A stretch of 64,000 bases of DNA, from positions 124,001-188,000 of the IMG/VR virus record IMGVR_UViG_3300026521_000471; one strand, given 5' to 3'. The position numbers were made by a program, and so were the translations under genes. Below the pieces are notes generated by a model. The model was given only the letters and a program-made list of their open reading frames with translations. It searched no databases and had not been told where the DNA came from. Of this stretch, positions 1 to 64,000 are shown piece by piece (the stretch's first letter is position 1; every line of letters begins with the position of its first letter).

Positions 1-228
1 GAATACGATTTAAAAGAGTTTGAGTGGGATATTAATCCTAAAGAAGATGAAGTGTACGGAGTGCTATGGGAATTTAAATTACACTCTAACAAATCTTGGA
101 CGGATTGTGGTTATGAATATGATAGTGAGATAGAAACTATTAATTTAACTTTTGATCTTTTTGACTTAGAAGCTACTAATAGGGTTTTAAATGATGAAAG
201 ATATTTTAGCTTTGAAGGAGATAATTGA
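1..228 (+). CDS. partial hypothetical protein (3' end)
   Basis: Frame 1 is open from base 1 to TGA at 226-228 (EYDLKEFEWD...FEGDN*). Confidence 0.7.
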   Translation, partial: EYDLKEFEWDINPKEDEVYGVLWEFKLHSNKSWTDCGYEYDSEIETINLTFDLFDLEATNRVLNDERYFSFEGDN

Positions 229-668
229 TGATATGCCCAATTTGTAATAAAGGTAAGGCATTACCAAATGAAAAACAACCTCAGCCTGGAACACATGCTT
301 ATACCATAGTTTATGATTGTGGTACAAAGATTGATTATGCTTATGGGTATGATGATTATGAAGAAGTTACAGTTAAATGTACCGATAAAAAAACCAATTC
401 AAATGAAAAACCAAAACCACAAGAAAAAAATAATAAATTATCTTCAATAATATTTGAACACAAAGGTTTATTTCCGGAATCGGATATACATTTAGTTCAT
501 AAAGTTTTAGGATTTATGGTTGAAGCTATTGAAGATGCCCCTAAAAATAAAAGAGATATTCAATCTTTAAATGGTTCGGAGTTAATGAAAGAAGTTATGA
601 AAAAAGGTAAAGGATCACTCAATCCAAACACAGTTGAAAAAATTATTAAATTTATTAAGGAGATATAA
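225..668 (+). CDS. hypothetical protein with N-terminal CxxC and a GatB/YqeY-like C-terminal helical tail
   Basis: CPIC at the N-terminus; LMKEVMKKGKGSLNPNTVEKII resembles the GatB/YqeY tail. Confidence 0.45.
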   Translation: MMICPICNKGKALPNEKQPQPGTHAYTIVYDCGTKIDYAYGYDDYEEVTVKCTDKKTNSNEKPKPQEKNNKLSSIIFEHKGLFPESDIHLVHKVLGFMVEAIEDAPKNKRDIQSLNGSELMKEVMKKGKGSLNPNTVEKIIKFIKEI

Positions 669-670
669 TA

Positions 671-1192
671 ATGAAATTAAAAGACTTAATCAATGAAGAA
701 AAAGAAACTAAAGGGACTTATGCAGGTGTATTACTTAGTCAAGACGATGAAGATAAAATCATCTCAATAGTGAAAGAAATGGGAATACCTAATCCTATTC
801 CTCGAAAAGATATTCATATTACACTTTTGTATAGTAGAAAGGTACTACCAGATTATAAACCAAATGAAAATTTAGATATTTGGGCATATCCGACTGAATT
901 TCATATTTTTAATGGTGGTAATGGTAAAGATATTCTTGTATTAAAGATTGACTCTCCTGATTTAGTTAAAAGACATAAAGAGTTGATGAAAGAACATGAA
1001 GCTACTTATGATTTCCCAGAATATATCCCACATATCACATTAAGTTATGATTTAGAAGATTATTTAAATACAGAAGATGATAGACTTAAAGCCATTAATG
1101 AAAAATTTAAAAGTTTATTACCTAAAGAGTTTCATTTAGTTAGAGAATACGTAGAAGATTTAAATTTAGATTGGGAGAATAGTAATGACTGA
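671..1192 (+). CDS. acb1: anti-CBASS 2H phosphodiesterase Acb1 (T4 57B-like)
   Basis: Two HxT motifs (HITLLYSR, PHITLSY); PNPIPR, ATYDFPEY and C-terminal REYVEDLNLDW are colinear with T4 57B. Confidence 0.85.
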   Translation: MKLKDLINEEKETKGTYAGVLLSQDDEDKIISIVKEMGIPNPIPRKDIHITLLYSRKVLPDYKPNENLDIWAYPTEFHIFNGGNGKDILVLKIDSPDLVKRHKELMKEHEATYDFPEYIPHITLSYDLEDYLNTEDDRLKAINEKFKSLLPKEFHLVREYVEDLNLDWENSND

Positions 1193-2132
1193 AAATCTGT
1201 TAAATTATATTAAAGAGTTATCACTTAATGATAAAAAAACTTTAATTCAAAAAGTCACTAAGCTATTTGAAGAAGGTGGTGAACTTTCTAAAGTAGTTTT
1301 ACCATTTGAAGGAGCTTATGCTACAAATCATAGAGTAGTAAACAAACAAAAGATTCTTGAAGAATGTGCTGATGTTTTTCTAGTAAACCAAAGTATAATG
1401 TATAGTGCCGGGTTTACTGATGAAGAATTCAATGATATGGTTTTAAAGAAAGCTCAAGTATGGAATGGATTACAAGTTAAAGAAGATAGAGCATTAGCAA
1501 AAAGTGATTTGATGCCTTATGAAATTCATATTACAGTTAATGCTGAAAATGGCATTGATATAGAACAATATAAAAAAGATTGTAAATTTATCGGTGTTAA
1601 ACCTATTGTACTTGATTTACAAGATAAATCCGGTGAACCTGTTATGGATGATGTAATGACTTCATCTAAAATTGTTGGTAATAATGGTGAAGCATTTGAA
1701 GAAATGAAAAGAATTTCTAATCATCTAACTTCACTAGGTTATAATGTAATTAGAGAAAAGATTGAAGCCAGTTATTGGCATACTAAAGCACCTTTTAAAA
1801 TTGATGGCGATACAAAAATGCCAGAGGGATGCTATTTTGAATGCCACCTAAACGTTTCTTGTACAGATGAAAAATTACCTCTACTATCAACTATAGCAAA
1901 AAATACAAATTGTCATCTTTCAAAAAATAAATTTAAAGTATTTGATGATGGAAGCTTTACAATTATGATGACTTATCGAAGCTATGACCAAATGTTTGAA
2001 GATTTTGAAGATAGTTTAAAATGGATTAAAAAATGTTTAATTACAGATAATTTTGAATTAGAAAAAGAAGTAGTGGAATTTAGTATCTATGATACAAAAA
2101 TTACTCATGACTCAAAATGGTTGGAAGCGTAA
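1185..2132 (+). CDS. MazG-like NTP pyrophosphohydrolase fused to an internally duplicated ExH domain
   Basis: KLFEEGGEL and LEECADV MazG motifs; C-terminal repeats YEIHITV..REKIE and FECHLNV..KEVVE. Confidence 0.6.
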   Translation: MTENLLNYIKELSLNDKKTLIQKVTKLFEEGGELSKVVLPFEGAYATNHRVVNKQKILEECADVFLVNQSIMYSAGFTDEEFNDMVLKKAQVWNGLQVKEDRALAKSDLMPYEIHITVNAENGIDIEQYKKDCKFIGVKPIVLDLQDKSGEPVMDDVMTSSKIVGNNGEAFEEMKRISNHLTSLGYNVIREKIEASYWHTKAPFKIDGDTKMPEGCYFECHLNVSCTDEKLPLLSTIAKNTNCHLSKNKFKVFDDGSFTIMMTYRSYDQMFEDFEDSLKWIKKCLITDNFELEKEVVEFSIYDTKITHDSKWLEA

Positions 2133-2475
2133 ATTGAATACTAATCTTCTTGAGAAAAAAGCTGATGAATTAATAGACAATGCAGGAATTGTTTGTTTAT
2201 GCGGTAGTACAAAATTTAAAAAAGAATTTGAAATAGCTACTTCAATATTATCCAAAAAAGGCTTTATTGTATTAAGTGTTGCACAATTTTCCCATCATGA
2301 TAATTTACCTTTAACCGAATTTGAAAAAATAACTTTTAATAAGTTACATTTTAAAAAAATAGAATTAGCAGATTTAGTTTATATTGTCAATCCAAATAAT
2401 TATATTGGTGAATCTACAAAGGATGAAATTGAATATGCTAAATCTCTAAATAAAAAAATACAATATATGTTTTGA
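2089..2475 (+). CDS. nucleoside 2-deoxyribosyltransferase-like protein
   Basis: VCLCGS..F, HFKKIELAD, YIGEST..EIEYA pattern; start codon uncertain. Confidence 0.55.
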   Translation: MIQKLLMTQNGWKRKLNTNLLEKKADELIDNAGIVCLCGSTKFKKEFEIATSILSKKGFIVLSVAQFSHHDNLPLTEFEKITFNKLHFKKIELADLVYIVNPNNYIGESTKDEIEYAKSLNKKIQYMF

Positions 2476-2506
2476 ATTTGTATAATATAATAAAAAAAGG
2501 AAGAAT

Positions 2507-2665
2507 ATGGATCATAAAATTCGAGAATTATTAGAAAAAATCCAACATTTTACAAATAAAGCCGTAGGTTTACTACAAGAAGAAAAATATGATGAAGCCG
2601 CTTTTTTCTTTAATCTAAGTTCTAGTTTAAATTCTGAAATCGCATTACTAATAAAGAGAGATTAA
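2507..2665 (+). CDS. small hypothetical protein (52 aa, not in ORF track)
   Basis: AAGGAAG RBS and upstream TATAAT; MDHKIRELLEK...LLIKRD*. Confidence 0.65.
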   Translation: MDHKIRELLEKIQHFTNKAVGLLQEEKYDEAAFFFNLSSSLNSEIALLIKRD

Positions 2666-2667
2666 TA

Positions 2668-3999
2668 GTGATTACATTAGAATATGTTGCTAGTGCTTGG
2701 ATGAATTTTAATTTCCTAAATTCAAAAGACCCGGAATTATTAAAATGGGCATCTGAAAATTATACTGCAAATTTAAAATATATGATGAGTAAATTAGAAA
2801 ATAATATTTTTGAATTTTCCGGACTTTATAATGCTTTTTATGAACCCGAACAATATGAGCGTATTTTAGAATGTGGAATAAGTGATCCGAGTTGCGGACA
2901 TAAACATGTTTATGCTGATAGTGGTGGTCTTCAGATGATGAAGCAAAATCTAAATATTACTGAAGAGATTAAAAAAAATATAATGCAAAATCAAGCAAAA
3001 TACTCAGATTTTGCATTTATTTTTGATGAAATACCATCTTATAATGTTGATGATACACGAGTATTTGTGAATGAATGGGTAAAACCTTACGGTGAAAGAA
3101 CAGGACAAAATTTAAATACATTATTAAAAGTTATAAAAGATAATAATTCTCATACAAAAGCAATACCTATTGTTCAAGGTAGAGGAAGAGAGCAAATAAC
3201 TGAATTTACAAACGCAATGTTATCTCAAATATCAAAGAACGATTTAAAATATATTGAAGCTTTTGCTATGGGTAATGCCCATGGAAATGGTTTTGGTTTA
3301 TTGCAATCTACTAGTACTTTTTTATCTATGAAAAATATCGATAATAAATTTAAAAAACACATTCACTTACTTGGAGTAACAGGTTTTGATAGGATGATTC
3401 CAATTCTTCAATTAGTAAAAAATGGTTTATTTGAGCATACCGAAAAGATTTCATTTGATAGCAGTTATCATGCTAAAACCTATGCTTTTGGCAATCTTCA
3501 AAAAAGCGTTGAATGGTGTATTAATGGTATGCAAGATGATAAATTAGGTTTAAAAAGAAATAAAATGACAGAAGACTTTTTTAAAGAATTAGATGATTTT
3601 TGGAAAAATTCTCCCACGTATAATATTGATGAATTTGATGACTATTTTAAATATTCATCATGGGATAAAGATAAAATCAACACACCAAATAGACAATTAG
3701 CTGAGCGAGACGTAGAAGCATATAAAAAAAATGTAAATATTATTCAAAATTATATTTTCTTAAATATGTACAAATATTTTGAAGTTTTAAATAAATTTAT
3801 GACTGATGAACTTACTATGGAGCAGATTCTCCATAGTAAAAAAACTCTAAAGATATTCCAACCATTACAAAATGTATATTCACTTGATGAATTATATGAT
3901 TGGGAAAATTATGCCGCATCAAATTATAAAGTTCAAGTTAGTAGCTCTATCGATAAAGCACCTTTTGACATTGATAAAGTAACTGATGTTTTATTTTAA
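2668..3999 (+). CDS. TGT/DpdA-like guanine transglycosylase, paralogue 1
   Basis: YADSGGLQ, FDEIP, PIVQG, HLLG and SFDSS occur in TGT order; no zinc-binding CxCxxC seen. Confidence 0.75.
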   Translation: MITLEYVASAWMNFNFLNSKDPELLKWASENYTANLKYMMSKLENNIFEFSGLYNAFYEPEQYERILECGISDPSCGHKHVYADSGGLQMMKQNLNITEEIKKNIMQNQAKYSDFAFIFDEIPSYNVDDTRVFVNEWVKPYGERTGQNLNTLLKVIKDNNSHTKAIPIVQGRGREQITEFTNAMLSQISKNDLKYIEAFAMGNAHGNGFGLLQSTSTFLSMKNIDNKFKKHIHLLGVTGFDRMIPILQLVKNGLFEHTEKISFDSSYHAKTYAFGNLQKSVEWCINGMQDDKLGLKRNKMTEDFFKELDDFWKNSPTYNIDEFDDYFKYSSWDKDKINTPNRQLAERDVEAYKKNVNIIQNYIFLNMYKYFEVLNKFMTDELTMEQILHSKKTLKIFQPLQNVYSLDELYDWENYAASNYKVQVSSSIDKAPFDIDKVTDVLF

Positions 4000-4011
4000 T
4001 AGGAAACATTT

Positions 4012-5322
4012 ATGACAACAAATTTAGAATTCGTTTTTTCAGCTTTTCCTCATTATATGAAAATGTGTAGGCAACAGGGTGAGATGTATAAAGCAACAGC
4101 CCAGTCAGTCCAAACATCAATAGCATATATGAGATCAAAACTCAAAGATAATGTATCTGTAAGTGCTTTATTTAATGCATATACAGAGGAAGATTGTGCT
4201 AGAAATGCATCTAATAGATTTACAGGTATGAAATCCATTATTGGTAGTAACCTCTATGCTGATAGTGGTGGATTACAAATGATGACTTTAGGACATACAG
4301 TTGATGAAGCACAAAGAAAAAAAATTTATGAAACCCAAATAAAATATGCGACACATGCTATGAGTTTTGATGAAATTCCCGGTATTTTCATTGATAAAAA
4401 AAAATATTATAAACCAGATACCGTATATAACTGTGGCGTTATTTCTGGGGGAAATTTACTTGAACAGTATAATTTTTTCAAAGAGGCTAGATCAAATACA
4501 AAAATTGTGCCAATTATTCAGGGATGGGGTTATAAAGATACAGATCTATTTACTCAAGGTTTGATGACAAATTGTAAAAATATTTGGAACGAATTTGATA
4601 TGTTAGCTGCTGGATTTCAAAGTTCATCAATTTGGGGAACGGCTCAAAGAGCAATAGATATATATACAAATCCATTACTCAAAAAACAATTTTTAAATCA
4701 TTATCACATGCTTGGTATGAGTGGTTATAAAAGAATAATCCCTATGATAATGATACTTAAAAGCGGATTAATAAAAGATATGAAGACACTTTCATTTGAT
4801 AGTTCCTCAATATCTATGACATATGTAATGGGCAACGTTATAAAATCGACTGATGATTTAATCAATAATAGAAAATATGAATTGGGGAAAGAAAGAACTA
4901 AAGAAGTTGAGGATTACTATAAAGAGCTGTATGAATTCTGGAAAGATGCACCCAATTGCAATTTTAAAGATTGGGAAGACTTATTAGAAAATTCTCAATG
5001 GAATAGTAGGGGTGTTAAGAGTGCAAAAGCTCGTCATGATGAAACCAATGATATTAATGAATCATTAAAATATCTGACACAAGAACAATATTTTATTTTC
5101 TATAATGTATATAAGTATGCTATGGTTCTTGAAGATTTTTTAGAGGGTAATATAGAATTATCAGATATATTTAAAGGTAAGGATTTAGAATTATTCAGTC
5201 AATTAGAAAAAATAGATAATATAGATGATTTCTATGAATGGCAAGATTATGTAAATAAAACACAAAATATAAAATTAGAAATATTTGAGAAAGATAATGA
5301 TTTTTCAAATATTTTATTTTAA
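4012..5322 (+). CDS. TGT/DpdA-like guanine transglycosylase, paralogue 2
   Basis: YADSGGLQ, FDEIP, PIIQG, HMLG and SFDSS; colinear with the upstream paralogue. Confidence 0.75.
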   Translation: MTTNLEFVFSAFPHYMKMCRQQGEMYKATAQSVQTSIAYMRSKLKDNVSVSALFNAYTEEDCARNASNRFTGMKSIIGSNLYADSGGLQMMTLGHTVDEAQRKKIYETQIKYATHAMSFDEIPGIFIDKKKYYKPDTVYNCGVISGGNLLEQYNFFKEARSNTKIVPIIQGWGYKDTDLFTQGLMTNCKNIWNEFDMLAAGFQSSSIWGTAQRAIDIYTNPLLKKQFLNHYHMLGMSGYKRIIPMIMILKSGLIKDMKTLSFDSSSISMTYVMGNVIKSTDDLINNRKYELGKERTKEVEDYYKELYEFWKDAPNCNFKDWEDLLENSQWNSRGVKSAKARHDETNDINESLKYLTQEQYFIFYNVYKYAMVLEDFLEGNIELSDIFKGKDLELFSQLEKIDNIDDFYEWQDYVNKTQNIKLEIFEKDNDFSNILF

Positions 5323-5335
5323 TTTAAATATTTTA

Positions 5336-5343
5336 TATAAATA
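5336..5343 (+). promoter_or_regulatory. T4-type late promoter TATAAATA (representative site)
   Basis: The same octamer lies 15-40 nt before starts at 18247, 20575, 24295, 27822, 31078, 39485, 54368, 63638 (+) and 48311, 60517 (-); AATAAATA variants at 10063, 23508, 33329 (+) and 35684, 58051 (-). Confidence 0.7.
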
Positions 5344-5372
5344 ATATTAATCAGAATAAAAAAGGGAATAAT

Positions 5373-6434
5373 ATGAAATTAATAGATGTTATTATGGATA
5401 ACTCATTAGAAATTGATGAAGGTTTTATCTTAGAACTAGAGGAATTGGATTTACTTGAAAATATAGTAAATGAATTAGAATTATTAGAAGCTAGAAATAT
5501 AGCAACTACAAGCAATGAAAATATAGTGTATGTTAAATCACTTAAAGCATTGCGTGAAAAAGCAAGAAAAATCATTAAAGATGCTATGAAAAAAAATCCA
5601 AAAACTAGAGCTGAATTAATAGCAAAAGTAAGATACTTAACAGGTAGAGGTAAAAAAGAACAACGTATTAAAGATGCTGCAAAAGGAATATATAAAGGTG
5701 GTAAACCAGTTGAAGATAGCGTATATAATATTACTAAAGCGGATTTAGAAATCATAAAGAAAAATGAAGCAGAAGGTAAATCTAAACCTAAAACATTATC
5801 TCCTAACCAAATTACTTATAAAGCTAGCCAGACACCAGGTGACTATAAAACATTAACTTTAACTAATCTTTTTGCTATAAAAATTAAAGATAAAGTTTAT
5901 ACAGTTAAATCGGCAGAAGATAAAATAGAAAAATATGCAACTGATGCAGCAAAAGTTGTAGTTGAAGCTAGAAATAAAACTGCAAAAATTTGTAAAGAGT
6001 TTGGGTTAAAAGAACCTTTCATTCCAAAATCAGAGGAAGAAGCTAAAAAATATATCATTGATGTATTGATTAAACCTATGTCTAAAGCTGCAAGAAATGC
6101 TAAAGAAAAAGCTAAAGAAATGTTAAATCGAAAAATGGCTGGTGAATCATTACCAAAAAATGACTATGTAATTAAAATTGATTCTTATAGACATGGTAAA
6201 GTTACAGTTCTTGTTCAACTACATCTTGATAAAGTTGTTGAATCATTAGGTTTAGAAGGTATAAAAGCAAGTGAAGTTCCAGATTCATGGTCAGGCACTA
6301 AAGCTGCATGGGGGAAACAAGTAAAACAGTACAAGGCAGAAATTCAAGATAAGATTGAGTCAATAGCTGGACCAAATGCTACAGTTTCAATCGGTAATGC
6401 TGGTGGTTGGATTACTATTAGATTTACTAAATAA
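5373..6434 (+). CDS. late hypothetical protein, possible internal virion protein with acidic propeptide
   Basis: Late promoter; acidic L/E-rich first 40 aa ending in LLE, then a Lys/Ala-rich basic body. Confidence 0.5.
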   Translation: MKLIDVIMDNSLEIDEGFILELEELDLLENIVNELELLEARNIATTSNENIVYVKSLKALREKARKIIKDAMKKNPKTRAELIAKVRYLTGRGKKEQRIKDAAKGIYKGGKPVEDSVYNITKADLEIIKKNEAEGKSKPKTLSPNQITYKASQTPGDYKTLTLTNLFAIKIKDKVYTVKSAEDKIEKYATDAAKVVVEARNKTAKICKEFGLKEPFIPKSEEEAKKYIIDVLIKPMSKAARNAKEKAKEMLNRKMAGESLPKNDYVIKIDSYRHGKVTVLVQLHLDKVVESLGLEGIKASEVPDSWSGTKAAWGKQVKQYKAEIQDKIESIAGPNATVSIGNAGGWITIRFTK

Positions 6435-6485
6435 TAATACTATAAGGTTGTTTTTTGTATAATTACAATTATACAGGAGACAACC

Positions 6486-7379
6486 ATGACAATAGCATTT
6501 ATTTCGGATATTCATCTTGATTTTTGGATACCTATAAAATTAAATGGAACTAAAGAAGATTTACGATTAGACAACTTTATATCAAACACTTTAAAACCGA
6601 TAAAAGCTGATGTACTCATTATCGGTGGTGACAATTCCCACTATAATCAACAATTTAAAAAACTCCTTATAAAACTAGCAGAATTAAAATTATTTAAAAA
6701 GATAATTATTACTTATGGTAATCATGATATGTATTTAGTTTCAAATAAACAAATACACGATTATAAAATTTCGATCAATAAAATCACAGAAATGAAAAAA
6801 ATATGTACTGATATTGATACTGTTGAATTTTTAGATGGTAATATAATTGAGGTAGATGGAATAAAAATCGGAGGTTGTGCTATGTGGTATGATTATTCAT
6901 ATGCTAAAAAATTCTTTAATATGAATGATTTCCATATGCTACAAAAATGGAAACAGGTTATGAATGACGCCAACTATATTTATGGTACAGATCACTTAGG
7001 GTTAAATGAAGTTAGATCAATGTATTCATATGGAAAAACTAAAATTTATACTTTTGATCCATTGCTATTTTTTGAATCGGAAAAAGATAAACTATTAAAA
7101 ATAATAGATAAGGTAGATATTTTTGTTTCGCATTTTGGTCCAGCTATACCACCCAATTTGGAATCAAAATATATGAATATTGATACAGGTTTTTATTATT
7201 TTGATGGCGAACATTATCTTTGGGGTGAAAAAGCACCTAAATTATGGATTTTTGGACATACTCATACAAAATATGAATGGAAAGTTAATAATACATGGAT
7301 GGTATCAAATCCATTAGGATATAAATCTGAAAATACTGGAACATCTATTGATATAATAGAGTTAGACGACCTTTATTAA
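6486..7379 (+). CDS. calcineurin-like metallophosphoesterase
   Basis: SDIH, GGD, GNHD, SH and FGHTH motifs. Confidence 0.85.
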   Translation: MTIAFISDIHLDFWIPIKLNGTKEDLRLDNFISNTLKPIKADVLIIGGDNSHYNQQFKKLLIKLAELKLFKKIIITYGNHDMYLVSNKQIHDYKISINKITEMKKICTDIDTVEFLDGNIIEVDGIKIGGCAMWYDYSYAKKFFNMNDFHMLQKWKQVMNDANYIYGTDHLGLNEVRSMYSYGKTKIYTFDPLLFFESEKDKLLKIIDKVDIFVSHFGPAIPPNLESKYMNIDTGFYYFDGEHYLWGEKAPKLWIFGHTHTKYEWKVNNTWMVSNPLGYKSENTGTSIDIIELDDLY

Positions 7380-7382
7380 ATA

Positions 7383-7404
7383 TTAAGTTATATTTAGATA
7401 TAAT
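7383..7404 (+). promoter_or_regulatory. host sigma70-type promoter WTAAG-N11-TATAAT (representative site)
   Basis: Identical spacing at 6442, 7383, 11745, 12907, 26739 (TATTAT variant), 30036, 41538, 48320, 51292, 55834 and 58079, each just upstream of a gene start. Confidence 0.75.
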
Positions 7405-7433
7405 TATAATATTAAAATAAAAAGGTATTATAT

Positions 7434-8234
7434 ATGAACGATAAAACTTTCGATGAAGAAATTGGTGAATTTTCAGGATTTAGTGAAGCAGATTATAATT
7501 TAACTGAACCTATGAAATTAATAGCTAAAATGGAGATGAAAGCACTAAATGTTATTTGTGGTGAAAATAATGTTGGGAAAAGCCTAACAAATAAACTTCT
7601 CTGGGCTAGTACATTTTTTATGAATTTAAAAATTACTCAAAGTTTTAATTCATTACCTAAAGAACAAATGTCTGATGAAGAAATATTAGAATTAATATTA
7701 AATAATACATTTGATGATCAAAGTTTTGAAGGTACTATCAATTATTCATCAAGAGATGAAATAGTAAAGGTGGCTTTTTATAAATTAGAATATAGATTAG
7801 AAAATGGAAAAGTATGCGATCTTGTTATTGATTTTCCTAATAAAGCTAAGCCTATGGGTCCTATTATTTACCTTTCAAAAGAAGCAAGAGATTTTTCTAA
7901 TATTGAAAAATATTTAAAGATTAAAAAATTATTAAATATACACGAAATAGAATCTTGGGACAGTATTACTGCTTTATCTGACTTTTTCAAAATCTATGAT
8001 ATTTTAGCTATAGAATCACTTTTACAAAAGTTTGATAATGCTAGTGAATTTATCACTCTTATAAATCAAATGCCAGGTGGTAATGAATTACTAGATGATG
8101 ATTTAGTCGATATAAAATTAGATCATGAAAATTCTGAATTATATTATATTGATAAAAATAAGAATCAGAAACGTTTAAGTACATTAGGTGCTGGAACACA
8201 ATCTATAATATTAATGCTTCTTTCCGCAGTATAA
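7434..8234 (+). CDS. ABC/AAA_15-type ATPase fragment
   Basis: Walker A GENNVGKS; ends shortly after the signature-like LGAGTQS, with no Walker B. Confidence 0.55.
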   Translation: MNDKTFDEEIGEFSGFSEADYNLTEPMKLIAKMEMKALNVICGENNVGKSLTNKLLWASTFFMNLKITQSFNSLPKEQMSDEEILELILNNTFDDQSFEGTINYSSRDEIVKVAFYKLEYRLENGKVCDLVIDFPNKAKPMGPIIYLSKEARDFSNIEKYLKIKKLLNIHEIESWDSITALSDFFKIYDILAIESLLQKFDNASEFITLINQMPGGNELLDDDLVDIKLDHENSELYYIDKNKNQKRLSTLGAGTQSIILMLLSAV

Positions 8235-8280
8235 AAATTTATTTAGCCTTTTTGTATAATAATTATAAAAAGGCTTTATT

Positions 8281-8634
8281 ATGTTTTATATTTTATACTC
8301 TAACAAAACAATAAATAAATCTCCTGAAATATCCTATGCTAATGGCACTACTCTACCCTTTAAGGAAGGATATTTTTTATTTGATGACAGCGATAAATCT
8401 ATAAATTTTTGGATTAATGAATCATCTAATTATATCGAATTTGAAGGTAACAGATTTAAAATTGATAAAAAATTAAAATTCAAAAATAAAAATCATGCTA
8501 CAATAATCCTTAATTCTTTAAAATTAGCCGAATTGAAAAAAAATGGTGGTGACTTCTTCTTCCCGAATACGTTTAAAAATATCAAAAATACCTTTGAACA
8601 ACTTATAAGTACCTACCCCGAATATTCCATTTAA
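8281..8634 (+). CDS. hypothetical protein (C-terminal YPEYSI)
   Basis: ORF with RBS and promoter. Confidence 0.6.
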   Translation: MFYILYSNKTINKSPEISYANGTTLPFKEGYFLFDDSDKSINFWINESSNYIEFEGNRFKIDKKLKFKNKNHATIILNSLKLAELKKNGGDFFFPNTFKNIKNTFEQLISTYPEYSI

Positions 8635-8674
8635 AAAATTGTAAAATAAGTATAATATATCACAAGGAGTAAAA

Positions 8675-10048
8675 GTGAGTGAAATTTTTAATGTACCAGA
8701 AATAATAGAAAATATAAGTGGTGAAAAAGTAAGTTCTTATCTTGAAGCAGAGCATAGAAGTTTTGCAATTTATACATTGCAGCAAAGAGCAATACCTTTC
8801 TTTAATGGGATGAAGCCCGTTCAACAAAGATGTCTTTGGCAATTAAGAGGAACTAGTAAATATGAAAAAGTCGCAAAACTAACCGGACAAGTTATGAGTA
8901 TTCACCCACACGGCGATGCTTCAATTGCAGATTCAATAAACCAAATGGCCGGACCATATTGTAACAATATTTCATTTTTTGATGGTCATGGTGCTTTTGG
9001 AACAAGAATTAATCCAACAGCATTTGGTAGTCCAAGATATGTATCAGCAAAATTTAGTTCATTTGCAAAAGAAGTGATCTTTAAAGATTGGGAAATTGTA
9101 GAATTACAACCAACATACGATGAAACTGATATGGAACCAACATTACTTTTGCCATTAATCCCACTTTTATTATTAAATGGTATTCAAGGTATTGCTACAG
9201 GTTATTCTACAACAATTTTACCTAGAGACCCTAAAGATGTAATTGATAGACAAATAAAAGTTTTAAAAGGACAAAAGATTGATAATCCTTTACCATACTC
9301 TAAACCTATTGATAACTGGGCTATCCGACATGAAGATAATCCTAACAAATATACATTCTTAGGTGAATGTGAGATCATTGATACGAGTAGTGCAAAAATC
9401 ACTAAATTGCCATTTGGTATGACTCATGCTAAGGTTGTTGAATCATTGGCGAAAATGGTTGATAAAGGGCAAATTGTTGATTATACAGACAAGTCTAAGA
9501 CTGATATTGATATTACAGTAAACTTTAAACGAGCAGCTCTCAAAAATAAAAGTGGGGAATTTGCTGCAAGAAAATTAAAACTTTCCGCAGGTATGACTGA
9601 AAGAATAATTGTCTTGGATTCAGAAGAATCTAAAGCAGTCGTAGAATATGATGATGCTGCACAATTTATTAAGGATTATACAGAATGGAGATTAAGTTTT
9701 TTTCCAAGACGATATGAACGATTTATACAATTAAATCTAGCAGAAATCAGTAGATTAAATGATATAGTTTTGGCAATCGATAATAATTTAGGTGGTCAAG
9801 CTAAAAATATTAAAAATAAAGCAGATTTAATTACATTTATTGAGGGTATTGGAGTTATCGATATAGAATATATCGCATCTTTACCAGTTTATAGATTTAC
9901 AGAAGAAGAATATGATAAAGCTAAAGCAAAAATTGCCGAATTAGAAAAACAAAATATGGAATATAATAACATTATTGATGATGTAGATCTCCAAAAAAAT
10001 ATTTTTATAAATGAACTAAAAGAAGTCAAAAAGAAATTTGCCAAATAA
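8675..10048 (+). CDS. type II DNA topoisomerase, GyrA/ParC-like subunit (T4 gp52-like)
   Basis: GMKPVQQR, HPHGDASI, SPRY active-site Tyr, NGIQGIATGY; no C-terminal pinwheel. Confidence 0.92.
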   Translation: MSEIFNVPEIIENISGEKVSSYLEAEHRSFAIYTLQQRAIPFFNGMKPVQQRCLWQLRGTSKYEKVAKLTGQVMSIHPHGDASIADSINQMAGPYCNNISFFDGHGAFGTRINPTAFGSPRYVSAKFSSFAKEVIFKDWEIVELQPTYDETDMEPTLLLPLIPLLLLNGIQGIATGYSTTILPRDPKDVIDRQIKVLKGQKIDNPLPYSKPIDNWAIRHEDNPNKYTFLGECEIIDTSSAKITKLPFGMTHAKVVESLAKMVDKGQIVDYTDKSKTDIDITVNFKRAALKNKSGEFAARKLKLSAGMTERIIVLDSEESKAVVEYDDAAQFIKDYTEWRLSFFPRRYERFIQLNLAEISRLNDIVLAIDNNLGGQAKNIKNKADLITFIEGIGVIDIEYIASLPVYRFTEEEYDKAKAKIAELEKQNMEYNNIIDDVDLQKNIFINELKEVKKKFAK

Positions 10049-10096
10049 TATTTATTAGTAGTAATAAATAAAGTAAAAATATCAGCAGGTTTATAA

Positions 10097-11284
10097 ATGG
10101 CAATTACACAGATAGCAGACTCAAATAATAATATAGGTACATTATATGAAGAGGTATTAAAACCTCTTTATGGTGATGATGCAGATAGAATTTTATCTAA
10201 TACAATATTAATCAGAAGTTTTTTTTTAAATATTATTAAAAAATTTGTTGATTCTGAAAATATGATTAATATTCGAGAATTTTCAACGGATCCTATTATG
10301 TATTACTTAACAAGTGGCGAGTACAACTATGATATTATTAAAGATTATATTACCGACTCAATAGTAATTCCCAATACTACTGATCTAAGTATGTTAAATA
10401 ATCAAATTAATAATTTGGAATATAAATTACCATTAGTAGTCGAAGCTCTATCATACAATAATGTTACTGAAGAATTATGGGATCAATATTTGGATGATAT
10501 TTTTTTATACTACGCTGATGATGCAAATAATCCAGTTCATAAAATTATAATTGAAGATGTCATATCGGTATTCAAGTTATGGAATGATACATCAAATACA
10601 AACCAAAAAGAAATGCTAAAAGCATACAATGCAAATAATAATATTTCGTATGATACTAATACTTTTTGGTTTGAACCATTTAATTCCATATCTAGTAAAT
10701 ATTGGGAAAAGTTTTCATTCGCTTTAACTATTAATGATTATGATATTTATGATTCTAATAATGATACGTATCTAGATATTATAGCGAATGAGTATTTCAC
10801 CAATGGATATTTTGATGAAATAATAATAAAAATAAACTACTACTATTGGTTTGATAATTTTCAAAAAATTACTGATTGGGTTGAAAAAAATCTAAAATCT
10901 GCTCTGGTTTCATATAGATTCAATACAATATTTTCAATTTCTAATAGATATGCAACTACTGAAGAAGCCGAAAAATATAATGACATCGTACGTCTAAATA
11001 CTGAAGATGAGGAATTAACTATGTATAAAGAACGATTACCAATACTCCTTGATACTATTCTTAAAAACCCTCAAACATATGGCTTTGAACTTATTGGTGG
11101 ATATTTTGGTAAAGAAGGATATAGTAATAATGCTGTTGATCAATCAATTTATGATAATGAGTTCAAAGATTATCTATGTGATATAGCTAATAGCTCACCA
11201 TTTAGCAGTTTAAATGATATGTATGTTAGAGTATTTAATGATCCAAATAAAAAAATTTTTATTTGTATTGATAATACCCCTTAA
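10097..11284 (+). CDS. acidic hypothetical protein, possibly structural
   Basis: 395-aa ORF after AATAAATA. Confidence 0.55.
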   Translation: MAITQIADSNNNIGTLYEEVLKPLYGDDADRILSNTILIRSFFLNIIKKFVDSENMINIREFSTDPIMYYLTSGEYNYDIIKDYITDSIVIPNTTDLSMLNNQINNLEYKLPLVVEALSYNNVTEELWDQYLDDIFLYYADDANNPVHKIIIEDVISVFKLWNDTSNTNQKEMLKAYNANNNISYDTNTFWFEPFNSISSKYWEKFSFALTINDYDIYDSNNDTYLDIIANEYFTNGYFDEIIIKINYYYWFDNFQKITDWVEKNLKSALVSYRFNTIFSISNRYATTEEAEKYNDIVRLNTEDEELTMYKERLPILLDTILKNPQTYGFELIGGYFGKEGYSNNAVDQSIYDNEFKDYLCDIANSSPFSSLNDMYVRVFNDPNKKIFICIDNTP

Positions 11285-11293
11285 AGGTAAATT

Positions 11294-11731
11294 ATGAGAA
11301 TAAAAAAATATTACAATAATGTAATTGTGATTTTTGAGACTATTAATGACAATATAATAATTAAACATGAATCAGTTATTTTTGATATAGTATCTACTTT
11401 TGAGGAAACAGCTTTATTAAATAAGAATATTGAATTTGATAAGTTAATTAAATTACAACAAAAAAACCCTAGACATATTTTAATACCTTATAATACAAAA
11501 CCACTAGACAATATACGTATTATGTTAAAAATGTTAAATAATTTTCTAAGAGTTACTAATCAATCTTATGATTTTATAATCGAAAGTATCATTGTACAAA
11601 ATGATATTGAAATATTAGCTTATGGTCATGAAATATATCTTAATTCTATAAAAGATATTACATTTTCACCATTAGCTCGATCGAAATGGTCAAATCCTCA
11701 ATTAATAGCTAAAATATGTAATGTAGATTAA
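11294..11731 (+). CDS. hypothetical protein
   Basis: ORF with AAGG RBS. Confidence 0.55.
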   Translation: MRIKKYYNNVIVIFETINDNIIIKHESVIFDIVSTFEETALLNKNIEFDKLIKLQQKNPRHILIPYNTKPLDNIRIMLKMLNNFLRVTNQSYDFIIESIIVQNDIEILAYGHEIYLNSIKDITFSPLARSKWSNPQLIAKICNVD

Positions 11732-11788
11732 TATTTATTTAAAATTAAGTTTTATTTTAATATAATTATCGAAAATAAAAGGATAATT

Positions 11789-12442
11789 ATGGTTAATAAG
11801 CTCACAATAGAAAATGCTTGGAAGCAAGATCCATTTAAATCATACTATGTTATACAAAATCCAAAAATCGATAAAAAGAAGCAAAAAATATCTGGACTAA
11901 GTATTAAATACGTTGAATATCGTGTTAAAGATTGGGATGATAAATTTGTACGTTTTGAAAAAGTAAATAAACTTAAAAATAAACGATTCGCAGATATTAT
12001 ATCATTCGATAAACGCTATCCTGATGCTGAAAATGAAGTATATGCTGAAAAAGTTTCAAAAGCAAAAACTAAACCGGATACTTATGTTTCGTATGGTATT
12101 TTTATCGACCCACAAATGGCTACGTATCACAAATTAATTAGATTACATAGACTGGCAGAAGATATGGCTGGCATATATAAAGCCTTAAAAAATAATGAAA
12201 TTAATAGTGTAGATAATGAAACTAATAACTCTTTAAAATCTAAAAAGAAAAAAACAGATACAAGTGATAAAGGTGAAGTTATATCTAAAGAAGCGGAAGA
12301 TGATATTAAGTCGGGAGTTAGTAATAAAGTGACGTTTAGCATAGATGAGGTTAAAAAATATTTTGAAGAAATCCAAAATACTGATTACTTTACTAAATTA
12401 GAGGATATTCAAATTGAAAATCCAGATTTAGCTACAAAATAA
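11789..12442 (+). CDS. hypothetical protein
   Basis: ORF after a sigma70-type promoter and AAGGA RBS. Confidence 0.65.
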   Translation: MVNKLTIENAWKQDPFKSYYVIQNPKIDKKKQKISGLSIKYVEYRVKDWDDKFVRFEKVNKLKNKRFADIISFDKRYPDAENEVYAEKVSKAKTKPDTYVSYGIFIDPQMATYHKLIRLHRLAEDMAGIYKALKNNEINSVDNETNNSLKSKKKKTDTSDKGEVISKEAEDDIKSGVSNKVTFSIDEVKKYFEEIQNTDYFTKLEDIQIENPDLATK

Positions 12443-12452
12443 GGAGATAAAA

Positions 12453-12899
12453 ATGGCTAAGGTAACATCTTGTGGTATTGTACCAATAAGAAATAATAAT
12501 GGGCATATCGAAATTCTTTTAGGACAACCAATTAATGGCGGTTTCTATGGTATGGGATTTTTAAAAGGTCAAGTAGAAAATAATGAAACTGATTTAACCG
12601 CTGCATTACGTGAATTTGCGGAAGAAAGTGGCGATCTGGATATTGAATTGATAGATAAAGAGTTGTTTTTTACACAAAATAATCCAAAAAAATTAATTCA
12701 TATTTGGCCTGCAACAGTTCTTGATACGGCGCACAACAAGTCAAAAATTAGAAATGATGGGGTCGTTGAAGATCATGATGAAGAAAATGATTATATTCAA
12801 TTCTTCGATATAAATGATTTACCTATGGTTTTTAGAAATCAACAAGATATTCTCGATGAATTATTACTATTCATCGAAAAGAACAAAAATAAATTTTAA
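12453..12899 (+). CDS. NUDIX hydrolase
   Basis: Nudix box KGQVENNETDLTAALREFAEESG. Confidence 0.88.
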   Translation: MAKVTSCGIVPIRNNNGHIEILLGQPINGGFYGMGFLKGQVENNETDLTAALREFAEESGDLDIELIDKELFFTQNNPKKLIHIWPATVLDTAHNKSKIRNDGVVEDHDEENDYIQFFDINDLPMVFRNQQDILDELLLFIEKNKNKF

Positions 12900-12961
12900 T
12901 CTTAAATTAAGATAGTTTAGATTATAATACATTATTCAAAAACAATATAAGGAATTAAAAA

Positions 12962-14176
12962 ATGAGTCAATTAAATGCGAGTAAGTTTGAAAATAGTTCT
13001 CAATTAGAGAATCTGTATAAAGTAGCGTGTGATACAAGTGTATCTGTTATTGTTGAAGGTGATCATGGAATTGGTAAATCTGAAAGTGTTTATGCGTTTG
13101 CTAAGAAAAATAATTTTCATGTGGAACCCTTATTTCTATCACACCAAGAAGTTGCCGATTTAATTGGTATTCCAACACTTGAGAGAGATGAAAATGGACA
13201 GCCACTTACAACATGGTCAAAACCTATTTGGCTTCATAGAATGGAAGAAGCAGCTGCAAGAGGACAAAGAACCATTCTATTCTTAGATGAATTAAATAGA
13301 GCACAGACTGAAGTAAGACAGGCTGCTCTACAACTTGTACTTGATAAAATGATTCATGAGCATAAACTACCAGATACTGTTGTAAATGGAGTAGCTTTCC
13401 AAGCATTTGTTGTTGCGGCAGTTAATCCTGCAGATGGTTTCTATCAAGTTGATGAACTTGATCCAGCACTAATGGATAGATTTTTACATTTTAAACTTAC
13501 AGTAAACGCTGATAGTTGGTTAGATTGGGCTTCTGAAAACGGAGTACATAAAACTATTATCAGTTATATCGCTAATAGTAAAGATAAGTTATATGTGCGT
13601 GATGAAAATGCTGCAATCTTTCCAACACCAAGAAGTTGGACAAAGTTAAGTGAGCTTCTTCTTTCGTATGAAGATAAAAATATTGACAATCAAGCATTGA
13701 TGCATAATCTTATTACTGGTAAAATTGGATATACTGTCGGTGCACAATTTATGACATATTACAAAGAAAATTCTGTAATTGTTTCAGTTGAAGATATTGA
13801 AAAAATTACTAAAAAAGCATGGCCTTCTGCTGTTAAAAAATATGGTGATGCTACGGTTGAAGCATGTGATATGGTAGCTAAGAAAATATCAAAAGAGATT
13901 GATGAATTGGAAATTCCACTTCTAAAAGAGTTAAGTGCAAACTTAGTAGAAAAGTATCTTAATGATGAAGGTAAAGTTAAGTTTGAAGATGCAAGACCGT
14001 TAATTTGTTATCTACATGCACTACCAATTGAACAGCTAGCAGCAGTTATTAAAGAAATCCAAGTTGAGGATGAAGAAAATAATTCTAAAAGATATGATAA
14101 CCTTGCAGAAATTACACCTCAAAAAGAAATTTTTAGAAGAATTGTGAAAAGAGTTAAAAAACTTTCAATCGACTAA
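12962..14176 (+). CDS. MoxR-like AAA+ ATPase
   Basis: GDHGIGKS, LFLDELNRA, AVNP, LDPALMDRF, PTPRSW. Confidence 0.85.
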   Translation: MSQLNASKFENSSQLENLYKVACDTSVSVIVEGDHGIGKSESVYAFAKKNNFHVEPLFLSHQEVADLIGIPTLERDENGQPLTTWSKPIWLHRMEEAAARGQRTILFLDELNRAQTEVRQAALQLVLDKMIHEHKLPDTVVNGVAFQAFVVAAVNPADGFYQVDELDPALMDRFLHFKLTVNADSWLDWASENGVHKTIISYIANSKDKLYVRDENAAIFPTPRSWTKLSELLLSYEDKNIDNQALMHNLITGKIGYTVGAQFMTYYKENSVIVSVEDIEKITKKAWPSAVKKYGDATVEACDMVAKKISKEIDELEIPLLKELSANLVEKYLNDEGKVKFEDARPLICYLHALPIEQLAAVIKEIQVEDEENNSKRYDNLAEITPQKEIFRRIVKRVKKLSID

Positions 14177-14187
14177 GATTTTTTTAA

Positions 14188-14209
14188 TAGTGGGGATTTC
14201 CCCCCACAT
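14188..14209 (+). terminator. GC-rich hairpin after the AAA gene
   Basis: GTGGGG-ATTTC-CCCCAC stem-loop. Confidence 0.5.
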
Positions 14210-14240
14210 AAATAAGTATAAACCAATAGGAGATAGTATT

Positions 14241-14426
14241 ATGTCTTTAGAAAATATAAGATTCCAAAAAATTTCACTTAATAAGTTTTCTGATAATGAG
14301 AAAGCTGATTTAGTTAAAGAACTTAAAAAACGTAATATTTCTCATCGTTTAACTTCAACATCAATTTTATTTGATGAAAGATATTTAAAACAAGTTAAGG
14401 ATTTGGTTCCACCTTCTTTAAGATAA
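14241..14426 (+). CDS. small hypothetical protein (start probably 14241, not 14190)
   Basis: AGGAG RBS precedes ATG at 14241; the 14190 start lies inside the hairpin. Confidence 0.55.
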   Translation: MSLENIRFQKISLNKFSDNEKADLVKELKKRNISHRLTSTSILFDERYLKQVKDLVPPSLR

Positions 14427-14535
14427 ATCTTTTAAATTACTTTTAATTATTAATTTTGTATAATAATTAAATTACTACTAAAAAAGTACCATATAACTTT
14501 ATATATGGAAAAAATACAAATGGATAGAATCAATT

Positions 14536-15321
14536 ATGAATATTACTCAACCCGAACCTAATTTAAATACACCTCCAAAGAAAAGAAGAGGACGTTTAAA
14601 AAAAGGGGAAAAAGTTACTGCTAGTGGTTATAAAACTATGACTATGGAAGAAGCTTATAAATCTGTTGAAGGTATGAAATATAAAATAGCAAATAAATAT
14701 AAAGTTTTTTGTAACGCAAGTGTTTCATATGAAGATTTAATTGGAGCAGCAAATATAGGGCTTGCATGGGCATATAGAGATTGGGATGCAAATACTGCTA
14801 AATTTACTACTTTCTCACACAATAGAATTGAAAGACAAATTGACCTATACTTATGTGAAATGCTACCAAAATATAAAAACAATGTAGATGCTAAAAATTG
14901 GCTAAGAAGAAAAAATGATGAAAGCTTTAAACAACTTCAAGAAAGAAAAGTAACTAAAGACCCAGAATTTAATGAATTGCATGGTTTAGATGGTAAAAAA
15001 GAATTCACCAAAGAATTATATAATTTATATACTCAAAAAATGGCTAATAAACTATATAACAATGGACAACATCTAATTGTTACTTCGGCAAGTGGTTTTC
15101 AAAATGGCGATAATGAAGATTTCAATATTTTTGATGCTCTTAATGATGATAATGACAATGTTGATATAGAAGAGGAATTTGATATTAATGAATTAGAAGA
15201 TGTAACGCAAAAAGAAATAGCTTCTATGATTCTTGAAGGGTATTCTATTCAAGAAATTGCTAAAAAATTTGGCGTTTCAAAAGCTAAATTAATAAATTTA
15301 GCGGGTGTAAAGGAATTTTAA
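14536..15321 (+). CDS. sigma70-family-like transcription factor
   Basis: Region-2-like YEDLIGAANIGLAWAYRDWD..AKFTTFSHNRI; C-terminal HTH GYSIQEIAKKFGVSK. Confidence 0.7.
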   Translation: MNITQPEPNLNTPPKKRRGRLKKGEKVTASGYKTMTMEEAYKSVEGMKYKIANKYKVFCNASVSYEDLIGAANIGLAWAYRDWDANTAKFTTFSHNRIERQIDLYLCEMLPKYKNNVDAKNWLRRKNDESFKQLQERKVTKDPEFNELHGLDGKKEFTKELYNLYTQKMANKLYNNGQHLIVTSASGFQNGDNEDFNIFDALNDDNDNVDIEEEFDINELEDVTQKEIASMILEGYSIQEIAKKFGVSKAKLINLAGVKEF

Positions 15322-15566
15322 TGTTACCTTCTATAAATGAAAATCAAGCTGATTATGTATTAAGTTTAGTTAAAAATGGTTTGAACGATCTTATTTCACA
15401 TACAGAATTAGATGAAAGTAAAGATTCAATAAAATTTACTCTACAACCAGATTTAATAGAAAAATTTTCTAATAAATTTCCAGATGCGAATTTAGTAGAT
15501 TTGGATAATGTTGTTACTTGGATACTTTATAAATCTATGATGTTTAAAAAGGAAGATGATGGATAA
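15321..15566 (+). CDS. hypothetical protein
   Basis: Translationally coupled ORF. Confidence 0.55.
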   Translation: MLPSINENQADYVLSLVKNGLNDLISHTELDESKDSIKFTLQPDLIEKFSNKFPDANLVDLDNVVTWILYKSMMFKKEDDG

Positions 15567-15954
15567 TACTGTAACTATTAATGCTCCAGATTATACAATA
15601 GATGGAGATTTAAATATTTTAAGTACTACTTTACATAGTGGATCTTGGCAATCGCCATTATTTGATAATGCTACAATCGTATCAGGTAACAGTAATCCAC
15701 TAATTATTGGGGATAAAGATCCCAATGAACAAGAAATTTATATTGTGGAAAAATGGCAAACCAAAGCACCAATTATTATTGATGCCGACTTAATAATATC
15801 ATTAAAAAAAGATATTTTAAGTGAAGATGAATTATATAAAAAAATAATGGATAAAATCAATAGTGATTATCCAGAAGTAGCTCTTAAAATTGGAGCTAAT
15901 AAACTAAGAATTAGAAAATTATCAATACCTATTGAAATAAAGGACAATCAATGA
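15556..15954 (+). CDS. hypothetical protein
   Basis: Coupled ORF with RBS. Confidence 0.55.
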   Translation: MMDNTVTINAPDYTIDGDLNILSTTLHSGSWQSPLFDNATIVSGNSNPLIIGDKDPNEQEIYIVEKWQTKAPIIIDADLIISLKKDILSEDELYKKIMDKINSDYPEVALKIGANKLRIRKLSIPIEIKDNQ

Positions 15955-16319
15955 CACTTTTAGAAATTATGAATGAAAATAATATAGATCCAAATTGGAT
16001 TTTTACACATGCTAGATTACATGATAAAGAAGGATTATTTTTCTTTGAATCCATTATAAAAGAAAATGATGAAGGTGAGGATGAACATTATTTTGATACA
16101 AAATGTATGCTAATTGATGGAGCTCGTCTTGATTATTCCGATGATATGGAAAAAAATTTAGAGCTCAATAGTAAAGATGGTATGATTATCTTATCTCGTA
16201 TAGATGGAGCATCATTGACACTTAAAAAAAGCGATTTTGAAAATTTACCCTTTAAAGTAACGGAATTTGGCTCAAAAATAAATCATTCAAAACCTAATGA
16301 ATTTATTAAAATCGATTAA
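15951..16319 (+). CDS. hypothetical protein
   Basis: ATGA overlap with the previous gene; RBS. Confidence 0.6.
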   Translation: MTLLEIMNENNIDPNWIFTHARLHDKEGLFFFESIIKENDEGEDEHYFDTKCMLIDGARLDYSDDMEKNLELNSKDGMIILSRIDGASLTLKKSDFENLPFKVTEFGSKINHSKPNEFIKID

Positions 16320-16328
16320 AGGACCATT

Positions 16329-17381
16329 ATGGGATGTTGGAATGAAACATGTGGACTCTCACAAAAATCTATTAGTTATGGTGAAGCAGTATATGCCGTA
16401 ATCATTCTAAATGAAAATGCAGTATATAAATCATGCTATGCTAATGGAATGGCTAGACCTTTTTCTTTTTTAATAGAAGGAACCTATGATGATTATGGCT
16501 CTATCGAAAATATTAAAGATACATTTGCAGCAAAATCTTTAGTTTTATTATTCAATGATCTAATAAATGAAAATAAACTTATTATATCGGATGAAGTTAT
16601 GAATCAGAATTACTTTAATAATGAAGAAATTGGCTATGATGGTAAATACTTTGCCCATCCAGAAGCAATTTTTAAATTTATTGAAAGAGGGTATCTAAGC
16701 CTAAGTACAAATTCTTTCGACGGTGGAAAAAATGAACAAACATTTTCTTTTACTCTTTTTGATTGTGATGCATATGATGCCATGAAAGAAGTAATTGAAT
16801 ATAGAGAAGTAAAATATATAGATCTTCAATATGATGTACAAGAATTTTTAAATACCCTATTAAACAAAAATAATATCAATTTAAATAAGGCTGAAATAAG
16901 AGAAAAATTAAAAGATGACAATTTGAGTGATGAAGAAAAAGATATACTTATTGAACTTTTATTCCAGGACCGTAATTCATTATGGGGTGGTGAGAAATTA
17001 AAGTCTAAAGCATCTAAATGGGGAAACATGTTGTCATATTTAAGAAGTTATGAAAGTGTTAATCGAGATGCATTTAATAAACTAGAAAAAATAGTAAGAT
17101 CAACATATAATCAAAATAACAATAACGACATCAATACAACTATATCAGATTTTATAATAACACTCTTGATATTTAATACTTTTAGAAAATCTTGGGCACC
17201 ACAAGGTCATGCATCACAGGATGATAATCTTATTGAAATAATTGATTTCACAGAACGGTTTTTAAGAAAATTATACAAGAAGAGAGATATTTTAAAAGAA
17301 GAAGGCTACTATGAAGATGAAAATGAAGTTATAGGTAGTGTTTCAATATTAGATGAAAAGAAATTACTATGCAATTCGTAA
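16329..17381 (+). CDS. hypothetical protein (MGCWNETC N-terminus)
   Basis: 350-aa ORF with RBS. Confidence 0.65.
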   Translation: MGCWNETCGLSQKSISYGEAVYAVIILNENAVYKSCYANGMARPFSFLIEGTYDDYGSIENIKDTFAAKSLVLLFNDLINENKLIISDEVMNQNYFNNEEIGYDGKYFAHPEAIFKFIERGYLSLSTNSFDGGKNEQTFSFTLFDCDAYDAMKEVIEYREVKYIDLQYDVQEFLNTLLNKNNINLNKAEIREKLKDDNLSDEEKDILIELLFQDRNSLWGGEKLKSKASKWGNMLSYLRSYESVNRDAFNKLEKIVRSTYNQNNNNDINTTISDFIITLLIFNTFRKSWAPQGHASQDDNLIEIIDFTERFLRKLYKKRDILKEEGYYEDENEVIGSVSILDEKKLLCNS

Positions 17382-17866
17382 ATGTATTTGACTTGGATTG
17401 TACCCTAATAGATAGTTCACACAGAATAAATAAATTTGGAGATCCAAAAAAAGGTCTAGATTTAGACTATTGGATCGACCATTCAATATCAGAATTCATA
17501 AATAAAGATAAGCTCTTACCTTTAGTAGAAGTTTTTCAAGAATTTAAGAAAACAAATTTTTCAAACATCGCTGTAACTGCAAGAGAAATGACTAACGCAG
17601 ATTATGAATTTTTAAAACAGCACGATTTACATTTTGATATGATATTACATAGAGAAGATAGCGTTGAATTAGATCACATACTTAAAAGTAGAAAATTAGA
17701 TGAATTATTTGCATCCACAAACTTAAAGCCTTTTTTAGCGTTTGATGATAAAGAAGAGAATTTAGAAATATTTAAAAAATTTGGTTTTACATGTATTAAT
17801 GCTATCGAAATTAATACTATTATGTTAGGCATATCATTAAAATGCAATGCAGAAAAAAATAATTGA
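17369..17866 (+). CDS. HAD-family phosphatase (PseT 3'-phosphatase-like)
   Basis: FDLDCTL motif I, VTAR motif II, K, FDD motif IV. Confidence 0.75.
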   Translation: MQFVNVFDLDCTLIDSSHRINKFGDPKKGLDLDYWIDHSISEFINKDKLLPLVEVFQEFKKTNFSNIAVTAREMTNADYEFLKQHDLHFDMILHREDSVELDHILKSRKLDELFASTNLKPFLAFDDKEENLEIFKKFGFTCINAIEINTIMLGISLKCNAEKNN

Positions 17867-17890
17867 AATAGGATCTTCCCTATTTCAATT
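17861..17890. terminator. bidirectional terminator hairpin
   Basis: AATTGAAATAGG / CCTATTTCAATT 12-bp inverted repeat between convergent genes. Confidence 0.75.
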
Positions 17891-17925
17891 TTTTCCTTTT
17901 TATAGGCAAGGTAAAGGTGTCCACC

Positions 17926-18228
17926 TTATTCTTTTGAAAAAATTCGTTCTGCAAATTGAGTAACAGGTCCTCTAAGAACTTTTTGTAATTCTATACCAAA
18001 TAGATTTACTTCTTCATGTTCTTCTTTTGTAGCATTTAAAAGGGTGGTTAAACCATTAGTATATCTTGTAATATACTGATTATCAATCTGTCTATTTGAA
18101 CCTAATACAATAACTTTACAAGAAGAATCAATACGACTTAATACTAGTTGTAATGTAGAATTACTCATATTTTGAGCTTCATCAATAATTACAATAGCAT
18201 CTGAAAGTGTTCGACCTCTCATACTACC
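17926..18228 (-). pseudogene. orphaned duplicate of the phoH 3' end
   Basis: (GS)MRGRTLSDAIVIIDEAQN...IFSKE closely matches the last ~100 aa of 19010-20437; similarity stops at the Gly codon near 18228. Confidence 0.85.
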
Positions 18229-18279
18229 AAAACTTTTTAATAATTGTATAAATAATATAAAAGGATTAAGGACAAATTC

Positions 18280-19017
18280 ATGATATATACCATATATAAA
18301 ATCACAAATAAACTAAATAATAAAATATATATAGGAGCCCACACAACAGAGGACATTTCCGACAATTATATGGGTTCGGGAGCAATATTAAAAAAAGCTA
18401 TTGAAAAATATGGGTTAGATAATTTTTATAAAGAGGTGTTATATACGTTTACAACCGAAGAAGAAATGTATTTAAAAGAAGCAGAGTTAGTTAATGAAGA
18501 ATTTATTCAACGAGATGATACTTATAATTTAAAGGTCGGTGGATATGGAGGATGGTCTTATATTAACGAAAATAAATTAAATAATACAGAAAAAAATAGA
18601 TTATCAAGATTAAAAAATTTGGAAAAAGCAAATGAAGCAAATAAAAAATTAGTTGCTGAAGGGAAGCATAGAAAAGGCTTTAAGATTAGTGCGGAAACAA
18701 AATTGAAAATGTCGTTAAATAAGAATCGGTCATTTCCTGGCGAAAAAAACCCTCAATATGGGAAAAAATGCGTTAATAAAAATGGTAAAAATTTGATGAT
18801 ATTAAAAGAGGAAGTAAATGACTATATTAAAAAAGGTTGGGAGTTAGGTCAAATACAAAATAAACCAGATACCAAAGGAAATAAAAATGCGTCCTTTGGT
18901 AAAAGCTGGTACACAAATGGTGAAGAAAGTAAATTATTAAGCCAAGAAGAGTCAATTAAATACATTTCTTTAGGTTGGACAAAGGGTAGAACATTGAAAA
19001 AAAGTAAGACTAGCTAG
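18280..19017 (+). mobile_element. free-standing GIY-YIG (Seg-like) homing endonuclease
   Basis: TIYKITN..KIYIGAH, YMGSG, YNLKVGG; NUMOD-like C-terminal repeats; own TATAAATA promoter at 18247. Confidence 0.85.
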
Positions 19018-19024
19018 TCTTACT
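19003..19024. repeat. perfect 22-bp palindrome carrying the stop codons of both convergent genes
   Basis: AGTAAGACTAGCTAGTCTTACT; both proteins end S-K-T-S-stop. Confidence 0.9.
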
Positions 19025-20437
19025 AAAAATTTTTTCCGCAAATGTTGTTATAGGTCCTCTTAATACTTTCTGTAATTCTATACCGAATAAACTTACTTCT
19101 TCATGTTCTTCTTTTGTAGCATTTAAAAGTGCAGTCAAACCATTCGTATATTTGGTAATATATTGATTATCGATTTGTCTATTTGAACCCAATACAACAA
19201 CTTTACAAGAAGAATCAACCCTAGTCAATGTTAGTTGTAGTGTACTAGTACTCATATTTTGAGCTTCATCAATAATTACAATAGCATTAGATAAAGTTCT
19301 TCCGCGAAGTGCACCAGTCCACATAGTTTCAACTTGATAACGTTCTACTAACTCTTGGACTTTTTCAGATATTCGTTCTTCAGTTACAGTTTCTCCCTTA
19401 CCAGGCTTATTTTCTTTTGATTTTTTTAACATTTGACCCGCAATATAAGCAAGAGTATCAAATAATGGGAAATTATATATCTCAAATTTTGCTTCATTCG
19501 TTGAAAGATAACCTACATCTTCTCCTTTAGCTAACGATTCAACTGAGTTTCTAATATAGACTATACGTTGATATTCTTTACACTTAATCAATTCCATTGC
19601 TGCACTAATAGCTAAAAGGGTTTTACCAGAACCAGCTTTAGCTTCAGCTACAACGATATTATAATGATTATTAAGTAATGCATTACTAAAAAATAATTGT
19701 TCGGCATTCATAGGATTTACATTTTGTTTACGTAATTCTTTTTCATCTAAAAATTGTATTTTATTATTAATTATATAAGCAAGTATTTTTTGCCCGTCTT
19801 TATTAAAAATATAATTAAAATTATTTGGTTTGTGTTCGGAGTTAAAATCTAAAATATTATCTCCCTCTCGAACTTCCTGTCCATTTAAATTAATTTCTTT
19901 AATAAAATCTAAAGAAATCTCTTTATTTCCTAAATTTAATGGTTCTGTCTCCAGTCCTAAACTTATAGCTCTTGTTCTAGCCATCACATCTAATGATATA
20001 AATTTAATATGTTCATAATTTATATCCTCTGTATTATGTATTAAATCCAATGTAATTTCTAAGATCTTTCTATCATTTCTTATACTATTACTCGTATTAT
20101 CAGAATCAGCTTTATATACTTCCTTGGATATAATATGAATAACAGTATCATCTACTTTAGTTTCGATTAAAACTATATCAAATGATTTATTGTTGTCGCT
20201 ATTTGCTTTTATAACTCTTTTATCTTTAATTTCCGCATCAAATAACATTCTACCGAACTCTCTGGCTTGGAAATTTATTTCATCCCAACCACTTTTTTTA
20301 CTATCTATTTCATCTAATACTGTTTCTGGTAAAATAATAAGATTTTTACCATTATCCGATAAAGTGAATAGATTTTTTGCGTCGTCAAGTATTATATTTG
20401 TATCTAAACAAAATACTTTTTCAAATTTTTTAGTCAT
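19010..20437 (-). CDS. phoH: PIN-PhoH ATPase
   Basis: N-terminal PIN (LDTNIILD, VLDEID, NDRKIL); AKAGSGKT; RGRTL; IIDEAQN. Confidence 0.9.
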   Translation of the reverse strand: MTKKFEKVFCLDTNIILDDAKNLFTLSDNGKNLIILPETVLDEIDSKKSGWDEINFQAREFGRMLFDAEIKDKRVIKANSDNNKSFDIVLIETKVDDTVIHIISKEVYKADSDNTSNSIRNDRKILEITLDLIHNTEDINYEHIKFISLDVMARTRAISLGLETEPLNLGNKEISLDFIKEINLNGQEVREGDNILDFNSEHKPNNFNYIFNKDGQKILAYIINNKIQFLDEKELRKQNVNPMNAEQLFFSNALLNNHYNIVVAEAKAGSGKTLLAISAAMELIKCKEYQRIVYIRNSVESLAKGEDVGYLSTNEAKFEIYNFPLFDTLAYIAGQMLKKSKENKPGKGETVTEERISEKVQELVERYQVETMWTGALRGRTLSNAIVIIDEAQNMSTSTLQLTLTRVDSSCKVVVLGSNRQIDNQYITKYTNGLTALLNATKEEHEEVSLFGIELQKVLRGPITTFAEKIFSKTS

Positions 20438-20604
20438 AAATAAAGTCTCCTTTTTGACATTTAAACGGATAGGAATAATTCCAATCTCATTTTTATTTAT
20501 GAAATATTTCCCCCACTTACACCTTTTTCAAATATTTAACTATTAACAAACAATAAAAATTACTACGTACACCATATAAATAAAAAGAAAATAAGGCATT
20601 AAAA

Positions 20605-21048
20605 ATGAAAATAAGAAATATTCTATTAGAAGCTAAAAAAAGAAGATGGAAAGGTCTAAATAATCATATCGTAGAAATTTTACCAAATAAAACGGGTTTC
20701 GGAACTGGTTCTGGTAAGTTTAGAATTAATAAAAAAGATGATAATGAAATTTGGACAATAAAAGTTGGACCAAATAGTACAAAATATTATATATATCTTG
20801 GTATAAGTCCTAATGCTAAAAAAATTGGATTTCGTATCCAGCCAAATAAAATAAATAGTGGAGTTGATGGTCATAAATTATTTAACAAAATTAAAAAATT
20901 AACAGATACTTTCAATAATCAAATAATTTATCCAAAAAATAATAATACTGTAAATGAAGATTTTATTGATGAATTAATTAAATTAAATACTAATTTGTTT
21001 AATGAAATCAATAAAGCTGTGATAGATTTAAAAGAAAACTTTAAATAA
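20605..21048 (+). CDS. late basic hypothetical protein (MKIRNILLE leader)
   Basis: TATAAATA at 20575. Confidence 0.6.
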   Translation: MKIRNILLEAKKRRWKGLNNHIVEILPNKTGFGTGSGKFRINKKDDNEIWTIKVGPNSTKYYIYLGISPNAKKIGFRIQPNKINSGVDGHKLFNKIKKLTDTFNNQIIYPKNNNTVNEDFIDELIKLNTNLFNEINKAVIDLKENFK

Positions 21049-21053
21049 TTTTT

Positions 21054-22463
21054 TTATTTAAAGTTTTTTAATTCTATTTTTTCAACCTCAAATGGGTATT
21101 GAGCCTCTTTATAAAAATCTTTTCTAGATTTTATATGTTTTTTATCATATTTTAAATTAGATGTTATATCAATTACTGTAACATGTTCTTTCTGTCCAGA
21201 TTTTCTTCTAAGCCCTCTTCCAATCGATTGTATAACTTTTGTAAAACTTTTTCCAGGTGTAGGTGCAAGAATTAAGTTGTTAATATGTACAATATCAATT
21301 CCAGTACTAAGTAATGAATATGTTCCAACTGTTACTAAATTACCACCATAAACGAATTCATTAAATTTCTCTTGTCTTTTATCAACCGTTAATTTTGAAC
21401 TAATATAACCACACTCTAGAAATTCTGATAAATCTTCAGCCGGATCTATATTCTTCATCAATATCAATGTGTTACCTTCTAATGAATCAACAATGGCTTT
21501 CATTAATTTTTGAAACATTTCATTACTTTGTAAAAAAACAGTCTCTTCATGCCAGTCAATAAATGAGCCTAAATATTCTTTAGGGTAAACCAATTCAAAA
21601 ATATTAATATCTATTGAAGATAATATATTTCTCTTTTGTAATTCATGTGCTTTTACATCATAAACCACAGGACCAAAACCAGCTGTTAAATTAGCTTTGT
21701 CTAAAGGATCTTTTGGCACAGTACCCGTCAAACCTATTCTCAAATATGAATTTTTTGCCTCATTCATAATTTGTTGAGCTACATATGCTTTAGCGCCATG
21801 TACTTCATCCCATATCACACATTCAAAATCTCGTATAAAATGTTTATTATTTTGTAGTGTTTGCCAAGTAGCCACAATATTAATTTCATTATCTTTTTTA
21901 CCACTACCAAACATACCGACAGGAATATCAAATTGTTTTATATAATCAAATGTCTGTTTTAACAATGATGATGATGGTACAATGACAATCGTTTTCATAT
22001 TTAGTTTATTGGCATATTTAACGATAGCTGATGTCAATAAGGTATTATGATGAACTGTTCCATTTGCTATTTGATATAAATGATTTTCAGAATTAACTTC
22101 GACATCATATAATAAACCCTGTTCATTTAGATTCTCTATATTTGTAACTACTGCCATATGTTTTTCATCAACATTATATAATCTATCACCTATAGACAAT
22201 TCATTGACTTTTTTTATAGTTTGGTCATCTAACATTAAGATATGATTATCAGTAGTTATTATATTCTCTATTGCATCAATCTCTAGCTTTATTAAATTAT
22301 CCTCTTTTACAATAAGACCTTTAATATCAACCCATTTACCGACCTCATCTTGAATTTGAATTGGTGTACGTTGAAAATATTCCTCATCTCTACGAAATGC
22401 AATATCTTCTTCTAACGATATTATTTTAAATAATTGTTCAAAAGTTAATTCTATTTCTTCCAT
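21054..22463 (-). CDS. uvsW: UvsW-like SF2 helicase, C-terminal half, preceded by split-intein IntC (aa 1-140)
   Basis: Intein blocks B (TTDNH), F (YDVEV) and G (VHHN/T); then helicase motifs Ia VPSSSL, DEVH, GLTGT, TGIDI, QSIGRGLR; no Walker A lysine. Confidence 0.9.
   Translation of the reverse strand: MEEIELTFEQLFKIISLEEDIAFRRDEEYFQRTPIQIQDEVGKWVDIKGLIVKEDNLIKLEIDAIENIITTDNHILMLDDQTIKKVNELSIGDRLYNVDEKHMAVVTNIENLNEQGLLYDVEVNSENHLYQIANGTVHHNTLLTSAIVKYANKLNMKTIVIVPSSSLLKQTFDYIKQFDIPVGMFGSGKKDNEINIVATWQTLQNNKHFIRDFECVIWDEVHGAKAYVAQQIMNEAKNSYLRIGLTGTVPKDPLDKANLTAGFGPVVYDVKAHELQKRNILSSIDINIFELVYPKEYLGSFIDWHEETVFLQSNEMFQKLMKAIVDSLEGNTLILMKNIDPAEDLSEFLECGYISSKLTVDKRQEKFNEFVYGGNLVTVGTYSLLSTGIDIVHINNLILAPTPGKSFTKVIQSIGRGLRRKSGQKEHVTVIDITSNLKYDKKHIKSRKDFYKEAQYPFEVEKIELKNFK
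22044..22463 (-). mobile_element. split intein C-fragment (140 aa, no endonuclease)
   Basis: Ends His-Asn at 22044, followed by Thr+1; lacks block A. Confidence 0.88.
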
Positions 22464-22574
22464 TTATAGTCCTAAGAATTTATATAATATATTAATTATA
22501 CATTTTATGTTAATAAATATTTAAAGTATAATAGTGTATAATAATAACTTATTACCATAAAAAGGGATTTTAAC

Positions 22575-23516
22575 TTGAAATTTTTAATTAGTTTTTTATT
22601 TATCATAACACACTTACAAGCACTAAGTACAGAACAAATAAATAAAATAAAATCAACCTATAAAATAGGAATGGAAATAAAAGCGTCAGATGGGATGACA
22701 TTTGGTTATAGTTTAGCAAGTATTATGGGACAAGAAAGTTCTTGGGGACGATACGTTGTTGGTGATAAATGGGCAAATGGAAAATTAAAGCCTCTTTATG
22801 ATTCATCGTTAGGAAACTTTCAAGTAAAATTAGAAACAGCAAAAATAACAATTAAAAAATTTCAACATTTAAAAAAGAAATATGCATATTTAATTTATGA
22901 TGGAAGAATAAATTATGATAAATTTGCTAAATATAAATCGGATTATATATATCTAAAAACTATTACTAAAGATGGTTTTAATAGTTATTTTGAAGCTAAA
23001 TCTGTACATTTATTAAATAATAAAAATTATGACAAAATATTATATTATGAATCAATATTAAATAATCCTATTTGGATTAAAAGATATAACTCTGAGGAGA
23101 AAAGAGCTATAAGAACTTTTAAATGGGCAAAAAAAGAATTAAAATACCATAAAAATATTCATAAAAATAATATTAAAAAATTGAAGATTAAATTAAAAGA
23201 ACAATACCCACAAGATTTAGCACACCTTAAAGAAGTAAAAATCCAATATATAAAAATGAAAAGGAAAGTAGACAAAGATGTATTGATGGTTAATAAATTA
23301 TTAAGTGATTTTAATTTTGGTGCTGAAATTGCTGGACACTATCTCCTTTTATGTTATGAACAAGCTAAGAAAAAACATTTTAAAAATCCTCTTAAAAAAG
23401 CAATAGGACGATATAATGGTGGGTGGAATAATACTCAATATTATCTAAAAGTCAAAGAACGTATGAAAGTTGTTAAAAAAGTTATCAATAATAATTTAAA
23501 TACAATGAATAAATAA
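22575..23516 (+). CDS. secreted lytic transglycosylase-like protein
   Basis: Signal peptide; IMGQESSWG (catalytic Glu), GNFQV and AIGRYNGG, with a long basic insertion. Confidence 0.65.
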   Translation: MKFLISFLFIITHLQALSTEQINKIKSTYKIGMEIKASDGMTFGYSLASIMGQESSWGRYVVGDKWANGKLKPLYDSSLGNFQVKLETAKITIKKFQHLKKKYAYLIYDGRINYDKFAKYKSDYIYLKTITKDGFNSYFEAKSVHLLNNKNYDKILYYESILNNPIWIKRYNSEEKRAIRTFKWAKKELKYHKNIHKNNIKKLKIKLKEQYPQDLAHLKEVKIQYIKMKRKVDKDVLMVNKLLSDFNFGAEIAGHYLLLCYEQAKKKHFKNPLKKAIGRYNGGWNNTQYYLKVKERMKVVKKVINNNLNTMNK

Positions 23517-23540
23517 AAGAAAAATAAGGATGAAACATTC

Positions 23541-23894
23541 ATGGTTATAAATTTTGATAAACAAATAGACCCAAATATAACAGATATTAAAGTAGCTGGA
23601 CAAGACTTTGAAATGATTAATCTTGTAACTGGTGGATCAATGGGGTGGAGTATCGATATTGATCTAAATATTATCAGTTTTCTGGGAACAACAGATGTTC
23701 AAATTACTTTTAATTCAGCATCTTCATTAGAACTTTACTCTAAACAAATAGAGTTGGCTACTAGTACACCATATAATCCATATACACATGGATTAGCAGA
23801 AGATCCTCATTATGATAAAATACCGACAGGTCAAATTCAAACACATACATATACTGATACAGATATTGAACAAGACTTGATCAATAATAATTAA
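23541..23894 (+). CDS. late hypothetical protein, tail shared with the next gene
   Basis: C-terminal HTYTDTDIEQDLIN. Confidence 0.6.
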   Translation: MVINFDKQIDPNITDIKVAGQDFEMINLVTGGSMGWSIDIDLNIISFLGTTDVQITFNSASSLELYSKQIELATSTPYNPYTHGLAEDPHYDKIPTGQIQTHTYTDTDIEQDLINNN

Positions 23895-23910
23895 ATAAAG
23901 GAATTAAATA

Positions 23911-24285
23911 ATGGTTAGATTAGAATTTGTTAAAGGACAAGGTGGTGTTGCAAATATCATTAATGGTAATCTAAGAGATACTGATAGAGAAGAATTATTA
24001 GATATTGAAGATGCAACACGAGTTATAGTTAATTTCTATTCAGCTATCGCTATAAATGATGATTTAATTGCTATGGAGATATCTGGGTATATTATTGTTT
24101 TTGAGTCATTAGAAGATATGGAACCATATCTAACACAAATAGATTTATTAGATGGTGAAATTTTTAATCCTGGTATTAATGGAATAAAAACTCCGGATTG
24201 GGATGTAGCAAGTAGAGATAAAACCGAAGGTATTGTAGAACATACATATGAAGATACCGATATTGAAAAAGATCTAATAAATTAA
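23911..24285 (+). CDS. hypothetical protein, tail shared with the previous gene
   Basis: C-terminal HTYEDTDIEKDLIN. Confidence 0.6.
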   Translation: MVRLEFVKGQGGVANIINGNLRDTDREELLDIEDATRVIVNFYSAIAINDDLIAMEISGYIIVFESLEDMEPYLTQIDLLDGEIFNPGINGIKTPDWDVASRDKTEGIVEHTYEDTDIEKDLIN

Positions 24286-24329
24286 TATATCACATATAAA
24301 TAAAAGTGTAAAAAAAATAAGGAGTTACT

Positions 24330-24539
24330 ATGAAATTAGGTGAACTATTAAACAAAAATACAATAAATGAAAATTCAAATATTACTGAAGATGTTTTAAG
24401 ACAAGCAATGGCAGAATCAGGTAAAACTCGAGCGAATGACCTAAAAGCATACTTAAAATATAAATTTCCAGATATGCCTTTTACTGCTAAAGAACTAACA
24501 GCTATTGTAAAAGAGTTTAGAACAACTCTAGATTATTAA
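24330..24539 (+). CDS. small late protein (MKLGELL leader)
   Basis: TATAAATA at 24295 and AAGGAG RBS. Confidence 0.65.
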   Translation: MKLGELLNKNTINENSNITEDVLRQAMAESGKTRANDLKAYLKYKFPDMPFTAKELTAIVKEFRTTLDY

Positions 24540-24541
24540 TC

Positions 24542-25141
24542 TCAATTATAAGGTTCTATATTAAATTCTTCAAATAGAACCTTAAGCCCAACAGTTAATT
24601 TTCCCGACTTTGGAAAGTCAGGAAATTTTTTCTTTCGTCCACTCAATCCATATTCTTTTTTTAATTTATTATAATTTCGTTTAGATACCTTTTGAGCTTT
24701 TGGTTCTTCTGATGGATGTATATAAAAATTTCCTTCTTCATCTTGATATGCACCAGCTTCTAAATAATCTGCTAAATTTCGTAAAAAATCTGGCAAACTG
24801 ATCGGGTGGTTAGTTTCATCTGCTCCGAAATATCTTTTCCAGTTATTTGTGATTTTTCCTTCCATTGCATTTGCCCTAAACTCTAAAGCATTTCTAATCG
24901 TACCTTTTTGTTCAGAACATTCTTCATTTTTTAATTTATGAATATGATCTAATACCATTTTATCGAGTTCAACCTCAATTCCTAATAATGGACATATTTT
25001 ATTATTTTCTAACCATAATTTTTCTTTTAATTCTTTTATATTTTTCTGTTTTAATTGTATTAATTGTTTCATAGTTTTATTTATATGATAAAAATTGTAA
25101 AATTGATATAAAAAAAATAAGGTTTTGTAATGGATGAGCAA
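24542..25141 (-). CDS. recombination endonuclease VII-like nuclease (true start probably 25072)
   Basis: CPLLG..VLDHIH..GTIRNAL..ANAMEGKI His-Me finger pattern. Confidence 0.7.
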   Translation of the reverse strand: MLIHYKTLFFLYQFYNFYHINKTMKQLIQLKQKNIKELKEKLWLENNKICPLLGIEVELDKMVLDHIHKLKNEECSEQKGTIRNALEFRANAMEGKITNNWKRYFGADETNHPISLPDFLRNLADYLEAGAYQDEEGNFYIHPSEEPKAQKVSKRNYNKLKKEYGLSGRKKKFPDFPKSGKLTVGLKVLFEEFNIEPYN

Positions 25142-26551
25142 ATAGATGATACAGAATATGAAGACGCTTTAGCCGAATTAGAGGCAGAATCATCTTCAAA
25201 AAAGAAAAAGAAGAAAAAAACAGTTGAACATTCAGAAGGCAAACTATTAGATATTGAAGATAAAGAACGAATTTTACTTGCTCAACTTATTAATAACCCA
25301 GAATTATTTGTTAAAGGTATAACTTTTCTAGATAAAGATTTCTTTGAATCAAAAATTAATAAATTAATTGTGGAATTTATGATTGATTATTATGATTTAT
25401 ATAAAAGTATCCCGCCTGAAGATGCTATACTATTAGAATTAAATTTAGATAACGTACATGATGATTGGTTAGATATAAATAAACCTTGGCCAACAGAGTA
25501 TCTTGAAGACTATTTAAATGCGTTTATAAAAAATATGAGTATGAAAGGTGCTATCGAAGATAGTATTGAATTACTAGAAGAAGAAGATTATGGAACTATT
25601 GAGAAGAAGATTAAAGATGCTGTAAACGTTGATATTGATACAAAGTTAGGTGTAACCATAGATACTGATAAAGATAATTTTCGTGACTTATTTAAAATGC
25701 TAACATCAACTGAAGCTACAATTCCAACTGGATGGTGGAACGTAGATGATAAATTAGATGGTGGTGTAACAATACCAAGTTTAAATTATTTATTAGCTAA
25801 ATCTGGTGGTGGTAAATCAATAGGTTTAATAAATTTAGCATGGAATTATATTCAGATGAAAAGGGATGTTATTTATATTTCTCTAGAACTAAAGGAAGAG
25901 AAAATCATGAAGAGGTATATAACCCACTCAACTAAAATTCCGACCCATCAAATTGAAAAGTCTGAGATGGAAATTTATAACCATCTAAAGAAATGTGATA
26001 ATAAGGGGTATGGTCGATTTACTGTTCATTTCTATCAACCCAATACACTAAGTGCAATGAAGTTGGAATTATTTGTAAGAAATTATTTACAAAAATATAA
26101 TACAGTACCTATTATTATTCTAGATTATGCAGGTTTAATGACACCAAATGGTAAAAATTGGCAAGGTATGTTTGAAAAAGATAAATATGTTTCTGAAGAA
26201 TTAAGAGCTGTGGCAACGTTATTTGATACGATCGTTTGGACAGCAGACCAATATAATAGATGTATATCATTTGGTGAACAGGTAATAACACCGAATGGTA
26301 AAAAAAATATTGAAGATGTTGAAATAGGGGATAAAGTTCTTGGGGGCAATAATAGTTATCGTACTGTAACAGCGATAACGGAGCCGGAAGAACAAGAAGT
26401 ATATAAAATTACTTTAAAAAGTGGAAAAACTATCAAAGTATCAGGAAGACATATCTTCCCAAAAGTTTTAGAAGATGGGAAATTAGTAGAAGATTGCATA
26501 TTATCTTCATTAAGTATAGGTGACAAGTTGGTGGTCTCCGATAAAATATGA
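25130..26551 (+). CDS. T4 gp41/DnaB-like replicative helicase, N-terminal part, ending in split-intein IntN
   Basis: AKSGGGKS Walker A, YISLEL, IILDYAGLM, WTADQYNR, then CISFGEQV intein block A. Confidence 0.9.
   Translation: MDEQIDDTEYEDALAELEAESSSKKKKKKKTVEHSEGKLLDIEDKERILLAQLINNPELFVKGITFLDKDFFESKINKLIVEFMIDYYDLYKSIPPEDAILLELNLDNVHDDWLDINKPWPTEYLEDYLNAFIKNMSMKGAIEDSIELLEEEDYGTIEKKIKDAVNVDIDTKLGVTIDTDKDNFRDLFKMLTSTEATIPTGWWNVDDKLDGGVTIPSLNYLLAKSGGGKSIGLINLAWNYIQMKRDVIYISLELKEEKIMKRYITHSTKIPTHQIEKSEMEIYNHLKKCDNKGYGRFTVHFYQPNTLSAMKLELFVRNYLQKYNTVPIIILDYAGLMTPNGKNWQGMFEKDKYVSEELRAVATLFDTIVWTADQYNRCISFGEQVITPNGKKNIEDVEIGDKVLGGNNSYRTVTAITEPEEQEVYKITLKSGKTIKVSGRHIFPKVLEDGKLVEDCILSSLSIGDKLVVSDKI
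26261..26548 (+). mobile_element. split intein N-fragment (96 aa)
   Basis: Cys1 block A; IEDVEIGDKV; block B VSGRHIF; ends LSIGDKLVV with no block F or G. Confidence 0.88.
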
Positions 26552-26736
26552 AAAATGGAACATTCAGATTAAAAACTAGATTATTTATCTTTCCAAAATC
26601 ATTCTTTGGTATTGAGAAGTGGGGCATTCAAAAAGTATATCAACGTTTTTGGAAAGACTATGTTAATTATGAAGAGCCAGACTTTGCATGTTGGGAAGAT
26701 TACTGCTGGGATAATCAAATAGAAAGATTAATTTGA
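26548..26736 (+). CDS. small hypothetical protein
   Basis: ATGA-coupled to the helicase gene; no intein or helicase motifs. Confidence 0.5.
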   Translation: MKNGTFRLKTRLFIFPKSFFGIEKWGIQKVYQRFWKDYVNYEEPDFACWEDYCWDNQIERLI

Positions 26737-26787
26737 TTTTAAGGTTAATTTAGATATTATTTTTAAATATAATTCAAGGAGAATAAT

Positions 26788-27312
26788 ATGCTAGTTATTA
26801 AAGCTATACAATTTGCAGCAGAAAAACATAAAGGTCAAGAACGAAGATGTTCTGGATTACCCTATGTAACACATCCAATTATTGTATCTCAACTAATTGC
26901 AAAATATAAAAATGGCTCTAAAAAGCTAGATGAATTACAATGTGCTGGATTACTCCATGATGTTTTAGAAGATACAGATTGTACATATTCTGAGTTAGAG
27001 CGGGAATTTGGTCCATTAGTAGCTTCAATAGTCGTTGAATTAACGTCAGATCCTGTAGCAATTAAGCAGCTAGGTAAGAATGAATATTTAAAGCAAAAAA
27101 TGATTAAAATGTCTAAATATGCTTTTATCATAAAATTAATAGATCGACTTTCAAATGTTTTAGACAAACCTGGAGAGTCATATGTTAAAAAGACGTTAAA
27201 TATGATGGAATTTCTTAAAAAAAATCGTCCTGATATAACTGAACGGCAATTAAGAATTATAAATGAGATAGAAAATGTGTGTCTGGAGTTTCAAAAAAAT
27301 GAGTGTAAGTAA
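26788..27312 (+). CDS. HD-domain (p)ppGpp hydrolase-like protein (small alarmone hydrolase/Mesh1 type)
   Basis: AAEKHKGQER, PYVTHP, LLHDVLEDT, IKLIDRLSN; no synthetase domain. Confidence 0.85.
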   Translation: MLVIKAIQFAAEKHKGQERRCSGLPYVTHPIIVSQLIAKYKNGSKKLDELQCAGLLHDVLEDTDCTYSELEREFGPLVASIVVELTSDPVAIKQLGKNEYLKQKMIKMSKYAFIIKLIDRLSNVLDKPGESYVKKTLNMMEFLKKNRPDITERQLRIINEIENVCLEFQKNECK

Positions 27313-27817
27313 ATTTGAATATCAACTATTAGAAGATGAATTGAAAAAAACTAAACGTGAGTTAAACCAATTAAAAAATATGCAAGAATTTGAATATCTA
27401 GTAGGTCAAGAATTTAAAATGCCTATGAAATTTGGTTTTGATATTACAGAGTCAAATATTAAATCACTAAAAAGTGATTTAGGATTCATTTTATGGGCAC
27501 TTATAAAAAATAACCATTTAACTCCAGAAGATTTTGATGATGAAGTAATGTCAGCTGTTGAAAAAATAAATCAAATACGTCCAAAAAATTACGTAGAATT
27601 TAAAGCAGCAATATCGTTTAGTAGATTACGTCAATCTAATAAATATGGTAGTACCTATATTGAAGAATTTCAAACACAAATTTTAAATGATGTTTATTGG
27701 TTAGGAATCTGGTTTTATATTAAAAATCCACAAGAATTTTTATTTGAATATAATAATAAAATTATGCAATTAAACACTAAAAATTTTTCATTTGTAAACC
27801 CCCAATTATTTGTTTAA
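27275..27817 (+). CDS. hypothetical protein (C-terminal NPQLFV; start probably 27299)
   Basis: ORF; GGAG RBS precedes ATG at 27299. Confidence 0.55.
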   Translation: MCVWSFKKMSVSKFEYQLLEDELKKTKRELNQLKNMQEFEYLVGQEFKMPMKFGFDITESNIKSLKSDLGFILWALIKNNHLTPEDFDDEVMSAVEKINQIRPKNYVEFKAAISFSRLRQSNKYGSTYIEEFQTQILNDVYWLGIWFYIKNPQEFLFEYNNKIMQLNTKNFSFVNPQLFV

Positions 27818-27850
27818 TAGTTATAAATATTTTAAAAAGTAGGTTTAAAT

Positions 27851-30028
27851 ATGGATGTTAAATATTTTTTAGAAAAATTAGGAAGTTTATTAATTATTGG
27901 ATTTGTTATTATATCCACGTCTATTATACTTTATTTTAGCTATAAGTCAAATAATAAAGATATTATGGATGACATTGACAATAATTTACGCCACGAATTG
28001 ATTATTTTATCTATTGCGTCCGAAGATTTGTTTAACAAATATAACAATATACTTACAATGTTAGGGGATAATATTTTATCCAAAGATAATAAACAAAAAT
28101 ATTTAGATACAGCATTAAAATTAGAAACTGATGCAGTGGGCTATGGTTTTATATCACCCGAAGGTAATATATTAATTAACTCCTCAAACGTCGATATAAA
28201 GAAGATCTCTAATTTTATCTCCAACCCCAAAACTAAAGGAACATTTCTTAAAACTATAAAATCAAAATCATCAATTTTAGGACGGTCATATTTATTTAAA
28301 CCGACAAATCAATTAATTGTACCAATAAGAAAAAGTATTAGGAAAAATTCAAAAGTATATGGTGTACTAGCGGTAGGCATTAATATAAATAAGTCGTTTT
28401 CTAATTTATTTACAAATAAAATACATAACAATTCTATAATTTTATTAATCAAAAATAACTCAGCTAGAATTCAATATTCAAACGATAATACGTTCGAAAT
28501 AGATTCTATTTTAAAAACCGATAATCCTCGACTTTTTAAAACTATAAATCAAATGACATTGACTAATACATCATTAAATAATATAAAATATAGGGTAGGT
28601 GTAAAATTTATTGAAAAATACAATCTATGGCTTGTTATAGGCTTTCCTTCAAAAGTTATATCTTCATTAAAAAATGAATGGTTAATAAATGCTGTATCTA
28701 TATGGTTTGTTTTTAACGTAAGTTTTATTATAATGATATTAATTATTAATAAGATTAATAACGATCGGAAAAATGAATTGGAATATATTTCTATACATGA
28801 TCCATTAACACATATTGGAAATAGATATTATTTAAATAAGAAAATAGTCGATTACGAAGAATATAGTATGCTATTTTTAGATCTAGACAATTTTAAATTT
28901 ATAAATGATAACTTCGGACATAATTACGGAGATAAATTTTTAGTTTCTATAGCAACAGAACTTAAAAAAAATATTTCTGCTGATGATTTATTAATACGTT
29001 TTAGTGGTGATGAATTTATAATTATTACTAGGGAAATGAATAAAGATAAATTATTAAGTTTTGCTAAAAGATTATTGAATATGACTAATGAGAAATTTAA
29101 ATATGAGCATAAGACAACCATGAGTATTGGTATTGCACAACGAGAGGGATCTGAAGATCTACATAATGTAAAATATAAAGCAGATTTAGCTTTATATATA
29201 GCAAAAGAAGAACTAAACACCATTATATTCTATGATAAAAATATAGAAGAATCATTTAAAGAAGAACATTTAATAGAAAATGAACTATTAGAAGGTATTA
29301 TTTTAAAAGAAATTTTCATGGTTTATCAACCACAATTAAATACTAAAAATAAAATCGTAGGAATAGAAGCATTAGTTCGATGGAATAATTCAAAGTTAGG
29401 TTATATAAATCCCGAGACATTTATCAAAATCGCTGAAAAAAATGGAAATATGATAATTTTAGGTGATCATATATTAAATCAAGTTTTTAGTGATATTAAT
29501 ACATTTAAAAATATAATTCCAGATAATTTTAATATATCTATTAATATTTCTGTTAAACAATTTATGGAAGATAACTTTGTACAAAAATTAAAGGATAAAT
29601 TATACCAATATAAAGTCAATCCAAATAATATCACATTAGAAGTAACAGAAAATATATTTATTTTAGATTTAAACTATATGGAACAAATAATAAATGATTT
29701 GCATACATTGGGTGTAAAAATTTCTATTGATGATTTTGGAACAGGATACTCTTCTTTATCTTCTGTTAAACATCTGACTATTGATGAAATAAAGATTGAT
29801 AAATCTTTTGTAGATAATATTGAAAACGACCATAGTTCCAAAAGTATGGCTGAAGTAATTATTAAAATGAGTAAAATTTTTAATACCATTATTTTAGCTG
29901 AAGGTATAGAAAATATCAAACAAAAAGAAATTCTTGATAACTTAGGGTGCGATTTCTACCAAGGATATTACTTTTCAAAACCTTTACCATTAACAAAATT
30001 AAAAGAGTTCATAAAAAATAATATTTAA
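27851..30028 (+). CDS. membrane Cache-GGDEF-EAL c-di-GMP enzyme
   Basis: Two TM helices flank a Cache-like domain; HDPLT, DLDNFKFINDNFGH, RFSGDEF; GIEALVRW, EVTE, DDFGTGYSS, EIKID, AEGIE, QGYY. Confidence 0.92.
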   Translation: MDVKYFLEKLGSLLIIGFVIISTSIILYFSYKSNNKDIMDDIDNNLRHELIILSIASEDLFNKYNNILTMLGDNILSKDNKQKYLDTALKLETDAVGYGFISPEGNILINSSNVDIKKISNFISNPKTKGTFLKTIKSKSSILGRSYLFKPTNQLIVPIRKSIRKNSKVYGVLAVGININKSFSNLFTNKIHNNSIILLIKNNSARIQYSNDNTFEIDSILKTDNPRLFKTINQMTLTNTSLNNIKYRVGVKFIEKYNLWLVIGFPSKVISSLKNEWLINAVSIWFVFNVSFIIMILIINKINNDRKNELEYISIHDPLTHIGNRYYLNKKIVDYEEYSMLFLDLDNFKFINDNFGHNYGDKFLVSIATELKKNISADDLLIRFSGDEFIIITREMNKDKLLSFAKRLLNMTNEKFKYEHKTTMSIGIAQREGSEDLHNVKYKADLALYIAKEELNTIIFYDKNIEESFKEEHLIENELLEGIILKEIFMVYQPQLNTKNKIVGIEALVRWNNSKLGYINPETFIKIAEKNGNMIILGDHILNQVFSDINTFKNIIPDNFNISINISVKQFMEDNFVQKLKDKLYQYKVNPNNITLEVTENIFILDLNYMEQIINDLHTLGVKISIDDFGTGYSSLSSVKHLTIDEIKIDKSFVDNIENDHSSKSMAEVIIKMSKIFNTIILAEGIENIKQKEILDNLGCDFYQGYYFSKPLPLTKLKEFIKNNI

Positions 30029-30085
30029 GTTAATTATAAGTTTATTTTGTATATAATAAAACCTAATAAAAATTTAGGAGTTAGA

Positions 30086-31009
30086 ATGGAAAAACTTATG
30101 AAGACCATTGGATGGTCAGTAGTACTAGGTATTGGCCTTGTTATAATCTTAGGATTTATGGCAATCACAAAAACTGGATTTGCAATTGTAAATGACGGTG
30201 AAAGAGGCGTTATGAAAACAGGTACAAAATATGATATGACGGAAGTACAACCCGGTTATCATTTCTTTATACCAATCTATCAGAGTATTGAGATAGACAC
30301 GATTCGTCCAAAACTTATTAATTATTCAAGAACAGAAGCAAACAAAGAAGATTCTGAATTACTTATTTTTGAACCGGTTCTTAAAGGTTTAGATAAAAAA
30401 GGTATTCCTATTGAGTTAGCTTTAAGTATTGAAGTAAAACCCGTAGCAGATCAACTAGCTGAAATGTATAAGAATGATGGTGATTTTGAAAATGCATTCT
30501 ATAAAAAAGTTAAGCAGGTAAATAGAGAGGCCGTACAAGCTACAATTTCTAGATTTAGTGTTGATACTATTATGGATAAAAGACCTGAAGTTGAAAAGTA
30601 TCTTACAGAAAAACTTAATGAAAGTTACTCTAAAAACCCATATTTTAAATTGGTAAATATCAATCTTAAAGATATTATAGTGCCAAAAGAGATCGCTGAT
30701 AAGATGTTAGAAGTTCAATCGGCTAAACAAGATGCTCTCAAATCACAAGAGTTAATTAAGAAAGCACAAAATGAAGCTAAAGCGAGAGAAGCTAAAGCTC
30801 AAGGTGAAGCTAATGCAGTTAAAATTGCGGCACAAGGTAGAGCTGATGCTATTTTAGTCGAGGCTAATGCCCAATCAAAAGCTAATAAATTACTTAGTGC
30901 ATCATTAACTGATAAGGTTATTAAAATTCAAACCGTTGAAAAGTGGAATGGTTCTGTACCTACTTATGTTGGTGGAGAAAATTCACAATTTATTATGGAT
31001 ATGAAATAA
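30086..31009 (+). CDS. SPFH/band-7 (prohibitin-like) membrane protein
   Basis: TM helix, GERGV, PGYHFFIP, AEA-type coiled coil, EKWNG..P; AGGAG RBS before ATG at 30086. Confidence 0.85.
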   Translation: MEKLMKTIGWSVVLGIGLVIILGFMAITKTGFAIVNDGERGVMKTGTKYDMTEVQPGYHFFIPIYQSIEIDTIRPKLINYSRTEANKEDSELLIFEPVLKGLDKKGIPIELALSIEVKPVADQLAEMYKNDGDFENAFYKKVKQVNREAVQATISRFSVDTIMDKRPEVEKYLTEKLNESYSKNPYFKLVNINLKDIIVPKEIADKMLEVQSAKQDALKSQELIKKAQNEAKAREAKAQGEANAVKIAAQGRADAILVEANAQSKANKLLSASLTDKVIKIQTVEKWNGSVPTYVGGENSQFIMDMK

Positions 31010-31023
31010 TCCTTACAACTAAA

Positions 31024-31046
31024 TATCTAGGTTTTTAACCTAGATA
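31024..31046 (+). terminator. terminator hairpin
   Basis: TATCTAGGTT-TTT-AACCTAGATA. Confidence 0.65.
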
Positions 31047-31099
31047 CCTCTCTTTATACTAATCCCTAATAAACCCATATAAATAAATTAAAAATATGG

Positions 31100-31303
31100 A
31101 TGTATAGAATGAAAAAACAATTTACATACCAAAATAATATTTTAGCATTTCCTTGCGGTATTGAAGTTGAAATCAACAAACAGAAACTCAAAGACATTTA
31201 TAAAATCTTTAAATTGGAAAATGAATTTGAAGAAATGATTAAAATAGGTTATAGTGAAATACCCCAATGGGCTGCTTCTCAAATTAGACAATATCTAACA
31301 TAA
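31100..31303 (+). CDS. small late hypothetical protein
   Basis: TATAAATA at 31078. Confidence 0.45.
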   Translation: MYRMKKQFTYQNNILAFPCGIEVEINKQKLKDIYKIFKLENEFEEMIKIGYSEIPQWAASQIRQYLT

Positions 31304-31341
31304 AAATTGTATAATAAAAAGAAACAATTAAGGAGTATATT

Positions 31342-32457
31342 TTGGCTTTACCAAAAAAGAAAAAAATTTTTTCTATCCCACTTAACCCGTACACTTCAAA
31401 AGAAGACTTTGAAAACATCTTTGTTCCATTCTTAAAAAAGAATGCCGATTGGATTTATGATGTATATTTTACAAGTAGAATCCCACCATTTATGCAAGAT
31501 GCAATGGGAGCAAATTTTGATAATAATTCATTAGTACAAATTTTTAATAATGCTATGGCATTAGAACAAGCTACAGGAGTTAGAGTTTCAGCAACTTTCA
31601 ATAATGTTAATGTTCCACCTACTGCAGAGAATTTAGAAATATTTTGTTCAAATCTACAATTTTTATATGATGCAGGACTCAGAAGCATGACACAACCACA
31701 CAATCATTGGATGATGACCGGTGTATTTAAAGAAAAATTTCCCGAATTACAAGTAAAGAATACAGTTTTAAAAAGAGTTGCTACAGCACAAGACTTTTGG
31801 ACTGCATGTGAAGCAGGTTATGATTATATTAATATTGATAGAATTCTTTTGCGTGATGAAGAAATGCTAAAGAGAATTAAAAAAGCCCAACTTAAATTTG
31901 AAAAAGAAACTGGAAAATATGTACCTATCGCATTACTTGCTAATGAAGGGTGTAGAGGTAAATGTCCGGTAATGAATGAACATTATACAATTAATAATGC
32001 TAGTGGTAGCAAACAACCAGGAACAGACAAACCATATTTTTATCAAAAAATTAGTGAAGTTAGTTGCCCTAAATGGAGATTAGAAGATCCTGCTTATTCA
32101 TTCAAAATAGGCAACATACCACCATATCGAGAAGATTTTGAAAGACTTTTAGAGTATGTAGATGTAATAAAAACTCATGGTAGAGAAGGGTTTGGACTAC
32201 TAAATGATACTATCAAATTCATTGAGAGTTATATTAATGGTGATGAAGAATTACATGACATTTCAATTAGAGGTCAAATTGAAGATTTAAAAGTCGACCA
32301 AAATAAATTGCAATTATGGCGAAAACATATTAGAACGTGTCAATTTGAATGTTGGGATTGTCATCTTTGTGATGAACTAGTAGCATCAGCTCAAAAAAAG
32401 AAGGATAAAGATTTAGGTACATCAATAGATGATTTAATAAATTCATATGAAGGATAA
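31342..32457 (+). CDS. peptidase U32-family (Fe-S hydroxylase-like) protein
   Basis: LLANEGCRGKCP..EH, SC, DVIKTHGR, C-terminal CxxxCxxCxxC. Confidence 0.65.
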   Translation: MALPKKKKIFSIPLNPYTSKEDFENIFVPFLKKNADWIYDVYFTSRIPPFMQDAMGANFDNNSLVQIFNNAMALEQATGVRVSATFNNVNVPPTAENLEIFCSNLQFLYDAGLRSMTQPHNHWMMTGVFKEKFPELQVKNTVLKRVATAQDFWTACEAGYDYINIDRILLRDEEMLKRIKKAQLKFEKETGKYVPIALLANEGCRGKCPVMNEHYTINNASGSKQPGTDKPYFYQKISEVSCPKWRLEDPAYSFKIGNIPPYREDFERLLEYVDVIKTHGREGFGLLNDTIKFIESYINGDEELHDISIRGQIEDLKVDQNKLQLWRKHIRTCQFECWDCHLCDELVASAQKKKDKDLGTSIDDLINSYEG

Positions 32458-32719
32458 CATTATGATTAAGATAATTTCAAAATATGATGATAATTCATCA
32501 TTAGATTTTTTAGCGACTAAATGTAATTATGAAGTTGTTATAAGTACTATTGATGATACAACACAATCCACTATATGTGATGGTAAAGATGCAGGACTAA
32601 AAGCATTAGAAGTAATTGATCAATATAAATTGCTTTCTGATAGTAATCCTCCTTTCCCATTCATAGAATCGACAATAGTAAAATATCTTGCTCCATTAAT
32701 TAATAAGATAGGTTTATAA
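32447..32719 (+). CDS. hypothetical protein
   Basis: Coupled ORF. Confidence 0.55.
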   Translation: MKDNIMIKIISKYDDNSSLDFLATKCNYEVVISTIDDTTQSTICDGKDAGLKALEVIDQYKLLSDSNPPFPFIESTIVKYLAPLINKIGL

Positions 32720-32721
32720 TT

Positions 32722-33333
32722 ATGAGTGTTTTACTTGGAAGTAAGATTATAGAAGAAGTATCTAATGGGAAAATTATCATTGAACCATTCAATAAATCTT
32801 TTGTAGGACCAAATTCTATTGATATAACATTAGCTAATAAACTAATTACATATGAACATTGTGAAATTAGAAAAATTGATGGGGAATATACTGTTGTACC
32901 CGCAAAAATATTTGGTTATCAAGAGCCTATTATTGATATGGCTAAAGAAAATACAACGTATGAATTAAAAATTCCGGAAGAAGGATTAGTACTTTCTCCA
33001 AATATTCTATATTTAGGAAGTACAAATGAAAAGGCAGGAAGTGATTATTATGTCCCAATGTATGAAGGTCGTAGCTCAATGGCTCGATTAGGAATACAAT
33101 CTCATGTTTCTGCAGGATTTGGGGATATTTTTTTTAAAAGTAATTGGACCTTAGAAATAACAGTAGTACATAAAACAAAGATATACCCAAATTGTCGAAT
33201 TGGACAAGTATATTTTCATGAAGTAAATGAATTAGAAAGAAGAGATTTAATTAAAATGAAAAAATACTACCAAGGAAAATATTCAGACCAGATAGGTCCT
33301 CAAAAATCTAAATCATATTTAGATTTTCAATAA
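32722..33333 (+). CDS. dcd: dCTP deaminase
   Basis: PNSIDITL, EGRSSMARLG, AGFGD, WTLEI, IGQVYF, KYSDQ. Confidence 0.88.
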   Translation: MSVLLGSKIIEEVSNGKIIIEPFNKSFVGPNSIDITLANKLITYEHCEIRKIDGEYTVVPAKIFGYQEPIIDMAKENTTYELKIPEEGLVLSPNILYLGSTNEKAGSDYYVPMYEGRSSMARLGIQSHVSAGFGDIFFKSNWTLEITVVHKTKIYPNCRIGQVYFHEVNELERRDLIKMKKYYQGKYSDQIGPQKSKSYLDFQ

Positions 33334-33357
33334 ATAAAATAAAAAAGGAGATTTACT

Positions 33358-34272
33358 ATGGCAGTAATTCAAAATATATTCAAAAATCTTGAATACAAAT
33401 TAAATATGACCGAAGAAATAAAACTTTTCAAATGGTCAAATAAAAATATTAAAGAAAAATTAGCGGAATTAATGGATTGGAATGAACAATATTCACCAGA
33501 AGCAGTTATTGTTAAAGCAGCTGAGCAAATTTTAGAATTAAATTATCCTAATGATTATTTAAAGTATTCTGCTATGCAGCAAAAATTTAAACACTCACAT
33601 CCATTTTATATTGAAAATACCGTTGATGATGTATCGGGATTTATTGATTGGGTGAATAGTGTATTTGACCATTTTGATGGGCTTCAAGAAGGTTTATTAG
33701 GTGGATTAGTAGTAACTCCAGCTATTGAGGGGTCTATGATTTCATGCGAATATGAAAAAGGGAAACTTGTAAGAGTACTTAACAAGGGTGATGGAGATGA
33801 CGCAGAGATGATTATTAATATGATGGATTTATCATCAATCCCACAAGAAATTTCAGTTAAGAAAAATATAGCTGTTAGAGGAATAGTCACCCTTAAAGAT
33901 CCAAATAAAAAGAATAAAGGACAAACTGTTACATCGGCTGTTAATTCAATAATGTTTGCAGATAATGCTGATGATAGTAATCTAGTATTCATACCTAATG
34001 AATGGCTTGCTGCTGACGGTAAATGGCAGAATACTTCAAAAACATATCAAATACTTAAAGATAATGGATTTATTGTTCCAGCAGTACATAAGGCTGCACA
34101 AGTTATTGAGGCTCTTGAAAAATATGAAGAATACATTGCAACAGATTTTGGTTATGAATTAATGGGTTGTAGAATTGAAGTAGAAAAATCAGATACAATT
34201 AATGAGCTTATTGACATTATGAAAGAAGAAAATCTTTCAGATTATCAACATAAAATAATTTTGATGGGATAA
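33358..34272 (+). CDS. degenerate NAD-dependent DNA ligase adenylation-domain homologue
   Basis: VTPAIEG..ISCEYEKGKLVRVLNKGDG..E, IPQEI, AVRGIV; motif I Lys absent; no OB, HhH or BRCT domain. Confidence 0.6.
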   Translation: MAVIQNIFKNLEYKLNMTEEIKLFKWSNKNIKEKLAELMDWNEQYSPEAVIVKAAEQILELNYPNDYLKYSAMQQKFKHSHPFYIENTVDDVSGFIDWVNSVFDHFDGLQEGLLGGLVVTPAIEGSMISCEYEKGKLVRVLNKGDGDDAEMIINMMDLSSIPQEISVKKNIAVRGIVTLKDPNKKNKGQTVTSAVNSIMFADNADDSNLVFIPNEWLAADGKWQNTSKTYQILKDNGFIVPAVHKAAQVIEALEKYEEYIATDFGYELMGCRIEVEKSDTINELIDIMKEENLSDYQHKIILMG

Positions 34273-34291
34273 AGGTTTTATACCTTTATCC
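34269..34291. terminator. hairpin between convergent genes
   Basis: GATAAAGG-N7-CCTTTATC. Confidence 0.55.
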
Positions 34292-34567
34292 ATTATATCT
34301 GAATGGTTCACTATCAATCGTTATTGTCCCTTCAGATGAATCTGTATCTCCTGCAAATAATGAATCCTCTTTATTTTCACCATCTTGAATGAATGTCCAT
34401 ATTAATGTATTACCTTTAGTTTTAAATTTCAAATTTTTAATTTCGATACCTAATTCTTCAGCATACTCAATTAAACTATCTTTTATATCAGCCTTAACCG
34501 CTTCCAATCCCTTATAATCATTTTTAACTTCTACACTATTACTCTCTAGTAAATCCTTTAATTTCAT
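34286..34567 (-). CDS. small protein (MKLKDLLE leader)
   Basis: AGGAG RBS; coupled in a minus-strand operon. Confidence 0.65.
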   Translation of the reverse strand: MKLKDLLESNSVEVKNDYKGLEAVKADIKDSLIEYAEELGIEIKNLKFKTKGNTLIWTFIQDGENKEDSLFAGDTDSSEGTITIDSEPFRYNG

Positions 34568-34854
34568 TTGTTCTTCTCCTTATTTAATTTTTTATTTTTA
34601 CCCCATTTTTTAAAAGTTTTAGCTAGGGTCGCTCTTTTTTTTAATAATACCGCTTCATCATGATCTTTCTTTGAAGCTTTAGGATTATTTATAATTTTAT
34701 CAGCTTTTTCAATAGCTGTTTTAATACAATCATAAGATGTTTTTCTAAATCCCATATCTTCACATTGTTGAGTAAAAGCTCCAACTGTTCCTTTTTTCTT
34801 CATAGATTTAGCTACATCTTGAGCCCACCATTCATTTAATTGTTTTAATTTCAC
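34564..34854 (-). CDS. small basic protein (MKLKQLNE leader)
   Basis: GGAG RBS, GTG start. Confidence 0.65.
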   Translation of the reverse strand: MKLKQLNEWWAQDVAKSMKKKGTVGAFTQQCEDMGFRKTSYDCIKTAIEKADKIINNPKASKKDHDEAVLLKKRATLAKTFKKWGKNKKLNKEKNK

Positions 34855-34863
34855 TTTGTACTC

Positions 34864-35418
34864 CTAAAATATAAATATTTCTTTAATTTCTGGCATTAAC
34901 TCAGCAATATCACTACTAACAATCTCAGTCAAATTCTTATCTACATAATTAATAAACTCGTTAATAAGTATTTTTGACTCCTTAATCATTTTATTTACTT
35001 GTTCTTCTTCAGGTTTATCCTCTATACCTTCAAATAAATAAAGGGCTGAAGTATCCAATTTATTATATATGGCATTCATAATTTGGTTATTTGTTTTTGA
35101 ACCTATTTTAGAACCAAACATTAATGAACCTTTCAAATATCGTTCTCCAGGCGATCTAAAAGCAGACCCCATCCTAGTAACTGATATACCAAATTTAAAA
35201 TATATTTGTAATGGATTCTTATCTGGAAATGCTGAAAACTCATAAATTATATCTAATGTATCATTCCAACCTGTTCTAAGTTCTATTGCTTCGATACTAA
35301 TACCATAATCTTTAAAAGAATTATCTATTTGAACTAAAAATTCATCTTTTGATTTTTTTAAATAAAAATATTGTATATCCTTACTGGGAAACATACCCAA
35401 ATTATTGATAAATTCCAT
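34864..35418 (-). CDS. hypothetical protein
   Basis: Coupled ORF. Confidence 0.6.
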   Translation of the reverse strand: MEFINNLGMFPSKDIQYFYLKKSKDEFLVQIDNSFKDYGISIEAIELRTGWNDTLDIIYEFSAFPDKNPLQIYFKFGISVTRMGSAFRSPGERYLKGSLMFGSKIGSKTNNQIMNAIYNKLDTSALYLFEGIEDKPEEEQVNKMIKESKILINEFINYVDKNLTEIVSSDIAELMPEIKEIFIF

Positions 35419-35660
35419 TATATTTCCTGGATTATTATAGTATTCATACCTAAATAAGAGATACTATATTTTCTCATTAGAGATGGTATAGAATTCATAT
35501 CATCAACTATATTTTTAACTCTTTTCGATGGTAATGATACATCAATTTCGTACCCATTTGACTTTTTAAAGTATTTAACTTTTAAATTATTATTTTTAAA
35601 ATATTCTTCAATATCACTTATTTTAGATTCATTTATCTTCAATATATTCTTTAATAGCAT
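35418..35660 (-). CDS. small protein (MLLKNILKINE leader)
   Basis: AATAAATA at 35684-35691 on the minus strand. Confidence 0.55.
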   Translation of the reverse strand: MLLKNILKINESKISDIEEYFKNNNLKVKYFKKSNGYEIDVSLPSKRVKNIVDDMNSIPSLMRKYSISYLGMNTIIIQEI

Positions 35661-35769
35661 AGTATTTTAACCTTTTTTTCTTTTATTTATTAAAAAATTA
35701 CTTTTTAGTACCAAAATTATAATTAATTTTGTAAAGTAATCTAAAAGAACTATATTTTAAAGGCATAAT

Positions 35770-36324
35770 ATGATAATTAAAAAACATAGAAATAATTTAA
35801 ATCTATTGAACTGCTCTAAAGAAGAAATGGAAAAGATACTTACTTTTCTAGAAAATGATATGGATACTTCACTAAAAATAGAAGAATATCCGACATGGGA
35901 TAAATGGAGTGATCATATTAATATTATGGATCATGCCAATTCTTTAGGCGATATTTCCGAATTTAAACGTTCGGGAGTATATAAAATATACCATAAGAAA
36001 AAACTTATATATATTGGTGAAACTAGATGTGATGGTTCATTAAGTACTAAAGATCATAAAGTTAGAAATGGTATGTGGGCTAGAAGAGGAGATTTTAGAA
36101 GTACAGCGTTAAGTAATGGGACTGTTAAAAACCCATATGGTAATGCTTTATCATTTCTTGAAAAGTTTGGGGTAGATGAATTAAAAAATGTAACTCATAG
36201 ATTCCATGTTGTATCACCAGAATTTTGTCTTGAAGCTGAAACAGATTTATTACAGCAATATTATGATAAACACAAAACATTACCAATATTACAAACCGAA
36301 ATCGATTATAAGCGTGTTCAGTAA
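35770..36324 (+). CDS. GIY-YIG-like nuclease domain protein
   Basis: SGVYKIY..LIYIGET..R..E pattern. Confidence 0.55.
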   Translation: MIIKKHRNNLNLLNCSKEEMEKILTFLENDMDTSLKIEEYPTWDKWSDHINIMDHANSLGDISEFKRSGVYKIYHKKKLIYIGETRCDGSLSTKDHKVRNGMWARRGDFRSTALSNGTVKNPYGNALSFLEKFGVDELKNVTHRFHVVSPEFCLEAETDLLQQYYDKHKTLPILQTEIDYKRVQ

Positions 36325-36372
36325 TTTTTAAATAAAATGTAAAATATTACTATAATCAATTAAAGGCTTAAA

Positions 36373-37398
36373 ATGAAATATGAATGTATAATGGATTTTG
36401 CATTAACCGATAATAAGGTTGGCGATATAGTAAATATTGAAAAAACGAATGCCGGATACTTAGTAAATGATATTGAAATATTAGATTCTGAATCAACATA
36501 CAAATATTTTAAAAAAAGAAAAATCCCAGGTTTTAACCATGCACCATTTAGCCATTCAAAAATGGAGACATGGGCTAGTTGTCCTAAAAAATTTGAATTT
36601 AATTACATCATTCGTCCACCTAGGGAATCTACACCCAACCCTATTTTAGAAAAAGGAACTTTATTTCACGCTGTTTTAGAGTTTGATATGGTAGATAAAC
36701 TTGATGATTTTGATATTCCTGATAATTTTGAGGCTCTGTCTCGTGATGATTGTGGAAAAATTATTACTCAAGCATTAGAATTTTCAGAAAATTCAGAAAT
36801 TTACCAATGGATTAAAAATCTAAAAGGTAAAAAAGTACCAGAACAAGAAATGTTCCTTGGACCAAATCTTGAACCTGTAGAATGTTTAGAAGATTCTTTA
36901 ATACGAGGCTTTATAGACTTAATAATTTGGGATGATGAAACTGGTTCGTGTTATATATTTGATTGGAAAACAGGCGGCAAATCAAAAGAGGCTCTAAAAA
37001 AGTGGCCTAAATCAAAAGACCAATTAGAATTATATGCCATTTGGGCTCATGAAGTTTATGGTGCTAGTTATATAGAAACTGCGTTTGTTTATGTAGAACA
37101 TAATCATATGGCTAAATATACATTTGAATCTAAAGATATTCCTATACTCAAAAAAAAGTTTTTAAATAAAATAAATAATATTGAAAAAGATAAAACTTTT
37201 AATAAATCTATATCACAACTTTGTGCATGGTGCGATTTTAAAGAATTATGCTTAGGTATTCCAGCAGATAAAAATCCAAGAGAAATAACTAAGGATGAAA
37301 TATTTTCCGCAGCTAAAGGTACACCTAAAAAAAATAAATCAAATTCTAAAAATACTGCTTTCTTAAATAAAATTAGAAAAGGTCGAAATAAAGAATGA
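36373..37398 (+). CDS. Cas4/RecB-like PD-(D/E)XK exonuclease
   Basis: SHSK..CPKKF, GTLFHAVLE, RGFIDL, DWKTG, QLELYA, CAWCDFKELC. Confidence 0.85.
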   Translation: MKYECIMDFALTDNKVGDIVNIEKTNAGYLVNDIEILDSESTYKYFKKRKIPGFNHAPFSHSKMETWASCPKKFEFNYIIRPPRESTPNPILEKGTLFHAVLEFDMVDKLDDFDIPDNFEALSRDDCGKIITQALEFSENSEIYQWIKNLKGKKVPEQEMFLGPNLEPVECLEDSLIRGFIDLIIWDDETGSCYIFDWKTGGKSKEALKKWPKSKDQLELYAIWAHEVYGASYIETAFVYVEHNHMAKYTFESKDIPILKKKFLNKINNIEKDKTFNKSISQLCAWCDFKELCLGIPADKNPREITKDEIFSAAKGTPKKNKSNSKNTAFLNKIRKGRNKE

Positions 37399-38003
37399 AA
37401 CTCGAAACATTAATTTCAACAGTTAAAGATAAAATTATATACAAAATGGATTTCTATCAATCTATTATTATTATTAATGTTCCAAAGCAAAAAATTTTAA
37501 ATAAAGGTACTATAATTTTTTTGCTAAATAAACAATCAGGTGTATTATCTGGAGAATGGTTTAATAATAAAAATAGCAATATAAAATTATTTGGAATTCT
37601 AAATAATAAATTTATAAAATCCATATTAAAAAATAAAAAATTAAGATTATTAAATAGTATCTTACCTGATGTATTAGTCAATAAAGATTTTATAATAGAA
37701 TATAAATTTCTTTCACCAGAAGAGAAAAAATTATTGAAAGAGTATATAATATCTTCTGAAGAACAAATACACAACAAGTATATGACATTTGATAATAAAT
37801 TTAATAAAGTCTCTTGGGAACAAAGCATTAAACTATCTTCTAACTATTTTGTAGAATGGTGTAAAGATAGCTCAAATATACAAGATTGTATTAAAAATGC
37901 AATCAACATTGCTAATAAAAATTTAGATATAAATTTAAAACGCAGAGCAATTTTAAATAAATGTTTTATAGATATTAGAAAATGGAGAGAAAAAAATGGC
38001 TAA
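37395..38003 (+). CDS. hypothetical protein
   Basis: ATGA-coupled ORF. Confidence 0.55.
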   Translation: MKLETLISTVKDKIIYKMDFYQSIIIINVPKQKILNKGTIIFLLNKQSGVLSGEWFNNKNSNIKLFGILNNKFIKSILKNKKLRLLNSILPDVLVNKDFIIEYKFLSPEEKKLLKEYIISSEEQIHNKYMTFDNKFNKVSWEQSIKLSSNYFVEWCKDSSNIQDCIKNAINIANKNLDINLKRRAILNKCFIDIRKWREKNG

Positions 38004-38544
38004 AAAAAAGAAAAATATACCTATCCATATTACAAAACGTGATTCATCAACATTTGTTTTAAATAAGATTTCGTCTAGTATGTTATATCATGTACAACAA
38101 AAATTCGCATATTTACCACCAGGTTATAAATTTCAACCTAGATTTAGACTTATGGGTATTAAAGGTGTACAAGTTAAGCTAGTACACGCAGATGGTTCAT
38201 TCCCAATGGGATTATTTTCAGAAGTTGTAGAATATTTAACAGAGGTGCAAAAAAAGAAAGTTACTATGAGCAGTGAAGTAATGGAACATTTTTTACCACT
38301 AACTGATTTTTTTGAAGATGGTATAAAAGATGATATATTCTCAGACTATGAATTCGATGGTAATCCTGTAATATTAAGAGATTATCAATTAGGTGCAGTT
38401 GAAGCCGCTTTTGAAAATAGAAACGGCTTATTAAATTTATCTACTGGTGCAGGTAAGTGCTTAGGTGGTGAAACTAAAATACGAGTAAAATTAAGTAGTG
38501 AACTAATTAAAAAATATAAAGTTATTATAAAAGGCGAATTATGA
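37996..38544 (+). CDS. uvsW: UvsW-like helicase, N-terminal half, ending in a 28-aa split-intein IntN
   Basis: PGYKFQPRFR (UvsW N-domain), Q-motif LRDYQ, Walker A STGAGK followed directly by CLGGETKI. Confidence 0.9.
   Translation: MAKKKKNIPIHITKRDSSTFVLNKISSSMLYHVQQKFAYLPPGYKFQPRFRLMGIKGVQVKLVHADGSFPMGLFSEVVEYLTEVQKKKVTMSSEVMEHFLPLTDFFEDGIKDDIFSDYEFDGNPVILRDYQLGAVEAAFENRNGLLNLSTGAGKCLGGETKIRVKLSSELIKKYKVIIKGEL
38458..38541 (+). mobile_element. atypical short split intein N-fragment (28 aa)
   Basis: CLGGETKIRVKLSSELIKKYKVIIKGEL contains block A only. Confidence 0.85.
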
Positions 38545-38831
38545 AATTATGGATGAATGGATATGATACGACCATAGATGATTTTCCACAAATCATCTAT
38601 AAAAATAAAATTTTATCATATGAAGAACAAGCCTTTTTAACTAATAAAATTTTTGGCTTATTTCAATTAACACATCGAGATAAATTTAAAGAAATAAATG
38701 AAATAAAATTAAATACAAATGAATTACCATTTAAAAAATTATATCAATTAATTCATTCAGATGATAAATATGAATTTGAAGCTGAATATATGGTATATCT
38801 ATTAAATTATTTCTCCGTGGAACTAGATTAA
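38541..38831 (+). CDS. hypothetical protein
   Basis: ATGA-coupled ORF. Confidence 0.55.
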   Translation: MKLWMNGYDTTIDDFPQIIYKNKILSYEEQAFLTNKIFGLFQLTHRDKFKEINEIKLNTNELPFKKLYQLIHSDDKYEFEAEYMVYLLNYFSVELD

Positions 38832-39034
38832 TGATAACTGAAATTATAAGATTTAACTGTCATGTATTAAAGGTAAATAAATATAACAAAATAACTCCTG
38901 ATGAATTGTTATTAGAATATAAAACTCGTAACAACCTTATTTTAGAAAATACGGAAGTATATGTTGAAAGCTGTAAATGGGCTGCTGGAAGTACTAGTAC
39001 TATTATAACAAAAGTGAAAAGGATAGAAAAATGA
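38831..39034 (+). CDS. small hypothetical protein
   Basis: Coupled ORF. Confidence 0.5.
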   Translation: MITEIIRFNCHVLKVNKYNKITPDELLLEYKTRNNLILENTEVYVESCKWAAGSTSTIITKVKRIEK

Positions 39035-39480
39035 CTTATGCTCAAAATAAAAAGGCTAGATTTAATTATGAAATCATAGAAATATTTGAAGCAGGGATTG
39101 TACTAACAGGTGGTGAAGTAAAATCTGTAAGAGATAGTACAATTTCTCTTAAAGAAAGCTATGTTAAAATAAAAAATAATGAATTATTTTTAACTCAAGC
39201 TCATGTTTCAGTCCCTACATACATACCATCATATGCAGTATTTGATGAAGTCCAAGATAGAAAATTGTTAATGCATAAAAGAGAGATTTTAAAACTTAAA
39301 AATAAATTGAAAGAACAGGGTTTGACTTTAATTGTATTATCAATTTATCAACGTGAAGGCACAAAAAAGATAAAAGTACAGTTGGCATTAGCTAGAGGTA
39401 AAAAATTATATAATAAAAAACAAACTATCAAAGAACGTGATATTAAACGAGATATGGAAAGAACATTAAAAAAATTCTAA
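39031..39480 (+). CDS. smpB: SsrA-binding protein SmpB
   Basis: NKKARFNYEI, EAGIVLTGGEVKSVR, RKLLMHKREI, ARGKKLYNKKQTIKERD. Confidence 0.95.
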   Translation: MTYAQNKKARFNYEIIEIFEAGIVLTGGEVKSVRDSTISLKESYVKIKNNELFLTQAHVSVPTYIPSYAVFDEVQDRKLLMHKREILKLKNKLKEQGLTLIVLSIYQREGTKKIKVQLALARGKKLYNKKQTIKERDIKRDMERTLKKF

Positions 39481-39520
39481 TAGGTATAAATAATTATAAA
39501 ATAATCTTAGGAGCAATAAA

Positions 39521-39814
39521 ATGGCAAGAAAGAAAAAGATTCAAGAAGAAGTAGAAGTACCAGTTGTTGAAGTAACTGATGAAGAGATTCAAGAAGAAGT
39601 AGAAGTAGAAGTAGAAGTACCAGTTGTTGAAGTAACTGATGAAGAGATTCAAGAAGAAGTAACTGATGATTTTGATAATATTGCAATTACTGATTATGCT
39701 ATGGTATCAAATGAATTAGCAAAAAAAATACTTGAGAAAAAAGGTAAAAAAGTATTATTTGAAGAGCCAGAAGACGTTCAATCTAGCTTTCATATGAAAC
39801 CATTAAAAAAATAA
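39521..39814 (+). CDS. late acidic repeat protein
   Basis: TATAAATA at 39485; IQEEVEVPVVEVTDEE repeats. Confidence 0.65.
   Translation: MARKKKIQEEVEVPVVEVTDEEIQEEVEVEVEVPVVEVTDEEIQEEVTDDFDNIAITDYAMVSNELAKKILEKKGKKVLFEEPEDVQSSFHMKPLKK
39537..39669 (+). repeat. in-frame tandem repeat (~48-bp unit, about 2.5 copies, with GTAGAA expansion)
   Basis: AGATTCAAGAAGAAGTA occurs three times; CCAGTTGTTGAAGTAACTGATGAAG occurs twice. Confidence 0.85.
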
Positions 39815-39851
39815 TTTTTTATTGTAAAATAAAATTATATTAAATAAAAAA

Positions 39852-40011
39852 ATGACTTTAAATTTTTAAGTGTTTAGTCATCACTTCATTAAATCAAAAT
39901 ATATTATGTTAGTCTCTGTATGTTAATAATAAAGTATATTCGTTAATATACGGAGGTTAATCCTCAAAAATATTTTTATAGACTTAAAAAATAATTGTGT
40001 TAGTCTATCAC
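39852..40011 (+). promoter_or_regulatory. candidate structured 5' leader RNA (three hairpins)
   Basis: ATGACT..AGTCAT, TTAGTCTCTGTAT..ATACGGAGGTTAA (with G-U pairs), ATAGACT..AGTCTAT. Confidence 0.45.
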
Positions 40012-40023
40012 AAAGGAAAAATC

Positions 40024-40812
40024 ATGTATAACAAAAAATTAATAGCTTGTATAAAAGCTGATGGTAAAATTTTAAGAGAACAGGGTGAAAACGTATATCT
40101 CCCATTTGGTACAGAGTACCAAATTTTTCTTAAAAATGAAAACGATAGAAAGGTTGAAATATCCATAACTATTGATGGTGAAGATGTTTTAAATGGTAGT
40201 AAACTATTATTATCTCCAGGTAAAAATATGGAACTAAAAGGTTTTATTAGAGATATAAATGGTGGTGAAGATAATAGAGCTTTTAAATTTATAGAAAAAA
40301 CTCAAGAGATTAGTGAATTTAGAGGTGATAAACCAGAAGATGGTCTTGTTAAAATTACTTATCAATTTGAACAAGAATCTATTACTAATAAACTTAGGGA
40401 TTTTTGGTATTCTGATGATAGAATATATACAAATCATACTAACCCAAGTTTTGGACCTGGATTTATTGAAACATCGACTACACCTACATATGGAACAACA
40501 AGTATATCATCAAATGAAGTATTTTGTAGTACTGAGATGGTATCCAACAATATTAGTACAAATGCTTTAAGAAATAATGATATGGGTATTACCGTAGAAG
40601 GTACTGCTACTAATCAAAAATTCCAAGAAGGTAATATCGGATATTTAGAAAATGAAACACATTCGATAATTCTTAAGCTAGTTGGTGTAAATGGTAATGA
40701 AAAGATTTCTGAACCTATAACTGTCAAAACAAAAAAGCAATGTCCATCTTGTGGACGAAAATATAAAAGTTCATTTCAATATTGTCCACAAGATGGGACA
40801 TATTTAAGATGA
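40024..40812 (+). CDS. hypothetical protein with C-terminal zinc ribbon
   Basis: AAGGA RBS before ATG at 40024; CPSC..YCPQDG. Confidence 0.7.
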   Translation: MYNKKLIACIKADGKILREQGENVYLPFGTEYQIFLKNENDRKVEISITIDGEDVLNGSKLLLSPGKNMELKGFIRDINGGEDNRAFKFIEKTQEISEFRGDKPEDGLVKITYQFEQESITNKLRDFWYSDDRIYTNHTNPSFGPGFIETSTTPTYGTTSISSNEVFCSTEMVSNNISTNALRNNDMGITVEGTATNQKFQEGNIGYLENETHSIILKLVGVNGNEKISEPITVKTKKQCPSCGRKYKSSFQYCPQDGTYLR

Positions 40813-40839
40813 TTTGTATAATATATAAAAAGGATCAAA

Positions 40840-41106
40840 ATGAGTTATAAATTAGATTTATTAAATTCTACAAATAATAGTTTTTTGGGTTATATTGGTG
40901 CAGCTGTTTTAGGATACATTCTAAGTCTAATGTTTAATTTGGTATTATCCAATCAGGTGGGGACTGCCATAGTATTATATACTACCTATATGATATTTAT
41001 CATAATTAGTCAAGTAATGTGTGAGAAAAATATTAAATATTTATGTCAATTTAATGAATTTTGGTATTCTCTAGAACAATTAATCATTAATAAATTACAT
41101 AGATAA
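40840..41106 (+). CDS. small two-TM membrane protein
   Basis: Two hydrophobic segments. Confidence 0.55.
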   Translation: MSYKLDLLNSTNNSFLGYIGAAVLGYILSLMFNLVLSNQVGTAIVLYTTYMIFIIISQVMCEKNIKYLCQFNEFWYSLEQLIINKLHR

Positions 41107-41114
41107 AATTTAAT

Positions 41115-41534
41115 ATGGCGTTAATTCAGAATCAATTCTATTCACAAATATCATTAGCAACAATTAGTAAAATTGCTAAAAAACAACCATATAAACAGAA
41201 ATTAGAATTTTGGGAATGTGATGTTAGATTTAATTTAAAAAATTCCAATTTTAATTTTGAAGTTATAGAGCCAAAAATTAATTTTGCTTTATATTCCGAT
41301 AATACAAATAATGTGACTTTTGATAATACAGTTTATAATACTGAATTAAAACGTTTCTGGACAAAAGAAGAAGCTGAAAATTTTATTATTTTCAGCTTAA
41401 TGCAAGTTTTTAAACCATTAAACAATTATATTTTAAATAATAAAATTGATAAAAAATTTACAAATATAATCGAAAACAACCCTGACAAAATATTAAAAGA
41501 AATAGAATCTGGATATAAATGGTTTATTAATTAA
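41115..41534 (+). CDS. hypothetical protein
   Basis: ORF. Confidence 0.5.
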   Translation: MALIQNQFYSQISLATISKIAKKQPYKQKLEFWECDVRFNLKNSNFNFEVIEPKINFALYSDNTNNVTFDNTVYNTELKRFWTKEEAENFIIFSLMQVFKPLNNYILNNKIDKKFTNIIENNPDKILKEIESGYKWFIN

Positions 41535-41588
41535 TTTTTAAGTTTATTTCTTTTATAATTATGTATAAAATTATATAAGGAATATTAT

Positions 41589-42842
41589 ATGGCTATTTTA
41601 CAGCTCCATTCTGATGATCCAAATTTTGGATACATTATCAAAAAAAACCCAAATTCATCTATGCAAATAAGAAGTATACGTAAAGGTACTGCTTTTACAT
41701 GGTATTCTCATAATGGTACCGACTTTAATATTTATTTTAAAGATGCTGATAATGATGTATCGTTTGGATCGCAAGAATTCGATTATCTAAATATTTCTAA
41801 ATATAATTCACCGATGTTTATTATCAATGCAATAAGTGAGTTTTTTTCAAGTACTGTTAGAGAAGAATCAGAATTAGATATAAAAAGTTCAAAATATTTT
41901 TATATTAACTTACTTGAAATCAAAAGAATAAAACAATTAATGGATTTTAAGAAATATTTCCCTGATTTTGAAATTGAAATTACCGAACAAGTTGGGAAAA
42001 ATTATACTATTAAAGTAATAACTGAAAATAGTTGGTTTATGTTATTAAATTATATTAATCTTATGATGATTTTTATTGCATTATCAAGTAACGACTACGT
42101 ACATTTAGATAGTTCAAATATTGAAAAATATCTAAATGCTATGAATCGATTGGATGCACCATTTTTTATACGTTATTTAGTAAGTAGAAATCTTATTAAA
42201 AGTAAAAACCAATTTAAAAAATATAAACAATTACTTGAAAAATCAAAAAGATATAATATCAATATGGCATATGGTAATACGGCTATGCAACGGAAAGACA
42301 AAATAGAACGTTTATTATCATTTGATAAATCGATTCTTGATATTGGGTGTGGAGAAGGTTTTTATGCTATAGATTTTTCTAAAAAAATAGAAAAATATTC
42401 TTATAATGCCATTGACATTAATCCTAATCTATTAGAGTCGATCAAGATAAAAGCTTCAAAAAAAGAAATTACAAATATTAATCTCTTTAATAGTCTAGAA
42501 GATTTTATAAAGATTTACAATGATGAGTTAGTAGATATAATACTAACTGAAGTTATTGAACACATGCCAAAAGATGAATCAAAAAGATTAATAGAGACAG
42601 TATTGATGTCTATTAATTTTAATACATTCATTATTACCGTACCAAATAAAGACTTTAATATTTTTTATGAATTAGGTGATGAAATGAGACATGATGATCA
42701 TGACTGGGAACCTACATTTGATGAATTTAAAAATTTTATAGCTAATTTTAATAATGATGGTTTATCTTTTGAATTTATAGAAATAGGTGATACTATCGAT
42801 GGTATCTCTACAAGTATCGGTTGTATAATTAAAAAGGTATAA
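41589..42842 (+). CDS. hen1: Hen1-like RNA 3'-terminal 2'-O-methyltransferase
   Basis: N-terminal FGYIIKKNP; LDIGCGEG, TEVIEH, TVPNKDFN, RHDDHDWE. Confidence 0.85.
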   Translation: MAILQLHSDDPNFGYIIKKNPNSSMQIRSIRKGTAFTWYSHNGTDFNIYFKDADNDVSFGSQEFDYLNISKYNSPMFIINAISEFFSSTVREESELDIKSSKYFYINLLEIKRIKQLMDFKKYFPDFEIEITEQVGKNYTIKVITENSWFMLLNYINLMMIFIALSSNDYVHLDSSNIEKYLNAMNRLDAPFFIRYLVSRNLIKSKNQFKKYKQLLEKSKRYNINMAYGNTAMQRKDKIERLLSFDKSILDIGCGEGFYAIDFSKKIEKYSYNAIDINPNLLESIKIKASKKEITNINLFNSLEDFIKIYNDELVDIILTEVIEHMPKDESKRLIETVLMSINFNTFIITVPNKDFNIFYELGDEMRHDDHDWEPTFDEFKNFIANFNNDGLSFEFIEIGDTIDGISTSIGCIIKKV

Positions 42843-42844
42843 AA

Positions 42845-43729
42845 ATGCTATTAACATTTGGAGGATATGGTGGTGAATATTGCTGTGGTGAACTCAGTAA
42901 GCTTCATATTAACAATATAAAAGAACTACTTAGACGTTTTGAATACGAAGATATTATTGGACATTTCGATACAATTTTTAGTAGTAGTGGATGGGAAAGA
43001 CAATATTATGATTTTGATGATATTGAACATATTTCTAGCTGTGCCATTGATGGTAGTATTTCTATTAATCCTAATGAACGCGAACATACAAAGTATGATT
43101 CTATTAATATTAGTGATTTAACTATCAATATCAATGATGATGACTTTTTATCTGATGGTTGGTATATTTCATCAGCTTCCATAGAAAAAGGTATTTTTTT
43201 TGAAGCAGAAATTTTAGATGATGTCAATGAATTTAATAAAGATTTACTGATCATAGATGCAAAAGATACAGATTATATTGGTACTGGAGACATTTTAGTT
43301 ACTGATGTTTTTTACAATAATAAAGTCCTCGAAATGAACTATGATGTTATGGATACATTCGGTAAAGGTTTCTATCAAAGTATTTTTCATGTTAAAGATA
43401 GGATACATTATGACGGAAAGGAAAAACTCCTAGACGATTTTAAAAACTCTTTTAATATTATTGAAATGGTTGGTATGGATCGTGAAGATATAATCTTTGA
43501 ATATTTAGAATATGTAGAAGCTGCAAATAATAAGCATTTAATAAAAGATGATCGAATTATAGTTTGGGCTAGTCCATTCTTATATGAACATTTTGAAAAA
43601 GAAGATGTAGACCTTTTATGGATGACTGAAAAGAATATTAAATTCGCATTGAAAAATGGTTTAAAAGATGAAATACCACCAAATATTTTTGAACGTATTA
43701 TTATGAGGTTTCCAGAATGGCTAATTTAG
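42845..43729 (+). CDS. acidic hypothetical protein (C-terminal FPEWLI)
   Basis: ORF. Confidence 0.6.
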   Translation: MLLTFGGYGGEYCCGELSKLHINNIKELLRRFEYEDIIGHFDTIFSSSGWERQYYDFDDIEHISSCAIDGSISINPNEREHTKYDSINISDLTININDDDFLSDGWYISSASIEKGIFFEAEILDDVNEFNKDLLIIDAKDTDYIGTGDILVTDVFYNNKVLEMNYDVMDTFGKGFYQSIFHVKDRIHYDGKEKLLDDFKNSFNIIEMVGMDREDIIFEYLEYVEAANNKHLIKDDRIIVWASPFLYEHFEKEDVDLLWMTEKNIKFALKNGLKDEIPPNIFERIIMRFPEWLI

Positions 43730-44007
43730 TATATGGTATTACCATTGATAGAAAATTATTTCATGGCAAAATTATAAAATCCAGTTTGAAATCTATGATT
43801 TCTATTAAGACAGTTGATAATAGAATTTTAAATTTTCCTAAGTCTCATAAATTATTTAAAACAAAAGAAGAACGAGATATAGAAATTTTTTTAAATAATA
43901 ATAATTTAAGCATAGATAAAGTTGCAGAGTTATATAATATTAACAAAAAAGAGGCAATTTTAGCTTACCAATCAGCTATTAAAAAATTTCCCGAAAAATT
44001 TATATAA
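43717..44007 (+). CDS. hypothetical protein (C-terminal FPEKFI)
   Basis: Coupled ORF. Confidence 0.6.
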   Translation: MANLVYGITIDRKLFHGKIIKSSLKSMISIKTVDNRILNFPKSHKLFKTKEERDIEIFLNNNNLSIDKVAELYNINKKEAILAYQSAIKKFPEKFI

Positions 44008-44016
44008 AGGATCATT

Positions 44017-44610
44017 GTGAATATTAAAAGCAATATAAAATCTAACATTAAAGGTAAATCCTTAATAAGAACAAAATCTTACATTATACCGACTACTGTA
44101 ACATTTCTTATAGGTTGTTTTATATGGTTATTAGATGGTAGCTGGGGAGTATATTTAACATTTTTAATTATAGGTATCATTACCCACTTTATTTATGTAG
44201 GTATAAATGAACATTCAAGATATAATCATGATCTGCATTGGGATAATGAAGCCTATTATAATTGGTTTGCCATTGTTGGTTTACCAATGATATTAATTGG
44301 TATTTTTTACCCATTTGCTATATCCCCAGCAATCCACGACTATTATCATGCAGAACGAATTGATGAAGAAATACCTATCGACAAAAATATTTCTCTTATG
44401 TACAATGACTACCATAGTACATTTATATTAATGGTTGAAGGAGAAAAACAACCTCTTCTAATTGATAAAGGTGGTTCTAGCGATACTTACAATCGTATGA
44501 AAGCTAGCTATCTTGATAAAAAAATAAAAGTAGTTAAAAAAAGATATAAATCTTGGACTGATGACGAAATTCAAACAGTTTATCAGTTAGATGGTTACAC
44601 ATTCAAATAA
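44017..44610 (+). CDS. three-TM membrane protein
   Basis: Hydrophobic segments at about aa 22-60 and 82-101. Confidence 0.6.
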   Translation: MNIKSNIKSNIKGKSLIRTKSYIIPTTVTFLIGCFIWLLDGSWGVYLTFLIIGIITHFIYVGINEHSRYNHDLHWDNEAYYNWFAIVGLPMILIGIFYPFAISPAIHDYYHAERIDEEIPIDKNISLMYNDYHSTFILMVEGEKQPLLIDKGGSSDTYNRMKASYLDKKIKVVKKRYKSWTDDEIQTVYQLDGYTFK

Positions 44611-44619
44611 AGGATTTTT

Positions 44620-47310
44620 ATGAATAAAATTAAAACACAAGTACATACTATAATAATGCTTATTGGACCTAGTGGTTCTGGTAAAACAACATTCGCTAAT
44701 GAAATTCTAATACCCACATTACAAGAATATAAAGGTAGTGGAAATGACAATTTAAAAACAAATATACAATATATTAGTTCTGATGATATTAGAAAAGATA
44801 TTTTAGGATATAATTATAGTAAAATAGATGAAATTATGACTGAAAGTTCAACACAAGCATTTGAAATATTATTTACAAAATTAAGAGCTGTTACTAGTTA
44901 TCCAATCAATGCTGAATTTGTTATTTTAGATACAACTGGATTAAGTGAAAAATTTAGAAATGATGTTTTAGATATAGCAAAAGATAATAATTATAATGTC
45001 GATATTATAGTTTTCGATTATAAGAATATTGATGAATATCAGAAAAATTTTTCTGATGAAGTTTATCAACAACCTAGTACTAATGGCAAAATTATTTCTA
45101 AGCATATAAAAAGATTAAAAACAGAAACATTAAAAACATTAAAAAAAGGTGTATATAAAAATATTCATAAAATTAAAAATAAAGATTTTCTTTTAGAAGT
45201 TGAACAGGAGAATCCATATGATTTAACACCTACTATGTTAAAACCTCTTTATAGTGTAGATGTATGGGATTGGAAAAAATATACTGATAGAATATTAAAT
45301 AGTACTTATGATTGGATTACTATTGGTGATGTTCATGGATGTATTCATGAATTAAAACAATTACTTGAAAAATATGGTTTTATAATTGAAGACAATGAAA
45401 TCATAGATACAAACAAAACAAAAAATATAGGATTGATTTTTGCAGGTGATTTAATTGATAAGTCGTCAGAAGAAGATTTAACTGAAACTATAAGATTTAT
45501 ACATAAAAATATGATAAAATTTCAAGATCGTTTTCAATTAATATTAGGTAATCATGAAGAGATGGTCTGGAAATGGATAACAAATCATAAAGATTTAGAA
45601 ATTACTCCAGAACGATTGGATCAGAAAAAAAGATACTATAATACAGCAATTTTACTAGAGAAAAATGAAGAGTTAAAATCTATGTTTTTAGATATTTTTC
45701 ATAATATGAAAGGTTGGGTTAAATTTATAGGATTAAACAAAAGAAGTTTTGTAGTTACACATGCACCATGTGAGGTTAAATATCTCGAAAAAATGGATCG
45801 TATTTCATTAAAACGTCAATATAAATGCGCTAGTAGAAGTAAAAACAAAGATAAGACTAATGATGAACTAACACCATATTTAAAAGAAGAAGCAGTTAAT
45901 AACCATCCAGTTCACATATTTGGTCATATGGGACAATCATCTGTTAGATCTTTTAAAAATAAAGTTTGTATTGATACAGGCTGTGTATATGGTGGAAGAT
46001 TAACTGGATACAGTATAGGATACGGTAAACCATTTATTCAAAGTGTAAAATCATTATCTCCTAAGAGTGCAAGAAACGACTTTGGAAATAATCTATTTGA
46101 AGATATAGGTAAAGCTATAAAAGAAGTATCTATTGAAGATTTAAATCCATACAACCAAAAAAGATTAGATTATATAGTAAAAAATGGCATAGGATACATA
46201 GGAGGTACAATTTCACCTTCAAATAAAAACATCGAAAAAAATTCACTAGAATCTTTAGATAGTGGACTTAATTATTTCAAAGATAAAGTAGATAGTGTAG
46301 TTCTACAACCTAAATATATGGGGTCTAGAGCACAACTGTATCTCTTTAAAGATAATATTGAAAAATGCTATGCTACAAGTAGAAATGGATATAAAATTAG
46401 AGAGGACTTAACTGATTTATTCTCATCTAAATTAATAGAATACAAGCATATTTTTGATATGTATAATGCTGATGAGATAATTATAGATGGTGAATTATTA
46501 CCATGGGCTCTTTTAGGAAAAGGTTTGATAGAAACACATTTTAAAACTGCGGATATAGCTATCCAAACAGAAATCGACTTTCTGGATGATAATGGGTTTG
46601 ATAAGGCTTTTTTAAGTTTAAAGGATGAATTTAATGAATCAGAATTTTTAAAAGATAAAAATATTTTAGCTAAAAAAGAATTAGCTAAAAAATATGGTCA
46701 CAAATATCACTCTTATAAAGATTTAAAATTTGAAATTGATAGATTCATACCTTTAAGTAAACACAAAAAAGCTTGGAAAATTTTCAATAAACAAATAACC
46801 CTTTATGGAGATGATACAAATACAGATTTTAAAGGTTTTAGATTATTAAAAGTAATATCAAATAACAATATAATCGATTTGGATCTAACCCCTAGCGAAC
46901 ACTTTAAACTATTAAATTCAGATGATATTCATATTGTTGATTTCAATGATAAAGACTATTTAGTTAAAGCTGAAAGATGGTATGATGATTTAGTGAGTAA
47001 TCAAAATATGGAAGGTTGTGTAATAAAACCGGAAGTAAAGTTATTAGAATCTTGGATTGCTCCATATTTAAAAGTAAGAAATGAAGAATATCTTTCTATC
47101 ATTTATGGGTATGATTATAAATTCCCTGTCAAATTTAATAGATTATTAAATCAAAAAAATATTTCTAAAAAATTAAGACTCTCTATATCAGAGTATAAAT
47201 TAGGAGAAGAAATGCTTAAAGCTCCTATGGGTAGTAAAGAACAAATACAGATTATAGCCAATCTATTATTTGAAAATGAAAAAGAAGAAAGCGTCGATCC
47301 AAGATTATAA
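44620..47310 (+). CDS. pnkp: bacterial-type Pnkp (kinase-phosphatase-ligase) RNA repair enzyme
   Basis: GPSGSGKT kinase; GDVHG, GDLID, GNHE, FGH, IDTG phosphoesterase; QPKYMGSR, DGELLPW, EGCVIKP, KVRN ligase; C-terminal VDPRL. Confidence 0.92.
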   Translation: MNKIKTQVHTIIMLIGPSGSGKTTFANEILIPTLQEYKGSGNDNLKTNIQYISSDDIRKDILGYNYSKIDEIMTESSTQAFEILFTKLRAVTSYPINAEFVILDTTGLSEKFRNDVLDIAKDNNYNVDIIVFDYKNIDEYQKNFSDEVYQQPSTNGKIISKHIKRLKTETLKTLKKGVYKNIHKIKNKDFLLEVEQENPYDLTPTMLKPLYSVDVWDWKKYTDRILNSTYDWITIGDVHGCIHELKQLLEKYGFIIEDNEIIDTNKTKNIGLIFAGDLIDKSSEEDLTETIRFIHKNMIKFQDRFQLILGNHEEMVWKWITNHKDLEITPERLDQKKRYYNTAILLEKNEELKSMFLDIFHNMKGWVKFIGLNKRSFVVTHAPCEVKYLEKMDRISLKRQYKCASRSKNKDKTNDELTPYLKEEAVNNHPVHIFGHMGQSSVRSFKNKVCIDTGCVYGGRLTGYSIGYGKPFIQSVKSLSPKSARNDFGNNLFEDIGKAIKEVSIEDLNPYNQKRLDYIVKNGIGYIGGTISPSNKNIEKNSLESLDSGLNYFKDKVDSVVLQPKYMGSRAQLYLFKDNIEKCYATSRNGYKIREDLTDLFSSKLIEYKHIFDMYNADEIIIDGELLPWALLGKGLIETHFKTADIAIQTEIDFLDDNGFDKAFLSLKDEFNESEFLKDKNILAKKELAKKYGHKYHSYKDLKFEIDRFIPLSKHKKAWKIFNKQITLYGDDTNTDFKGFRLLKVISNNNIIDLDLTPSEHFKLLNSDDIHIVDFNDKDYLVKAERWYDDLVSNQNMEGCVIKPEVKLLESWIAPYLKVRNEEYLSIIYGYDYKFPVKFNRLLNQKNISKKLRLSISEYKLGEEMLKAPMGSKEQIQIIANLLFENEKEESVDPRL

Positions 47311-47367
47311 TAGTATTTTTGTATAATTCTAATAAATAATTAGTCATATCGACAAAAGGAGATAATT

Positions 47368-47430
47368 ATGTTACATTCAATTAGTAGATCTTATTTAAAT
47401 TTTATTCTTACTCGGATAGCATTTACGTAA
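47368..47430 (+). CDS. candidate micro-peptide MLHSISRSYLNFILTRIAFT (20 aa)
   Basis: AAGGAG RBS at normal spacing; TATAAT and AATAAATA upstream. Confidence 0.4.
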   Translation: MLHSISRSYLNFILTRIAFT

Positions 47431-47482
47431 ATACATTTATTGAATCTTCTATAAAAAATATCTTTGATTTAGGTGGTGATTT

Positions 47483-47536
47483 ATGAGTTTAATAATCATC
47501 TCCTATATAATAAAATGGTATAAAAAGAAAAAATAG
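47483..47536 (+). CDS. candidate micro-peptide MSLIIISYIIKWYKKKK (17 aa)
   Basis: AGGTGG RBS held in a 12-bp stem, with ATG in the loop. Confidence 0.3.
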   Translation: MSLIIISYIIKWYKKKK

Positions 47537-47585
47537 AAGTCAAATCACTATGGTAACATGATTTGTATATTTATCGGATGAAATT

Positions 47586-47924
47586 TCATCTAATTTGATT
47601 ATCATCCGATATTAAAGGGTTTACTCGATAACCTTTGTAAATTTTATTTTTTAACGAATCATTCACACAAGCATCATACTTTTTTAAAAACTGATTTGAT
47701 ATTTCTAAATATCTATTTTGTAATTCATATGATTTTACATTATTAACTTTATTTAAAAAATTTATTACTTCTTTTTTATATATTAAACATGAATCTTTAA
47801 TATTTCTTTGATCAATTATAATTATTTTATTTTTGATATATGAAATCCCTTCAGATGCATTATACCATTGATCATCAGCGTTTAAAAATATTATACTAAT
47901 TAATATTATTAATATCTTTTGCAT
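47586..47924 (-). CDS. exported protein with signal peptide
   Basis: MQKILIILISIIFLNA leader; overlaps the upstream gene. Confidence 0.55.
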   Translation of the reverse strand: MQKILIILISIIFLNADDQWYNASEGISYIKNKIIIIDQRNIKDSCLIYKKEVINFLNKVNNVKSYELQNRYLEISNQFLKKYDACVNDSLKNKIYKGYRVNPLISDDNQIR

Positions 47925-48289
47925 TGTTCAGTATCCTCCATTAATCTTTCTATCGGTTCCCATTTAGCATTTGTACTGATTTTTTTATATTTTTTCTTGA
48001 GAGATTGTAATATACTATAATTTTCTAAATACTCATCCCATTCCGTATCACTTACTGCACATGGATTATGTTCAGAACGACGCACTATATCTTTCAATAT
48101 CATCATTTGAGTAATCTCTATTCGTTCAGTATTTTCCGATATACTATCTAATATACCCTCATAACTAATATACCCACCAATACCGACTGTAATAACAAAA
48201 GATAAAAATCCGTATAAGGCAACGACTGTATTCGTCATTTTATTAAATTTATCAAAAAATGAATTATTATTTTCTTTATTTTTAGACAT
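47909..48289 (-). CDS. late single-TM membrane protein (possible lysis accessory)
   Basis: One TM helix plus coiled segment; TATAAATA at 48311 on the minus strand. Confidence 0.5.
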   Translation of the reverse strand: MSKNKENNNSFFDKFNKMTNTVVALYGFLSFVITVGIGGYISYEGILDSISENTERIEITQMMILKDIVRRSEHNPCAVSDTEWDEYLENYSILQSLKKKYKKISTNAKWEPIERLMEDTEQCKRY

Positions 48290-48429
48290 TTTATTACCTC
48301 TATTTTTCTTTATTTATATTTAAGTATTTTTTTTGTATAATATAATATAAATAAAAACACACTTTGTGTATTATTAAAACTGTTATTGGATCTAACACAA
48401 GTTAGAATGAATAACTAAGGAGAACTAAT

Positions 48430-49068
48430 ATGAAAAAAATACTTATAGTAGTAGACTACCAATTTGACTTTGCTAGCCCAACAGGGGCTCTATCAGTACC
48501 CAATGCTGATAAAATAGTTGATAACATCCAATCTTATATCAATGATAAATCGTATGAAAATATAATTTATACTTTTGATACTCATACATCTGATAAATAT
48601 AATGGTTCTGATGAATCTAAAATTTTTCCTTCAATTCATTGTGAATTTGGAACAATCGGTTGGAATTTTTATAAAATTAAACCCAGATATAAAAATTGGG
48701 ATAATTTTATTGCAAATCGTGGAATCGATGAAGGTACAGTACCTTTTAACACCTTTATAGTTGAATCGGAAATGTTTTTTACAAAAGATGTTTTTGATAT
48801 TTGGCAAGGAAATTCAATCTTTAAATCTATTTTTACAAATACCTTTAAACCAAAGGACACAATTATAGACATTGTAGGTGTAGCTACAAATTACTGCGTA
48901 TTTATGAATGTTATGGGTCTAGTAAAAAATGGTTATACAGTTAATGTTCTTTCAGATGCTGTTGAAGGGATTAAATCATTTCCAGATGGATCAATAGATG
49001 ATAGTTTTCAAACAAATATCAATGTTATGAAAAATAAAGGTGTAACTTTTTCTGGAGACATAAAATGA
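48430..49068 (+). CDS. pncA: nicotinamidase
   Basis: VVDYQFDF, GALSV, DTH, HC, K, VGVATNYCV. Confidence 0.85.
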   Translation: MKKILIVVDYQFDFASPTGALSVPNADKIVDNIQSYINDKSYENIIYTFDTHTSDKYNGSDESKIFPSIHCEFGTIGWNFYKIKPRYKNWDNFIANRGIDEGTVPFNTFIVESEMFFTKDVFDIWQGNSIFKSIFTNTFKPKDTIIDIVGVATNYCVFMNVMGLVKNGYTVNVLSDAVEGIKSFPDGSIDDSFQTNINVMKNKGVTFSGDIK

Positions 49069-49961
49069 TTATGAAAGTAATAGAAAGTTCAGAAGAGAAT
49101 GTTTGGAAATATATTTTTAATGATAATGAAATAGTTTTGGAAAGTGTATTATATAAATACGGTTCATTCGATAAAAGAACTGTTATTTGTTGTTCTGTAC
49201 AAAGTGGTTGTCCGGTTGGATGTACATTTTGTGGAACAGGTGCAAATTTCTTAAAAAATATTTCATCAGATCAAATAGTTGAGCAAATAACAACTATTTT
49301 TAAAGATAAAAATATCGAGGATATAAACAGTAGATGTGAAAAGCTTCAAATAATGTTTATGAGTATGGGTGAACCATTTCTTAATTACAAAAATGTTAAA
49401 GAAGCAATAATTAAATTGAATAAATTATACCCTAATGCCGACTTATTAATATCTACTGTTGGTATTAATGATGATAAAATTTTTAAAGATTTTATTTCAT
49501 TATCTAAAATGATTAAAAAAGTTGGTTTACAATTTAGTATTCATAAATCAAATGATACAGATAGAGATAAATTAATACCCTTTAAAAAGAAATATACACT
49601 TAGGGAAATCAGAGATAGAGGTACTATTTGGCATAAAGAAACAGGGAGACAAGTATATCTCAACTACTGTGTTGATGGTACAAATAATAGTCAAAATGAT
49701 ATTGAGAATCTTAAGAATCTCTTTTCTCCAATTATTTTTAATATGACATTTAGTGTTATTTGTGAAGCAGATGAAACAATGAAAGATAGTTCATGTAGAA
49801 ATTTGAATACGATTAGAGATTTTGAAAAATCTTTTATTGAAGAAGGGTATAATACCAGAATATTTGATCCTGCTGGACAGGACGATATTGGTGGAGGATG
49901 TGGCCAATTATGGTTCGTTCAAGATTATCTTAAAAATAAAAAAATGAAAGCAGAGGTATAA
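49065..49961 (+). CDS. RlmN/Cfr-like radical SAM RNA methyltransferase
   Basis: SVQSGCPVGCTFC, FMSMGEP, ISTVG, FSIH, DIGGGCGQL. Confidence 0.8.
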   Translation: MIMKVIESSEENVWKYIFNDNEIVLESVLYKYGSFDKRTVICCSVQSGCPVGCTFCGTGANFLKNISSDQIVEQITTIFKDKNIEDINSRCEKLQIMFMSMGEPFLNYKNVKEAIIKLNKLYPNADLLISTVGINDDKIFKDFISLSKMIKKVGLQFSIHKSNDTDRDKLIPFKKKYTLREIRDRGTIWHKETGRQVYLNYCVDGTNNSQNDIENLKNLFSPIIFNMTFSVICEADETMKDSSCRNLNTIRDFEKSFIEEGYNTRIFDPAGQDDIGGGCGQLWFVQDYLKNKKMKAEV

Positions 49962-49965
49962 AATT

Positions 49966-50919
49966 ATGGAAAAAATAGAAACACTAACCGATATGGTAGA
50001 AGTAATCAGAGAAATAAAAACACCGACAAGTCAAAAAGCTAATATGGTTGTAGGAAATATTAGAGCACAAATTAAAAATTACGTACAACGTAATAATCTT
50101 AAATCACTTGTAGTAGGTGTGAGTGGGGGTCTTGATTCAGCTGTTGTAGCGGCTCTTTGTCAAGAAGAATTTACAGGAGTACCTCTAATTGGTCTTTCTA
50201 TTCCTATGAGTTCAACTAACGCTCACAAAGAACAGGCAGAATGGGTAGGTAATACCTTTTGTACGGCTTTTGAAGAATTCAACTATTGGGATGAAACTTT
50301 TCAGTACAATGAAGAAGAAGGTACTGATATGATGAGTGAAGTATTTAATACCGTTTCAGCAACAGATAAAGTTGCTGAAAAAGCAGGATTTAAAACGGAA
50401 GATTTTCCAAAAAATGTTCTTCAAGGTAATATTAAAGCGAGGCTTAGAATGATAACTCTTTATGACCTTGCAAGAAAAACAAACGGTATGGTTCTTTCAA
50501 CAGATAACCTTTCTGAATTTCAAATGGGATTTTGGACTATTTGTGGTGATGTAGGTGATTTTGGACCTATCCAAAATGTTGGTAAGGGGTTTGAGCTTCC
50601 AGCCATAGCAAGAGCTCTTGGAATAAGAGCAGATATTATCACTCAATCGCCTAGTGATGGACTAATGGTAACTGAAGAAAATACAGATGAGGCTCAACTT
50701 GGAGCTAATTATGAGGAAGTTGATACTATTATGAGTATTTATCTTGGCAATATCAATAAACCAAAAGAAATTATAGATAAACTTAAAAGTAACCTATTTA
50801 ATATTATTAATGATAAAAAGAGTGCTAAGAAAATTTCAAATGTAATTACACGTTATGAAAATTCACACTTTAAACGTAATGGTACAATCAACCTTACAAG
50901 AGAACAGATCGGAATCTAA
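49966..50919 (+). CDS. nadE: NH3-dependent NAD synthetase
   Basis: GVSGGLDS, GNIKARLRM, STDNLSE, GD, PSDGL, TDEAQLG, HFKR. Confidence 0.9.
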   Translation: MEKIETLTDMVEVIREIKTPTSQKANMVVGNIRAQIKNYVQRNNLKSLVVGVSGGLDSAVVAALCQEEFTGVPLIGLSIPMSSTNAHKEQAEWVGNTFCTAFEEFNYWDETFQYNEEEGTDMMSEVFNTVSATDKVAEKAGFKTEDFPKNVLQGNIKARLRMITLYDLARKTNGMVLSTDNLSEFQMGFWTICGDVGDFGPIQNVGKGFELPAIARALGIRADIITQSPSDGLMVTEENTDEAQLGANYEEVDTIMSIYLGNINKPKEIIDKLKSNLFNIINDKKSAKKISNVITRYENSHFKRNGTINLTREQIGI

Positions 50920-50944
50920 ATTCCGATCAAAAAAAAGGATATTT

Positions 50945-51289
50945 ATGGTTTACCGTTCTAAAGCTGATTTAGAGGAAATTAGAAAGTCACAAAATAATAT
51001 TAAATTATATGCTGTATATTCACATCTTGCATTACCCGTATTTAAAATCAAATCATTAAGTAAAAAATATGTATATTGGGAAGATAATTCAAAACATCCA
51101 TATCCTAGTAATTCAGCAGGTTATATATTAACAGACAATTTATATGAAGGTTGGAAAATATATAAAGATACTTATAATAAACGGAAAAAATTTATTGAAG
51201 ACCAATATAAATCAGAAATACAAAAATTAACAATGGCAGAATCTATACTAGATTCTCTTTCAAAATCAAATCCAGAACTTTTTATCTGA
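50945..51289 (+). CDS. hypothetical protein (C-terminal NPELFI)
   Basis: AAGGA RBS before ATG at 50945; the track start at 50855 overlaps nadE. Confidence 0.6.
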   Translation: MVYRSKADLEEIRKSQNNIKLYAVYSHLALPVFKIKSLSKKYVYWEDNSKHPYPSNSAGYILTDNLYEGWKIYKDTYNKRKKFIEDQYKSEIQKLTMAESILDSLSKSNPELFI

Positions 51290-51318
51290 TTTTAAGTATA
51301 ATTCCATTATAATCCACT

Positions 51319-51639
51319 ATGTTAAATAATTTAAAATTAAAGTTCATTTATACATTTATCAATTTTAAAATACAAAGGGTAGGACATATGTTAAATCTCA
51401 AAATAGATCCAGATAATAAATCCATAAAATTATCTATTTTATTACTTGGTGAAGATGAACCATTAGATATAGATATTAAATCTTATGAACTAATAGAAGA
51501 AAATAATAAATCTTATATAAAAATAAATGATGTAGAAACTAGTAAAACATGGATGAATATCCTAATATTAGAATTTGTTGAAAATAATAAGATAGAAATT
51601 TCAAATAAAATTTCAAAACTATTGAAAATAATTATATAA
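51319..51639 (+). CDS. hypothetical protein
   Basis: ATG directly after a WTAAG-N11-TATAAT promoter (possibly leaderless); alternative start at 51388. Confidence 0.55.
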   Translation: MLNNLKLKFIYTFINFKIQRVGHMLNLKIDPDNKSIKLSILLLGEDEPLDIDIKSYELIEENNKSYIKINDVETSKTWMNILILEFVENNKIEISNKISKLLKIII

Positions 51640-51652
51640 AAAAGGACATAGC

Positions 51653-51856
51653 ATGACACATAATGAATTAACAAAATTAAATAATTTAGTAGAAAACCTA
51701 AATACAAAATTTAATGAAAATAAAACATTAGAGGGTTTTATACGTTTTACGAAAAAAATTAATATGGTTGAGACAGTTTCATTTAAACAAGTTAAGTATG
51801 AGATTGATTTAATGTATGAACGTCTTTTAGAAGAACAAGAAGAAAATACATGGTAA
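51653..51856 (+). CDS. small hypothetical protein
   Basis: AAGGA RBS. Confidence 0.55.
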   Translation: MTHNELTKLNNLVENLNTKFNENKTLEGFIRFTKKINMVETVSFKQVKYEIDLMYERLLEEQEENTW

Positions 51857-51865
51857 AGGATAACT

Positions 51866-53005
51866 ATGAAAAAAAGTATGAGAGAAGAATCTTTAGGAAC
51901 TAGACTTAAAGGTTATGAAAGAGAGTTTGAATCAGTAATCGATCCAAAGGATTTTATTATTTGTAGAATTGATGGACATAAATTTAGCAAATATACAAAA
52001 GGTATGAAAAAACCATTTGATAAAATGTTGTCAAATACAATGGAGGAAACTACTAAAGACCTTGTTGAAAAATTTGGAGCCGTAACGGGCTATACGCAAT
52101 CTGATGAAATTTCATTGGTTTTTGTCCCTCAATTCAAAGAAAGATTAATACCTATTGAAACCAAAGAATTATTTGTTCTTAATGATGAAGAAGCAACCTA
52201 TAAAGTTTATGACAAAGAATACAACTTGCTAGGTTCATTAGATATTAGTTATGAAGATATGGATGATGAATATTTCAGTATTAACTTTTGGGTAGTTTCT
52301 GATACTAATGATGAAATTATCGATCAATGTTCTTGGCAAAATAGAAACTCTAAAACTGAGGCTAAAGCATTAGAAACGCTTTTAAAGTATATCATTAAGA
52401 AAGTTGAAATAACAAATGAGCAAATTTTTGGAGGAAGAGTTCAGAAATTAACTTCTTTGATTGCGGCATATACTACTATGCAGTTTAATAAACACTTTTC
52501 TAAATTTTTAGAAAAAACATACGAAGATTATGAAGAAAAATTAGAAAAGGGCGAAATCGATACGAATAGTTTAGAGGCCATGAAATACCTTAAAACAATG
52601 GATGAAAAAGTAGGTAATGCTTGGTTTGATGCTAGAGTTTATGGCGTATCATCTAAAGAAGAAGCATTTAACAGTATTATGTGGCGAATTCGTGATGCCG
52701 AGAAGAACTCTAGATCAATGTTTGCACAGACATACTGCTCTCATAAATCGCTATTAGGAAAAAATGGTCTTGAACAGGTTGAATACTGTAAAGAAACTAC
52801 TGGTAAAGATTGGGAAGAAGTTGAAGATAAATACAAATATGGCATTTTAGTTAAAAAAGAAAAATATCTTAAACCTATTTCTGAAGGGACTATGGATTAT
52901 GCTCAAAATGATTTTGTAGAAAGATCCAGAATTATTAGTTGGGCTGAAAAAATTACTACTTTCTCTGGTGAAAAAGTTGAAATGGTTGTTAGGAAATATA
53001 AATGA
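51866..53005 (+). CDS. Thg1-like 3'-5' nucleotidyltransferase with internal insertion
   Basis: CRIDGHKFSKYT, KPFD, GYTQSDEISL, FGGRVQKL, FDAR, WRIRDAEKNS. Confidence 0.88.
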   Translation: MKKSMREESLGTRLKGYEREFESVIDPKDFIICRIDGHKFSKYTKGMKKPFDKMLSNTMEETTKDLVEKFGAVTGYTQSDEISLVFVPQFKERLIPIETKELFVLNDEEATYKVYDKEYNLLGSLDISYEDMDDEYFSINFWVVSDTNDEIIDQCSWQNRNSKTEAKALETLLKYIIKKVEITNEQIFGGRVQKLTSLIAAYTTMQFNKHFSKFLEKTYEDYEEKLEKGEIDTNSLEAMKYLKTMDEKVGNAWFDARVYGVSSKEEAFNSIMWRIRDAEKNSRSMFAQTYCSHKSLLGKNGLEQVEYCKETTGKDWEEVEDKYKYGILVKKEKYLKPISEGTMDYAQNDFVERSRIISWAEKITTFSGEKVEMVVRKYK

Positions 53006-53268
53006 TTTCTAATCCTCCAGAAGATTTAGTAGAGGTTGTGAAACTTCTACTAACAGATAATCTTAAAGATTTTAAACCTTTAGATGATTTTATTAAAACA
53101 GATGAAAATGATTTGATAAAATATCATTTTAGTTTGGGTATGGAGTTAAGAAATCATTATAGTTTATGGACGAAAAGATTCGAAGATAAAAATGGCTTTG
53201 AAATTCATCCAGATGACGTATCATTTGAATTTATAAAATATGCTCATACACAATTAAAAATTAATTAG
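53002..53268 (+). CDS. small protein, DUF6794-like
   Basis: HFSLGMELRNHYSLW..HPDDVS. Confidence 0.5.
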   Translation: MISNPPEDLVEVVKLLLTDNLKDFKPLDDFIKTDENDLIKYHFSLGMELRNHYSLWTKRFEDKNGFEIHPDDVSFEFIKYAHTQLKIN

Positions 53269-53276
53269 GAAAATTT

Positions 53277-53705
53277 ATGAAACCTACGTCTATTGGAATT
53301 ATTCCCTATCGGTTTTCTGAAAACGGGGTATCTATTCTTTTAATGCGGTCTTCTAAGAAAAATGATAGATTCGATTTTGTTAAAGGTAAGATAGAACCTT
53401 ATGAAACTAGAGTAGACTGTTGTTTACGAGAAGTTCAGGAAGAAATAGGTGTTTCACTTTCCAAAGAAGATTTAGACTTTTCTGTTAAGCAATACAATAA
53501 GAAGAAAAATATTGAATTATTCTTTATTCATTGGGATAAATATTTGTATAAGCAATTTAAATTAGATGAACGAGAAGTTTTTGAACTAAAATGGTTTAAT
53601 TTGAATGAAATACCTACAATTTCTCAGAACCAACGTTTGATTATTACGAAAATAAATGAAAGATTTAACAAATTACATCAACTACTAAGGAGTAACTATG
53701 TTTGA
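53277..53705 (+). CDS. NUDIX hydrolase
   Basis: KGKIEPYETRVDCCLREVQEEIG. Confidence 0.85.
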   Translation: MKPTSIGIIPYRFSENGVSILLMRSSKKNDRFDFVKGKIEPYETRVDCCLREVQEEIGVSLSKEDLDFSVKQYNKKKNIELFFIHWDKYLYKQFKLDEREVFELKWFNLNEIPTISQNQRLIITKINERFNKLHQLLRSNYV

Positions 53706-53843
53706 TGAATTAAAAATTACTTGTCTTAAAACTGGCGAATTTAAAATACTTAATATATGGGAAAGTAGACTATCTATTCATGACCTCAATATTATAACAT
53801 TGTTTTACAAAAATCATAAAGATTTTACTATTGAAGTTGTTGA

Positions 53844-54365
53844 ATGAACGCCTTGTTCTTAGATATTGATGGAGTTTTAAATAATTACCATCTTAAAGAA
53901 CCATTTACTTTTCCAAACGGTTATACACAGCAACCAGTTAAAGGCACTCAAAATAAATGGAATGGTTTAATGGGTATGGATTATGATAAAGTTAATTTAT
54001 TAAATGAAATACTTGAAAGTAACGAGTGGAAAGTAATAATATCAAGCTCTTGGTATTATTCGGATAGTACTGTTAATGCGTTAAAACATTTTGGTTTTAA
54101 ATATTCAGATAGAATTATTGGTGGTACAAATAGAAAATCATATGGTAGAGGAAAACAAATCCTAGATGCTGTTGAAGATTTTAAAGTAACAGATTTTATT
54201 ATTTTAGATGATGAACTATTTGATATTACTGGAAACTCTGAATTTGTTAGTAATAATATGCGAGAAATATTTAGAGATAGAGTGTTTAAAACAAATCCAT
54301 ACATAGGTTTAACTGAAAAGACAGTCTCTAATATTTTAAAAAGATTAGACTATTTTATAATTTAA
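53844..54365 (+). CDS. HAD phosphatase of the RNA-repair (Swiss-army-knife) type
   Basis: LFLDIDGVLN, VIISSSW, RGKQI, FIILDD, GLT. Confidence 0.75.
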   Translation: MNALFLDIDGVLNNYHLKEPFTFPNGYTQQPVKGTQNKWNGLMGMDYDKVNLLNEILESNEWKVIISSSWYYSDSTVNALKHFGFKYSDRIIGGTNRKSYGRGKQILDAVEDFKVTDFIILDDELFDITGNSEFVSNNMREIFRDRVFKTNPYIGLTEKTVSNILKRLDYFII

Positions 54366-54403
54366 GGTATAAATATATTAAAAATAGAATATGGAGAATA
54401 TTT

Positions 54404-54658
54404 ATGAAATTTTCAACAGTAAAAGAAATGGAAGAGACATTGAAAAAAATTAAATCAAAAAAAGAATTATCTCAAGATATATCATTTAGAAGTCAAGGTG
54501 AAGAAATTTTTCTTGAATTTATAGGTGAAGGAACAAGACAAAATCTTAAAGATATGATATGGATAGGTAGAGAAACAGCAGATAATCTAAGGATTTCATT
54601 TGATGATAATGGCGATGATTCAATTAATATCCTAGAATATTCTTTAAATAGAGGATAA
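54404..54658 (+). CDS. small late hypothetical protein
   Basis: TATAAATA at 54368 and GGAG RBS. Confidence 0.6.
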   Translation: MKFSTVKEMEETLKKIKSKKELSQDISFRSQGEEIFLEFIGEGTRQNLKDMIWIGRETADNLRISFDDNGDDSINILEYSLNRG

Positions 54659-54662
54659 TAAA

Positions 54663-55814
54663 ATGCGAGTTGATAATATCTTAATAAAAACAGAGTATGG
54701 AGATATAGAAATCTCAGGAAGAGTAGATAGCGGTGAATTTATTCCAGATGATTTAGATATTTCAACGGAATTAGGTGAATTTTTAGGAAAATGGATTGAA
54801 GCTGGAAATTTATTTTTTTCAGATAATGAAATTGATATGGTCGGTCAAGATATTGATGATGATTTAATCGATGAATTAAAAAATTTCGTTACATTGAGTG
54901 ATTTTTCAGATCCTATGAGAGCATTAGCTTTACATCAACATACAGGATACGATTTTACAAATATTGATGAAGATAGAAACCCATACACATTTACATCTGG
55001 AAGAGAAGAATATATGGTTTTGACCGATGATGAAGCTGATGAAATGGCTAAAGAACGGGTTGAAAATTTATTAGATGATGTAGGATTTGATGGATTTAGT
55101 GATTGGGCTAAAGATCATGCATTAGATAATTTTATTGATACTGATTGGTTTGACGATGCAAAAATTGAAATGAGTATGAGCTATGCTGAAGATATTAAAC
55201 ACGAGGGTGCAAATTCGGATGAATACATTAATAGACTACATGAAGAAATGGTAGAATTAGGTGTTCTTTTTGAACCGGAATGGCCTGAAGAACCAGATGA
55301 ATCAGATTATACCTATGAAAGAGAGGAATTTGATAGTTCAGATTTTTATGATAATGAACCAGTAGAAGATGATTATGAAACTGAAGAAGAATGGGAAGAA
55401 GCACATAGTAAATGGGAAGATGATTTATCAAATGCTGAAAAAGAATGGGAAGAAGAACAAGACCGTTTAGAAGAAGAAGCTCAAGAAGAATATGACGATG
55501 CGATTGAAGCTTGGGAACGTGAAAAAGAAGAATATGAATCAGATTTAGAAAATGATATAGATAATAATATTGAAGAGTTTGCTGAAAAACGTGTAGAAGA
55601 TGAAGACGGCATCGAATATTGGAAAAATAATATTGGTGATATTTCCGATGTAGTAAAAGAACAAGGTTTATTAGACGAAGACGCTTTTATAGAATGGATT
55701 GTTGAAACTGATGGTAGAGGTACTAATATTGCAACTTATGATGAGGCGGAGTACGAAGAAACTGTAACCTTAAATGGTGAAACTGAAGATTTTTATATTT
55801 ACAGAACCGAATAA
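54663..55814 (+). CDS. extremely acidic hypothetical protein
   Basis: 383 aa, D/E-rich with periodic W/Y. Confidence 0.7.
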   Translation: MRVDNILIKTEYGDIEISGRVDSGEFIPDDLDISTELGEFLGKWIEAGNLFFSDNEIDMVGQDIDDDLIDELKNFVTLSDFSDPMRALALHQHTGYDFTNIDEDRNPYTFTSGREEYMVLTDDEADEMAKERVENLLDDVGFDGFSDWAKDHALDNFIDTDWFDDAKIEMSMSYAEDIKHEGANSDEYINRLHEEMVELGVLFEPEWPEEPDESDYTYEREEFDSSDFYDNEPVEDDYETEEEWEEAHSKWEDDLSNAEKEWEEEQDRLEEEAQEEYDDAIEAWEREKEEYESDLENDIDNNIEEFAEKRVEDEDGIEYWKNNIGDISDVVKEQGLLDEDAFIEWIVETDGRGTNIATYDEAEYEETVTLNGETEDFYIYRTE

Positions 55815-55884
55815 ATTACCACTTTATATTTTTTTAAGACTCTTTTAGATATAATTATTATATATTAAATAAAGGGGTCTTAAA

Positions 55885-57288
55885 ATGGCTTTATTAACTT
55901 ACGATGAAGTATTAGAAATCACAAAAATAAATGAAACTTTTAAAATGAAACACCAAAAAATAGGTAACACAGAAATTGCAATGTGTACTTATTTTTTAGC
56001 AAATGCAGGTGATTTTTTTGATGCAAAATTAGATGGCTCTATGGTTAGAGCCACAGAATTAAGAGGTATAACATTTGTAAAAGCTCCAAATTCAGACTGG
56101 AAAACATATTTGTTTATCGATAAATTTTTTAATATCGGTCAAACAAATGGAACTAATATAACAAATATGGAACTTTCTATCAATGACTCAACTGAAATTT
56201 GTAATATTAATAAACTTTTTATCGATGAAAATGAGAAAACATATCGTGCAATAGATTTAAAGTTAAATATGATTGTTGCTGAATTTGATAGAAATACTGA
56301 AACTCATGGGGATTTTTTTCAAATTTTATCACTAGATAAAAAAGTTTTACCTACATTGAAACCTGAAAATTCTTGGATGTATGAGGATGTAAAAGATTTA
56401 GAAATTGTAAGAATTGCAAATAAAGAAGATGGATCCGCAATAAGATTTCTTTTAATTGAAGGAAAATTAGTGGCTAAAACAAAATTTTCTTTTGAATCAG
56501 AACAATGCAAATTAGCTATGGAAATAGTTGAAAAAGATCCTAAACTTAAAGCATTTATTTTAACAACTTTAGAGTTTGGATATGCAGCAATTTTTGAAAT
56601 AGTTTCACCATTTAATAAAATCGTTTTAACATATCCAGAAACATCTCTTAGATTGTTGCAACTAAGAGATGAAAATAATGATGGGTTATATCTAAATATA
56701 TATGATAATACATTAGTAAAAGCATTTAATATCTTGACTGCCAATCAAGAACCTTTATACACACTTGATGAGTTACTTAAATTAAAAGAAACCGTTGAAG
56801 ATAAAGAAGGTTGGGTAATTACATTTGAAAATGGAAAAATGGCAAAGGTAAAAACTGATTGGTATATGTCACTTCATGGTATTTTAACTGATGGGTTAAA
56901 AGAACATAAAATAATTGAAAAGGTTTTAGACGAAACGATTGATGATACTATAGCAATGATACCAGAAGAAAATATTGAAGAACGAGATTTTATTGATGGT
57001 ATCTCTGAAATTATAATTAATCATGTAAATCATTTAGTGTCAGATGCAGAAGCTAAATTTAAAAATTCATGGAATGGAAATAAAAAAGAGTTAGCACTAA
57101 AATTTAAGGATGATAAACGTGCTTTTCCATATATAATGAGTTTTGCAAATGGAAAAAATATTGAAGAAATTGAAAAACAAGTTATAGATAGAGTTAAATT
57201 TGAATGTAGACGTTTAGAAATGGCTAAACAATACCTTAAAAATTTAGGTTTTGACAAAGAACTCGAAATAAAAATTGAGGATGATTAA
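55885..57288 (+). CDS. T4 Rnl1-like RNA ligase with insertion
   Basis: ELRG, KFFN, motif I KEDGS, FEIVSP.N.IV..Y, EGWV, KVKTDWY..LH. Confidence 0.85.
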   Translation: MALLTYDEVLEITKINETFKMKHQKIGNTEIAMCTYFLANAGDFFDAKLDGSMVRATELRGITFVKAPNSDWKTYLFIDKFFNIGQTNGTNITNMELSINDSTEICNINKLFIDENEKTYRAIDLKLNMIVAEFDRNTETHGDFFQILSLDKKVLPTLKPENSWMYEDVKDLEIVRIANKEDGSAIRFLLIEGKLVAKTKFSFESEQCKLAMEIVEKDPKLKAFILTTLEFGYAAIFEIVSPFNKIVLTYPETSLRLLQLRDENNDGLYLNIYDNTLVKAFNILTANQEPLYTLDELLKLKETVEDKEGWVITFENGKMAKVKTDWYMSLHGILTDGLKEHKIIEKVLDETIDDTIAMIPEENIEERDFIDGISEIIINHVNHLVSDAEAKFKNSWNGNKKELALKFKDDKRAFPYIMSFANGKNIEEIEKQVIDRVKFECRRLEMAKQYLKNLGFDKELEIKIEDD

Positions 57289-57290
57289 TC

Positions 57291-57458
57291 ATGAAATACG
57301 GTTTTAGTTTATTTGAATTAATTATTGTAGTTGTAATATTGGGAATTCTAGCAGCAGTTGCTATTCCTAGATTATCAAATTCTTCATCAAATAATGATAA
57401 AATTTCATACAAAAAAATAATTTTTACTAATGGTGATGGTGGATCCGCCGAGAATTGA
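57291..57458 (+). CDS. mini prepilin-like peptide (55 aa, not in ORF track)
   Basis: MKYG/FSLFELIIVVVILGILAAVAIPRL class III signal (G-1, F+1, E+5); GAGG RBS. Confidence 0.75.
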   Translation: MKYGFSLFELIIVVVILGILAAVAIPRLSNSSSNNDKISYKKIIFTNGDGGSAEN

Positions 57459-57818
57459 ACTCGGGTCTGCCACTACTTCCATTTAAATCTCATTTACAAG
57501 TTTAGTTTGATTTTTAATACTTTAATACTTAGATAACCAAACAAATCGGTATTAAAGGCACTTGATATAATTTTCGTCTAAAGGTATCAAGTTTAACTTT
57601 AGCTTATCTATTTTTTATTATACACTCTGTATTTATTAGTAAATAGACAACTAATAAACTGAGTGATTCCGGGCTCCCAGAGGGAGGATTAAGCAGCTAC
57701 TCTCGCAGTCTGTGGAATATAAAGTTTTGTGTTTGCATTTAAGCTTTTTTGATGATTAAGTCATCACTCTACTTGCAATTTAAATTTCTTATAGCAACAT
57801 CGATCCCAATTCGGACCC
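57437..57818 (-). ncRNA. ssrA: tmRNA
   Basis: 5' GGGTCCG pairs with 3' CGGATCC-ACCA with a G3-U wobble; T-arm CCGAG-TTCAATT-CTCGG; tag ORF ANTKLYIPQTARVAA* at 57736-57689. Confidence 0.93.
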
Positions 57819-57825
57819 ATAAAAA

Positions 57826-57856
57826 ATATCAGTATATAGAAATTATATACTGATAT
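57826..57856. repeat. 13-bp inverted repeat next to the tmRNA 5' end
   Basis: ATATCAGTATATA-GAAAT-TATATACTGATAT. Confidence 0.7.
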
Positions 57857-58136
57857 GATAATATCCTTTATTTTATACCCAAGGTAACAAAGAACCCTTT
57901 ACATAAAAAAACACATACGATATTAATTTATCTTTTTACTTGTAAGTAAATTAGAGCGTTATCAATTAAGATAAATACGTTCCATAAGAGTTATTTTCTC
58001 TAGGTCAATCTCTAAGATAAAATTTTAAAGAGTAATTTAAATCTCTTATATATTTATTTTACAATTTTTAATTTAATTATAAGGTATTTTTTGATATAAT
58101 ATATTACAAATTTTAAATAATTAAGGAGATTGTCCT

Positions 58137-59636
58137 ATGGCAAAATTTAACCAAGGTACTAAAAGTATCCCAAATAGTAAAAATATGGCTGGAGGGGTAT
58201 CATATGATCGCCCAATAAAAAAAGAGGTTGCGACTGTTGTTTTAAACTCTATGCTTAATGGTGATTCATATTATGAAAAAGAAGGTGAACGTTTAAAACG
58301 AATTGAAACTCTTATCACTACATCAAAGTCTGATGCTGAGTTTGTAGCAAAAGCTATGGTGTTTACTAGAACAAATGGTCGTCTTAGAAGTATTTCACAT
58401 TTCATGGCAAATATTTTAGCAGAAAATGTAAAAGGTAGTGACTTTTTACGTTCAGCATTAACAAAAGCTATTGTAAGACCGGATGATATGACAGAAATGT
58501 TATCACTTTGGGATACAAGAAATCCAAATAAAATGGTTCCGAATTCACTTAGAAGAGCCTTTAAGAAAGCTTTGGAAACTAAATTTGATGAATATCAATT
58601 TCGTAAATATGCTCAACCAAAATCAAAAGTGAAACTAAAAGATGTCGTTAAACTAGCACATCCTTCACCTAAGAATTTTGATGATGAAACTATTTTTAAA
58701 AGAGTTATCGAAGATCAATTAAAGGCTGTTGAAACAGCACAAACTATCAATGCATCTAAAACTGGTGAAGATCGAGTTGAAGCATATATGAAAGAAATTA
58801 AATCTGGTAAAATGGGTTATATGGCAGCATTAAAAAATATTAGAACATTGATGGAAAATAATATTTCAGAAGATGACTTAAAACAATGGTCTAATTTTAT
58901 AACTGATCCTAAAAGGGTACAAAAATCAATGGTACTTCCATTTAGATTTGTTGATGCATGGAATGCTGTAAAAGATTTACCTATTAATGAATTTAAGAAA
59001 AATATTGTTAAGAAAGCACTTGAGAGAGCTTTTGCCCTATCAGCTGGAAATACAAATATTGCTTCTGATGATGAAAAAGTGGCTATTTTACTTGATGAAT
59101 CAGGTTCTATGGGCGGATATTCAAATAATGACCGTAAAACACCATTTTATATTGGTAAAGTATTATCAGCTGCGATGAAAGTAGGTATGGATGATGATAA
59201 GTGTCTGTTTTATACTTGGGCAGATACATGTACAAGAAGAGATATAAAAGGTTTGTCATCTTTTGATTTTATCAATAATTTAAATACTAGAGGTGGAGGT
59301 ACTGATGTATCAGCTCCTTTAAAAGAGTTAATTAAAACAAAAACATTTGTTGATAAAATTATAATCTTTAGTGATATGCAGATGTATGGTGGATGGGGAA
59401 ATATTGGAGATCAACTCAAAAATTATTTAAAAACATATCGTAAAGAAGTCAATCCAAATGTAAAAGTATTATTTTGGAATTTAGAAGGATATGGTGGTGG
59501 TTCACCATTAGATATTGAAAAAACATCTGATATTTTTGAAGTAGCTGGTTTTTCAGATAGCATGCTTCAAATTATACCTAAATTATGGAGTGATAAAGAT
59601 TTTTTAATTAAAGAGATTGAAGCTATATCACTTTAA
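58137..59636 (+). CDS. Ro60/TROVE-domain RNA-binding protein with vWA domain
   Basis: NMAGGVSY, SYYE, RPDD, FDEYQFRKY, LKDVVKLAHP, LPFRF, DESGSM, GGTD, FSDMQ, VAGFSD. Confidence 0.9.
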   Translation: MAKFNQGTKSIPNSKNMAGGVSYDRPIKKEVATVVLNSMLNGDSYYEKEGERLKRIETLITTSKSDAEFVAKAMVFTRTNGRLRSISHFMANILAENVKGSDFLRSALTKAIVRPDDMTEMLSLWDTRNPNKMVPNSLRRAFKKALETKFDEYQFRKYAQPKSKVKLKDVVKLAHPSPKNFDDETIFKRVIEDQLKAVETAQTINASKTGEDRVEAYMKEIKSGKMGYMAALKNIRTLMENNISEDDLKQWSNFITDPKRVQKSMVLPFRFVDAWNAVKDLPINEFKKNIVKKALERAFALSAGNTNIASDDEKVAILLDESGSMGGYSNNDRKTPFYIGKVLSAAMKVGMDDDKCLFYTWADTCTRRDIKGLSSFDFINNLNTRGGGTDVSAPLKELIKTKTFVDKIIIFSDMQMYGGWGNIGDQLKNYLKTYRKEVNPNVKVLFWNLEGYGGGSPLDIEKTSDIFEVAGFSDSMLQIIPKLWSDKDFLIKEIEAISL

Positions 59637-59638
59637 TA

Positions 59639-59660
59639 TTAGATAGGGAAACCTATCTAA
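59639..59660. terminator. hairpin between convergent genes
   Basis: TTAGATAGG-GAAA-CCTATCTAA. Confidence 0.7.
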
Positions 59661-60487
59661 TCAATGGGTGACAAATCAACTAATTCTTGATTTCCTTCTT
59701 CATCAATTTCAATCTCAAATTCTCTACCTTCTAAATTTTCTTTAGCATACTCATCACTATAATAATAGTCCCACGAAGTTTGTAAAGAGTTTTGTAATGT
59801 ATCATAATGTTCTTCTAAAAGATTATTAACTTCTTCAACATAAAGCTCTATTTCATTTTCTATTTGACTTTCTATTTCAGCTCGTATTTCAGAAGTTAAA
59901 TCATAAAATTCATTCAAATCCATATTATAAACATCTTGAAAAAACATTTTTGATGCTTTAATGCCATCTTTAATACTATTCAATGAGTCTTTATATTCCG
60001 GTTCATAACCTAATTCATTTAACCATTTTTCAATTGACTGTTCAACTTCAAAAACTATTTCGATTTGTTCTCCATCCTCTAATGGATCTAAAAAAATCCT
60101 TGATTCGATTTCACTATCTATAACATCAGTATCGATATAATAATCTTCAGTTTCTAATTCATAATTTTGAAAACTATATGGAAGATCATAAACAAATGAT
60201 TCTTTTTCAAATTCATCCAAACGAGATGACTTAATTTCTTTAATAGATTTATGACCATCATCGATTGTACCTCTATATTCTAATTCATTTCTATAAAGGT
60301 CGAATGTAAAACTATCTTCATCTATATCTATCCCAAATTCAGTTTTCATAGTATTGACAAAATCATCAAAAATCCACTCATACCAATCTTCAGGAACTAA
60401 AAATTCATCTTCCTGAAAATTAACAATTATTTCTTCTTTTAATTTTTGAGGTAAATCCTCAAATTTTACAATTTCAGTTTTAAACAT
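59657..60487 (-). CDS. late acidic hypothetical protein
   Basis: TATAAATA at 60517 on the minus strand; GGAG RBS. Confidence 0.65.
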   Translation of the reverse strand: MFKTEIVKFEDLPQKLKEEIIVNFQEDEFLVPEDWYEWIFDDFVNTMKTEFGIDIDEDSFTFDLYRNELEYRGTIDDGHKSIKEIKSSRLDEFEKESFVYDLPYSFQNYELETEDYYIDTDVIDSEIESRIFLDPLEDGEQIEIVFEVEQSIEKWLNELGYEPEYKDSLNSIKDGIKASKMFFQDVYNMDLNEFYDLTSEIRAEIESQIENEIELYVEEVNNLLEEHYDTLQNSLQTSWDYYYSDEYAKENLEGREFEIEIDEEGNQELVDLSPID

Positions 60488-60532
60488 AATATCTCCAATT
60501 AAGTTTTTATTATGTTTATTTATACCTTATTT

Positions 60533-60808
60533 CTAATCATTACGGATGATACCAAATATTTCATCCATTTCAATAATTAATAATTTTTCTTTATCTAATT
60601 CAATTTCAGTACCAGAAAATTTTCCAAAAACAACTGTCGTACCAATATCTACACCGAAATCTTCTTTAGTATCATCGTTACATGCTACAATTTTTCCAAA
60701 AGATGGAGTTTCTTTTGATGAATCAGGTATAATAATACCACTTGCTGTTGTTTTCTGAGCTTCCTCTACTTTTACCGCTACTCTAGTTCCTAATGGTTCA
60801 AAATTCAT
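60533..60808 (-). CDS. groES: co-chaperonin GroES
   Basis: FEPLGTRV, TTASGIIIPDSSKE, VVFGKFSGTEI. Confidence 0.92.
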   Translation of the reverse strand: MNFEPLGTRVAVKVEEAQKTTASGIIIPDSSKETPSFGKIVACNDDTKEDFGVDIGTTVVFGKFSGTEIELDKEKLLIIEMDEIFGIIRND

Positions 60809-60832
60809 TTTAATTCCTTATTTTTTATTTTA

Positions 60833-61123
60833 TTATACAAATTTTTCAGGGTATTTTTCTAACATTTTAGTAAACATTTTATGAAGATCATTAATATTTA
60901 CTTTAAACTGCTCTTCTATAACCTTATTAATACTTAATATAGTTTTTAACATGGCTTCATCTTCTGATTTTTCTAATAAATGTTTAGATTTTCTTTTTGT
61001 ATTTCCTCGACCAACATCAATAATACAAAACTTATTTGTAATCCTTAAAATTTTTCCAGTAGAAATTTTTCCAGACCACTCATCTTGATACCAAACTTGC
61101 ATACCTATTTCAAAATCTTTCAT
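60833..61123 (-). CDS. small SH3-like hypothetical protein (C-terminal YPEKFV)
   Basis: FEIGMQVW..GKILRI beta-barrel pattern. Confidence 0.55.
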   Translation of the reverse strand: MKDFEIGMQVWYQDEWSGKISTGKILRITNKFCIIDVGRGNTKRKSKHLLEKSEDEAMLKTILSINKVIEEQFKVNINDLHKMFTKMLEKYPEKFV

Positions 61124-61160
61124 TTAAAACCTTATTAAAAAACTTATATTATATATATTA

Positions 61161-62234
61161 TTATACAATGAATGTAGCAATAAATGCCCATATCAATAAT
61201 AAAATCTGCCAACCAATTATAGCTTCAAAATAACGACGTATTGGAGTACCAAAATACCCACTACCAATAGATAAACATTTATGCATCGGTGATATATTAT
61301 AGGCAAAAAATTCAAGAACTAAAAACCATACTAAATATTGTACACCATAAATGGTTGTTAATAATGCTACAATTCCTGCAAACTTTCCACTACTACCCAT
61401 TAACCAGCTCGAAATAAATGCGAAGCTACTTATCGCTATTAATCCAGACATAGTACTAATATCAAATATATTTTTATGACTATTAATAAATTCTATAATT
61501 TCTGTATTGTGACTTTTAAAAAATACTGATAACATTAGAATTACACTCAATAATAAAACTAACCACCAGTTTACATACCCAAATAACTCTTTAATATTAT
61601 ATGATTTTGTTAGTATGATATAATAAATTGTAAGAATACCAAATATTATGGCTCCATTAAAACCGAATGCTAATAATCCAACACCTACAATCAAAGGTAT
61701 TGCACCAGTTATGAAACGTTTAATATCATATTTATCAAAAATTGACGCATCTAATATTATATCACTTTCGTCAAATTTCCAAAATATATACCATACGATA
61801 TATAAGAAAGTGATTAAAATTAATGGCCACACATACCCTATAAATGCTCCCCAACTTAATCCTAAAGCTGCCATCGGTAAAATTACTGTTTTCTCTAAAG
61901 GAGACCATAGATAATAATGATGTGTTGATAAATAATCTATAATACCAAATTTAGATCTAGATTTCCTACATTTTCTTTCGCCTTGATTACAATTATCCTT
62001 ACTGCAACATGGGGCTAAATTTGATAATATACCTGCAGAAACAGTCACTCTACCAGGTATCGGCAATATACCACCGATAAATGATATTAAAGCAATTACA
62101 CCCCTTTTACTTGGAATTTTTTCAGATATATACTTAAATACATCCACCATCAAATTATGTGTTTTCATAATTCCTGAACTTATCATTACACCGATAAGAA
62201 AAATTAAATATGTTTGTACTAATAAATATGACAT
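61161..62234 (-). CDS. multi-pass membrane protein, putative ion/solute transporter
   Basis: About 10 hydrophobic segments; GGILPIPGR, SPLEK and SPMHKC re-entrant-like motifs. Confidence 0.6.
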   Translation of the reverse strand: MSYLLVQTYLIFLIGVMISSGIMKTHNLMVDVFKYISEKIPSKRGVIALISFIGGILPIPGRVTVSAGILSNLAPCCSKDNCNQGERKCRKSRSKFGIIDYLSTHHYYLWSPLEKTVILPMAALGLSWGAFIGYVWPLILITFLYIVWYIFWKFDESDIILDASIFDKYDIKRFITGAIPLIVGVGLLAFGFNGAIIFGILTIYYIILTKSYNIKELFGYVNWWLVLLLSVILMLSVFFKSHNTEIIEFINSHKNIFDISTMSGLIAISSFAFISSWLMGSSGKFAGIVALLTTIYGVQYLVWFLVLEFFAYNISPMHKCLSIGSGYFGTPIRRYFEAIIGWQILLLIWAFIATFIV

Positions 62235-62313
62235 ATTTCCTCCTTTTGTATTAAGTATTTTACAAATTATGATATTTTATATAATAAATATACTTAAAAT
62301 TAAGGAAAATTTA

Positions 62314-62535
62314 ATGTATTTTGCAATAATTAATGAGAAAAATGAATATCTAAAAGTAGAATTTGTCGATAATATATTTTGTTTAAATAATAAAGGGGTG
62401 GTCTTTACTAGTAGTTCATTAGAAGTAATAAAAAAAGTATTGGATGGGGGTGAGGGTACATTAGAAATACCCTCAAATAGTTTTAAAAATCTTAAAGCTG
62501 TACAATTAGCAATTAATATAACAGCCGAGTATTAG
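62314..62535 (+). CDS. small hypothetical protein
   Basis: AAGGA RBS before ATG at 62314. Confidence 0.5.
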   Translation: MYFAIINEKNEYLKVEFVDNIFCLNNKGVVFTSSSLEVIKKVLDGGEGTLEIPSNSFKNLKAVQLAINITAEY

Positions 62536-63572
62536 AATTCATCCCAACCATCAACAGCAGAAGATTGATTATATGATGTTACAGTAGATTCAAAGAAATT
62601 ACCTTTAACATCACCATCACCTTCTGTATCGGCAATTTTTTCTAAATGCCCATAAGGATTTTTTTGATATTTTTCATCTAAATAAAGTTTTGGGGCACCA
62701 ATAGCTTCTAATCGTTTATTTGCCATCCATTTTGTGTATCTATCTGTACTTTCTTCACTTATTCCCAAAATATCATTTCCAATAATATGGTTAGTCCATT
62801 GAATTTCTTGATTTGTTGCAATTTCAGTCATTTCTAAAATTATACCAACATTATACATATCTGGAAATTCTTGCTTTATAGCATATATAATATTTTCAAA
62901 TAATACACAATGCGTTAATTCATCACGATTAATATAACGAATTACATCCGATGATCCGGGCATTAAGTTTCTACTAGCTAAATTATAAAAAAAGTTAAAA
63001 CCATTATAAAAATAAAGCCCTTCTAATAAGTAATTAGCAATAAGAACTCTAAAATAATTTTCATCAGAAGGATCATCGATAAATTTTTGATAAATTTCAG
63101 CGATATATTTATTTCTTGTTAATAACACATCATCGCTTCTCCAAAAATCATAAATTTTTTCTCTCTTATTTTTAGGTATTACTGTTTCTATTGTATATGC
63201 ATATGATTGTGAATGGATTGCTTCTTGATATGTTTGTATGCTCAATACCAATCCAACTTCGGGAGCAGTTATCATATCACTAATATTTGGTAAATTATTT
63301 ACTTGAATACTATCCAAAAAAACTAAGAATGATAAAATACCATCATATGCTTTTTGTTCAGCTTTAGTAAGCTTCTTATAATCATTTGAATCAATACTCA
63401 AATCAACTTTTTCTGGAATCCAAAAATTAGCCATCATACTTCTATAAAGTTTATTCGCCCAAGTATATTTAACATCATTTAAATTAAATAAATTAGTTGG
63501 ATCCCCTTTAATAATTGTTCTACTTTGAATACTATCATCACCTAATGGATTAAATAATTTTTTCTTTTCCAT
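62532..63572 (-). CDS. nrdB: ribonucleotide reductase class I beta subunit
   Basis: FWIPE, FLDSIQ, QEAIHSQSY (radical Tyr), LEGLYFY, RDELTH, NFFE. Confidence 0.93.
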   Translation of the reverse strand: MEKKKLFNPLGDDSIQSRTIIKGDPTNLFNLNDVKYTWANKLYRSMMANFWIPEKVDLSIDSNDYKKLTKAEQKAYDGILSFLVFLDSIQVNNLPNISDMITAPEVGLVLSIQTYQEAIHSQSYAYTIETVIPKNKREKIYDFWRSDDVLLTRNKYIAEIYQKFIDDPSDENYFRVLIANYLLEGLYFYNGFNFFYNLASRNLMPGSSDVIRYINRDELTHCVLFENIIYAIKQEFPDMYNVGIILEMTEIATNQEIQWTNHIIGNDILGISEESTDRYTKWMANKRLEAIGAPKLYLDEKYQKNPYGHLEKIADTEGDGDVKGNFFESTVTSYNQSSAVDGWDEF

Positions 63573-63665
63573 TTATTATCCTTCTGTTATTATTTTAATA
63601 TTATTTTACATTTTTTCAATAATCTATTCAAAACTACTATAAATACTTTTAAAATAGGAGATAAT

Positions 63666-64000
63666 ATGAAAATAATAGATGAAATAGTTAAAAAACTTAA
63701 TCCAGGTGGTATTAGTTATTATGCTGATAGGAATAATACTTATGACCAAAAGACTATTACTGATACAACAGCTGAATTTGATAAATTTATTAAAAATGAA
63801 AAAAATTGGGGAGAATTAATTAGTGCTATATATAGTACACACTCTGATTTTAAATCGGGTAAATATGCTGTAGCACCGTCAAAGCAGAAAGGTGTATTTA
63901 CTGTGATTAATACAAAAAATCCAAAAGAACCAGCTTTTGATGTTAAAGTTGAGGTTGTTAAAAATACATTAGTTATTAATAATCTTAAATCCAAATCTAA
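63666..64000 (+). CDS. late hypothetical protein, runs off the window end
   Basis: TATAAATA at 63638, AGGAG RBS, open frame MKIIDEIVKK... to the end. Confidence 0.65.
   Translation, partial: MKIIDEIVKKLNPGGISYYADRNNTYDQKTITDTTAEFDKFIKNEKNWGELISAIYSTHSDFKSGKYAVAPSKQKGVFTVINTKNPKEPAFDVKVEVVKNTLVINNLKSKS

What the first reader, a model, noticed from the sequence alone, without database searches (positions are those of the whole stretch)
671..35660. Shared N-terminal leader MKLxxL(L/I)xE on unrelated proteins, including Acb1: candidate capsid-targeting signal
Seen: MKLKDLINEE (671, Acb1), MKLIDVIMDNSLE (5373), MKIRNILLE (20605), MKLGELLNKNTINE (24330), MKLKDLLE (34567-), MKLKQLNE (34854-) and MLLKNILKINE (35660-). 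All but Acb1 lie behind, or in an operon behind, a TATAAATA or AATAAATA late-type promoter, and the protein bodies are unrelated. Known: T4 internal proteins carry a ~10-aa MK-initial capsid targeting sequence removed by the prohead protease after (I/L)xE. Inference: these are packaged, co-injected proteins. Acb1 may therefore be delivered with the DNA, and the small unknowns are good anti-defence candidates.
Basis: inference. Interest (0 to 1): 0.72.

Follow-up and report, generated by a model that had tools for sequence, protein, structure and literature searches.

The report
Shared N-terminal tag on unrelated phage proteins
An uncultured AT-rich giant phage puts the same short N-terminal peptide (about MKLKDLLE) on many unrelated proteins, including the anti-CBASS nuclease Acb1; it looks like the phage T4 signal that loads proteins into the capsid for injection, but the head and protease genes needed to test this are missing from the contig.

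Summary
All seven N-termini are at the stated coordinates, each at the first possible start of its ORF. The protein bodies are unrelated. Genome-wide (224 kb contig, 348 genes), the pattern MK[LI]x[DENQ][LIV][LIMN] occurs 10 times against 0.7 expected, and 4 of the 10 lie outside the window.

The capsid-targeting (CTS) reading is plausible but unproven.
- **For:** the tag has the same pattern as the T4 CTS (hydrophobic-x-acidic-hydrophobic-hydrophobic-x-Glu). In T4 that pattern picks out IPII, IPIII, Alt and one unknown protein. The nearest large contigs with a tagged Acb1 carry a T4-type prohead protease.
- **Against:** this contig has no protease, capsid, terminase or sheath gene. Phages without that protease also show 1-2 such N-termini. 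Exact MKLKDLLE starts occur in complete 50-64 kb phages that lack it.

About 100 of 120 Acb1 homologues carry it, ahead of a variable linker and outside the catalytic domain. A second, unrelated enzyme family carries an optional tag of the same kind. A related enzyme (PDE-9) uses its N-terminus as an active-site lid, which is a rival reading for Acb1 alone.

Verdict: a real recurrent tag, most likely a CTS-type propeptide (about 0.45).

The parts
671..1192 (+). Acb1 (2H phosphodiesterase, anti-CBASS). Residues 1-9, MKLKDLINE, are the tag; residues 10-13 are a linker; the Pfam domain runs from residue 14.
   Evidence: PF23474 scores 1e-33 over residues 14-170. PDB 7t26 aligns from residue 15. 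phrog_755 aligns from residue 10. The AlphaFold2 model gives residues 1-11 pLDDT below 50 and the rest about 90 or more. No [TA]ATAAATA lies upstream.
5336..5343 (+). TATAAATA promoter-like motif, 37 nt upstream of the start codon at 5373
   Evidence: positional peak shown.
5373..6434 (+). 353-aa carrier starting MKLIDVIMDNSLE-IDE. It has an acidic N-terminal region of about 40 residues with several hydrophobic-x-Glu sites, followed by a basic body (pI 9.6).
   Evidence: No Pfam, PHROG, NCBIfam or Atlas hit. The only relatives found are the near-identical sister contig and one weak 50-residue match.
20575..20582 (+). TATAAATA promoter-like motif upstream of 20605
20605..21048 (+). 147-aa carrier starting MKIRNILLE; basic body (pI 9.9); an ORFan
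   Evidence: Among 5.8 billion proteins only the sister-contig homologue was found.
24295..24302 (+). TATAAATA promoter-like motif upstream of 24330
24330..24539 (+). 69-aa carrier starting MKLGELLNKNTINE
   Evidence: no family hit.
35684..35691 (-). AATAAATA promoter-like motif ahead of the four-gene minus-strand run from 35660 to 34286
35418..35660 (-). 80-aa carrier starting MLLKNILKINE; first gene of the run
   Evidence: weak phrog_1377 hit only.
34864..35418 (-). 184-aa gene inside the same run that has no tag (MEFINNLGMF...). Operon membership alone does not confer the tag.
34564..34854 (-). 96-aa carrier starting (GTG) MKLKQLNE; very basic body (pI 10.0)
34286..34567 (-). 93-aa carrier starting MKLKDLLE; acidic body (pI 4.4). 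Its start overlaps the preceding stop by 4 nt.
37395..38003 (+). 202-aa weak candidate starting MKLETLISTVKD, with no closing Glu and no promoter motif. Listed for completeness only.

Best explanation
The seven N-termini belong to a genome-wide set of at least 10-20 proteins. Each begins with an 8-14-residue amphipathic peptide, consensus M-K-L-K-D-L-L-E, or more generally M-K-hydrophobic-x-(D/E/N)-hydrophobic-hydrophobic-(x)-E.

I think this is most likely a capsid-targeting propeptide of the kind known from phage T4 internal proteins. In that model the helix docks the protein onto the scaffolding core while the prohead assembles. A T4-type prohead protease then removes it after the hydrophobic-x-Glu site. 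The mature protein stays in the head and enters the next cell with the DNA.

**Shown here**
- The tag exists and is enriched.
- It is modular: it sits on unrelated bodies and is joined to the Acb1 domain by a linker of variable length.
- It is not part of the Acb1 catalytic fold.
- It matches the T4 CTS pattern.

**Inferred only**
- That this phage has a T4-type head and protease on the unassembled part of its genome.
- That the tag binds the core, is cleaved, and leads to packaging and injection.

For Acb1, the tag was inherited with the gene family rather than added in this phage.
For: 1. Enrichment: 10 observed against 0.69 expected, with four hits outside the window. A T4-derived general pattern gives 7 observed against 1.0 (column shuffles) or 1.8 (internal frequency of the same motif).
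2. T4 calibration: the same general pattern in T4's 253 genes hits IPII, IPIII and Alt, which are known CTS proteins, plus gp61.1. The literature describes T-even internal proteins as diverse defence proteins that share only a conserved CTS (PMC3012670), and gp21 as cutting after I/LxE (PMC12991175).
3. Modularity in Acb1: in 116 of 120 homologues the region before the domain is 8 or more residues long. Its composition is M (114), K/R (93), L (78), x, E/D (88), L/I (89), hydrophobic, then Glu at position 8 (59 sequences) or 9 (30). A linker of 2-12 residues follows before the domain. The Pfam domain and the solved structure both start after the tag. AlphaFold2 with a 68-sequence alignment leaves residues 1-11 as an undocked helix with pLDDT about 40.
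4. A second unrelated family: the 715-aa carrier (MQLKDLLCE) belongs to a family of about 500-aa proteins whose domain begins MLDISIKN. By eye, roughly a third of the 150 representatives carry an optional add-on before that point, such as MKSFKTFITEAKGD-, MKLRDLLESR- or MNFKELLESKDQ-; the generic pattern itself flags 10 of them.
5. Company: contigs with a tagged Acb1 at 41-47% identity (G001, 363.5 kb and complete; G002; G004) carry Peptidase_S77. G001 shows the same enrichment, 8 observed against 0.8-2.3 expected. In isolated phages Acb1 occurs almost only in Straboviridae.
6. [TA]ATAAATA peaks 20-39 nt upstream of start codons here, just as in T4. It is associated with the tag.
7. Synonymous codons differ between copies of the tag, so selection acts on the peptide rather than on a recently copied piece of DNA.
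8. The exact peptide is rare in 2.9 million viral contigs (61 hits), yet it occurs twice in this one genome, with close variants besides.
Against: - No prohead protease (PF03420), gp23-type capsid protein, large terminase or tail sheath is on the contig. PHROG scans of about 57 proteins found no structural gene.
- The phage shares only 24 proteins with G001 and 12 with T4, so its head type is unknown.
- Phages without S77 also show 1-2 hits each (SPO1, A511, phiKZ, Staphylococcus phage K: 5 hits in 973 genes). S77-positive phages other than this one show 22 hits in 2109 genes, only a 2-4-fold difference.
- Of seven records judged at least 90% complete that carry an N-terminal MK[LF]KD[LF][LF]E gene, six (50-64 kb) lack S77.
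- T4 Acb1 has never been reported as a virion protein to my knowledge, and no paper I could search links Acb1 with packaging.
- IPII and IPIII in T4 lack an adjacent TATAAATA, so promoter adjacency is not diagnostic.
- The 'late' status of the motif is unproven in this phage.
Confidence: 0.45

Rival explanations
1. The tag is only a favoured N-terminal amphipathic helix. Lysine at position 2 and AT-rich codons suit translation initiation, and helix periodicity places hydrophobic and acidic residues in this order. On this view there is no shared destination, and the recurrence reflects composition plus helix grammar.
For: - Background hits occur in phages without a T4-type protease.
- Exact MKLKDLLE starts occur in unrelated small phages across 29-69% GC.
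- By my own rough composition estimate, 43 N-terminal exact matches across IMG/VR is about what chance would give.
- The core motif also occurs inside proteins, at 0.26% of positions.
Against: - The count in this genome is 5-14 times above both nulls, including the internal-frequency null that already contains helix grammar.
- The tag is conserved in Acb1 from 28% to 46% GC genomes, with a variable linker.
- It is optional within the ligase-like family.
- AlphaFold2 does not dock it on the body.
Confidence: 0.2
2. For Acb1 only, the N-terminal extension is an enzymatic lid or accessory element of the 2H phosphodiesterase. This would match the related phage enzyme 2H PDE-9, whose N-terminal 15 residues close over the active site and are needed for efficient hydrolysis. 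Its likeness to the other N-termini would then be coincidental.
For: - bioRxiv 10.1101/2025.08.21.671373 reports the PDE-9 N-terminal lid and the effect of deleting residues 1-15.
- PDE-9 (9q2g) matches this Acb1 at E = 3e-8, with catalytic His at 50/123 against 49/121 here, so the N-terminal overhang is of similar length.
- The tag is conserved family-wide, as an enzyme element would be.
Against: - This clade keeps the C-terminal Trp lid of T4 and FBB1 Acb1 (W168 nearly invariant). PDE-9 is described as having its lid at the N-terminus instead.
- The tag consensus is acidic and has no aromatic or basic residue, which is poor chemistry for covering a phosphodiester ligand.
- The FBB1 chain solved with cGAMP starts at the residue aligned to G15 here. 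The paper's numbering (Y12, lid 145-152) implies that about 8 N-terminal residues are absent from it.
- This reading does not explain the same tag on 10-20 unrelated proteins, or on the ligase-like family.
- I could not obtain the PDE-9 N-terminal sequence to compare.
Confidence: 0.15
3. The promoter, 5' UTR, ribosome-binding site and first codons form a portable regulatory cassette. Recombination between such cassettes shuffles genes, as proposed for T-even internal-protein loci. The shared peptide would then be a passenger of the shared DNA.
For: Several carriers share a longer upstream string, [TA]ATAAATAAAAGAAAAAGG, followed by ATGAAA. Carriers cluster at window 34286-35660, and three adjacent tagged genes lie at G001 25146-26008.
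Against: - Synonymous codons and the spacers differ between copies.
- Half the strict carriers, including Acb1, have no such promoter.
- Many genes with the cassette lack the tag, for example the genes at genome 26842 and 72508.
- In Acb1, conservation across distant phages is at the amino-acid level.
Confidence: 0.1
4. The tag is a substrate or handle for the prohead protease, or for another partner, without packaging. It might give timed activation or inactivation late in infection, or compete with the host proteins that the protease cleaves.
For: - The tag ends in the I/LxE-type site.
- T4 gp21 is reported to trigger CBASS by cutting an LxE-containing loop of the cyclase (PMC12991175), so a link between Acb1 and the protease would make biological sense.
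Against: There is no direct evidence for this. It needs the same unseen protease as the CTS model, and unlike that model it has no experimental precedent.
Confidence: 0.1

Closest known systems
Capsid targeting sequence (CTS) of phage T4 internal proteins IPI, IPII, IPIII and Alt
   Same: - A short N-terminal peptide starting with Met-Lys, on proteins that are otherwise unrelated and often small and highly charged.
- The same residue pattern: hydrophobic-x-acidic-hydrophobic-hydrophobic-x-Glu, ending in the prohead-protease site.
- Carriers partly clustered in the genome.
- Association with a TATAAATA-type promoter.
- In T4 the generalised pattern recovers the known CTS proteins.
   Different: - The consensus is Leu/Ile-rich (MKLKDLLE) rather than MKT-aromatic (MKTYQEFIAE), and one residue shorter.
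- The carriers include enzymes with known non-virion roles (Acb1).
- No protease, scaffold or capsid gene is available for this phage.
- No virion data exist.
Acb1 / T4 gp57B family (Pfam PF23474)
   Same: The window protein is a full-length member. It has both His-x-Thr motifs and the C-terminal Trp lid.
   Different: It carries a 13-residue extension before the domain, as do most metagenomic relatives. T4 keeps only a degenerate form (MMEFKDFST), and that extension is absent from the solved FBB1 chain.
N-terminal lid of phage 2H PDE-9 (PDB 9Q2G/9Q2Y)
   Same: A related 2H phosphodiesterase with about 15 functional residues ahead of the core.
   Different: PDE-9 is described as having its lid at the N-terminus instead of the C-terminus, whereas this protein keeps the C-terminal lid. 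The tag here is acidic and recurs on unrelated proteins.
Propeptides of head and ejection proteins in phiKZ-like and SPN3US giant phages
   Same: Many packaged proteins are trimmed by a prohead protease after a Glu.
   Different: From my own knowledge, those propeptides are long and varied and the site is (S/A/G)-x-E. phiKZ shows no enrichment of the present tag (1 hit).

Membership tests
T4-type capsid targeting sequence / internal proteins | An N-terminal peptide of about 10-19 residues, starting Met-Lys and amphipathic, shared by otherwise unrelated proteins | tested here: met
   The pattern matches the T4 CTS.
T4-type capsid targeting sequence / internal proteins | The peptide ends in the prohead-protease site (L/I)-x-E | tested here: met
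   All seven window carriers have [LI]xE ending at residue 8-16. For 5373 the first site, SLE, has Ser at P3, and the next site, IDE, fits. Genome-wide, 10 of 20 carriers have Glu at position 8 or 9, against 11 of 328 other genes.
T4-type capsid targeting sequence / internal proteins | The phage encodes a T4-type prohead protease (Peptidase_S77) and a scaffolding core | tested here: inconclusive
   Neither is on the 224-kb contig. However, the contig also lacks every head, tail and packaging gene tested, and CheckV rates it 85% complete. The nearest large contigs with a tagged Acb1 do carry S77. A metagenome scan did not recover the missing part.
T4-type capsid targeting sequence / internal proteins | Expression at the time of prohead assembly (late promoter) | tested here: inconclusive
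   [TA]ATAAATA shows T4-like spacing upstream of 4 of the 7 genes, or of their operon. No gp55 homologue was found. The phage has two sigma-70-family proteins. No expression data exist.
T4-type capsid targeting sequence / internal proteins | The protein is present in the virion with the leader removed, and enters the host with the DNA | not testable with these tools
   The phage is uncultured and no proteome exists.
Acb1 (PF23474, 2H phosphodiesterase) | Pfam model above its gathering score, two catalytic H-x-T/S motifs, and a C-terminal aromatic lid | tested here: met
   116.5 bits against a cut-off of 27. H49/T51 and H121/T123 are invariant, and W168 is nearly invariant, in 68 homologues. 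PDB 7t26 matches at 5.5e-17. The model has mean pLDDT 88.
N-terminal-lid 2H phosphodiesterases (PDE-9 type) | The lid is supplied by the N-terminus in place of the C-terminal lid, with residues suited to covering the nucleotide | tested here: not met
   The C-terminal lid is retained. The tag is acidic with no aromatic or basic residue.

The most novel reading that the evidence does not exclude
In the T4 superfamily, a modular CTS-like propeptide may be attached to whole families of counter-defence enzymes: Acb1 almost universally, and a roughly 500-aa ligase/nucleotidyltransferase-like family optionally. If so, the anti-CBASS nuclease is either pre-loaded into capsids and injected, or is physically or temporally coupled to the prohead protease. 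That protease has just been reported to be the trigger CBASS senses. The small tagged ORFans in this phage would then be a reservoir of injected anti-defence proteins.
Probability: 0.25. Interest if true: 0.8.

Novelty: new member of a known kind. Interest (0 to 1): 0.5.

Why it matters
If the tag is a capsid-targeting signal, a simple sequence rule would list the injected proteins of uncultured T4-related giant phages. Those proteins are the first phage products a cell meets and are prime anti-defence candidates. It would also mean that Acb1, so far treated as an ordinary expressed enzyme, is delivered ready-made or is tied to the prohead protease. That would change how the timing of the CBASS / anti-CBASS contest is understood.

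Whatever its function, the family-wide N-terminal extension of Acb1 and the optional tag on a second enzyme family do not appear in the papers I could search.

Tried and rejected
- **Known relatives.** No near match to the window DNA exists in the INPHARED phage collection. The best rIIA matches there are at most 34% identical.
- **Head and packaging genes on the contig.** I searched for PF03420, PF07068, PF03237 and PF04984 and ran PHROG scans of about 57 proteins. None was found.
- **Recovering the missing part of the genome.** Three attempts all failed:
  - a metagenome scan with an S77 protease alignment found no contig from the sister sample, and the lowest-GC hit (L163, 31% GC, a 295-kb contig) could not be searched;
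  - an exact-match search with the contig's right end in viral contigs found nothing;
  - the sister contig (221.5 kb, about 96% amino-acid identity in the one orthologue aligned) is colinear, and by arithmetic on the record coordinates ends at about the same places, so it adds nothing.
- **Homologues of small carriers, to test tag conservation.** The 353-aa protein gave one weak local match. The 147-aa protein has only the sister copy. The Atlas returned nothing. These proteins are ORFans, so the test was uninformative.
- **Co-variation.** I asked whether a phage's Acb1 tag resembles the other tags of the same genome. Only four genomes were usable, and 2 of 24 permutations reached the observed score. 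This is suggestive only.
- **Annotation of pattern hits in KVP40, CP220 and P-SSM2.** All are annotated as hypothetical, so they give no calibration.
- **PDE-9 N-terminal sequence.** I could not obtain it from PDB alignments or from the preprint's supplements.
- **Complex prediction.** Not sent, because no scaffold or protease of this phage is available as a partner.
- **Clostridium phage c-st** was looked up as a possible AT-rich control but not fetched, because it was not needed.

Full report
**1. What the window is**

The window is bases 124,001-188,000 of a single 224,467-bp linear IMG/VR viral contig with 28% GC. CheckV rates the contig about 85% complete.

The genes I could name are replication, nucleotide-metabolism and accessory genes:
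- topoisomerase II, DnaB-like and UvsW-like helicases, PhoH, polynucleotide kinase, and MazG, Nudix and metallophosphoesterase proteins;
- a GIY-YIG homing endonuclease, rIIA and rIIB, an SSB, and two sigma-70-family proteins.

No major capsid protein, prohead protease, large terminase or tail sheath gene is present. No protein exceeds 896 residues. The structural part of the genome is therefore not on this contig.

There is no near relative among isolated phages. A sister contig from another sample (221.5 kb) is colinear. The one orthologue I aligned is about 96% identical in protein.

**2. The observation**

Each uses the first possible start codon of its ORF and follows a Shine-Dalgarno-like sequence. 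The gene at 34854 on the minus strand starts with GTG.

The promoter-like octamers lie at 5336-5343, 20575-20582, 24295-24302 and 35691-35684. The two remaining minus-strand carriers sit in the same tight gene run. Acb1 has no such motif upstream.

The carrier bodies share no detectable similarity. Apart from Acb1, they have no Pfam or PHROG assignment.

**3. Is it more than chance?**

I called genes on the whole contig (348 plausible genes).

| Test | Observed | Expected |
|---|---|---|
| ^MK[LI].[DENQ][LIV][LIMN] | 10 | 0.69 (column shuffles; 0 of 2000 reach 10) |
| Looser form | 20 | 4.6 |
| General pattern covering the T4 CTS | 7 | 1.0 (shuffles) or 1.8 (internal frequency) |

- Four of the ten strict hits lie outside the window, so they confirm a pattern that was derived from the window.
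- The general pattern is Met, one or two residues, then hydrophobic-x-[DENQ]-hydrophobic-hydrophobic-(x)-Glu. Its internal-frequency null already allows for helix periodicity.
- Half of the 20 loose carriers place Glu at position 8 or 9 behind Leu or Ile, against 11 of 328 other genes.
- Copies of the tag use different synonymous codons, so the conserved object is the peptide.
- Across 2.9 million viral contigs, the exact peptide M-K-[LF]-K-D-[LF]-[LF]-E is encoded only 61 times. In 43 of those it is the first start codon of its ORF. It occurs twice in this one genome, with close variants besides.

**4. The promoter motif**

[TA]ATAAATA is strongly positional. It lies 20-39 nt upstream of 47 of the 348 start codons. 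True T4 late promoters show the same distance distribution in T4 itself, and so does the related giant contig G001.

Tagged genes are 5-7 times more likely than others to have the motif (P = 0.002-0.005).

Whether the motif is 'late' in this phage cannot be shown:
- no structural gene is available to check;
- no gp55 homologue was found;
- the phage has its own sigma-70-family proteins;
- in T4, IPII and IPIII have no adjacent TATAAATA.

**5. Acb1: the tag belongs to the family, not to this phage**

The protein at 671-1192 is a clear Acb1.
- PF23474 scores 116 bits over residues 14-170.
- PDB 7t26 aligns from residue 15.
- Both His-x-Thr motifs and the C-terminal Trp are conserved.

Residues 1-13 lie outside the domain.

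Among its 120 best homologues from 5.8 billion proteins, 116 have 8 or more residues before the domain. The consensus is M, K/R, L, x, E/D, L/I, hydrophobic, E, E, K. Glu falls at position 8 in 59 sequences and at position 9 in 30. A hydrophilic linker of 2-12 residues follows before the conserved KGTYAGV strand.

AlphaFold2 with a 68-sequence alignment models the body at pLDDT of about 90 or more. It leaves residues 1-11 as an undocked helix at about 40.

Isolated phages show the same element in their own style:
- Citrobacter phage Ci1: MKTFAQLVEE, which is close to the T4 CTS MKTYQEFIAE;
- a KVP40-like phage: MKLSKFLES;
- T4 itself: a degenerate MMEFKDFST with no Glu. The T4 gene sits directly upstream of ipI, whose CTS starts MKTFKEFTST.

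**6. A second family with the same add-on**

The 715-aa carrier at genome 84984-87131 (MQLKDLLCE) belongs to a family of about 500-residue proteins. Their conserved domain starts MLDISIKN and soon reaches an E-K-x-D-G motif.

Among 150 representatives, many start exactly at MLDISI. By eye, roughly a third have an extra N-terminal piece such as MKSFKTFITEAKGD, MKLRDLLESR, MNFKELLESKDQ or MKSFSQYLKESKSE; the generic pattern itself flags 10 of them.

So the same kind of optional, linker-joined tag occurs on an unrelated enzyme family. That is how a portable signal behaves.

**7. Calibration and controls**

In T4 (253 genes) the general pattern hits four proteins. Three are known CTS proteins (IPII, IPIII, Alt). 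The fourth is gp61.1, a 54-residue hypothetical protein starting MKTFKEFIKE.

Contigs with a tagged Acb1 at 41-47% identity (G001, 363.5 kb and complete; G002; G004) carry a T4-type prohead protease.

Counts of the general pattern in other genomes:

| Genome | S77 protease | Observed | Shuffle expectation |
|---|---|---|---|
| This contig | unknown | 7 | 0.98 |
| G001 | yes | 8 | 0.78 |
| T4 | yes | 4 | 0.59 |
| CP220 | yes | 3 | 0.37 |
| KVP40 | yes | 3 | 0.71 |
| P-SSM2 | yes | 2 | 0.14 |
| G002 | yes | 2 | 0.22 |
| HTVC008M | yes | 0 | 0.13 |
| SPO1 | no | 1 | 0.28 |
| A511 | no | 1 | 0.29 |
| phiKZ | no | 1 | 0.26 |
| Staphylococcus phage K | no | 2 | 0.28 |

The contrast is in the right direction but modest: about 1.0% of genes in S77-positive phages against 0.5% in S77-negative ones, and 2.0% in this contig.

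Of seven records judged at least 90% complete that carry an exact MK[LF]KD[LF][LF]E start, only one has the protease. The peptide alone therefore does not prove a CTS. What is unusual here is its recurrence within one genome.

**8. Interpretation**

The best-supported model is a CTS-type propeptide. An amphipathic helix docks on the assembling prohead core and is removed after hydrophobic-x-Glu, and its cargo is carried into the next host. I put this at about 0.45.

The weak points are:
- the missing head module;
- the small number of genes shared with T4-type phages (24 with G001, 12 with T4);
- the background rate in other phages;
- the absence of any report of Acb1 in virions.

Rivals:
- **No shared fate.** The tag is simply a favoured N-terminal helix (0.2).
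- **Enzymatic lid, for Acb1 only.** The related enzyme 2H PDE-9 uses its N-terminal 15 residues this way. Three things count against it here. The C-terminal lid is retained. The tag is acidic. The FBB1 Acb1 chain solved with ligand appears to lack its first 8 or so residues, judging from the alignment and the paper's numbering (0.15).
- **Portable cassette.** A promoter-to-tag DNA cassette is spread by recombination (0.1).
- **Protease handle without packaging.** The protease cuts the tag but the protein is not loaded into the head (0.1). This is of interest because T4 gp21 has been reported to trigger CBASS by cutting an LxE-type loop.

**9. Novelty**

A conserved CTS on diverse internal proteins is textbook for T-even phages. 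If the model holds, this is a new member of that kind, in a distant uncultured giant phage and with a different consensus.

I did not find two things in the searchable literature: the near-universal CTS-like extension of the Acb1 family, and the optional tag on the ligase-like family. Both are worth a direct experiment.

Noticed in passing
Phage T4 NC_000866 18966-19130 (-), gene 61.1 (locus L296): This 54-residue hypothetical protein starts MKTFKEFIKE, a near-perfect copy of the T4 capsid targeting sequence. It is the only hit of the general pattern in T4 that is not a known packaged protein.
   Followed up: partly
Phage T4 NC_000866 73591-74410 (locus L047 13591-14410): T4 acb1 (57B) lies immediately upstream of ipI. 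The two N-termini resemble each other: MMEFKDFST against MKTFKEFTST.
   Followed up: partly
Genome 84984-87131 (locus L005 12984-15131): This 715-aa protein has a 197-residue N-terminal extension fused to a widespread domain of about 500 aa (phrog_27149). The domain starts MLDISIKN, includes an E-K-x-D-G motif, and has a weak nucleotidyltransferase-like stretch near residues 560-647. Its function is unknown. It may be a ligase- or adenylyltransferase-type enzyme.
   Followed up: partly
Window 17926-20437: A complete PhoH-like gene (19010-20437, minus strand) abuts a GIY-YIG homing endonuclease gene (18280-19017, plus strand). A 98-aa ORF (17926-18222, minus strand) follows and contains a Walker-B-like IIDEAQN string. 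It may be a leftover duplicate from a homing event.
   Followed up: no
Window 14536-15321 (+) and genome 213675-214535 (locus L009 9208-10068): Two sigma-70-family proteins with regions 2 and 4 (TIGR02937). They are unusual company for a T4-type TATAAATA motif and could be the factors that read it.
   Followed up: partly
Genome about 67.7-83.8 kb (loci L004 and L005): ARAGORN finds about 22 tRNA genes, most of them in a dense array.
   Followed up: partly
Sister contig locus L022 1-8687, equivalent to genome about 114.6-123.4 kb: Accessory genes just upstream of the window include NAPRTase, a GGDEF-domain protein, an RlaP nucleotidyltransferase, NADAR and a Cpn60/GroEL-type chaperonin (precomputed Pfam hits).
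   Followed up: no
Window 57291-57458 (+): A 55-aa ORF starts MKYGFSLFELIIVVVILGILAA. By eye this resembles a type IV prepilin N-terminal methylation motif.
   Followed up: no
G001 310656-311222 (loci L043/L025 region): In the complete 363.5-kb T4-type contig, two small genes shortly downstream of the portal-protease-scaffold-capsid cluster start MGINLTFKEYLE and MTKFSTFREFLLTE. These are tag-like N-termini close to the head genes.
   Followed up: no
Loci L238, L240, L253 and L273 (68-69% GC viral contigs): A 432-aa protein starts MKLKDLLEKRGRLVAEMRDL. By eye this resembles the N-terminal scaffolding (delta) domain of HK97-type capsid proteins. It is a reminder that the same octapeptide can arise in a different head-assembly context.
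   Followed up: no
Contig ends: genome 1 and 224467, against sister contig Ga0256837_1000002: Two independent assemblies are colinear. By my arithmetic on the record coordinates, Acb1 lies about 124.6 and 99.8 kb from the ends here, and about 122.4 and 98.6 kb from the ends in the sister contig. Both assemblies lack all structural genes. A repeat or a hypervariable junction probably breaks both at the same points.
   Followed up: partly

What the first reader, a model, noticed from the sequence alone, without database searches (positions are those of the whole stretch)
2668..5322. Tandem divergent TGT/DpdA-like transglycosylases with clamp-binding-like C-termini
Seen: two colinear paralogues, both keeping DSGGxQ, FD, QG, HxxG and FDSS, with no zinc motif. 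They differ in the pocket-region segment (FAMGNAH versus LAAGFQS) and end VTDVLF and FSNILF. Known: TGT-fold DpdA enzymes insert 7-deazaguanines into phage DNA, and T4 proteins bind the gp45 clamp through C-terminal LDFLF-like peptides. Inference: two base-exchange enzymes with different base or sequence specificity, or a heterodimer, possibly tethered to the replisome. A tRNA substrate remains possible. No preQ0 synthesis genes are in the window.
Basis: partly seen in the sequence, partly recalled or inferred. Interest (0 to 1): 0.65.

Follow-up and report, generated by a model that had tools for sequence, protein, structure and literature searches.

The report
Six-copy phage DNA base-exchange enzyme family
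The two adjacent genes are diverged copies of a known phage enzyme (DpdA2) that swaps guanine in DNA for 7-deazaguanine bases. The phage carries six such copies, and all end in a short tail resembling the peptide that T4-type DNA polymerases use to hold the sliding clamp.

Summary

They belong to DpdA2, a phage DNA transglycosylase subfamily with experimental support in Vibrio phages VH7D and nt-1.

- The 224-kb phage record holds six paralogues. They fall into four subfamilies that recur in related phages, each with its own conserved pocket segment.
- QueD and a QueE-like radical SAM gene lie beside the four out-of-window copies. FolE and QueC were not found in this 85%-complete record.
- The C-terminal LF tail is a family trait. 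74 of 79 viral DpdA2 homologues end in [ST]L[ED]x[LF]F, against 24 of 455 neighbouring ORFs, and the tail often mirrors the tail of the same phage's DNA polymerase.

Clamp tethering is therefore well motivated but unproven. No clamp was found in this record, and a complex prediction on a relative gave only weak support. DNA base exchange, the base inserted and the division of labour among copies are inferences.

This is a new variant of a known kind.

The parts
2668..3999 (+). ORF A, 443 aa: DpdA2-family TGT-fold transglycosylase, subfamily II of the expanded clade
4012..5322 (+). ORF B, 436 aa: DpdA2-family paralogue, subfamily IV
   Evidence: 31% identical to A, E 5e-65. PHROG 10773 E 1.6e-36. 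AF2 pLDDT 89.0. The 50 best Foldseek PDB hits are all TGT. Tree placement.
2917..2934 (+). A: DSGGLQ. The Asp84 is equivalent to the general acid/base Asp of TGT and bDpdA; Leu88 sits at the base-stacking position.
   Evidence: Invariant in all 35 aligned relatives. Role assigned by analogy with bDpdA Asp95/Phe99 (PMC10164549).
3022..3036 (+). A: FDEIP. Asp120 is equivalent to the Asp that reads the Watson-Crick edge of guanine.
   Evidence: F119, D120 and P123 invariant. Analogy with bDpdA Asp130 (PMC10164549).
3175..3186 (+). A: QGRG strand end. It reads QG in subfamilies II-IV and HG in subfamily I.
3262..3282 (+). A: FAMGNAH pocket segment. The subfamily II signature is A[MLC]GNAHGNG[FY]G.
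   Evidence: Conserved within subfamily II and different in subfamilies I, III, IV and canonical DpdA2. Its mapping to the TGT 229-233 substituent-reading loop is inferred from strand order in the model, not from a residue-level superposition.
3364..3375 (+). A: HLLG strand
   Evidence: H233, L235 and G236 invariant.
3454..3465 (+). A: FDSS. Asp264 is equivalent to the catalytic nucleophile.
   Evidence: D264 and S265 invariant. Analogy with bDpdA Asp256 (PMC10164549).
3979..3996 (+). A: C-terminal tail VTDVLF-COOH, clamp-binding-like, on a flexible end
   Evidence: pLDDT falls to 59 and then 42 over the last 14 residues. All six paralogues end in LF. Family-wide tail statistics.
4261..4278 (+). 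B: DSGGLQ
4366..4380 (+). B: FDEIP
4519..4530 (+). B: QGWG. QGW is the subfamily IV signature.
4603..4623 (+). B: LAAGFQS pocket segment. The subfamily IV signature begins GF, then [QPA] and a mostly Ser/Thr stretch.
4705..4716 (+). B: HMLG strand
4795..4806 (+). B: FDSS, catalytic Asp263
5302..5319 (+). B: C-terminal tail FSNILF-COOH
   Evidence: pLDDT below 50 for residues 429-436. Tail comparison.

Best explanation
ORF A and ORF B are two of six paralogous DpdA2-family transglycosylases encoded by a large (over 224 kb), low-GC, T4-related phage.

Proposed mechanism, by analogy with TGT and bDpdA. Each enzyme is a zinc-less TGT-fold TIM barrel. It flips a deoxyguanosine out of duplex DNA. 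The FDS aspartate (A Asp264) attacks C1' and releases guanine. The DSGG aspartate (Asp84) acts as the general acid/base. The FDE aspartate (Asp120) reads the Watson-Crick edge. A free 7-deazaguanine base is then installed.

Base supply. The base is made at least in part by the phage's own QueD and QueE-like enzymes, that is up to 7-carboxy-7-deazaguanine (CDG). FolE, and QueC if it is used, would come from the host or from the unsequenced 15% of the genome.

Why six copies. They fall into four old subfamilies whose pocket-lining segments differ, so they most likely differ in which 7-deazaguanine derivative or which DNA sequence context they serve.

The tail. Each enzyme ends in a flexible tail finishing in LF-COOH, a variant of the [ST]L[ED]x[LF]F tail of the whole DpdA2 family. 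That tail copies the clamp-binding tail of T4-type DNA polymerases, so the enzymes are probably carried on the sliding clamp and modify DNA just behind the fork.

Shown: homology, fold, conserved catalytic residues, copy number, subfamily structure, tail conservation.
Inferred: DNA as substrate, the base used, clamp binding, division of labour.
For: Homology to DpdA2:
- tblastn of A finds VH7D CF80_gp012 (26.8% identity, E 2e-23), which lies between FolE and QueF/QueC.
- It also finds Moby gp042, which lies between QueC and QueE.
- VH7D and Moby DpdA2 each hit all six genome copies (E 1e-21 to 8e-30 for VH7D; 3e-14 to 6e-31 for Moby).
- VH7D DpdA2 inserts preQ1, then preQ0, then CDG into DNA in E. 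coli, and nt-1 DpdA2 inserts preQ0 (PMC10516641, PMC6884629).

Catalytic residues: D84, D120 and D264 are invariant in all paralogues and relatives.

Copy number: six in this genome, four in the related 306-kb phage G001, three each on metagenome contigs L118 and L119.

Subfamilies: the tree gives an expanded clade (100/100) with four subfamilies shared between phages. Pocket segments are conserved within subfamilies and differ between them.

Pathway genes: QueD/PTPS, E 3e-20, with a Cys...HGH motif. QueE-like: the five best NCBIfam hits are all QueE (4e-20), and it lies between paralogues P1 and P2. Relatives carry QueC and ArcS-C1/DUF5591 next to their arrays.

Tail:
- 9 of 340 ORFs in the genome end in LF (1.5 expected), and six of them are the paralogues.
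- 74 of 79 IMG/VR DpdA2 homologues carry the tail, against 24 of 455 other ORFs.
- T4 gp43 ends ASLDFLFG and gp55 ends SLDFLYEAND. These are the known clamp-binding epitopes (PMC2988020).
- Polymerase versus DpdA2 tails in the same phage: SLEDLFGW/SLDDLFG (Moby), SLDDFF/DLEDFF (G003), SLESLFA/LEALFGE (G002).
- In G005 the clamp gene lies directly upstream of dpdA2.
- Complex prediction of the G003 clamp trimer with the DpdA2 tail scored 0.40 against a best control of 0.00, graded weak support.

Precedent: T4 alpha-glucosyltransferase, a DNA-modifying enzyme, binds gp45 (PMC13216743).
Against: - No activity data exist for this clade, which is only 26-30% identical to the tested DpdA2 enzymes.
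- Pfam, NCBIfam and PDB sequence searches do not recognise the proteins.
- The TGT/bDpdA zinc site is absent.
- FolE and QueC were not found in the record, so the base supplied is uncertain.
- No T4-type clamp, clamp loader or full-length polymerase was found in this 85%-complete record. The cognate clamp is therefore unknown.
- The tails of A and B keep only the terminal LF plus a polar or acidic residue. They lack the Leu at position -4 of the canonical motif.
- The complex prediction was on a relative and was graded weak; passes at that score were more often wrong than right in calibration.
- pf16 DpdA2 lacks a good tail.
- The phage encodes all four GUN-anticodon tRNAs, the classical TGT substrates.
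Confidence: 0.6

Rival explanations
1. The paralogues are tRNA-guanine transglycosylases that modify position 34 (or another position) of the phage's own or the host's tRNAs, as part of the phage's large translation-related gene set.
For: - The genome carries 22 tRNAs including Tyr-GTA, Asn-GTT, Asp-GTC (two) and His-GTG, plus an AspRS, a Thg1-like enzyme and a tmRNA.
- The closest solved structures are tRNA TGTs.
Against: - The family (DpdA2) has been shown to modify DNA (PMC10516641).
- There is no PF01702 match and no zinc subdomain.
- A polymerase-like clamp-binding tail makes sense for a DNA enzyme, not a tRNA enzyme.
- Six copies for four tRNA species is hard to explain.
Confidence: 0.08
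2. A and B (and the other tandem pairs) form heterodimers in which one subunit is catalytic and the other a non-catalytic partner, as in eukaryotic QTRT1/QTRT2.
For: - Copies often lie in tandem: A-B and P2-P3 in this genome, and two tandem pairs in G001.
- Bacterial and eukaryotic TGTs act as dimers (PMC6884629 text).
Against: - All six copies keep the three catalytic aspartates and the DSGGLQ, HxLG and FDS motifs, so none looks like a dead partner.
- bDpdA is a monomer (PMC10164549).
- Only one copy was found in the fetched 19-21-kb stretches around A-type orthologues in two related phages.
- VH7D and nt-1 DpdA2 work alone in E. coli (PMC10516641).
- No pairing test was run; the single complex job went to the clamp question.
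Confidence: 0.07
3. The copies are functionally redundant DNA transglycosylases kept for dosage, for timing, or as decoys against host inhibitors or glycosylases, without different base or sequence specificity.
For: - DpdA2 enzymes modify few guanines (about 0.1% or less of G; PMC10516641), so more enzyme could simply raise the level.
- All copies share the same catalytic core.
Against: - The four subfamilies are old, at 26-44% identity.
- They are retained in parallel in at least four phages.
- Each has its own conserved pocket segment, and subfamily I has HG in place of QG plus an insertion. Plain redundancy would not preserve such differences.
Confidence: 0.15
4. The C-terminal LF tail is real but binds something other than the sliding clamp, such as the single-strand-binding protein, another replisome or packaging component, or a partner enzyme of the modification pathway.
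For: - No clamp was found in this genome.
- A and B tails depart from the canonical SLxxLF.
- The same tail sits on a GT1 glycosyltransferase and an ArcS-like protein of the pathway. That would also fit a shared scaffold other than the clamp.
- The complex prediction was only weak.
Against: - In clamp-encoding relatives the DpdA2 tail closely matches the tail of the same phage's DNA polymerase.
- In T4 and RB69 that polymerase tail is the clamp-binding epitope (PMC2988020).
- In G005 the clamp gene is adjacent to dpdA2.
- The controls in the complex test scored 0.00.
Confidence: 0.2

Closest known systems
DpdA2 (phage 7-deazaguanine DNA transglycosylase, subfamily 2; Vibrio phages nt-1 and VH7D; Hutinet et al. 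2019, 2023)
   Same: - Homologous over about 60-90% of the length at 26-29% identity.
- Nested inside the DpdA2 radiation in the tree.
- Same catalytic motifs, no zinc site and the same C-terminal acidic-hydrophobic tail.
- Linked in the genome to QueD/QueE-type genes.
   Different: - Six copies in four subfamilies instead of one gene.
- Pocket segment rewritten in each subfamily.
- Tail shortened to x[ND]xLF.
- A and B themselves are not next to any deazaguanine synthesis gene.
- FolE and QueC not found.
Bacterial tRNA-guanine transglycosylase (TGT, PF01702; Z. mobilis structures)
   Same: - DSGG, (F/L)DE, QG and (F)D motifs in the same strand order.
   Different: - 13-15% identity, no Pfam match.
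- No CxCxxC...H zinc site.
- Extra helical C-terminal region and a clamp-like tail.
- Family members act on DNA.
Bacterial DpdA of the Dpd restriction-modification system (S. Montevideo, PDB 7UI4)
   Same: - TGT-fold DNA preQ0 insertase with the same three aspartates (PMC10164549).
- Foldseek match E 1.7e-6.
   Different: - bDpdA has a zinc site and needs the ParB-like ATPase DpdB.
- DpdA2 enzymes work alone in E. coli (PMC10516641).
- TM-score to the model is low (0.36-0.38).
Clamp-binding C-terminal epitopes of T4 gp43, gp55 and gp33; the clamp-bound DNA-modifying enzyme T4 alpha-glucosyltransferase
   Same: - Short acidic-hydrophobic peptide at the extreme C-terminus after a flexible linker.
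- The idea of a DNA-modifying enzyme riding the clamp has experimental precedent (PMC13216743).
   Different: - Binding has not been shown for any DpdA2.
- The tails of A and B are a reduced variant.
- T4 alpha-GT does not itself end in this motif.

Membership tests
DpdA2 (phage DNA 7-deazaguanine transglycosylase subfamily 2) | Sequence homology to the experimentally tested members (VH7D, nt-1 lineage) | tested here: met
   tblastn: A vs VH7D CF80_gp012 E 2e-23. VH7D and Moby DpdA2 hit all six copies (E 1e-21 to 8e-30; 3e-14 to 6e-31). The clade nests within the DpdA2 radiation.
DpdA2 (phage DNA 7-deazaguanine transglycosylase subfamily 2) | TGT-type TIM-barrel fold with three invariant active-site aspartates | tested here: met
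   [not shown]
DpdA2 (phage DNA 7-deazaguanine transglycosylase subfamily 2) | Encoded together with 7-deazaguanine (preQ0/CDG) synthesis genes | tested here: inconclusive
   QueD (E 3e-20) and a QueE-like gene lie near paralogues P1-P3, 24-33 kb upstream of the window. None lies beside A or B. FolE and QueC are absent from the 85%-complete record. Relatives G001 and L119 carry QueC.
DpdA2 (phage DNA 7-deazaguanine transglycosylase subfamily 2) | Exchange of guanine in DNA for a 7-deazaguanine base | not testable with these tools
   Needs expression plus LC-MS/MS of DNA nucleosides, as in PMC10516641.
tRNA-guanine transglycosylase (TGT, PF01702) | Match to the Pfam TGT model | tested here: not met
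   No Pfam family at E up to 1 for A. Only a chance YgaB hit for B. NCBIfam gave none.
tRNA-guanine transglycosylase (TGT, PF01702) | Structural zinc site CxCxxC...H | tested here: not met
   No CxCxxC in any of 41 family members. One Cys after the FDS motif in A and in B.
tRNA-guanine transglycosylase (TGT, PF01702) | tRNA as substrate | not testable with these tools
Bacterial DpdA (Dpd system) | Zinc site and DpdA-specific insertions; dependence on DpdB ATPase | tested here: not met
   Zinc site absent. Foldseek TM to 7ui4 is only 0.36-0.38. A DpdB homologue was not searched for.
Ligands of T4-type sliding clamps (C-terminal clamp-binding motif) | Acidic-hydrophobic motif at the extreme C-terminus resembling the tail of the phage's own polymerase | tested here: met
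   Met at family level: 74 of 79 against 24 of 455, and polymerase/DpdA2 tail pairs in Moby, G003 and G002. A and B carry a reduced form, [ST][DN]xLF.
Ligands of T4-type sliding clamps (C-terminal clamp-binding motif) | Flexible linker before the motif | tested here: met
   pLDDT drops below 60 over the last 10-14 residues of A and B. P1, P3 and P4 have long, non-conserved, charged extensions before the terminal LF.
Ligands of T4-type sliding clamps (C-terminal clamp-binding motif) | A cognate clamp encoded by the same phage | tested here: inconclusive
   No hit in this genome to PF02916, PF09116, T4 gp45, or an HMM built from four clamps. The record is 85% complete. Clamps are present in G002, G003 and G005.
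Ligands of T4-type sliding clamps (C-terminal clamp-binding motif) | Physical binding to the clamp | tested here: inconclusive
   Complex prediction on a relative (G003 clamp in three copies plus DpdA2 residues 361-420): score 0.40, best control 0.00, graded weak support. Partner pLDDT at least 37; runs agree in at least 56% of contacts.

The most novel reading that the evidence does not exclude
This phage lineage runs a replisome-tethered base-exchange toolkit.
- Four anciently diverged DpdA2 subfamilies (six genes here) each ride the sliding clamp by their C-terminal LF tail.
- Each has a differently built pocket.
- Together they install more than one kind of 7-deazaguanine, or cover many sequence contexts, and so reach modification levels that single DpdA2 enzymes (about 0.1% or less of G) do not.
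- A conserved GT1 glycosyltransferase with the same tail may further decorate the DNA.
Probability: 0.3. Interest if true: 0.8.

Novelty: new variant of a known kind. Interest (0 to 1): 0.62.

Why it matters
DpdA enzymes are the entry point for 7-deazaguanine DNA modifications, which protect phages from restriction enzymes and CRISPR-Cas9 (abstracts of PMC6884629 and PMC10484667). Two open questions are how these post-replicative enzymes find their targets and why modification levels range from 0.01% to 100% of G.

A conserved polymerase-like clamp-binding tail on DpdA2 would give a simple, testable answer for the T4-like phages: coupling to the replication fork. I found no paper in the searched library that links DpdA2 to the clamp or describes multi-copy DpdA arrays.

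The four-subfamily arrays also offer a natural set of related enzymes with different pockets. These could be used to map what determines base and sequence specificity, and possibly to write different deazaguanines into DNA.

Tried and rejected
- Sequence-family scans gave no direct name. Pfam found nothing for A and only a chance hit for B, NCBIfam nothing, and PHROGs only an 'unknown function' family.
- PDB sequence searches with A, B and a 35-sequence profile found only chance matches. The TGT link came from tblastn to annotated phages and from structure prediction.
- Megablast of 12 kb of the window against 50,697 phage records found nothing.
- The search for the phage's own clamp, clamp loader and polymerase failed. 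This covered Pfam PF02916, PF09116 and PF03104, tblastn with T4 gp43/44/45/46/47/62, and an HMM from four clamps. The only hit was a weak PF00136 match (29 bits) in a 283-aa ORF. The tail could therefore not be tested against its cognate clamp.
- The apparent QueC hit in the window (15 bits) is an NAD synthase.
- The PTPS-family protein was checked for being the proposed CDG decarboxylase DpdL. It keeps Cys...HGH and so looks like QueD.
- Complex prediction on the G003 clamp and DpdA2 tail gave only weak support: 0.40 against a best control of 0.00. In calibration the mark was reached by 51 of 78 solved complexes and 2 of 108 mismatched pairs, but passes at 0.60 or under were more often wrong than right. 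I do not count it as evidence of binding.
Full report
**1. What is in the sequence**

The window is bases 124001-188000 of a 224,467-bp IMG/VR virus record. The record is rated 85% complete and has about 27% GC. ORF A (2668-3999, 443 aa) and ORF B (4012-5322, 436 aa) lie head to tail on the + strand, 12 bases apart. They are colinear paralogues with 31% identity over 424 residues, E 5e-65. These are DSGGLQ, FDEIP, QG, HxLG, FDSS, the differing segment FAMGNAH/LAAGFQS, and the ends VTDVLF/FSNILF. Neither protein has a CxCxxC zinc motif, and neither do any of 41 relatives examined.

**2. What the proteins are**

Curated family scans were uninformative:
- Pfam gave no hit for A and only a chance hit for B.
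- NCBIfam gave no hit.
- PHROGs placed both in phrog_10773, 'unknown function'.
- PDB sequence and profile searches found only chance matches.

tblastn against annotated phages found 71 records at 26-29% identity. They are Vibrio Schizotequatroviruses (KVP40, VH7D, phi-pp2 and others), Stenotrophomonas phages (Moby, IME-SM1), Pseudomonas pf16, and Acidovorax, Xanthomonas and Synechococcus phages. In VH7D the matching gene lies between FolE and QueF/QueC. In Moby it lies between QueC and QueE and is annotated as a queuine tRNA-ribosyltransferase from HHpred.

These genes are DpdA2, defined by Hutinet et al. (PMC6884629). DpdA2 has been shown in E. coli to insert preQ1, preQ0 and, weakly, CDG into DNA for VH7D, and preQ0 for nt-1 (PMC10516641).

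The three aspartates that are catalytic in TGT and bDpdA (general acid/base, base recognition, nucleophile; PMC10164549) correspond to A's D84, D120 and D264. All three are invariant in every paralogue and relative.

**3. Six copies in four subfamilies**

Searching the whole record with A found six paralogues. In genome coordinates they are:
- P1, about 97.9-99.4 kb
- P2, 100.6-101.9 kb
- P3, 101.9-103.5 kb
- P4, about 111.8-113.35 kb
- A, 126.7-128.0 kb
- B, 128.0-129.3 kb

The expansion is a lineage trait:
- A related 306-kb phage record (G001, 45-56% identical in syntenic genes) has four copies in two tandem pairs.
- Two unrelated metagenome contigs carry three copies each within 15-19 kb.
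- The 156-163-kb phages checked (G002, G003, G004, the last being pf16) have one copy each.

A maximum-likelihood tree of 41 sequences puts all expanded copies in one clade (100/100) nested among ordinary DpdA2. It splits that clade into four groups shared between phages:
- I: P1, P3, G001 b and c.
- II: A and metagenomic orthologues.
- III: P2, G001 a, P0011.
- IV: B, with P4, G001 d and P0009-P0014.

The duplications are therefore old and the copies have been kept in parallel.

The active-site strands differ between subfamilies and are conserved within each.
- subfamily II: A[MLC]GNAHGNG[FY]G
- subfamily IV: GF, then [QPA] and a mostly Ser/Thr stretch
- subfamily III: a short Gly-rich loop
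- subfamily I: IASL...ADN[KR]VG, with an insertion. Subfamily I also has HG instead of QG on the preceding strand.

By strand order in the model, this segment sits where TGT has the loop that reads the 7-substituent of preQ1. I did not confirm this with a residue-level superposition. The pattern fits different base or sequence-context specificities better than plain redundancy, but no specificity was measured.

**4. Supply of the base**

No 7-deazaguanine synthesis gene was detected in the window. The genome does hold two:
- A QueD/PTPS protein at 90.76-91.36 kb (PF01242, E 3e-20). It has a Cys...HGH motif, so it resembles QueD rather than the proposed decarboxylase DpdL (PMC10516641).
- A radical SAM protein at 99.8-100.56 kb, between P1 and P2. 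Its five best NCBIfam matches are all QueE (best 4e-20, below the curated cut-offs). It is 25% identical to Moby QueE.

FolE and QueC were not found. The weak QueC-like hit is an NAD synthase. On its own, the phage could therefore reach CDG. The remaining steps would come from the host or from the missing 15% of the genome.

Relatives with arrays do carry more of the pathway. G001 has QueC (E 1e-54), a QueE-like gene and two ArcS-C1 (DUF5591) genes. Contig L119 has QueC.

Near P1-P4 there are also an FAD oxidoreductase, an SDR, two GT1-like glycosyltransferases and a radical SAM/SPASM protein. These could make a further-modified base, but I did not test that.

**5. The C-terminal tail**

All six paralogues end in LF: VTDVLF, FSNILF, PTNALF, STNILF, PSDSLF and AMNDLF. 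P4 also has an internal TTNLLF. Only 9 of 340 ORFs in the genome end in LF, where 1.5 are expected. In the expanded clade, 21 of 22 members end in LF. The last 10-14 residues are low-confidence in both models, as expected for a flexible tail.

The tail is a property of DpdA2 as a whole. 74 of 79 IMG/VR homologues with a complete 3' end finish in [ST]L[ED]x[LF]F followed by up to three residues, against 24 of 455 other ORFs in the same loci.

This is the shape of the T4 clamp-binding epitopes. T4 gp43 ends ASLDFLFG and gp55 ends SLDFLYEAND. Their role as interchangeable sliding-clamp ligands is reviewed in PMC2988020.

Within single phages the DpdA2 tail tracks the polymerase tail:
- Moby: polymerase SLEDLFGW, DpdA2 SLDDLFG.
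- G003: polymerase SLDDFF, DpdA2 DLEDFF.
- G002: polymerase SLESLFA, DpdA2 LEALFGE.
- pf16 is an exception: polymerase SLEDFFS, DpdA2 TLDLMCA.

In G005 the clamp gene lies directly upstream of dpdA2.

A GT1 glycosyltransferase adjacent to dpdA2 in G003 and L077 carries the same tail. The G003 protein's orthologue in this genome (34% identity, E 5e-70) ends ELLF. One G001 ArcS-like protein ends NSLF. T4 alpha-glucosyltransferase binding gp45 is an experimental precedent for a clamp-bound DNA-modifying enzyme (PMC13216743).

Limits of this evidence:
- No clamp, clamp loader or full-length polymerase could be found in this record.
- The tails of A and B are a reduced variant of the motif.
- The one complex prediction I could run was on G003 (clamp trimer plus DpdA2 residues 361-420). 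It scored 0.40 against a best control of 0.00 and was graded weak support.

I rate clamp tethering as more likely than not for the family, and somewhat less certain for A and B.

**6. Rivals**

- tRNA substrate. This cannot be excluded from sequence. The phage has 22 tRNAs including all four GUN species, an AspRS and a Thg1-like enzyme. But the family's tested activity is on DNA, the zinc subdomain is missing, and a polymerase-like tail would be odd on a tRNA enzyme.
- Heterodimer with a dead subunit. This is unlikely because every copy keeps the catalytic set, and only one copy was found in the fetched 19-21-kb stretches around A-type orthologues in two relatives.
- Plain redundancy. This is disfavoured by the subfamily-specific pockets.
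- The tail binds another partner. This remains a real alternative.

**7. Comparison, novelty and score**

The proteins are members of the known DpdA2 subfamily: homology, fold and catalytic residues are met, and the pathway-linkage criterion is partly met. They fail the defining zinc-site and Pfam criteria of canonical TGT and bDpdA.

What appears new is the conserved multi-paralogue array with four pocket types, and the family-wide polymerase-like clamp-binding tail. Full-text searches for DpdA2 with clamp, deazaguanine with sliding clamp, and DpdA with paralogs found no paper describing either. That library does not cover most subscription journals.

I class the finding as a new variant of a known kind, interest 0.62. 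It is not a new enzyme type, but it gives a concrete and cheaply testable model for how post-replicative base exchange is coupled to the fork, and why some phages carry many DpdA genes.

Noticed in passing
Outside the window: G000 97868-99421 (P1), 100580-101929 (P2), 101930-103519 (P3), about 111805-113350 (P4); loci L009 and L010: Four further DpdA2 paralogues lie 11-26 kb upstream of the window. They are interleaved with a QueE-like radical SAM gene and near QueD, an AspRS, an FAD oxidoreductase, an SDR, two glycosyltransferases and a radical SAM/SPASM gene.
   Followed up: yes
L010:1805-1900 (G000 about 111805-111900): Paralogue P4 seems frameshifted near its 5' end. An ATG at L010:1805 opens a frame that encodes the family's N-terminal LELVISG-type strand and stops at about 1894. 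The main frame continues from about 1887. The junction is at a GGG run, so this could be a homopolymer assembly error, a real -1 shift or a truncated gene starting at an internal Met.
   Followed up: partly
L009:15266-16705 (G000 105266-106705); L076:1629-2993; L077:4125-5483: A roughly 455-480-aa GT1-family glycosyltransferase is conserved next to dpdA2 in distant phages (34% identity, E 5e-70, between this genome and G003). It carries the same C-terminal tail (ELLF, LDAFFG, LEGLFE). This hints at a clamp-tethered DNA glycosyltransferase working with DpdA2.
   Followed up: partly
window 6486-7379 (+): A metallophosphoesterase (phrog_1649, E 1e-40) two genes downstream of ORF B ends in ELDDLY. 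This resembles the T4 gp55 clamp-binding epitope SLDFLY.
   Followed up: no
window 34864-35418 (-); also G000 6918-7442, 10238-10996, 87128-88732, 197838-198305, 206338-207081, 217292-217636: Seven proteins of unknown function (114-534 aa, no PHROG match) mostly share a C-terminal ending of the form Y[LI]Pxx[VL]x[DN][ILM]F[VIL]F. Its meaning is unexplained.
   Followed up: partly
window 27275-27817 (+) and 50855-51289 (+); six more copies elsewhere in G000: A set of small proteins (about 90-180 aa) ends in PE[IL][FY][ILV] (one copy has PQLFV). They are probably a paralogous family.
   Followed up: no
window 57437-57818 (-): A phage-encoded tmRNA with tag peptide ANTKLYIPQTARVAA. Elsewhere the genome has 22 tRNA genes in two clusters at 67.8-72.4 kb and 81.2-83.8 kb.
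   Followed up: no
window 671-1192, 1185-2132, 2089-2475 (+): Directly upstream of ORF A lie an anti-CBASS Acb1 homologue (E 1e-33), a MazG-like pyrophosphatase (phrog_1247, E 2.5e-39) and a DUF4406 protein (weak Pfam hit, just under the curated cut-off; probably nucleoside deoxyribosyltransferase-like). This is a nucleotide-metabolism and counter-defence neighbourhood.
   Followed up: partly
window 48430-53005 (+); G000 114641-116005: An NAD salvage set (isochorismatase-like, NAD synthase, and an NAPRTase outside the window), a second Fer4_12/radical SAM protein (49065-49961) and a Thg1-like tRNA-His guanylyltransferase (51866-53005).
   Followed up: no
G000 64573-65424; L105:3268-4167 in G001: No full-length T4-type DNA polymerase, clamp or clamp loader is detectable in this record. 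The only trace is a roughly 283-300-aa ORF with a weak DNA_pol_B match, conserved in the related 306-kb phage. G001 also has a 579-aa ORF matching the T4 exonuclease region. The replicative polymerase may be split or very divergent, or may lie in the missing part.
   Followed up: partly
L106:4389-5132 and L106:6040-6696 (G001): The related jumbo phage has two ArcS-C1 (DUF5591) genes next to its DpdA2 pairs. One ends in NSLF, the same tail type as the transglycosylases.
   Followed up: no
G000 94364-96214, 116056-116805, 121726-123351, 210233-211078: The phage also encodes an aspartyl-tRNA synthetase, a GGDEF diguanylate cyclase, a GroEL-type chaperonin and a Sir2-like protein.
   Followed up: no

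What the first reader, a model, noticed from the sequence alone, without database searches (positions are those of the whole stretch)
8281..61123. Recurrent C-terminal tag [YFN]-P-[EQ]-x-[FLS]-[IV]-stop on six unrelated proteins
Seen with identical spacing to the stop: YPEYSI (8634), NPQLFV (27817), FPEWLI (43729), FPEKFI (44007), NPELFI (51289) and YPEKFV (60833-), mostly after a short amphipathic helix. Looser variants occur at 12442 (NPDLATK) and 34864 (MPEIKEIFIF). The proteins differ in size and sequence, and the DNA is not repeated, so the conservation is at the peptide level. Inference: a common docking or sorting signal for one hub, such as a chaperone/AAA ATPase, protease, polymerase or membrane scaffold. 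I do not recognise it as a described motif.
Basis: partly seen in the sequence, partly recalled or inferred. Interest (0 to 1): 0.7.

Follow-up and report, generated by a model that had tools for sequence, protein, structure and literature searches.

The report
Shared C-terminal tail on phage proteins
About a tenth of this large phage's proteins, otherwise unrelated in sequence, end in the same six residues ([Y/F]-P-E-x-[F/L]-I-stop), and the same ending recurs in other phages including a cultured Vibrio phage, which points to an undescribed docking tail read by one common partner.

Summary
All six C-termini are as described. Genome-wide (224 kb uncultivated phage), 40 ORFs end in P-[E/Q/D]-x-x-[I/V/L/F]-stop. 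The core motif sits at the exact C-terminus 33 times against 0.04 expected. Synonymous codons and stop codons vary, so the constraint is on the peptide. Without the tail, no two of the 40 proteins match by BLASTP, and they share no Pfam or PHROG family. Orthologues at 47-82% identity keep the tail.

The same tail marks 22% of ORFs in cultured Vibrio phage phiKT1024, 28% in a complete 103-kb metagenomic phage, and many ORFs in other records. The last residue depends on the lineage (I, L or F), and orthologues switch with their genome, which argues for one co-evolving partner.

The best hub candidate, by inference only, is the phage's MoxR AAA+ ATPase plus zincin-vWA (DUF2201) pair. Tail-gene arrays lie directly downstream of the DUF2201 gene in several divergent phages. 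A conserved gene directly downstream of MoxR also carries the tail. The one complex prediction gave no verdict. The main rival is a hyper-divergent multigene family with a structural C-terminal cap. I found no description of the motif in the literature searched.

The parts
8281..8634 (+). 117-aa ORF ending ...LISTYPEYSI-stop; it lies directly upstream of the topoisomerase II gene (8675-10048)
   Evidence: no Pfam or PHROG family
27275..27817 (+). 180-aa ORF ending ...FVNPQLFV-stop (the Gln variant of the tail)
   Evidence: Its orthologue in the 496-kb relative L018 (E=1e-49) ends NPQLYI
42845..43729 (+). 294-aa ORF ending ...MRFPEWLI-stop, lying between the Hen1 (41589-42842) and Pnkp (44620-47310) RNA-repair genes
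   Evidence: Six metagenomic orthologues at 47-82% identity all end R[FY]PEW[LF]I. Synonymous changes occur inside the tail codons. Gene context
43717..44007 (+). 96-aa ORF ending ...IKKFPEKFI-stop. The AF2 model shows an SH3/Tudor-like barrel, three helices, and a one-turn helix formed by PEKF
   Evidence: Orthologues in L001-L003 all end [FY]PEKFI while the four residues before the tail vary. Model pLDDT 81. Foldseek gave only weak Tudor/KapB matches
50855..51289 (+). ORF ending ...SKSNPELFI-stop (144 aa from the first ATG; called from window 50945, 114 aa, on a near-identical contig)
60833..61123 (-). 96-aa ORF ending ...LEKYPEKFV-stop. The N-terminus weakly resembles the phage ProQ-C/Tudor-like domain
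   Evidence: Pfam PF24203 at E=0.08; atlas lead at 0.84-0.85, a lead only
12962..14176 (+). MoxR-type AAA+ ATPase (Pfam AAA_5). Together with the zincin-vWA DUF2201 protein (genome 36814-38268, outside the window) it is the candidate hub. It is one of only five G000 proteins with BLASTP matches in both tail-rich phages phiKT1024 and G015
   Evidence: The hub role is inference only
11789..12442 (+). ORF ending NPDLATK: not a member (wrong spacing, ends in K)
34864..35418 (-). ORF ending MPEIKEIFIF: a longer, different ending (orthologue ends DFPEISELFFI); not counted as a member

Best explanation
The hexapeptide [Y/F/H/N]-P-E-x-[F/L]-[I] at the free C-terminus, usually after an amphipathic helix, is a short linear docking or sorting tail. 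Many sequence-unrelated, mostly small (60-130 aa) non-structural phage proteins carry it, and one common partner that co-evolves with it reads it.

The most likely partner is phage-encoded: the MoxR-type AAA+ ATPase together with its zincin-metallopeptidase/vWA co-factor (DUF2201). In this model the invariant Glu could complete the vWA MIDAS metal site, and the terminal hydrophobic pair could fill a pocket. The tailed proteins would then be delivered for remodelling, processing or timed removal, or would act as adaptors.

Shown: the motif, its position, peptide-level selection, the diversity of carriers, its spread across phages, the lineage-specific terminal residue, and the gene neighbourhood. 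Inferred: that the tail binds anything, the identity of the partner, and the role of the Glu.
For: 1. Enrichment only at the exact C-terminus: 33 observed against 0.04 expected, and 0-1 at other offsets.

2. Peptide-level selection. Synonymous codons and stop codons vary among carriers. Orthologues at 47-82% identity keep the tail unchanged while adjacent residues change.

3. The carriers are diverse. No BLASTP pair appears among the 40 once tails are removed, and no Pfam or PHROG family is shared. The 234 tailed ORFs from 8 genomes fall into 197 phmmer clusters, 174 of them singletons. Carrier sizes run from 59 to 379 aa across these genomes. One has a DnaJ-type zinc finger and one an SH3/Tudor-like barrel plus helices.

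4. The motif is widespread at different GC contents. It ends 40/399 ORFs here (28% GC), 79/355 in cultured Vibrio phage phiKT1024 (35% GC), 50/180 in the complete 103-kb G015 (39% GC), 23/73 in G010 and 16/119 in G008. The reversed-pattern control gave 0 or 1 matches per record.

5. The terminal residue changes in concert. It is I in G000, G015 and phiKT1024 (79-96%). It is L in G014 and G016, and L or V in G009. It is F in G023 (seven F-ending, no I-ending). Three orthologous groups follow their genome's preference.

6. Link to MoxR/DUF2201.
- The genes directly downstream of DUF2201 are tail ORFs in G000 (5 of 5), L018 (5), L019 (3), phiKT1024 (5 of 5), G015 (4 of 5), G010, G009 and G031.
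- The chance that the next three genes are all tailed is 0.029, 0.086 and 0.135 in G000, phiKT1024 and G015.
- An orthologous 215-379-aa tailed protein lies directly downstream of MoxR in phiKT1024 and G010; its G003 homologue (weakest match, E=4e-4), also directly downstream of MoxR, ends YAEYFI.
- DUF2201 and MoxR are two of only five G000 proteins that match both phiKT1024 and G015.
- Both large tail-rich records found by motif alone carry DUF2201.
- The DUF2201 HExxH and DxSxS (MIDAS) motifs are invariant.
Against: - No binding evidence exists. The DUF2201 + Mg + 96-aa protein prediction gave no verdict (0.17 against a mark of 0.32).
- Most relatives were found through DUF2201, so co-occurrence is biased by how they were sampled.
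- DUF2201/MoxR also occur in phages with no or few tails (G002, G004, G020, G024, Alteromonas AD45-P1, PBS1).
- Tail-rich lineages are scattered on the DUF2201 tree (9 changes, the same as shuffled labels).
- In this genome no tail gene lies within five genes of MoxR, and G003 and G001 have none within five genes of DUF2201.
- Both AF2 models place the tail as a short helical turn after a long helix, which also fits an intramolecular cap.
- In phiKT1024 and G015 a longer strand-helix-tail module recurs, hinting at common descent for many carriers.
- 'Helix-[YF]PE-L' is a generic helix junction in unrelated solved proteins.
Confidence: 0.5

Rival explanations
1. The carriers form one very old, hyper-divergent multigene family of small phage proteins, expanded by tandem duplication. 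Only the C-terminal structural element is still recognisable. In this reading the tail is an intramolecular cap (Tyr/Phe and the last two hydrophobic residues packing back on the final helix) and not a docking signal.
For: - Most carriers are 60-130 aa and lie in same-strand tandem arrays.
- Neighbouring genes sometimes share more than the tail, for example genome 4322 and 4660, and small phmmer clusters exist.
- phiKT1024 and G015 show a recurrent strand - acidic helix - tail module about 25 aa long.
- Both AF2 models have N-terminal strands, C-terminal helices and a one-turn terminal helix.
- Within an orthologous group even the 'x' positions are fixed, such as PEWLI and PEKFI.
Against: - No similarity is detectable outside the tail for 174 of 234 proteins or for any pair in this genome.
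- The tail also sits on proteins of 180-379 aa and on a DnaJ-type zinc-finger protein.
- A cap would not need to stop exactly three residues after PE in every protein.
- A cap would not be expected to switch its last residue in concert (I, L or F) across different orthologous groups of one genome.
Confidence: 0.28
2. The tail is a C-terminal degron or docking peptide read by a host machine. Candidates are a Clp, Lon, FtsH or HslUV-type protease, or another universal hub. It would give timed turnover of early phage proteins, or bring host targets to the protease.
For: - The motif lies strictly at the C-terminus with a hydrophobic end, as in known C-terminal degrons and protease-docking tails (general knowledge).
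- Carriers lie in non-structural regions and none lies in genome 188-224 kb.
- Lineage-specific last residues could track different hosts.
Against: - The tail occurs in phages of clearly different hosts and GC contents with nearly the same consensus.
- It does not resemble the phage's own tmRNA tag, which ends ...ARVAA.
- This reading does not explain the neighbourhood with MoxR/DUF2201.
- Nothing here tests stability.
Confidence: 0.12
3. The motif is a nucleotide-level signal (ribosome-binding site, promoter, terminator or recombination site) that overlaps gene ends and only appears as a peptide motif.
For: GAG is strongly preferred (10 of 12) when the next gene's ATG overlaps the stop, consistent with an embedded Shine-Dalgarno-like element about 8 nt upstream.
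Against: - All synonymous codons for P, Y/F, E and I, and all three stops, are used, close to genome-wide usage.
- 24 of 26 non-overlapping cases use GAA, and many have no start codon nearby.
- The same peptide appears in genomes of 28-44% GC.
- The reversed-pattern control gave 0 or 1 matches per record.
Confidence: 0.02

Closest known systems
C-terminal docking tails of AAA+/protease systems (HbYX tails of proteasomal ATPases; HslU C-terminal tail inserting into HslV)
   Same: A short motif at the extreme, free C-terminus with a hydrophobic or aromatic end, which would insert into a pocket of a partner machine. From general knowledge, not tested here.
   Different: Those tails sit on the ATPase itself, not on dozens of unrelated client proteins. 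Their sequence (Hb-Y-X, or ...FIL) differs from [YF]PEx[FL]I. No proteasome- or HslV-type partner was identified here; only PDZ, gp45 and a few other families were searched in the genome.
Shared C-terminal hub-binding peptides (SSB C-terminal tip D-D-D-I-P-F; clamp-binding tails of T4 gp43/gp33/gp55; bacterial beta-clamp motif QL[SD]LF)
   Same: Short terminal peptides containing Pro, an acidic residue and a terminal aromatic or aliphatic residue, which let different proteins use one hub.
   Different: The sequence and spacing differ. No gp45-type clamp was detected in this genome, although that search was uninformative. The carriers are mostly tiny proteins of unknown function, not replication enzymes. 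The one PolB-like carrier is probably a chance or truncation case.
C-terminal degrons (ssrA tag ...LAA, MuA-type ClpX signals)
   Same: A C-terminal position, a non-polar end, and portability between unrelated proteins.
   Different: The consensus is different, and the phage's own tmRNA tag ends ARVAA. Genetically encoded degrons on 10-28% of a proteome are not known. Stability was not tested.
MoxR AAA+ / vWA co-chaperone systems (RavA-ViaA, CbbQ-CbbO, and the phage MoxR + zincin-vWA pair described for group 2.2 jumbo phages in PMC7824862)
   Same: This genome and all larger tail-rich relatives encode the MoxR + zincin-vWA pair, with intact HExxH and MIDAS motifs. vWA MIDAS sites classically bind an acidic residue of the client, and the tail has an invariant Glu.
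   Different: No client-recognition motif is described for the phage pair. PMC7824862 proposes a role in virion assembly and processing of structural proteins, whereas the tailed proteins here lie in non-structural regions. The link rests on synteny only.
ORF6N / HTH-type DNA-binding domains in which the recognition helix is followed by [RK]-F-P-E-x-F
   Same: The last roughly 30 residues of window 43717-44007 and 60833-61123 look like helix-turn-helix + [FY]PEKF[IV]. An HTH-repeat protein (P0010) matched the tail profile through ...SHPEYF[IV]W.
   Different: Only 1 of 40 carriers touches Pfam ORF6N, at E=0.067. In those domains the chain continues into a strand or wing, whereas here it stops. 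The resemblance to ORF6N is partly from memory and is a lead only.

Membership tests
Single paralogous protein family (full-length paralogues) | Detectable sequence similarity outside the shared motif | tested here: not met
   BLASTP all-vs-all of the 40 proteins without their last 8 aa gave no pair at E<1e-3. phmmer on 234 tailed ORFs of 8 genomes without their last 7 aa gave 197 clusters, 174 of them singletons.
Single paralogous protein family (full-length paralogues) | A common Pfam or PHROG family, or a common fold | tested here: inconclusive
   No family is matched by more than one member. Only two AF2 models were made; both show N-terminal strands plus C-terminal helices, one at low confidence.
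Short linear C-terminal docking motif | Positional enrichment at the free C-terminus, independent of protein family | tested here: met
   33 at the exact end against 0.04 expected, and 0-1 at offsets 1-11. The motif occurs on unrelated proteins.
Short linear C-terminal docking motif | Purifying selection on the peptide in orthologues while flanks drift | tested here: met
Short linear C-terminal docking motif | Co-variation with a partner (concerted change across carriers within a lineage) | tested here: met
   The terminal residue is I, L or F by lineage, and three orthologous groups follow their genome. A founder effect is not fully excluded.
Short linear C-terminal docking motif | Demonstrated binding to a partner | not testable with these tools
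   The one complex prediction (DUF2201 + Mg + 96-aa carrier) gave no verdict. Biochemistry is needed.
Clients of the MoxR / zincin-vWA (DUF2201) module | Co-occurrence and conserved gene neighbourhood with the module | tested here: inconclusive
   Arrays lie directly downstream of DUF2201 in G000, L018, L019, phiKT1024, G015, G010 and G031, and a tailed orthologue lies directly downstream of MoxR. However, sampling was biased towards DUF2201, the module also exists in tail-poor phages, and tail-rich lineages are scattered on the DUF2201 tree.
Sliding-clamp (gp45/beta) binding tails | Presence of a clamp, and the motif on replication proteins | tested here: inconclusive
   Pfam gp45 families were not found, but the control genomes were silent too. 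The only polymerase-like carrier has an orthologue in which the chain continues past FPEY.
PDZ-ligand type C-terminal peptide with a phage PDZ protein | A PDZ domain encoded by the phage | tested here: not met
   PF13180 was not found in the genome, while all 14 control genomes matched. Host PDZ proteins were not tested.
ORF6N-type HTH domain | A significant match to PF10543 | tested here: not met
   1 of 40 members matched, E=0.067, below the curated cut-off.

The most novel reading that the evidence does not exclude
A proteome-scale, genetically encoded C-terminal address tag in phages. Between 10% and 30% of a phage's proteins, of unrelated sequence, would be routed by the hexapeptide [YF]PEx[FL][I/L/F]-COOH to one phage-encoded AAA+ machine, the MoxR ATPase plus zincin-vWA protein. 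That machine would remodel, cleave or time-limit them, or use them as interchangeable adaptors that bring host targets to it. This would be a phage counterpart of F-box or degron systems, and would give the widespread but enigmatic phage MoxR/vWA ('CobS/CobT-like') pair a client code.
Probability: 0.22. Interest if true: 0.92.

Novelty: categorically new. Interest (0 to 1): 0.82.

Why it matters
Small early phage proteins are the largest pool of genes of unknown function, and they usually offer no handle for study. Here dozens per genome share one transferable six-residue ending. That ending is under clear selection, occurs in several phage lineages, and changes its last residue in concert within a lineage.

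If it is a docking tail, a single pull-down would define a hub and give a functional class to hundreds of orphan proteins. It could also explain what the common phage MoxR / zincin-vWA pair does, and it would provide a small portable tag for phage biology. Because cultured Vibrio phages (phiKT1024, phiTY18, Pv27, Va1) carry it on about a fifth of their genes, the question can be tested directly.

Tried and rejected
- **DNA-level explanation.** Rejected because of synonymous variation. Only the GAG preference before overlapping starts is a nucleotide effect.
- **tmRNA link.** The phage encodes SmpB and a tmRNA, but the tag (ANTKLYIPQTARVAA) is unrelated to the tail.
- **Sliding clamp, PDZ, phage-nucleus or T4-like ideas.** Pfam searches of the genome found no gp45, PDZ, RNAP beta or Gp23. 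The gp45 and Gp23 searches were uninformative because the controls were silent.
- **PolB-like carrier as evidence for a replication hub.** Its G001 orthologue continues ...FPEYVVWDYKYNARLDS, so this member is probably a chance or truncation case.
- **Profile of the tails against 1.84 billion representative proteins.** Only three repeat proteins were returned, which was not useful. Against PDB sequences it found only generic helix-[YF]PEL junctions.
- **Close relatives.** Searching IMG/VR with the topoisomerase and the phage collection with window DNA or the 294-aa protein found no close relative. The topoisomerase's best phage-collection matches are about 34% identical.
- **Foldseek of the 96-aa model.** Only weak Tudor/KapB-like hits.
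- **Complex prediction (DUF2201 + Mg + 96-aa carrier).** No verdict, score 0.17; this is not evidence either way.
- **DUF2201 tree.** Tail-rich lineages are not one clade.
- **Phylogenetic profiling for a hub.** Only five G000 proteins match both phiKT1024 and G015: DUF2201, MoxR, PIN-PhoH with its 3' fragment, and the RNR small subunit. This is too few, and too biased by sampling, to be decisive.
- **Literature.** No hit for the motif strings. The phiTY18 paper does not mention the motif.

Full report
**What the window is.** The window is bases 124001-188000 of a single 224,467-bp IMG/VR virus record. The record is linear, 85% complete by CheckV, and 28% GC. It has no close relative among deposited phages: its topoisomerase II is at most about 34% identical to any. 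The window encodes:
- topoisomerase II, a DnaB-like helicase, an RNA ligase-like protein and a MoxR-type ATPase;
- a Hen1-Pnkp RNA-repair pair and SmpB, plus a tmRNA;
- PIN-PhoH and the RNR small subunit.

**The observation.** Taking the whole genome, 40 ORFs end in P-[E/Q/D]-x-x-[I/V/L/F]-stop. Anchored at the C-terminus, the consensus is hydrophobic-hydrophobic-[K/E/N/D]-x-[Y/F]-P-E-x-[F/L/I/Y]-I. Counts among the 40 are P 40, E 38, Y/F 31 and I 32, and hydrophobic positions further upstream are spaced as in an amphipathic helix.

The core [YFHN]PE..[IVL] occurs 33 times at the exact end of 399 ORFs, against 0.04 expected. No set of 2000 shuffles exceeded 2. Shifting the register by 1-11 residues gives 0 or 1. 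Tailed genes are mostly 60-130 aa and often form same-strand tandem arrays (genome 8.4-10.0, 12.1-13.2, 18.4-19.4, 38.3-39.7, 50.4-51.7 and 62.6-63.2 kb). None lies in the last 36 kb of the record.

**Peptide level, not DNA level.** Every synonymous codon for Pro, Glu, Tyr/Phe and Ile, and all three stops, are used, at frequencies close to the genome's. There is one nucleotide effect. When the next gene's ATG overlaps the stop (…ATGA), Glu is GAG in 10 of 12 cases, against 2 of 26 otherwise. I interpret this as a Shine-Dalgarno-like GAG 8 nt before the start. It cannot account for the motif.

Among orthologues, the tail codons differ synonymously (CCA/CCT/CCC, CTA/CTG, TTT/TTC/TAC, ATA/ATT) while the peptide stays the same.

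**Are the carriers related?** With the last 8 residues removed, no pair of the 40 proteins reaches E<1e-3 by BLASTP. No Pfam or PHROG family is hit by more than one of them, even at E≤10 for Pfam. Single hits are:
- a DnaJ-type CXXCXGXG zinc finger in a 94-aa carrier;
- a PolB palm in a 283-aa carrier.

The PolB case is probably spurious. Its orthologue in a 306-kb relative reads ...DIFPEYVVWDYKYNARLDS, so FPEY is internal there.

AF2 models of two carriers show N-terminal strands, C-terminal helices and a one-turn terminal helix made by the tail.
- The 96-aa window protein (pLDDT 81) is an SH3/Tudor-like barrel plus three helices.
- The 118-aa protein is confident only in its C-terminal helices.

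So a shared architecture for some small carriers is possible. Tails also sit on proteins of 180, 294 and, in other phages, 215-379 aa.

**Conservation.** Six metagenomic orthologues of the 294-aa protein (47-82% identity) all end R[FY]PEW[LF]I. Orthologues of the 96-aa protein all end [FY]PEKFI although the preceding four residues vary. Seven further carriers have orthologues in other phages, and those orthologues keep a tail.

**Spread beyond this genome.** Relatives were found through the DUF2201 protein that precedes one array. Two of them also carry arrays:
- a 496-kb NCBI contig (L018, 75% identity) has 9 tailed ORFs in 21 kb;
- a JGI contig (L019) has 6.

I then counted the DNA pattern for [YF]PExxI-stop in whole records, using the reversed pattern as control; the control gave 0 or 1 matches per record.

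| Record | Strict pattern hits | Tailed ORFs / all ORFs |
|---|---|---|
| This genome (G000) | 23 | 40/399 |
| G015, 103.5 kb, complete with terminal repeats | 40 | 50/180 |
| Cultured Vibrio phage phiKT1024 (OM249648.1, 191 kb) | 30 | 79/355 |
| G008 | 10 | 16/119 |
| G010 | 9 | 23/73 |
| G003 | 7 | 12/347 |
| G005 | 6 | not counted |
| G001 | 4 | 7/391 |
| Alteromonas AD45-P1, PBS1, RaK2, G002, G004 | 0 or 1 | not counted |

These genomes range from 28% to 44% GC, so composition is not the cause. In phiKT1024 these genes are annotated CDS, all 'hypothetical protein'.

Scanning IMG/VR for YPELFI-stop and YPEYFI-stop, independently of any marker gene, found further tail-rich records: G027, G029, G030, G031, G037, G041, G043 and G045.

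Pooling 234 tailed ORFs from 8 genomes and removing the last 7 residues gives 197 phmmer clusters, 174 of them singletons.

**Concerted change of the last residue.** Within a phage the last residue is nearly uniform, but it differs between lineages.
- I is used by G000 (79%), G015 (96%) and phiKT1024 (86%).
- L is used in G014 (six L-ending, no I-ending) and G016. G009 uses L or V.
- F is used in G023 (seven F-ending, no I-ending).

Three orthologous groups that span these lineages follow the genome they sit in:
- group A ends …QL, ML or IL in the L-type phages and …FI in the I-type phages;
- group B ends WPEY[AF]L against YPEYFI;
- group C ends …IMF in the F-type phage, …LLL in G009 and …HLI in G008.

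Unrelated proteins changing the same position together is what a shared, co-evolving reader predicts. It is hard to derive from an intramolecular cap. A founder effect in lineage-specific expansions explains uniformity, but not the switches within orthologous groups.

**Which partner?** Only five G000 proteins have BLASTP matches in both phiKT1024 and G015:
- the DUF2201 protein, a zincin-like metallopeptidase fused to a vWA domain, with HExxH and the DxSxS MIDAS motif invariant in 11 homologues;
- the MoxR AAA_5 ATPase (window 12962-14176);
- PIN-PhoH and its duplicated fragment;
- the RNR small subunit.

The genes directly downstream of DUF2201 are tail ORFs in G000 (5 of 5), L018 (5), L019 (3), phiKT1024 (5 of 5), G015 (4 of 5), G010 (2), G009 (1) and G031 (at least 4). 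The chance that a gene is followed by three tailed genes is 0.029, 0.086 and 0.135 in G000, phiKT1024 and G015.

Orthologous group C (215-379 aa, tailed) lies directly downstream of MoxR in phiKT1024 and G010. Its G003 homologue (weakest match, E=4e-4) is also directly downstream of MoxR and ends YAEYFI. The two large records found by motif alone both carry DUF2201.

Iyer et al. (PMC7824862) describe this MoxR + zincin-vWA pair in jumbo phages as a chaperone/co-chaperone with an unknown clientele. vWA MIDAS sites bind an acidic residue of their ligand (general knowledge), and the tail's invariant Glu would suit this. That step is inference.

Against this hub:
- most relatives were found via DUF2201, so the sample is biased;
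- the pair also exists in tail-poor phages;
- tail-rich lineages are scattered on the DUF2201 tree;
- in this genome no tail gene lies within five genes of MoxR, and G003 and G001 have none within five genes of DUF2201;
- the single complex prediction gave no verdict.

**Verdict.** The motif is real, strongly non-random, under peptide-level selection, and present on sequence-unrelated proteins. It is shared by several phage lineages, including cultured Vibrio phages. It is absent from Pfam and PHROG matches and from the literature I could search.

I rate 'a common docking or sorting tail read by one co-evolving partner' at about 0.5. Within that reading, the MoxR/zincin-vWA module is the leading candidate, at about 0.2-0.25 overall. 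The main rival is a hyper-divergent gene family whose tail is a structural cap (about 0.28). A host-read degron is at about 0.12, and a DNA-level signal is essentially excluded.

Noticed in passing
window 57437-57818 (-) and 39031-39480 (+): The phage encodes its own tmRNA (tag ANTKLYIPQTARVAA) and an SmpB homologue, which together form a trans-translation pair. The tag is unrelated to the tail motif.
   Followed up: partly
window 41589-47310: A Hen1 (417 aa) - 294 aa - 96 aa - 197 aa - Pnkp (896 aa; kinase/phosphatase/ligase) RNA-repair cassette. Two tailed proteins lie between Hen1 and Pnkp, and the order is conserved in relatives at 47-82% identity (L001-L003). A Thg1-like gene lies at 51866-53005.
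   Followed up: partly
window 17926-20437: A PIN-PhoH gene (19010-20437, -) and a 98-aa duplicate of its 3' end (17926-18222, -) flank a GIY-YIG (SegE-like) homing endonuclease ORF (18280-19017, +). This looks like a footprint of homing-endonuclease insertion.
   Followed up: partly
window 21054-22463 (-): A superfamily-2 helicase (ResIII/Helicase_C) has a weak intein-splicing-domain match at residues 47-96 (E=2e-7, below the curated cut-off).
   Followed up: no
window 2668-5322; genome 97868-103519 and 112040-113350: At least six paralogues of about 440-530 aa match phrog_10773 (unknown function). This is a second, separate multigene family in the genome.
   Followed up: no
genome 64573-65424 (L007:4573-5424): A 283-aa stand-alone PolB palm fragment with motifs B and C and no thumb is the only DNA_pol_B match in the record. 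The polymerase may be split or highly divergent, or the rest may lie in the missing 15% of the genome.
   Followed up: partly
genome 67.7-83.8 kb (L007, L008): There are 22 tRNA genes, 17 of them within 2.6 kb (genome 81.2-83.8 kb) and 5 more at 67.8-72.4 kb.
   Followed up: no
L018:3979-5978 and L019:9150-9350: An array of 60-72-aa ORFs has the same [H/R]PE[I/L][V/Y]LKY element followed by about 12 more residues. This is an internal, extended version of the tail that may show what the motif looks like when the chain continues.
   Followed up: no
downstream of genome 4989, 29219 and window 8634: A recurrent AAAA(T)TGTAAAAT sequence, followed by a TATAAT-like box, lies just after several tailed genes. 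It may be a phage promoter.
   Followed up: no
genome 32306-33604 and about 43.7-44.7 kb: The phage encodes an M16-family peptidase and an Alp7A/ParM-like actin. Relatives (L018, L019, L020) have them close to the DUF2201 gene. Both are alternative hub candidates that I did not test.
   Followed up: no
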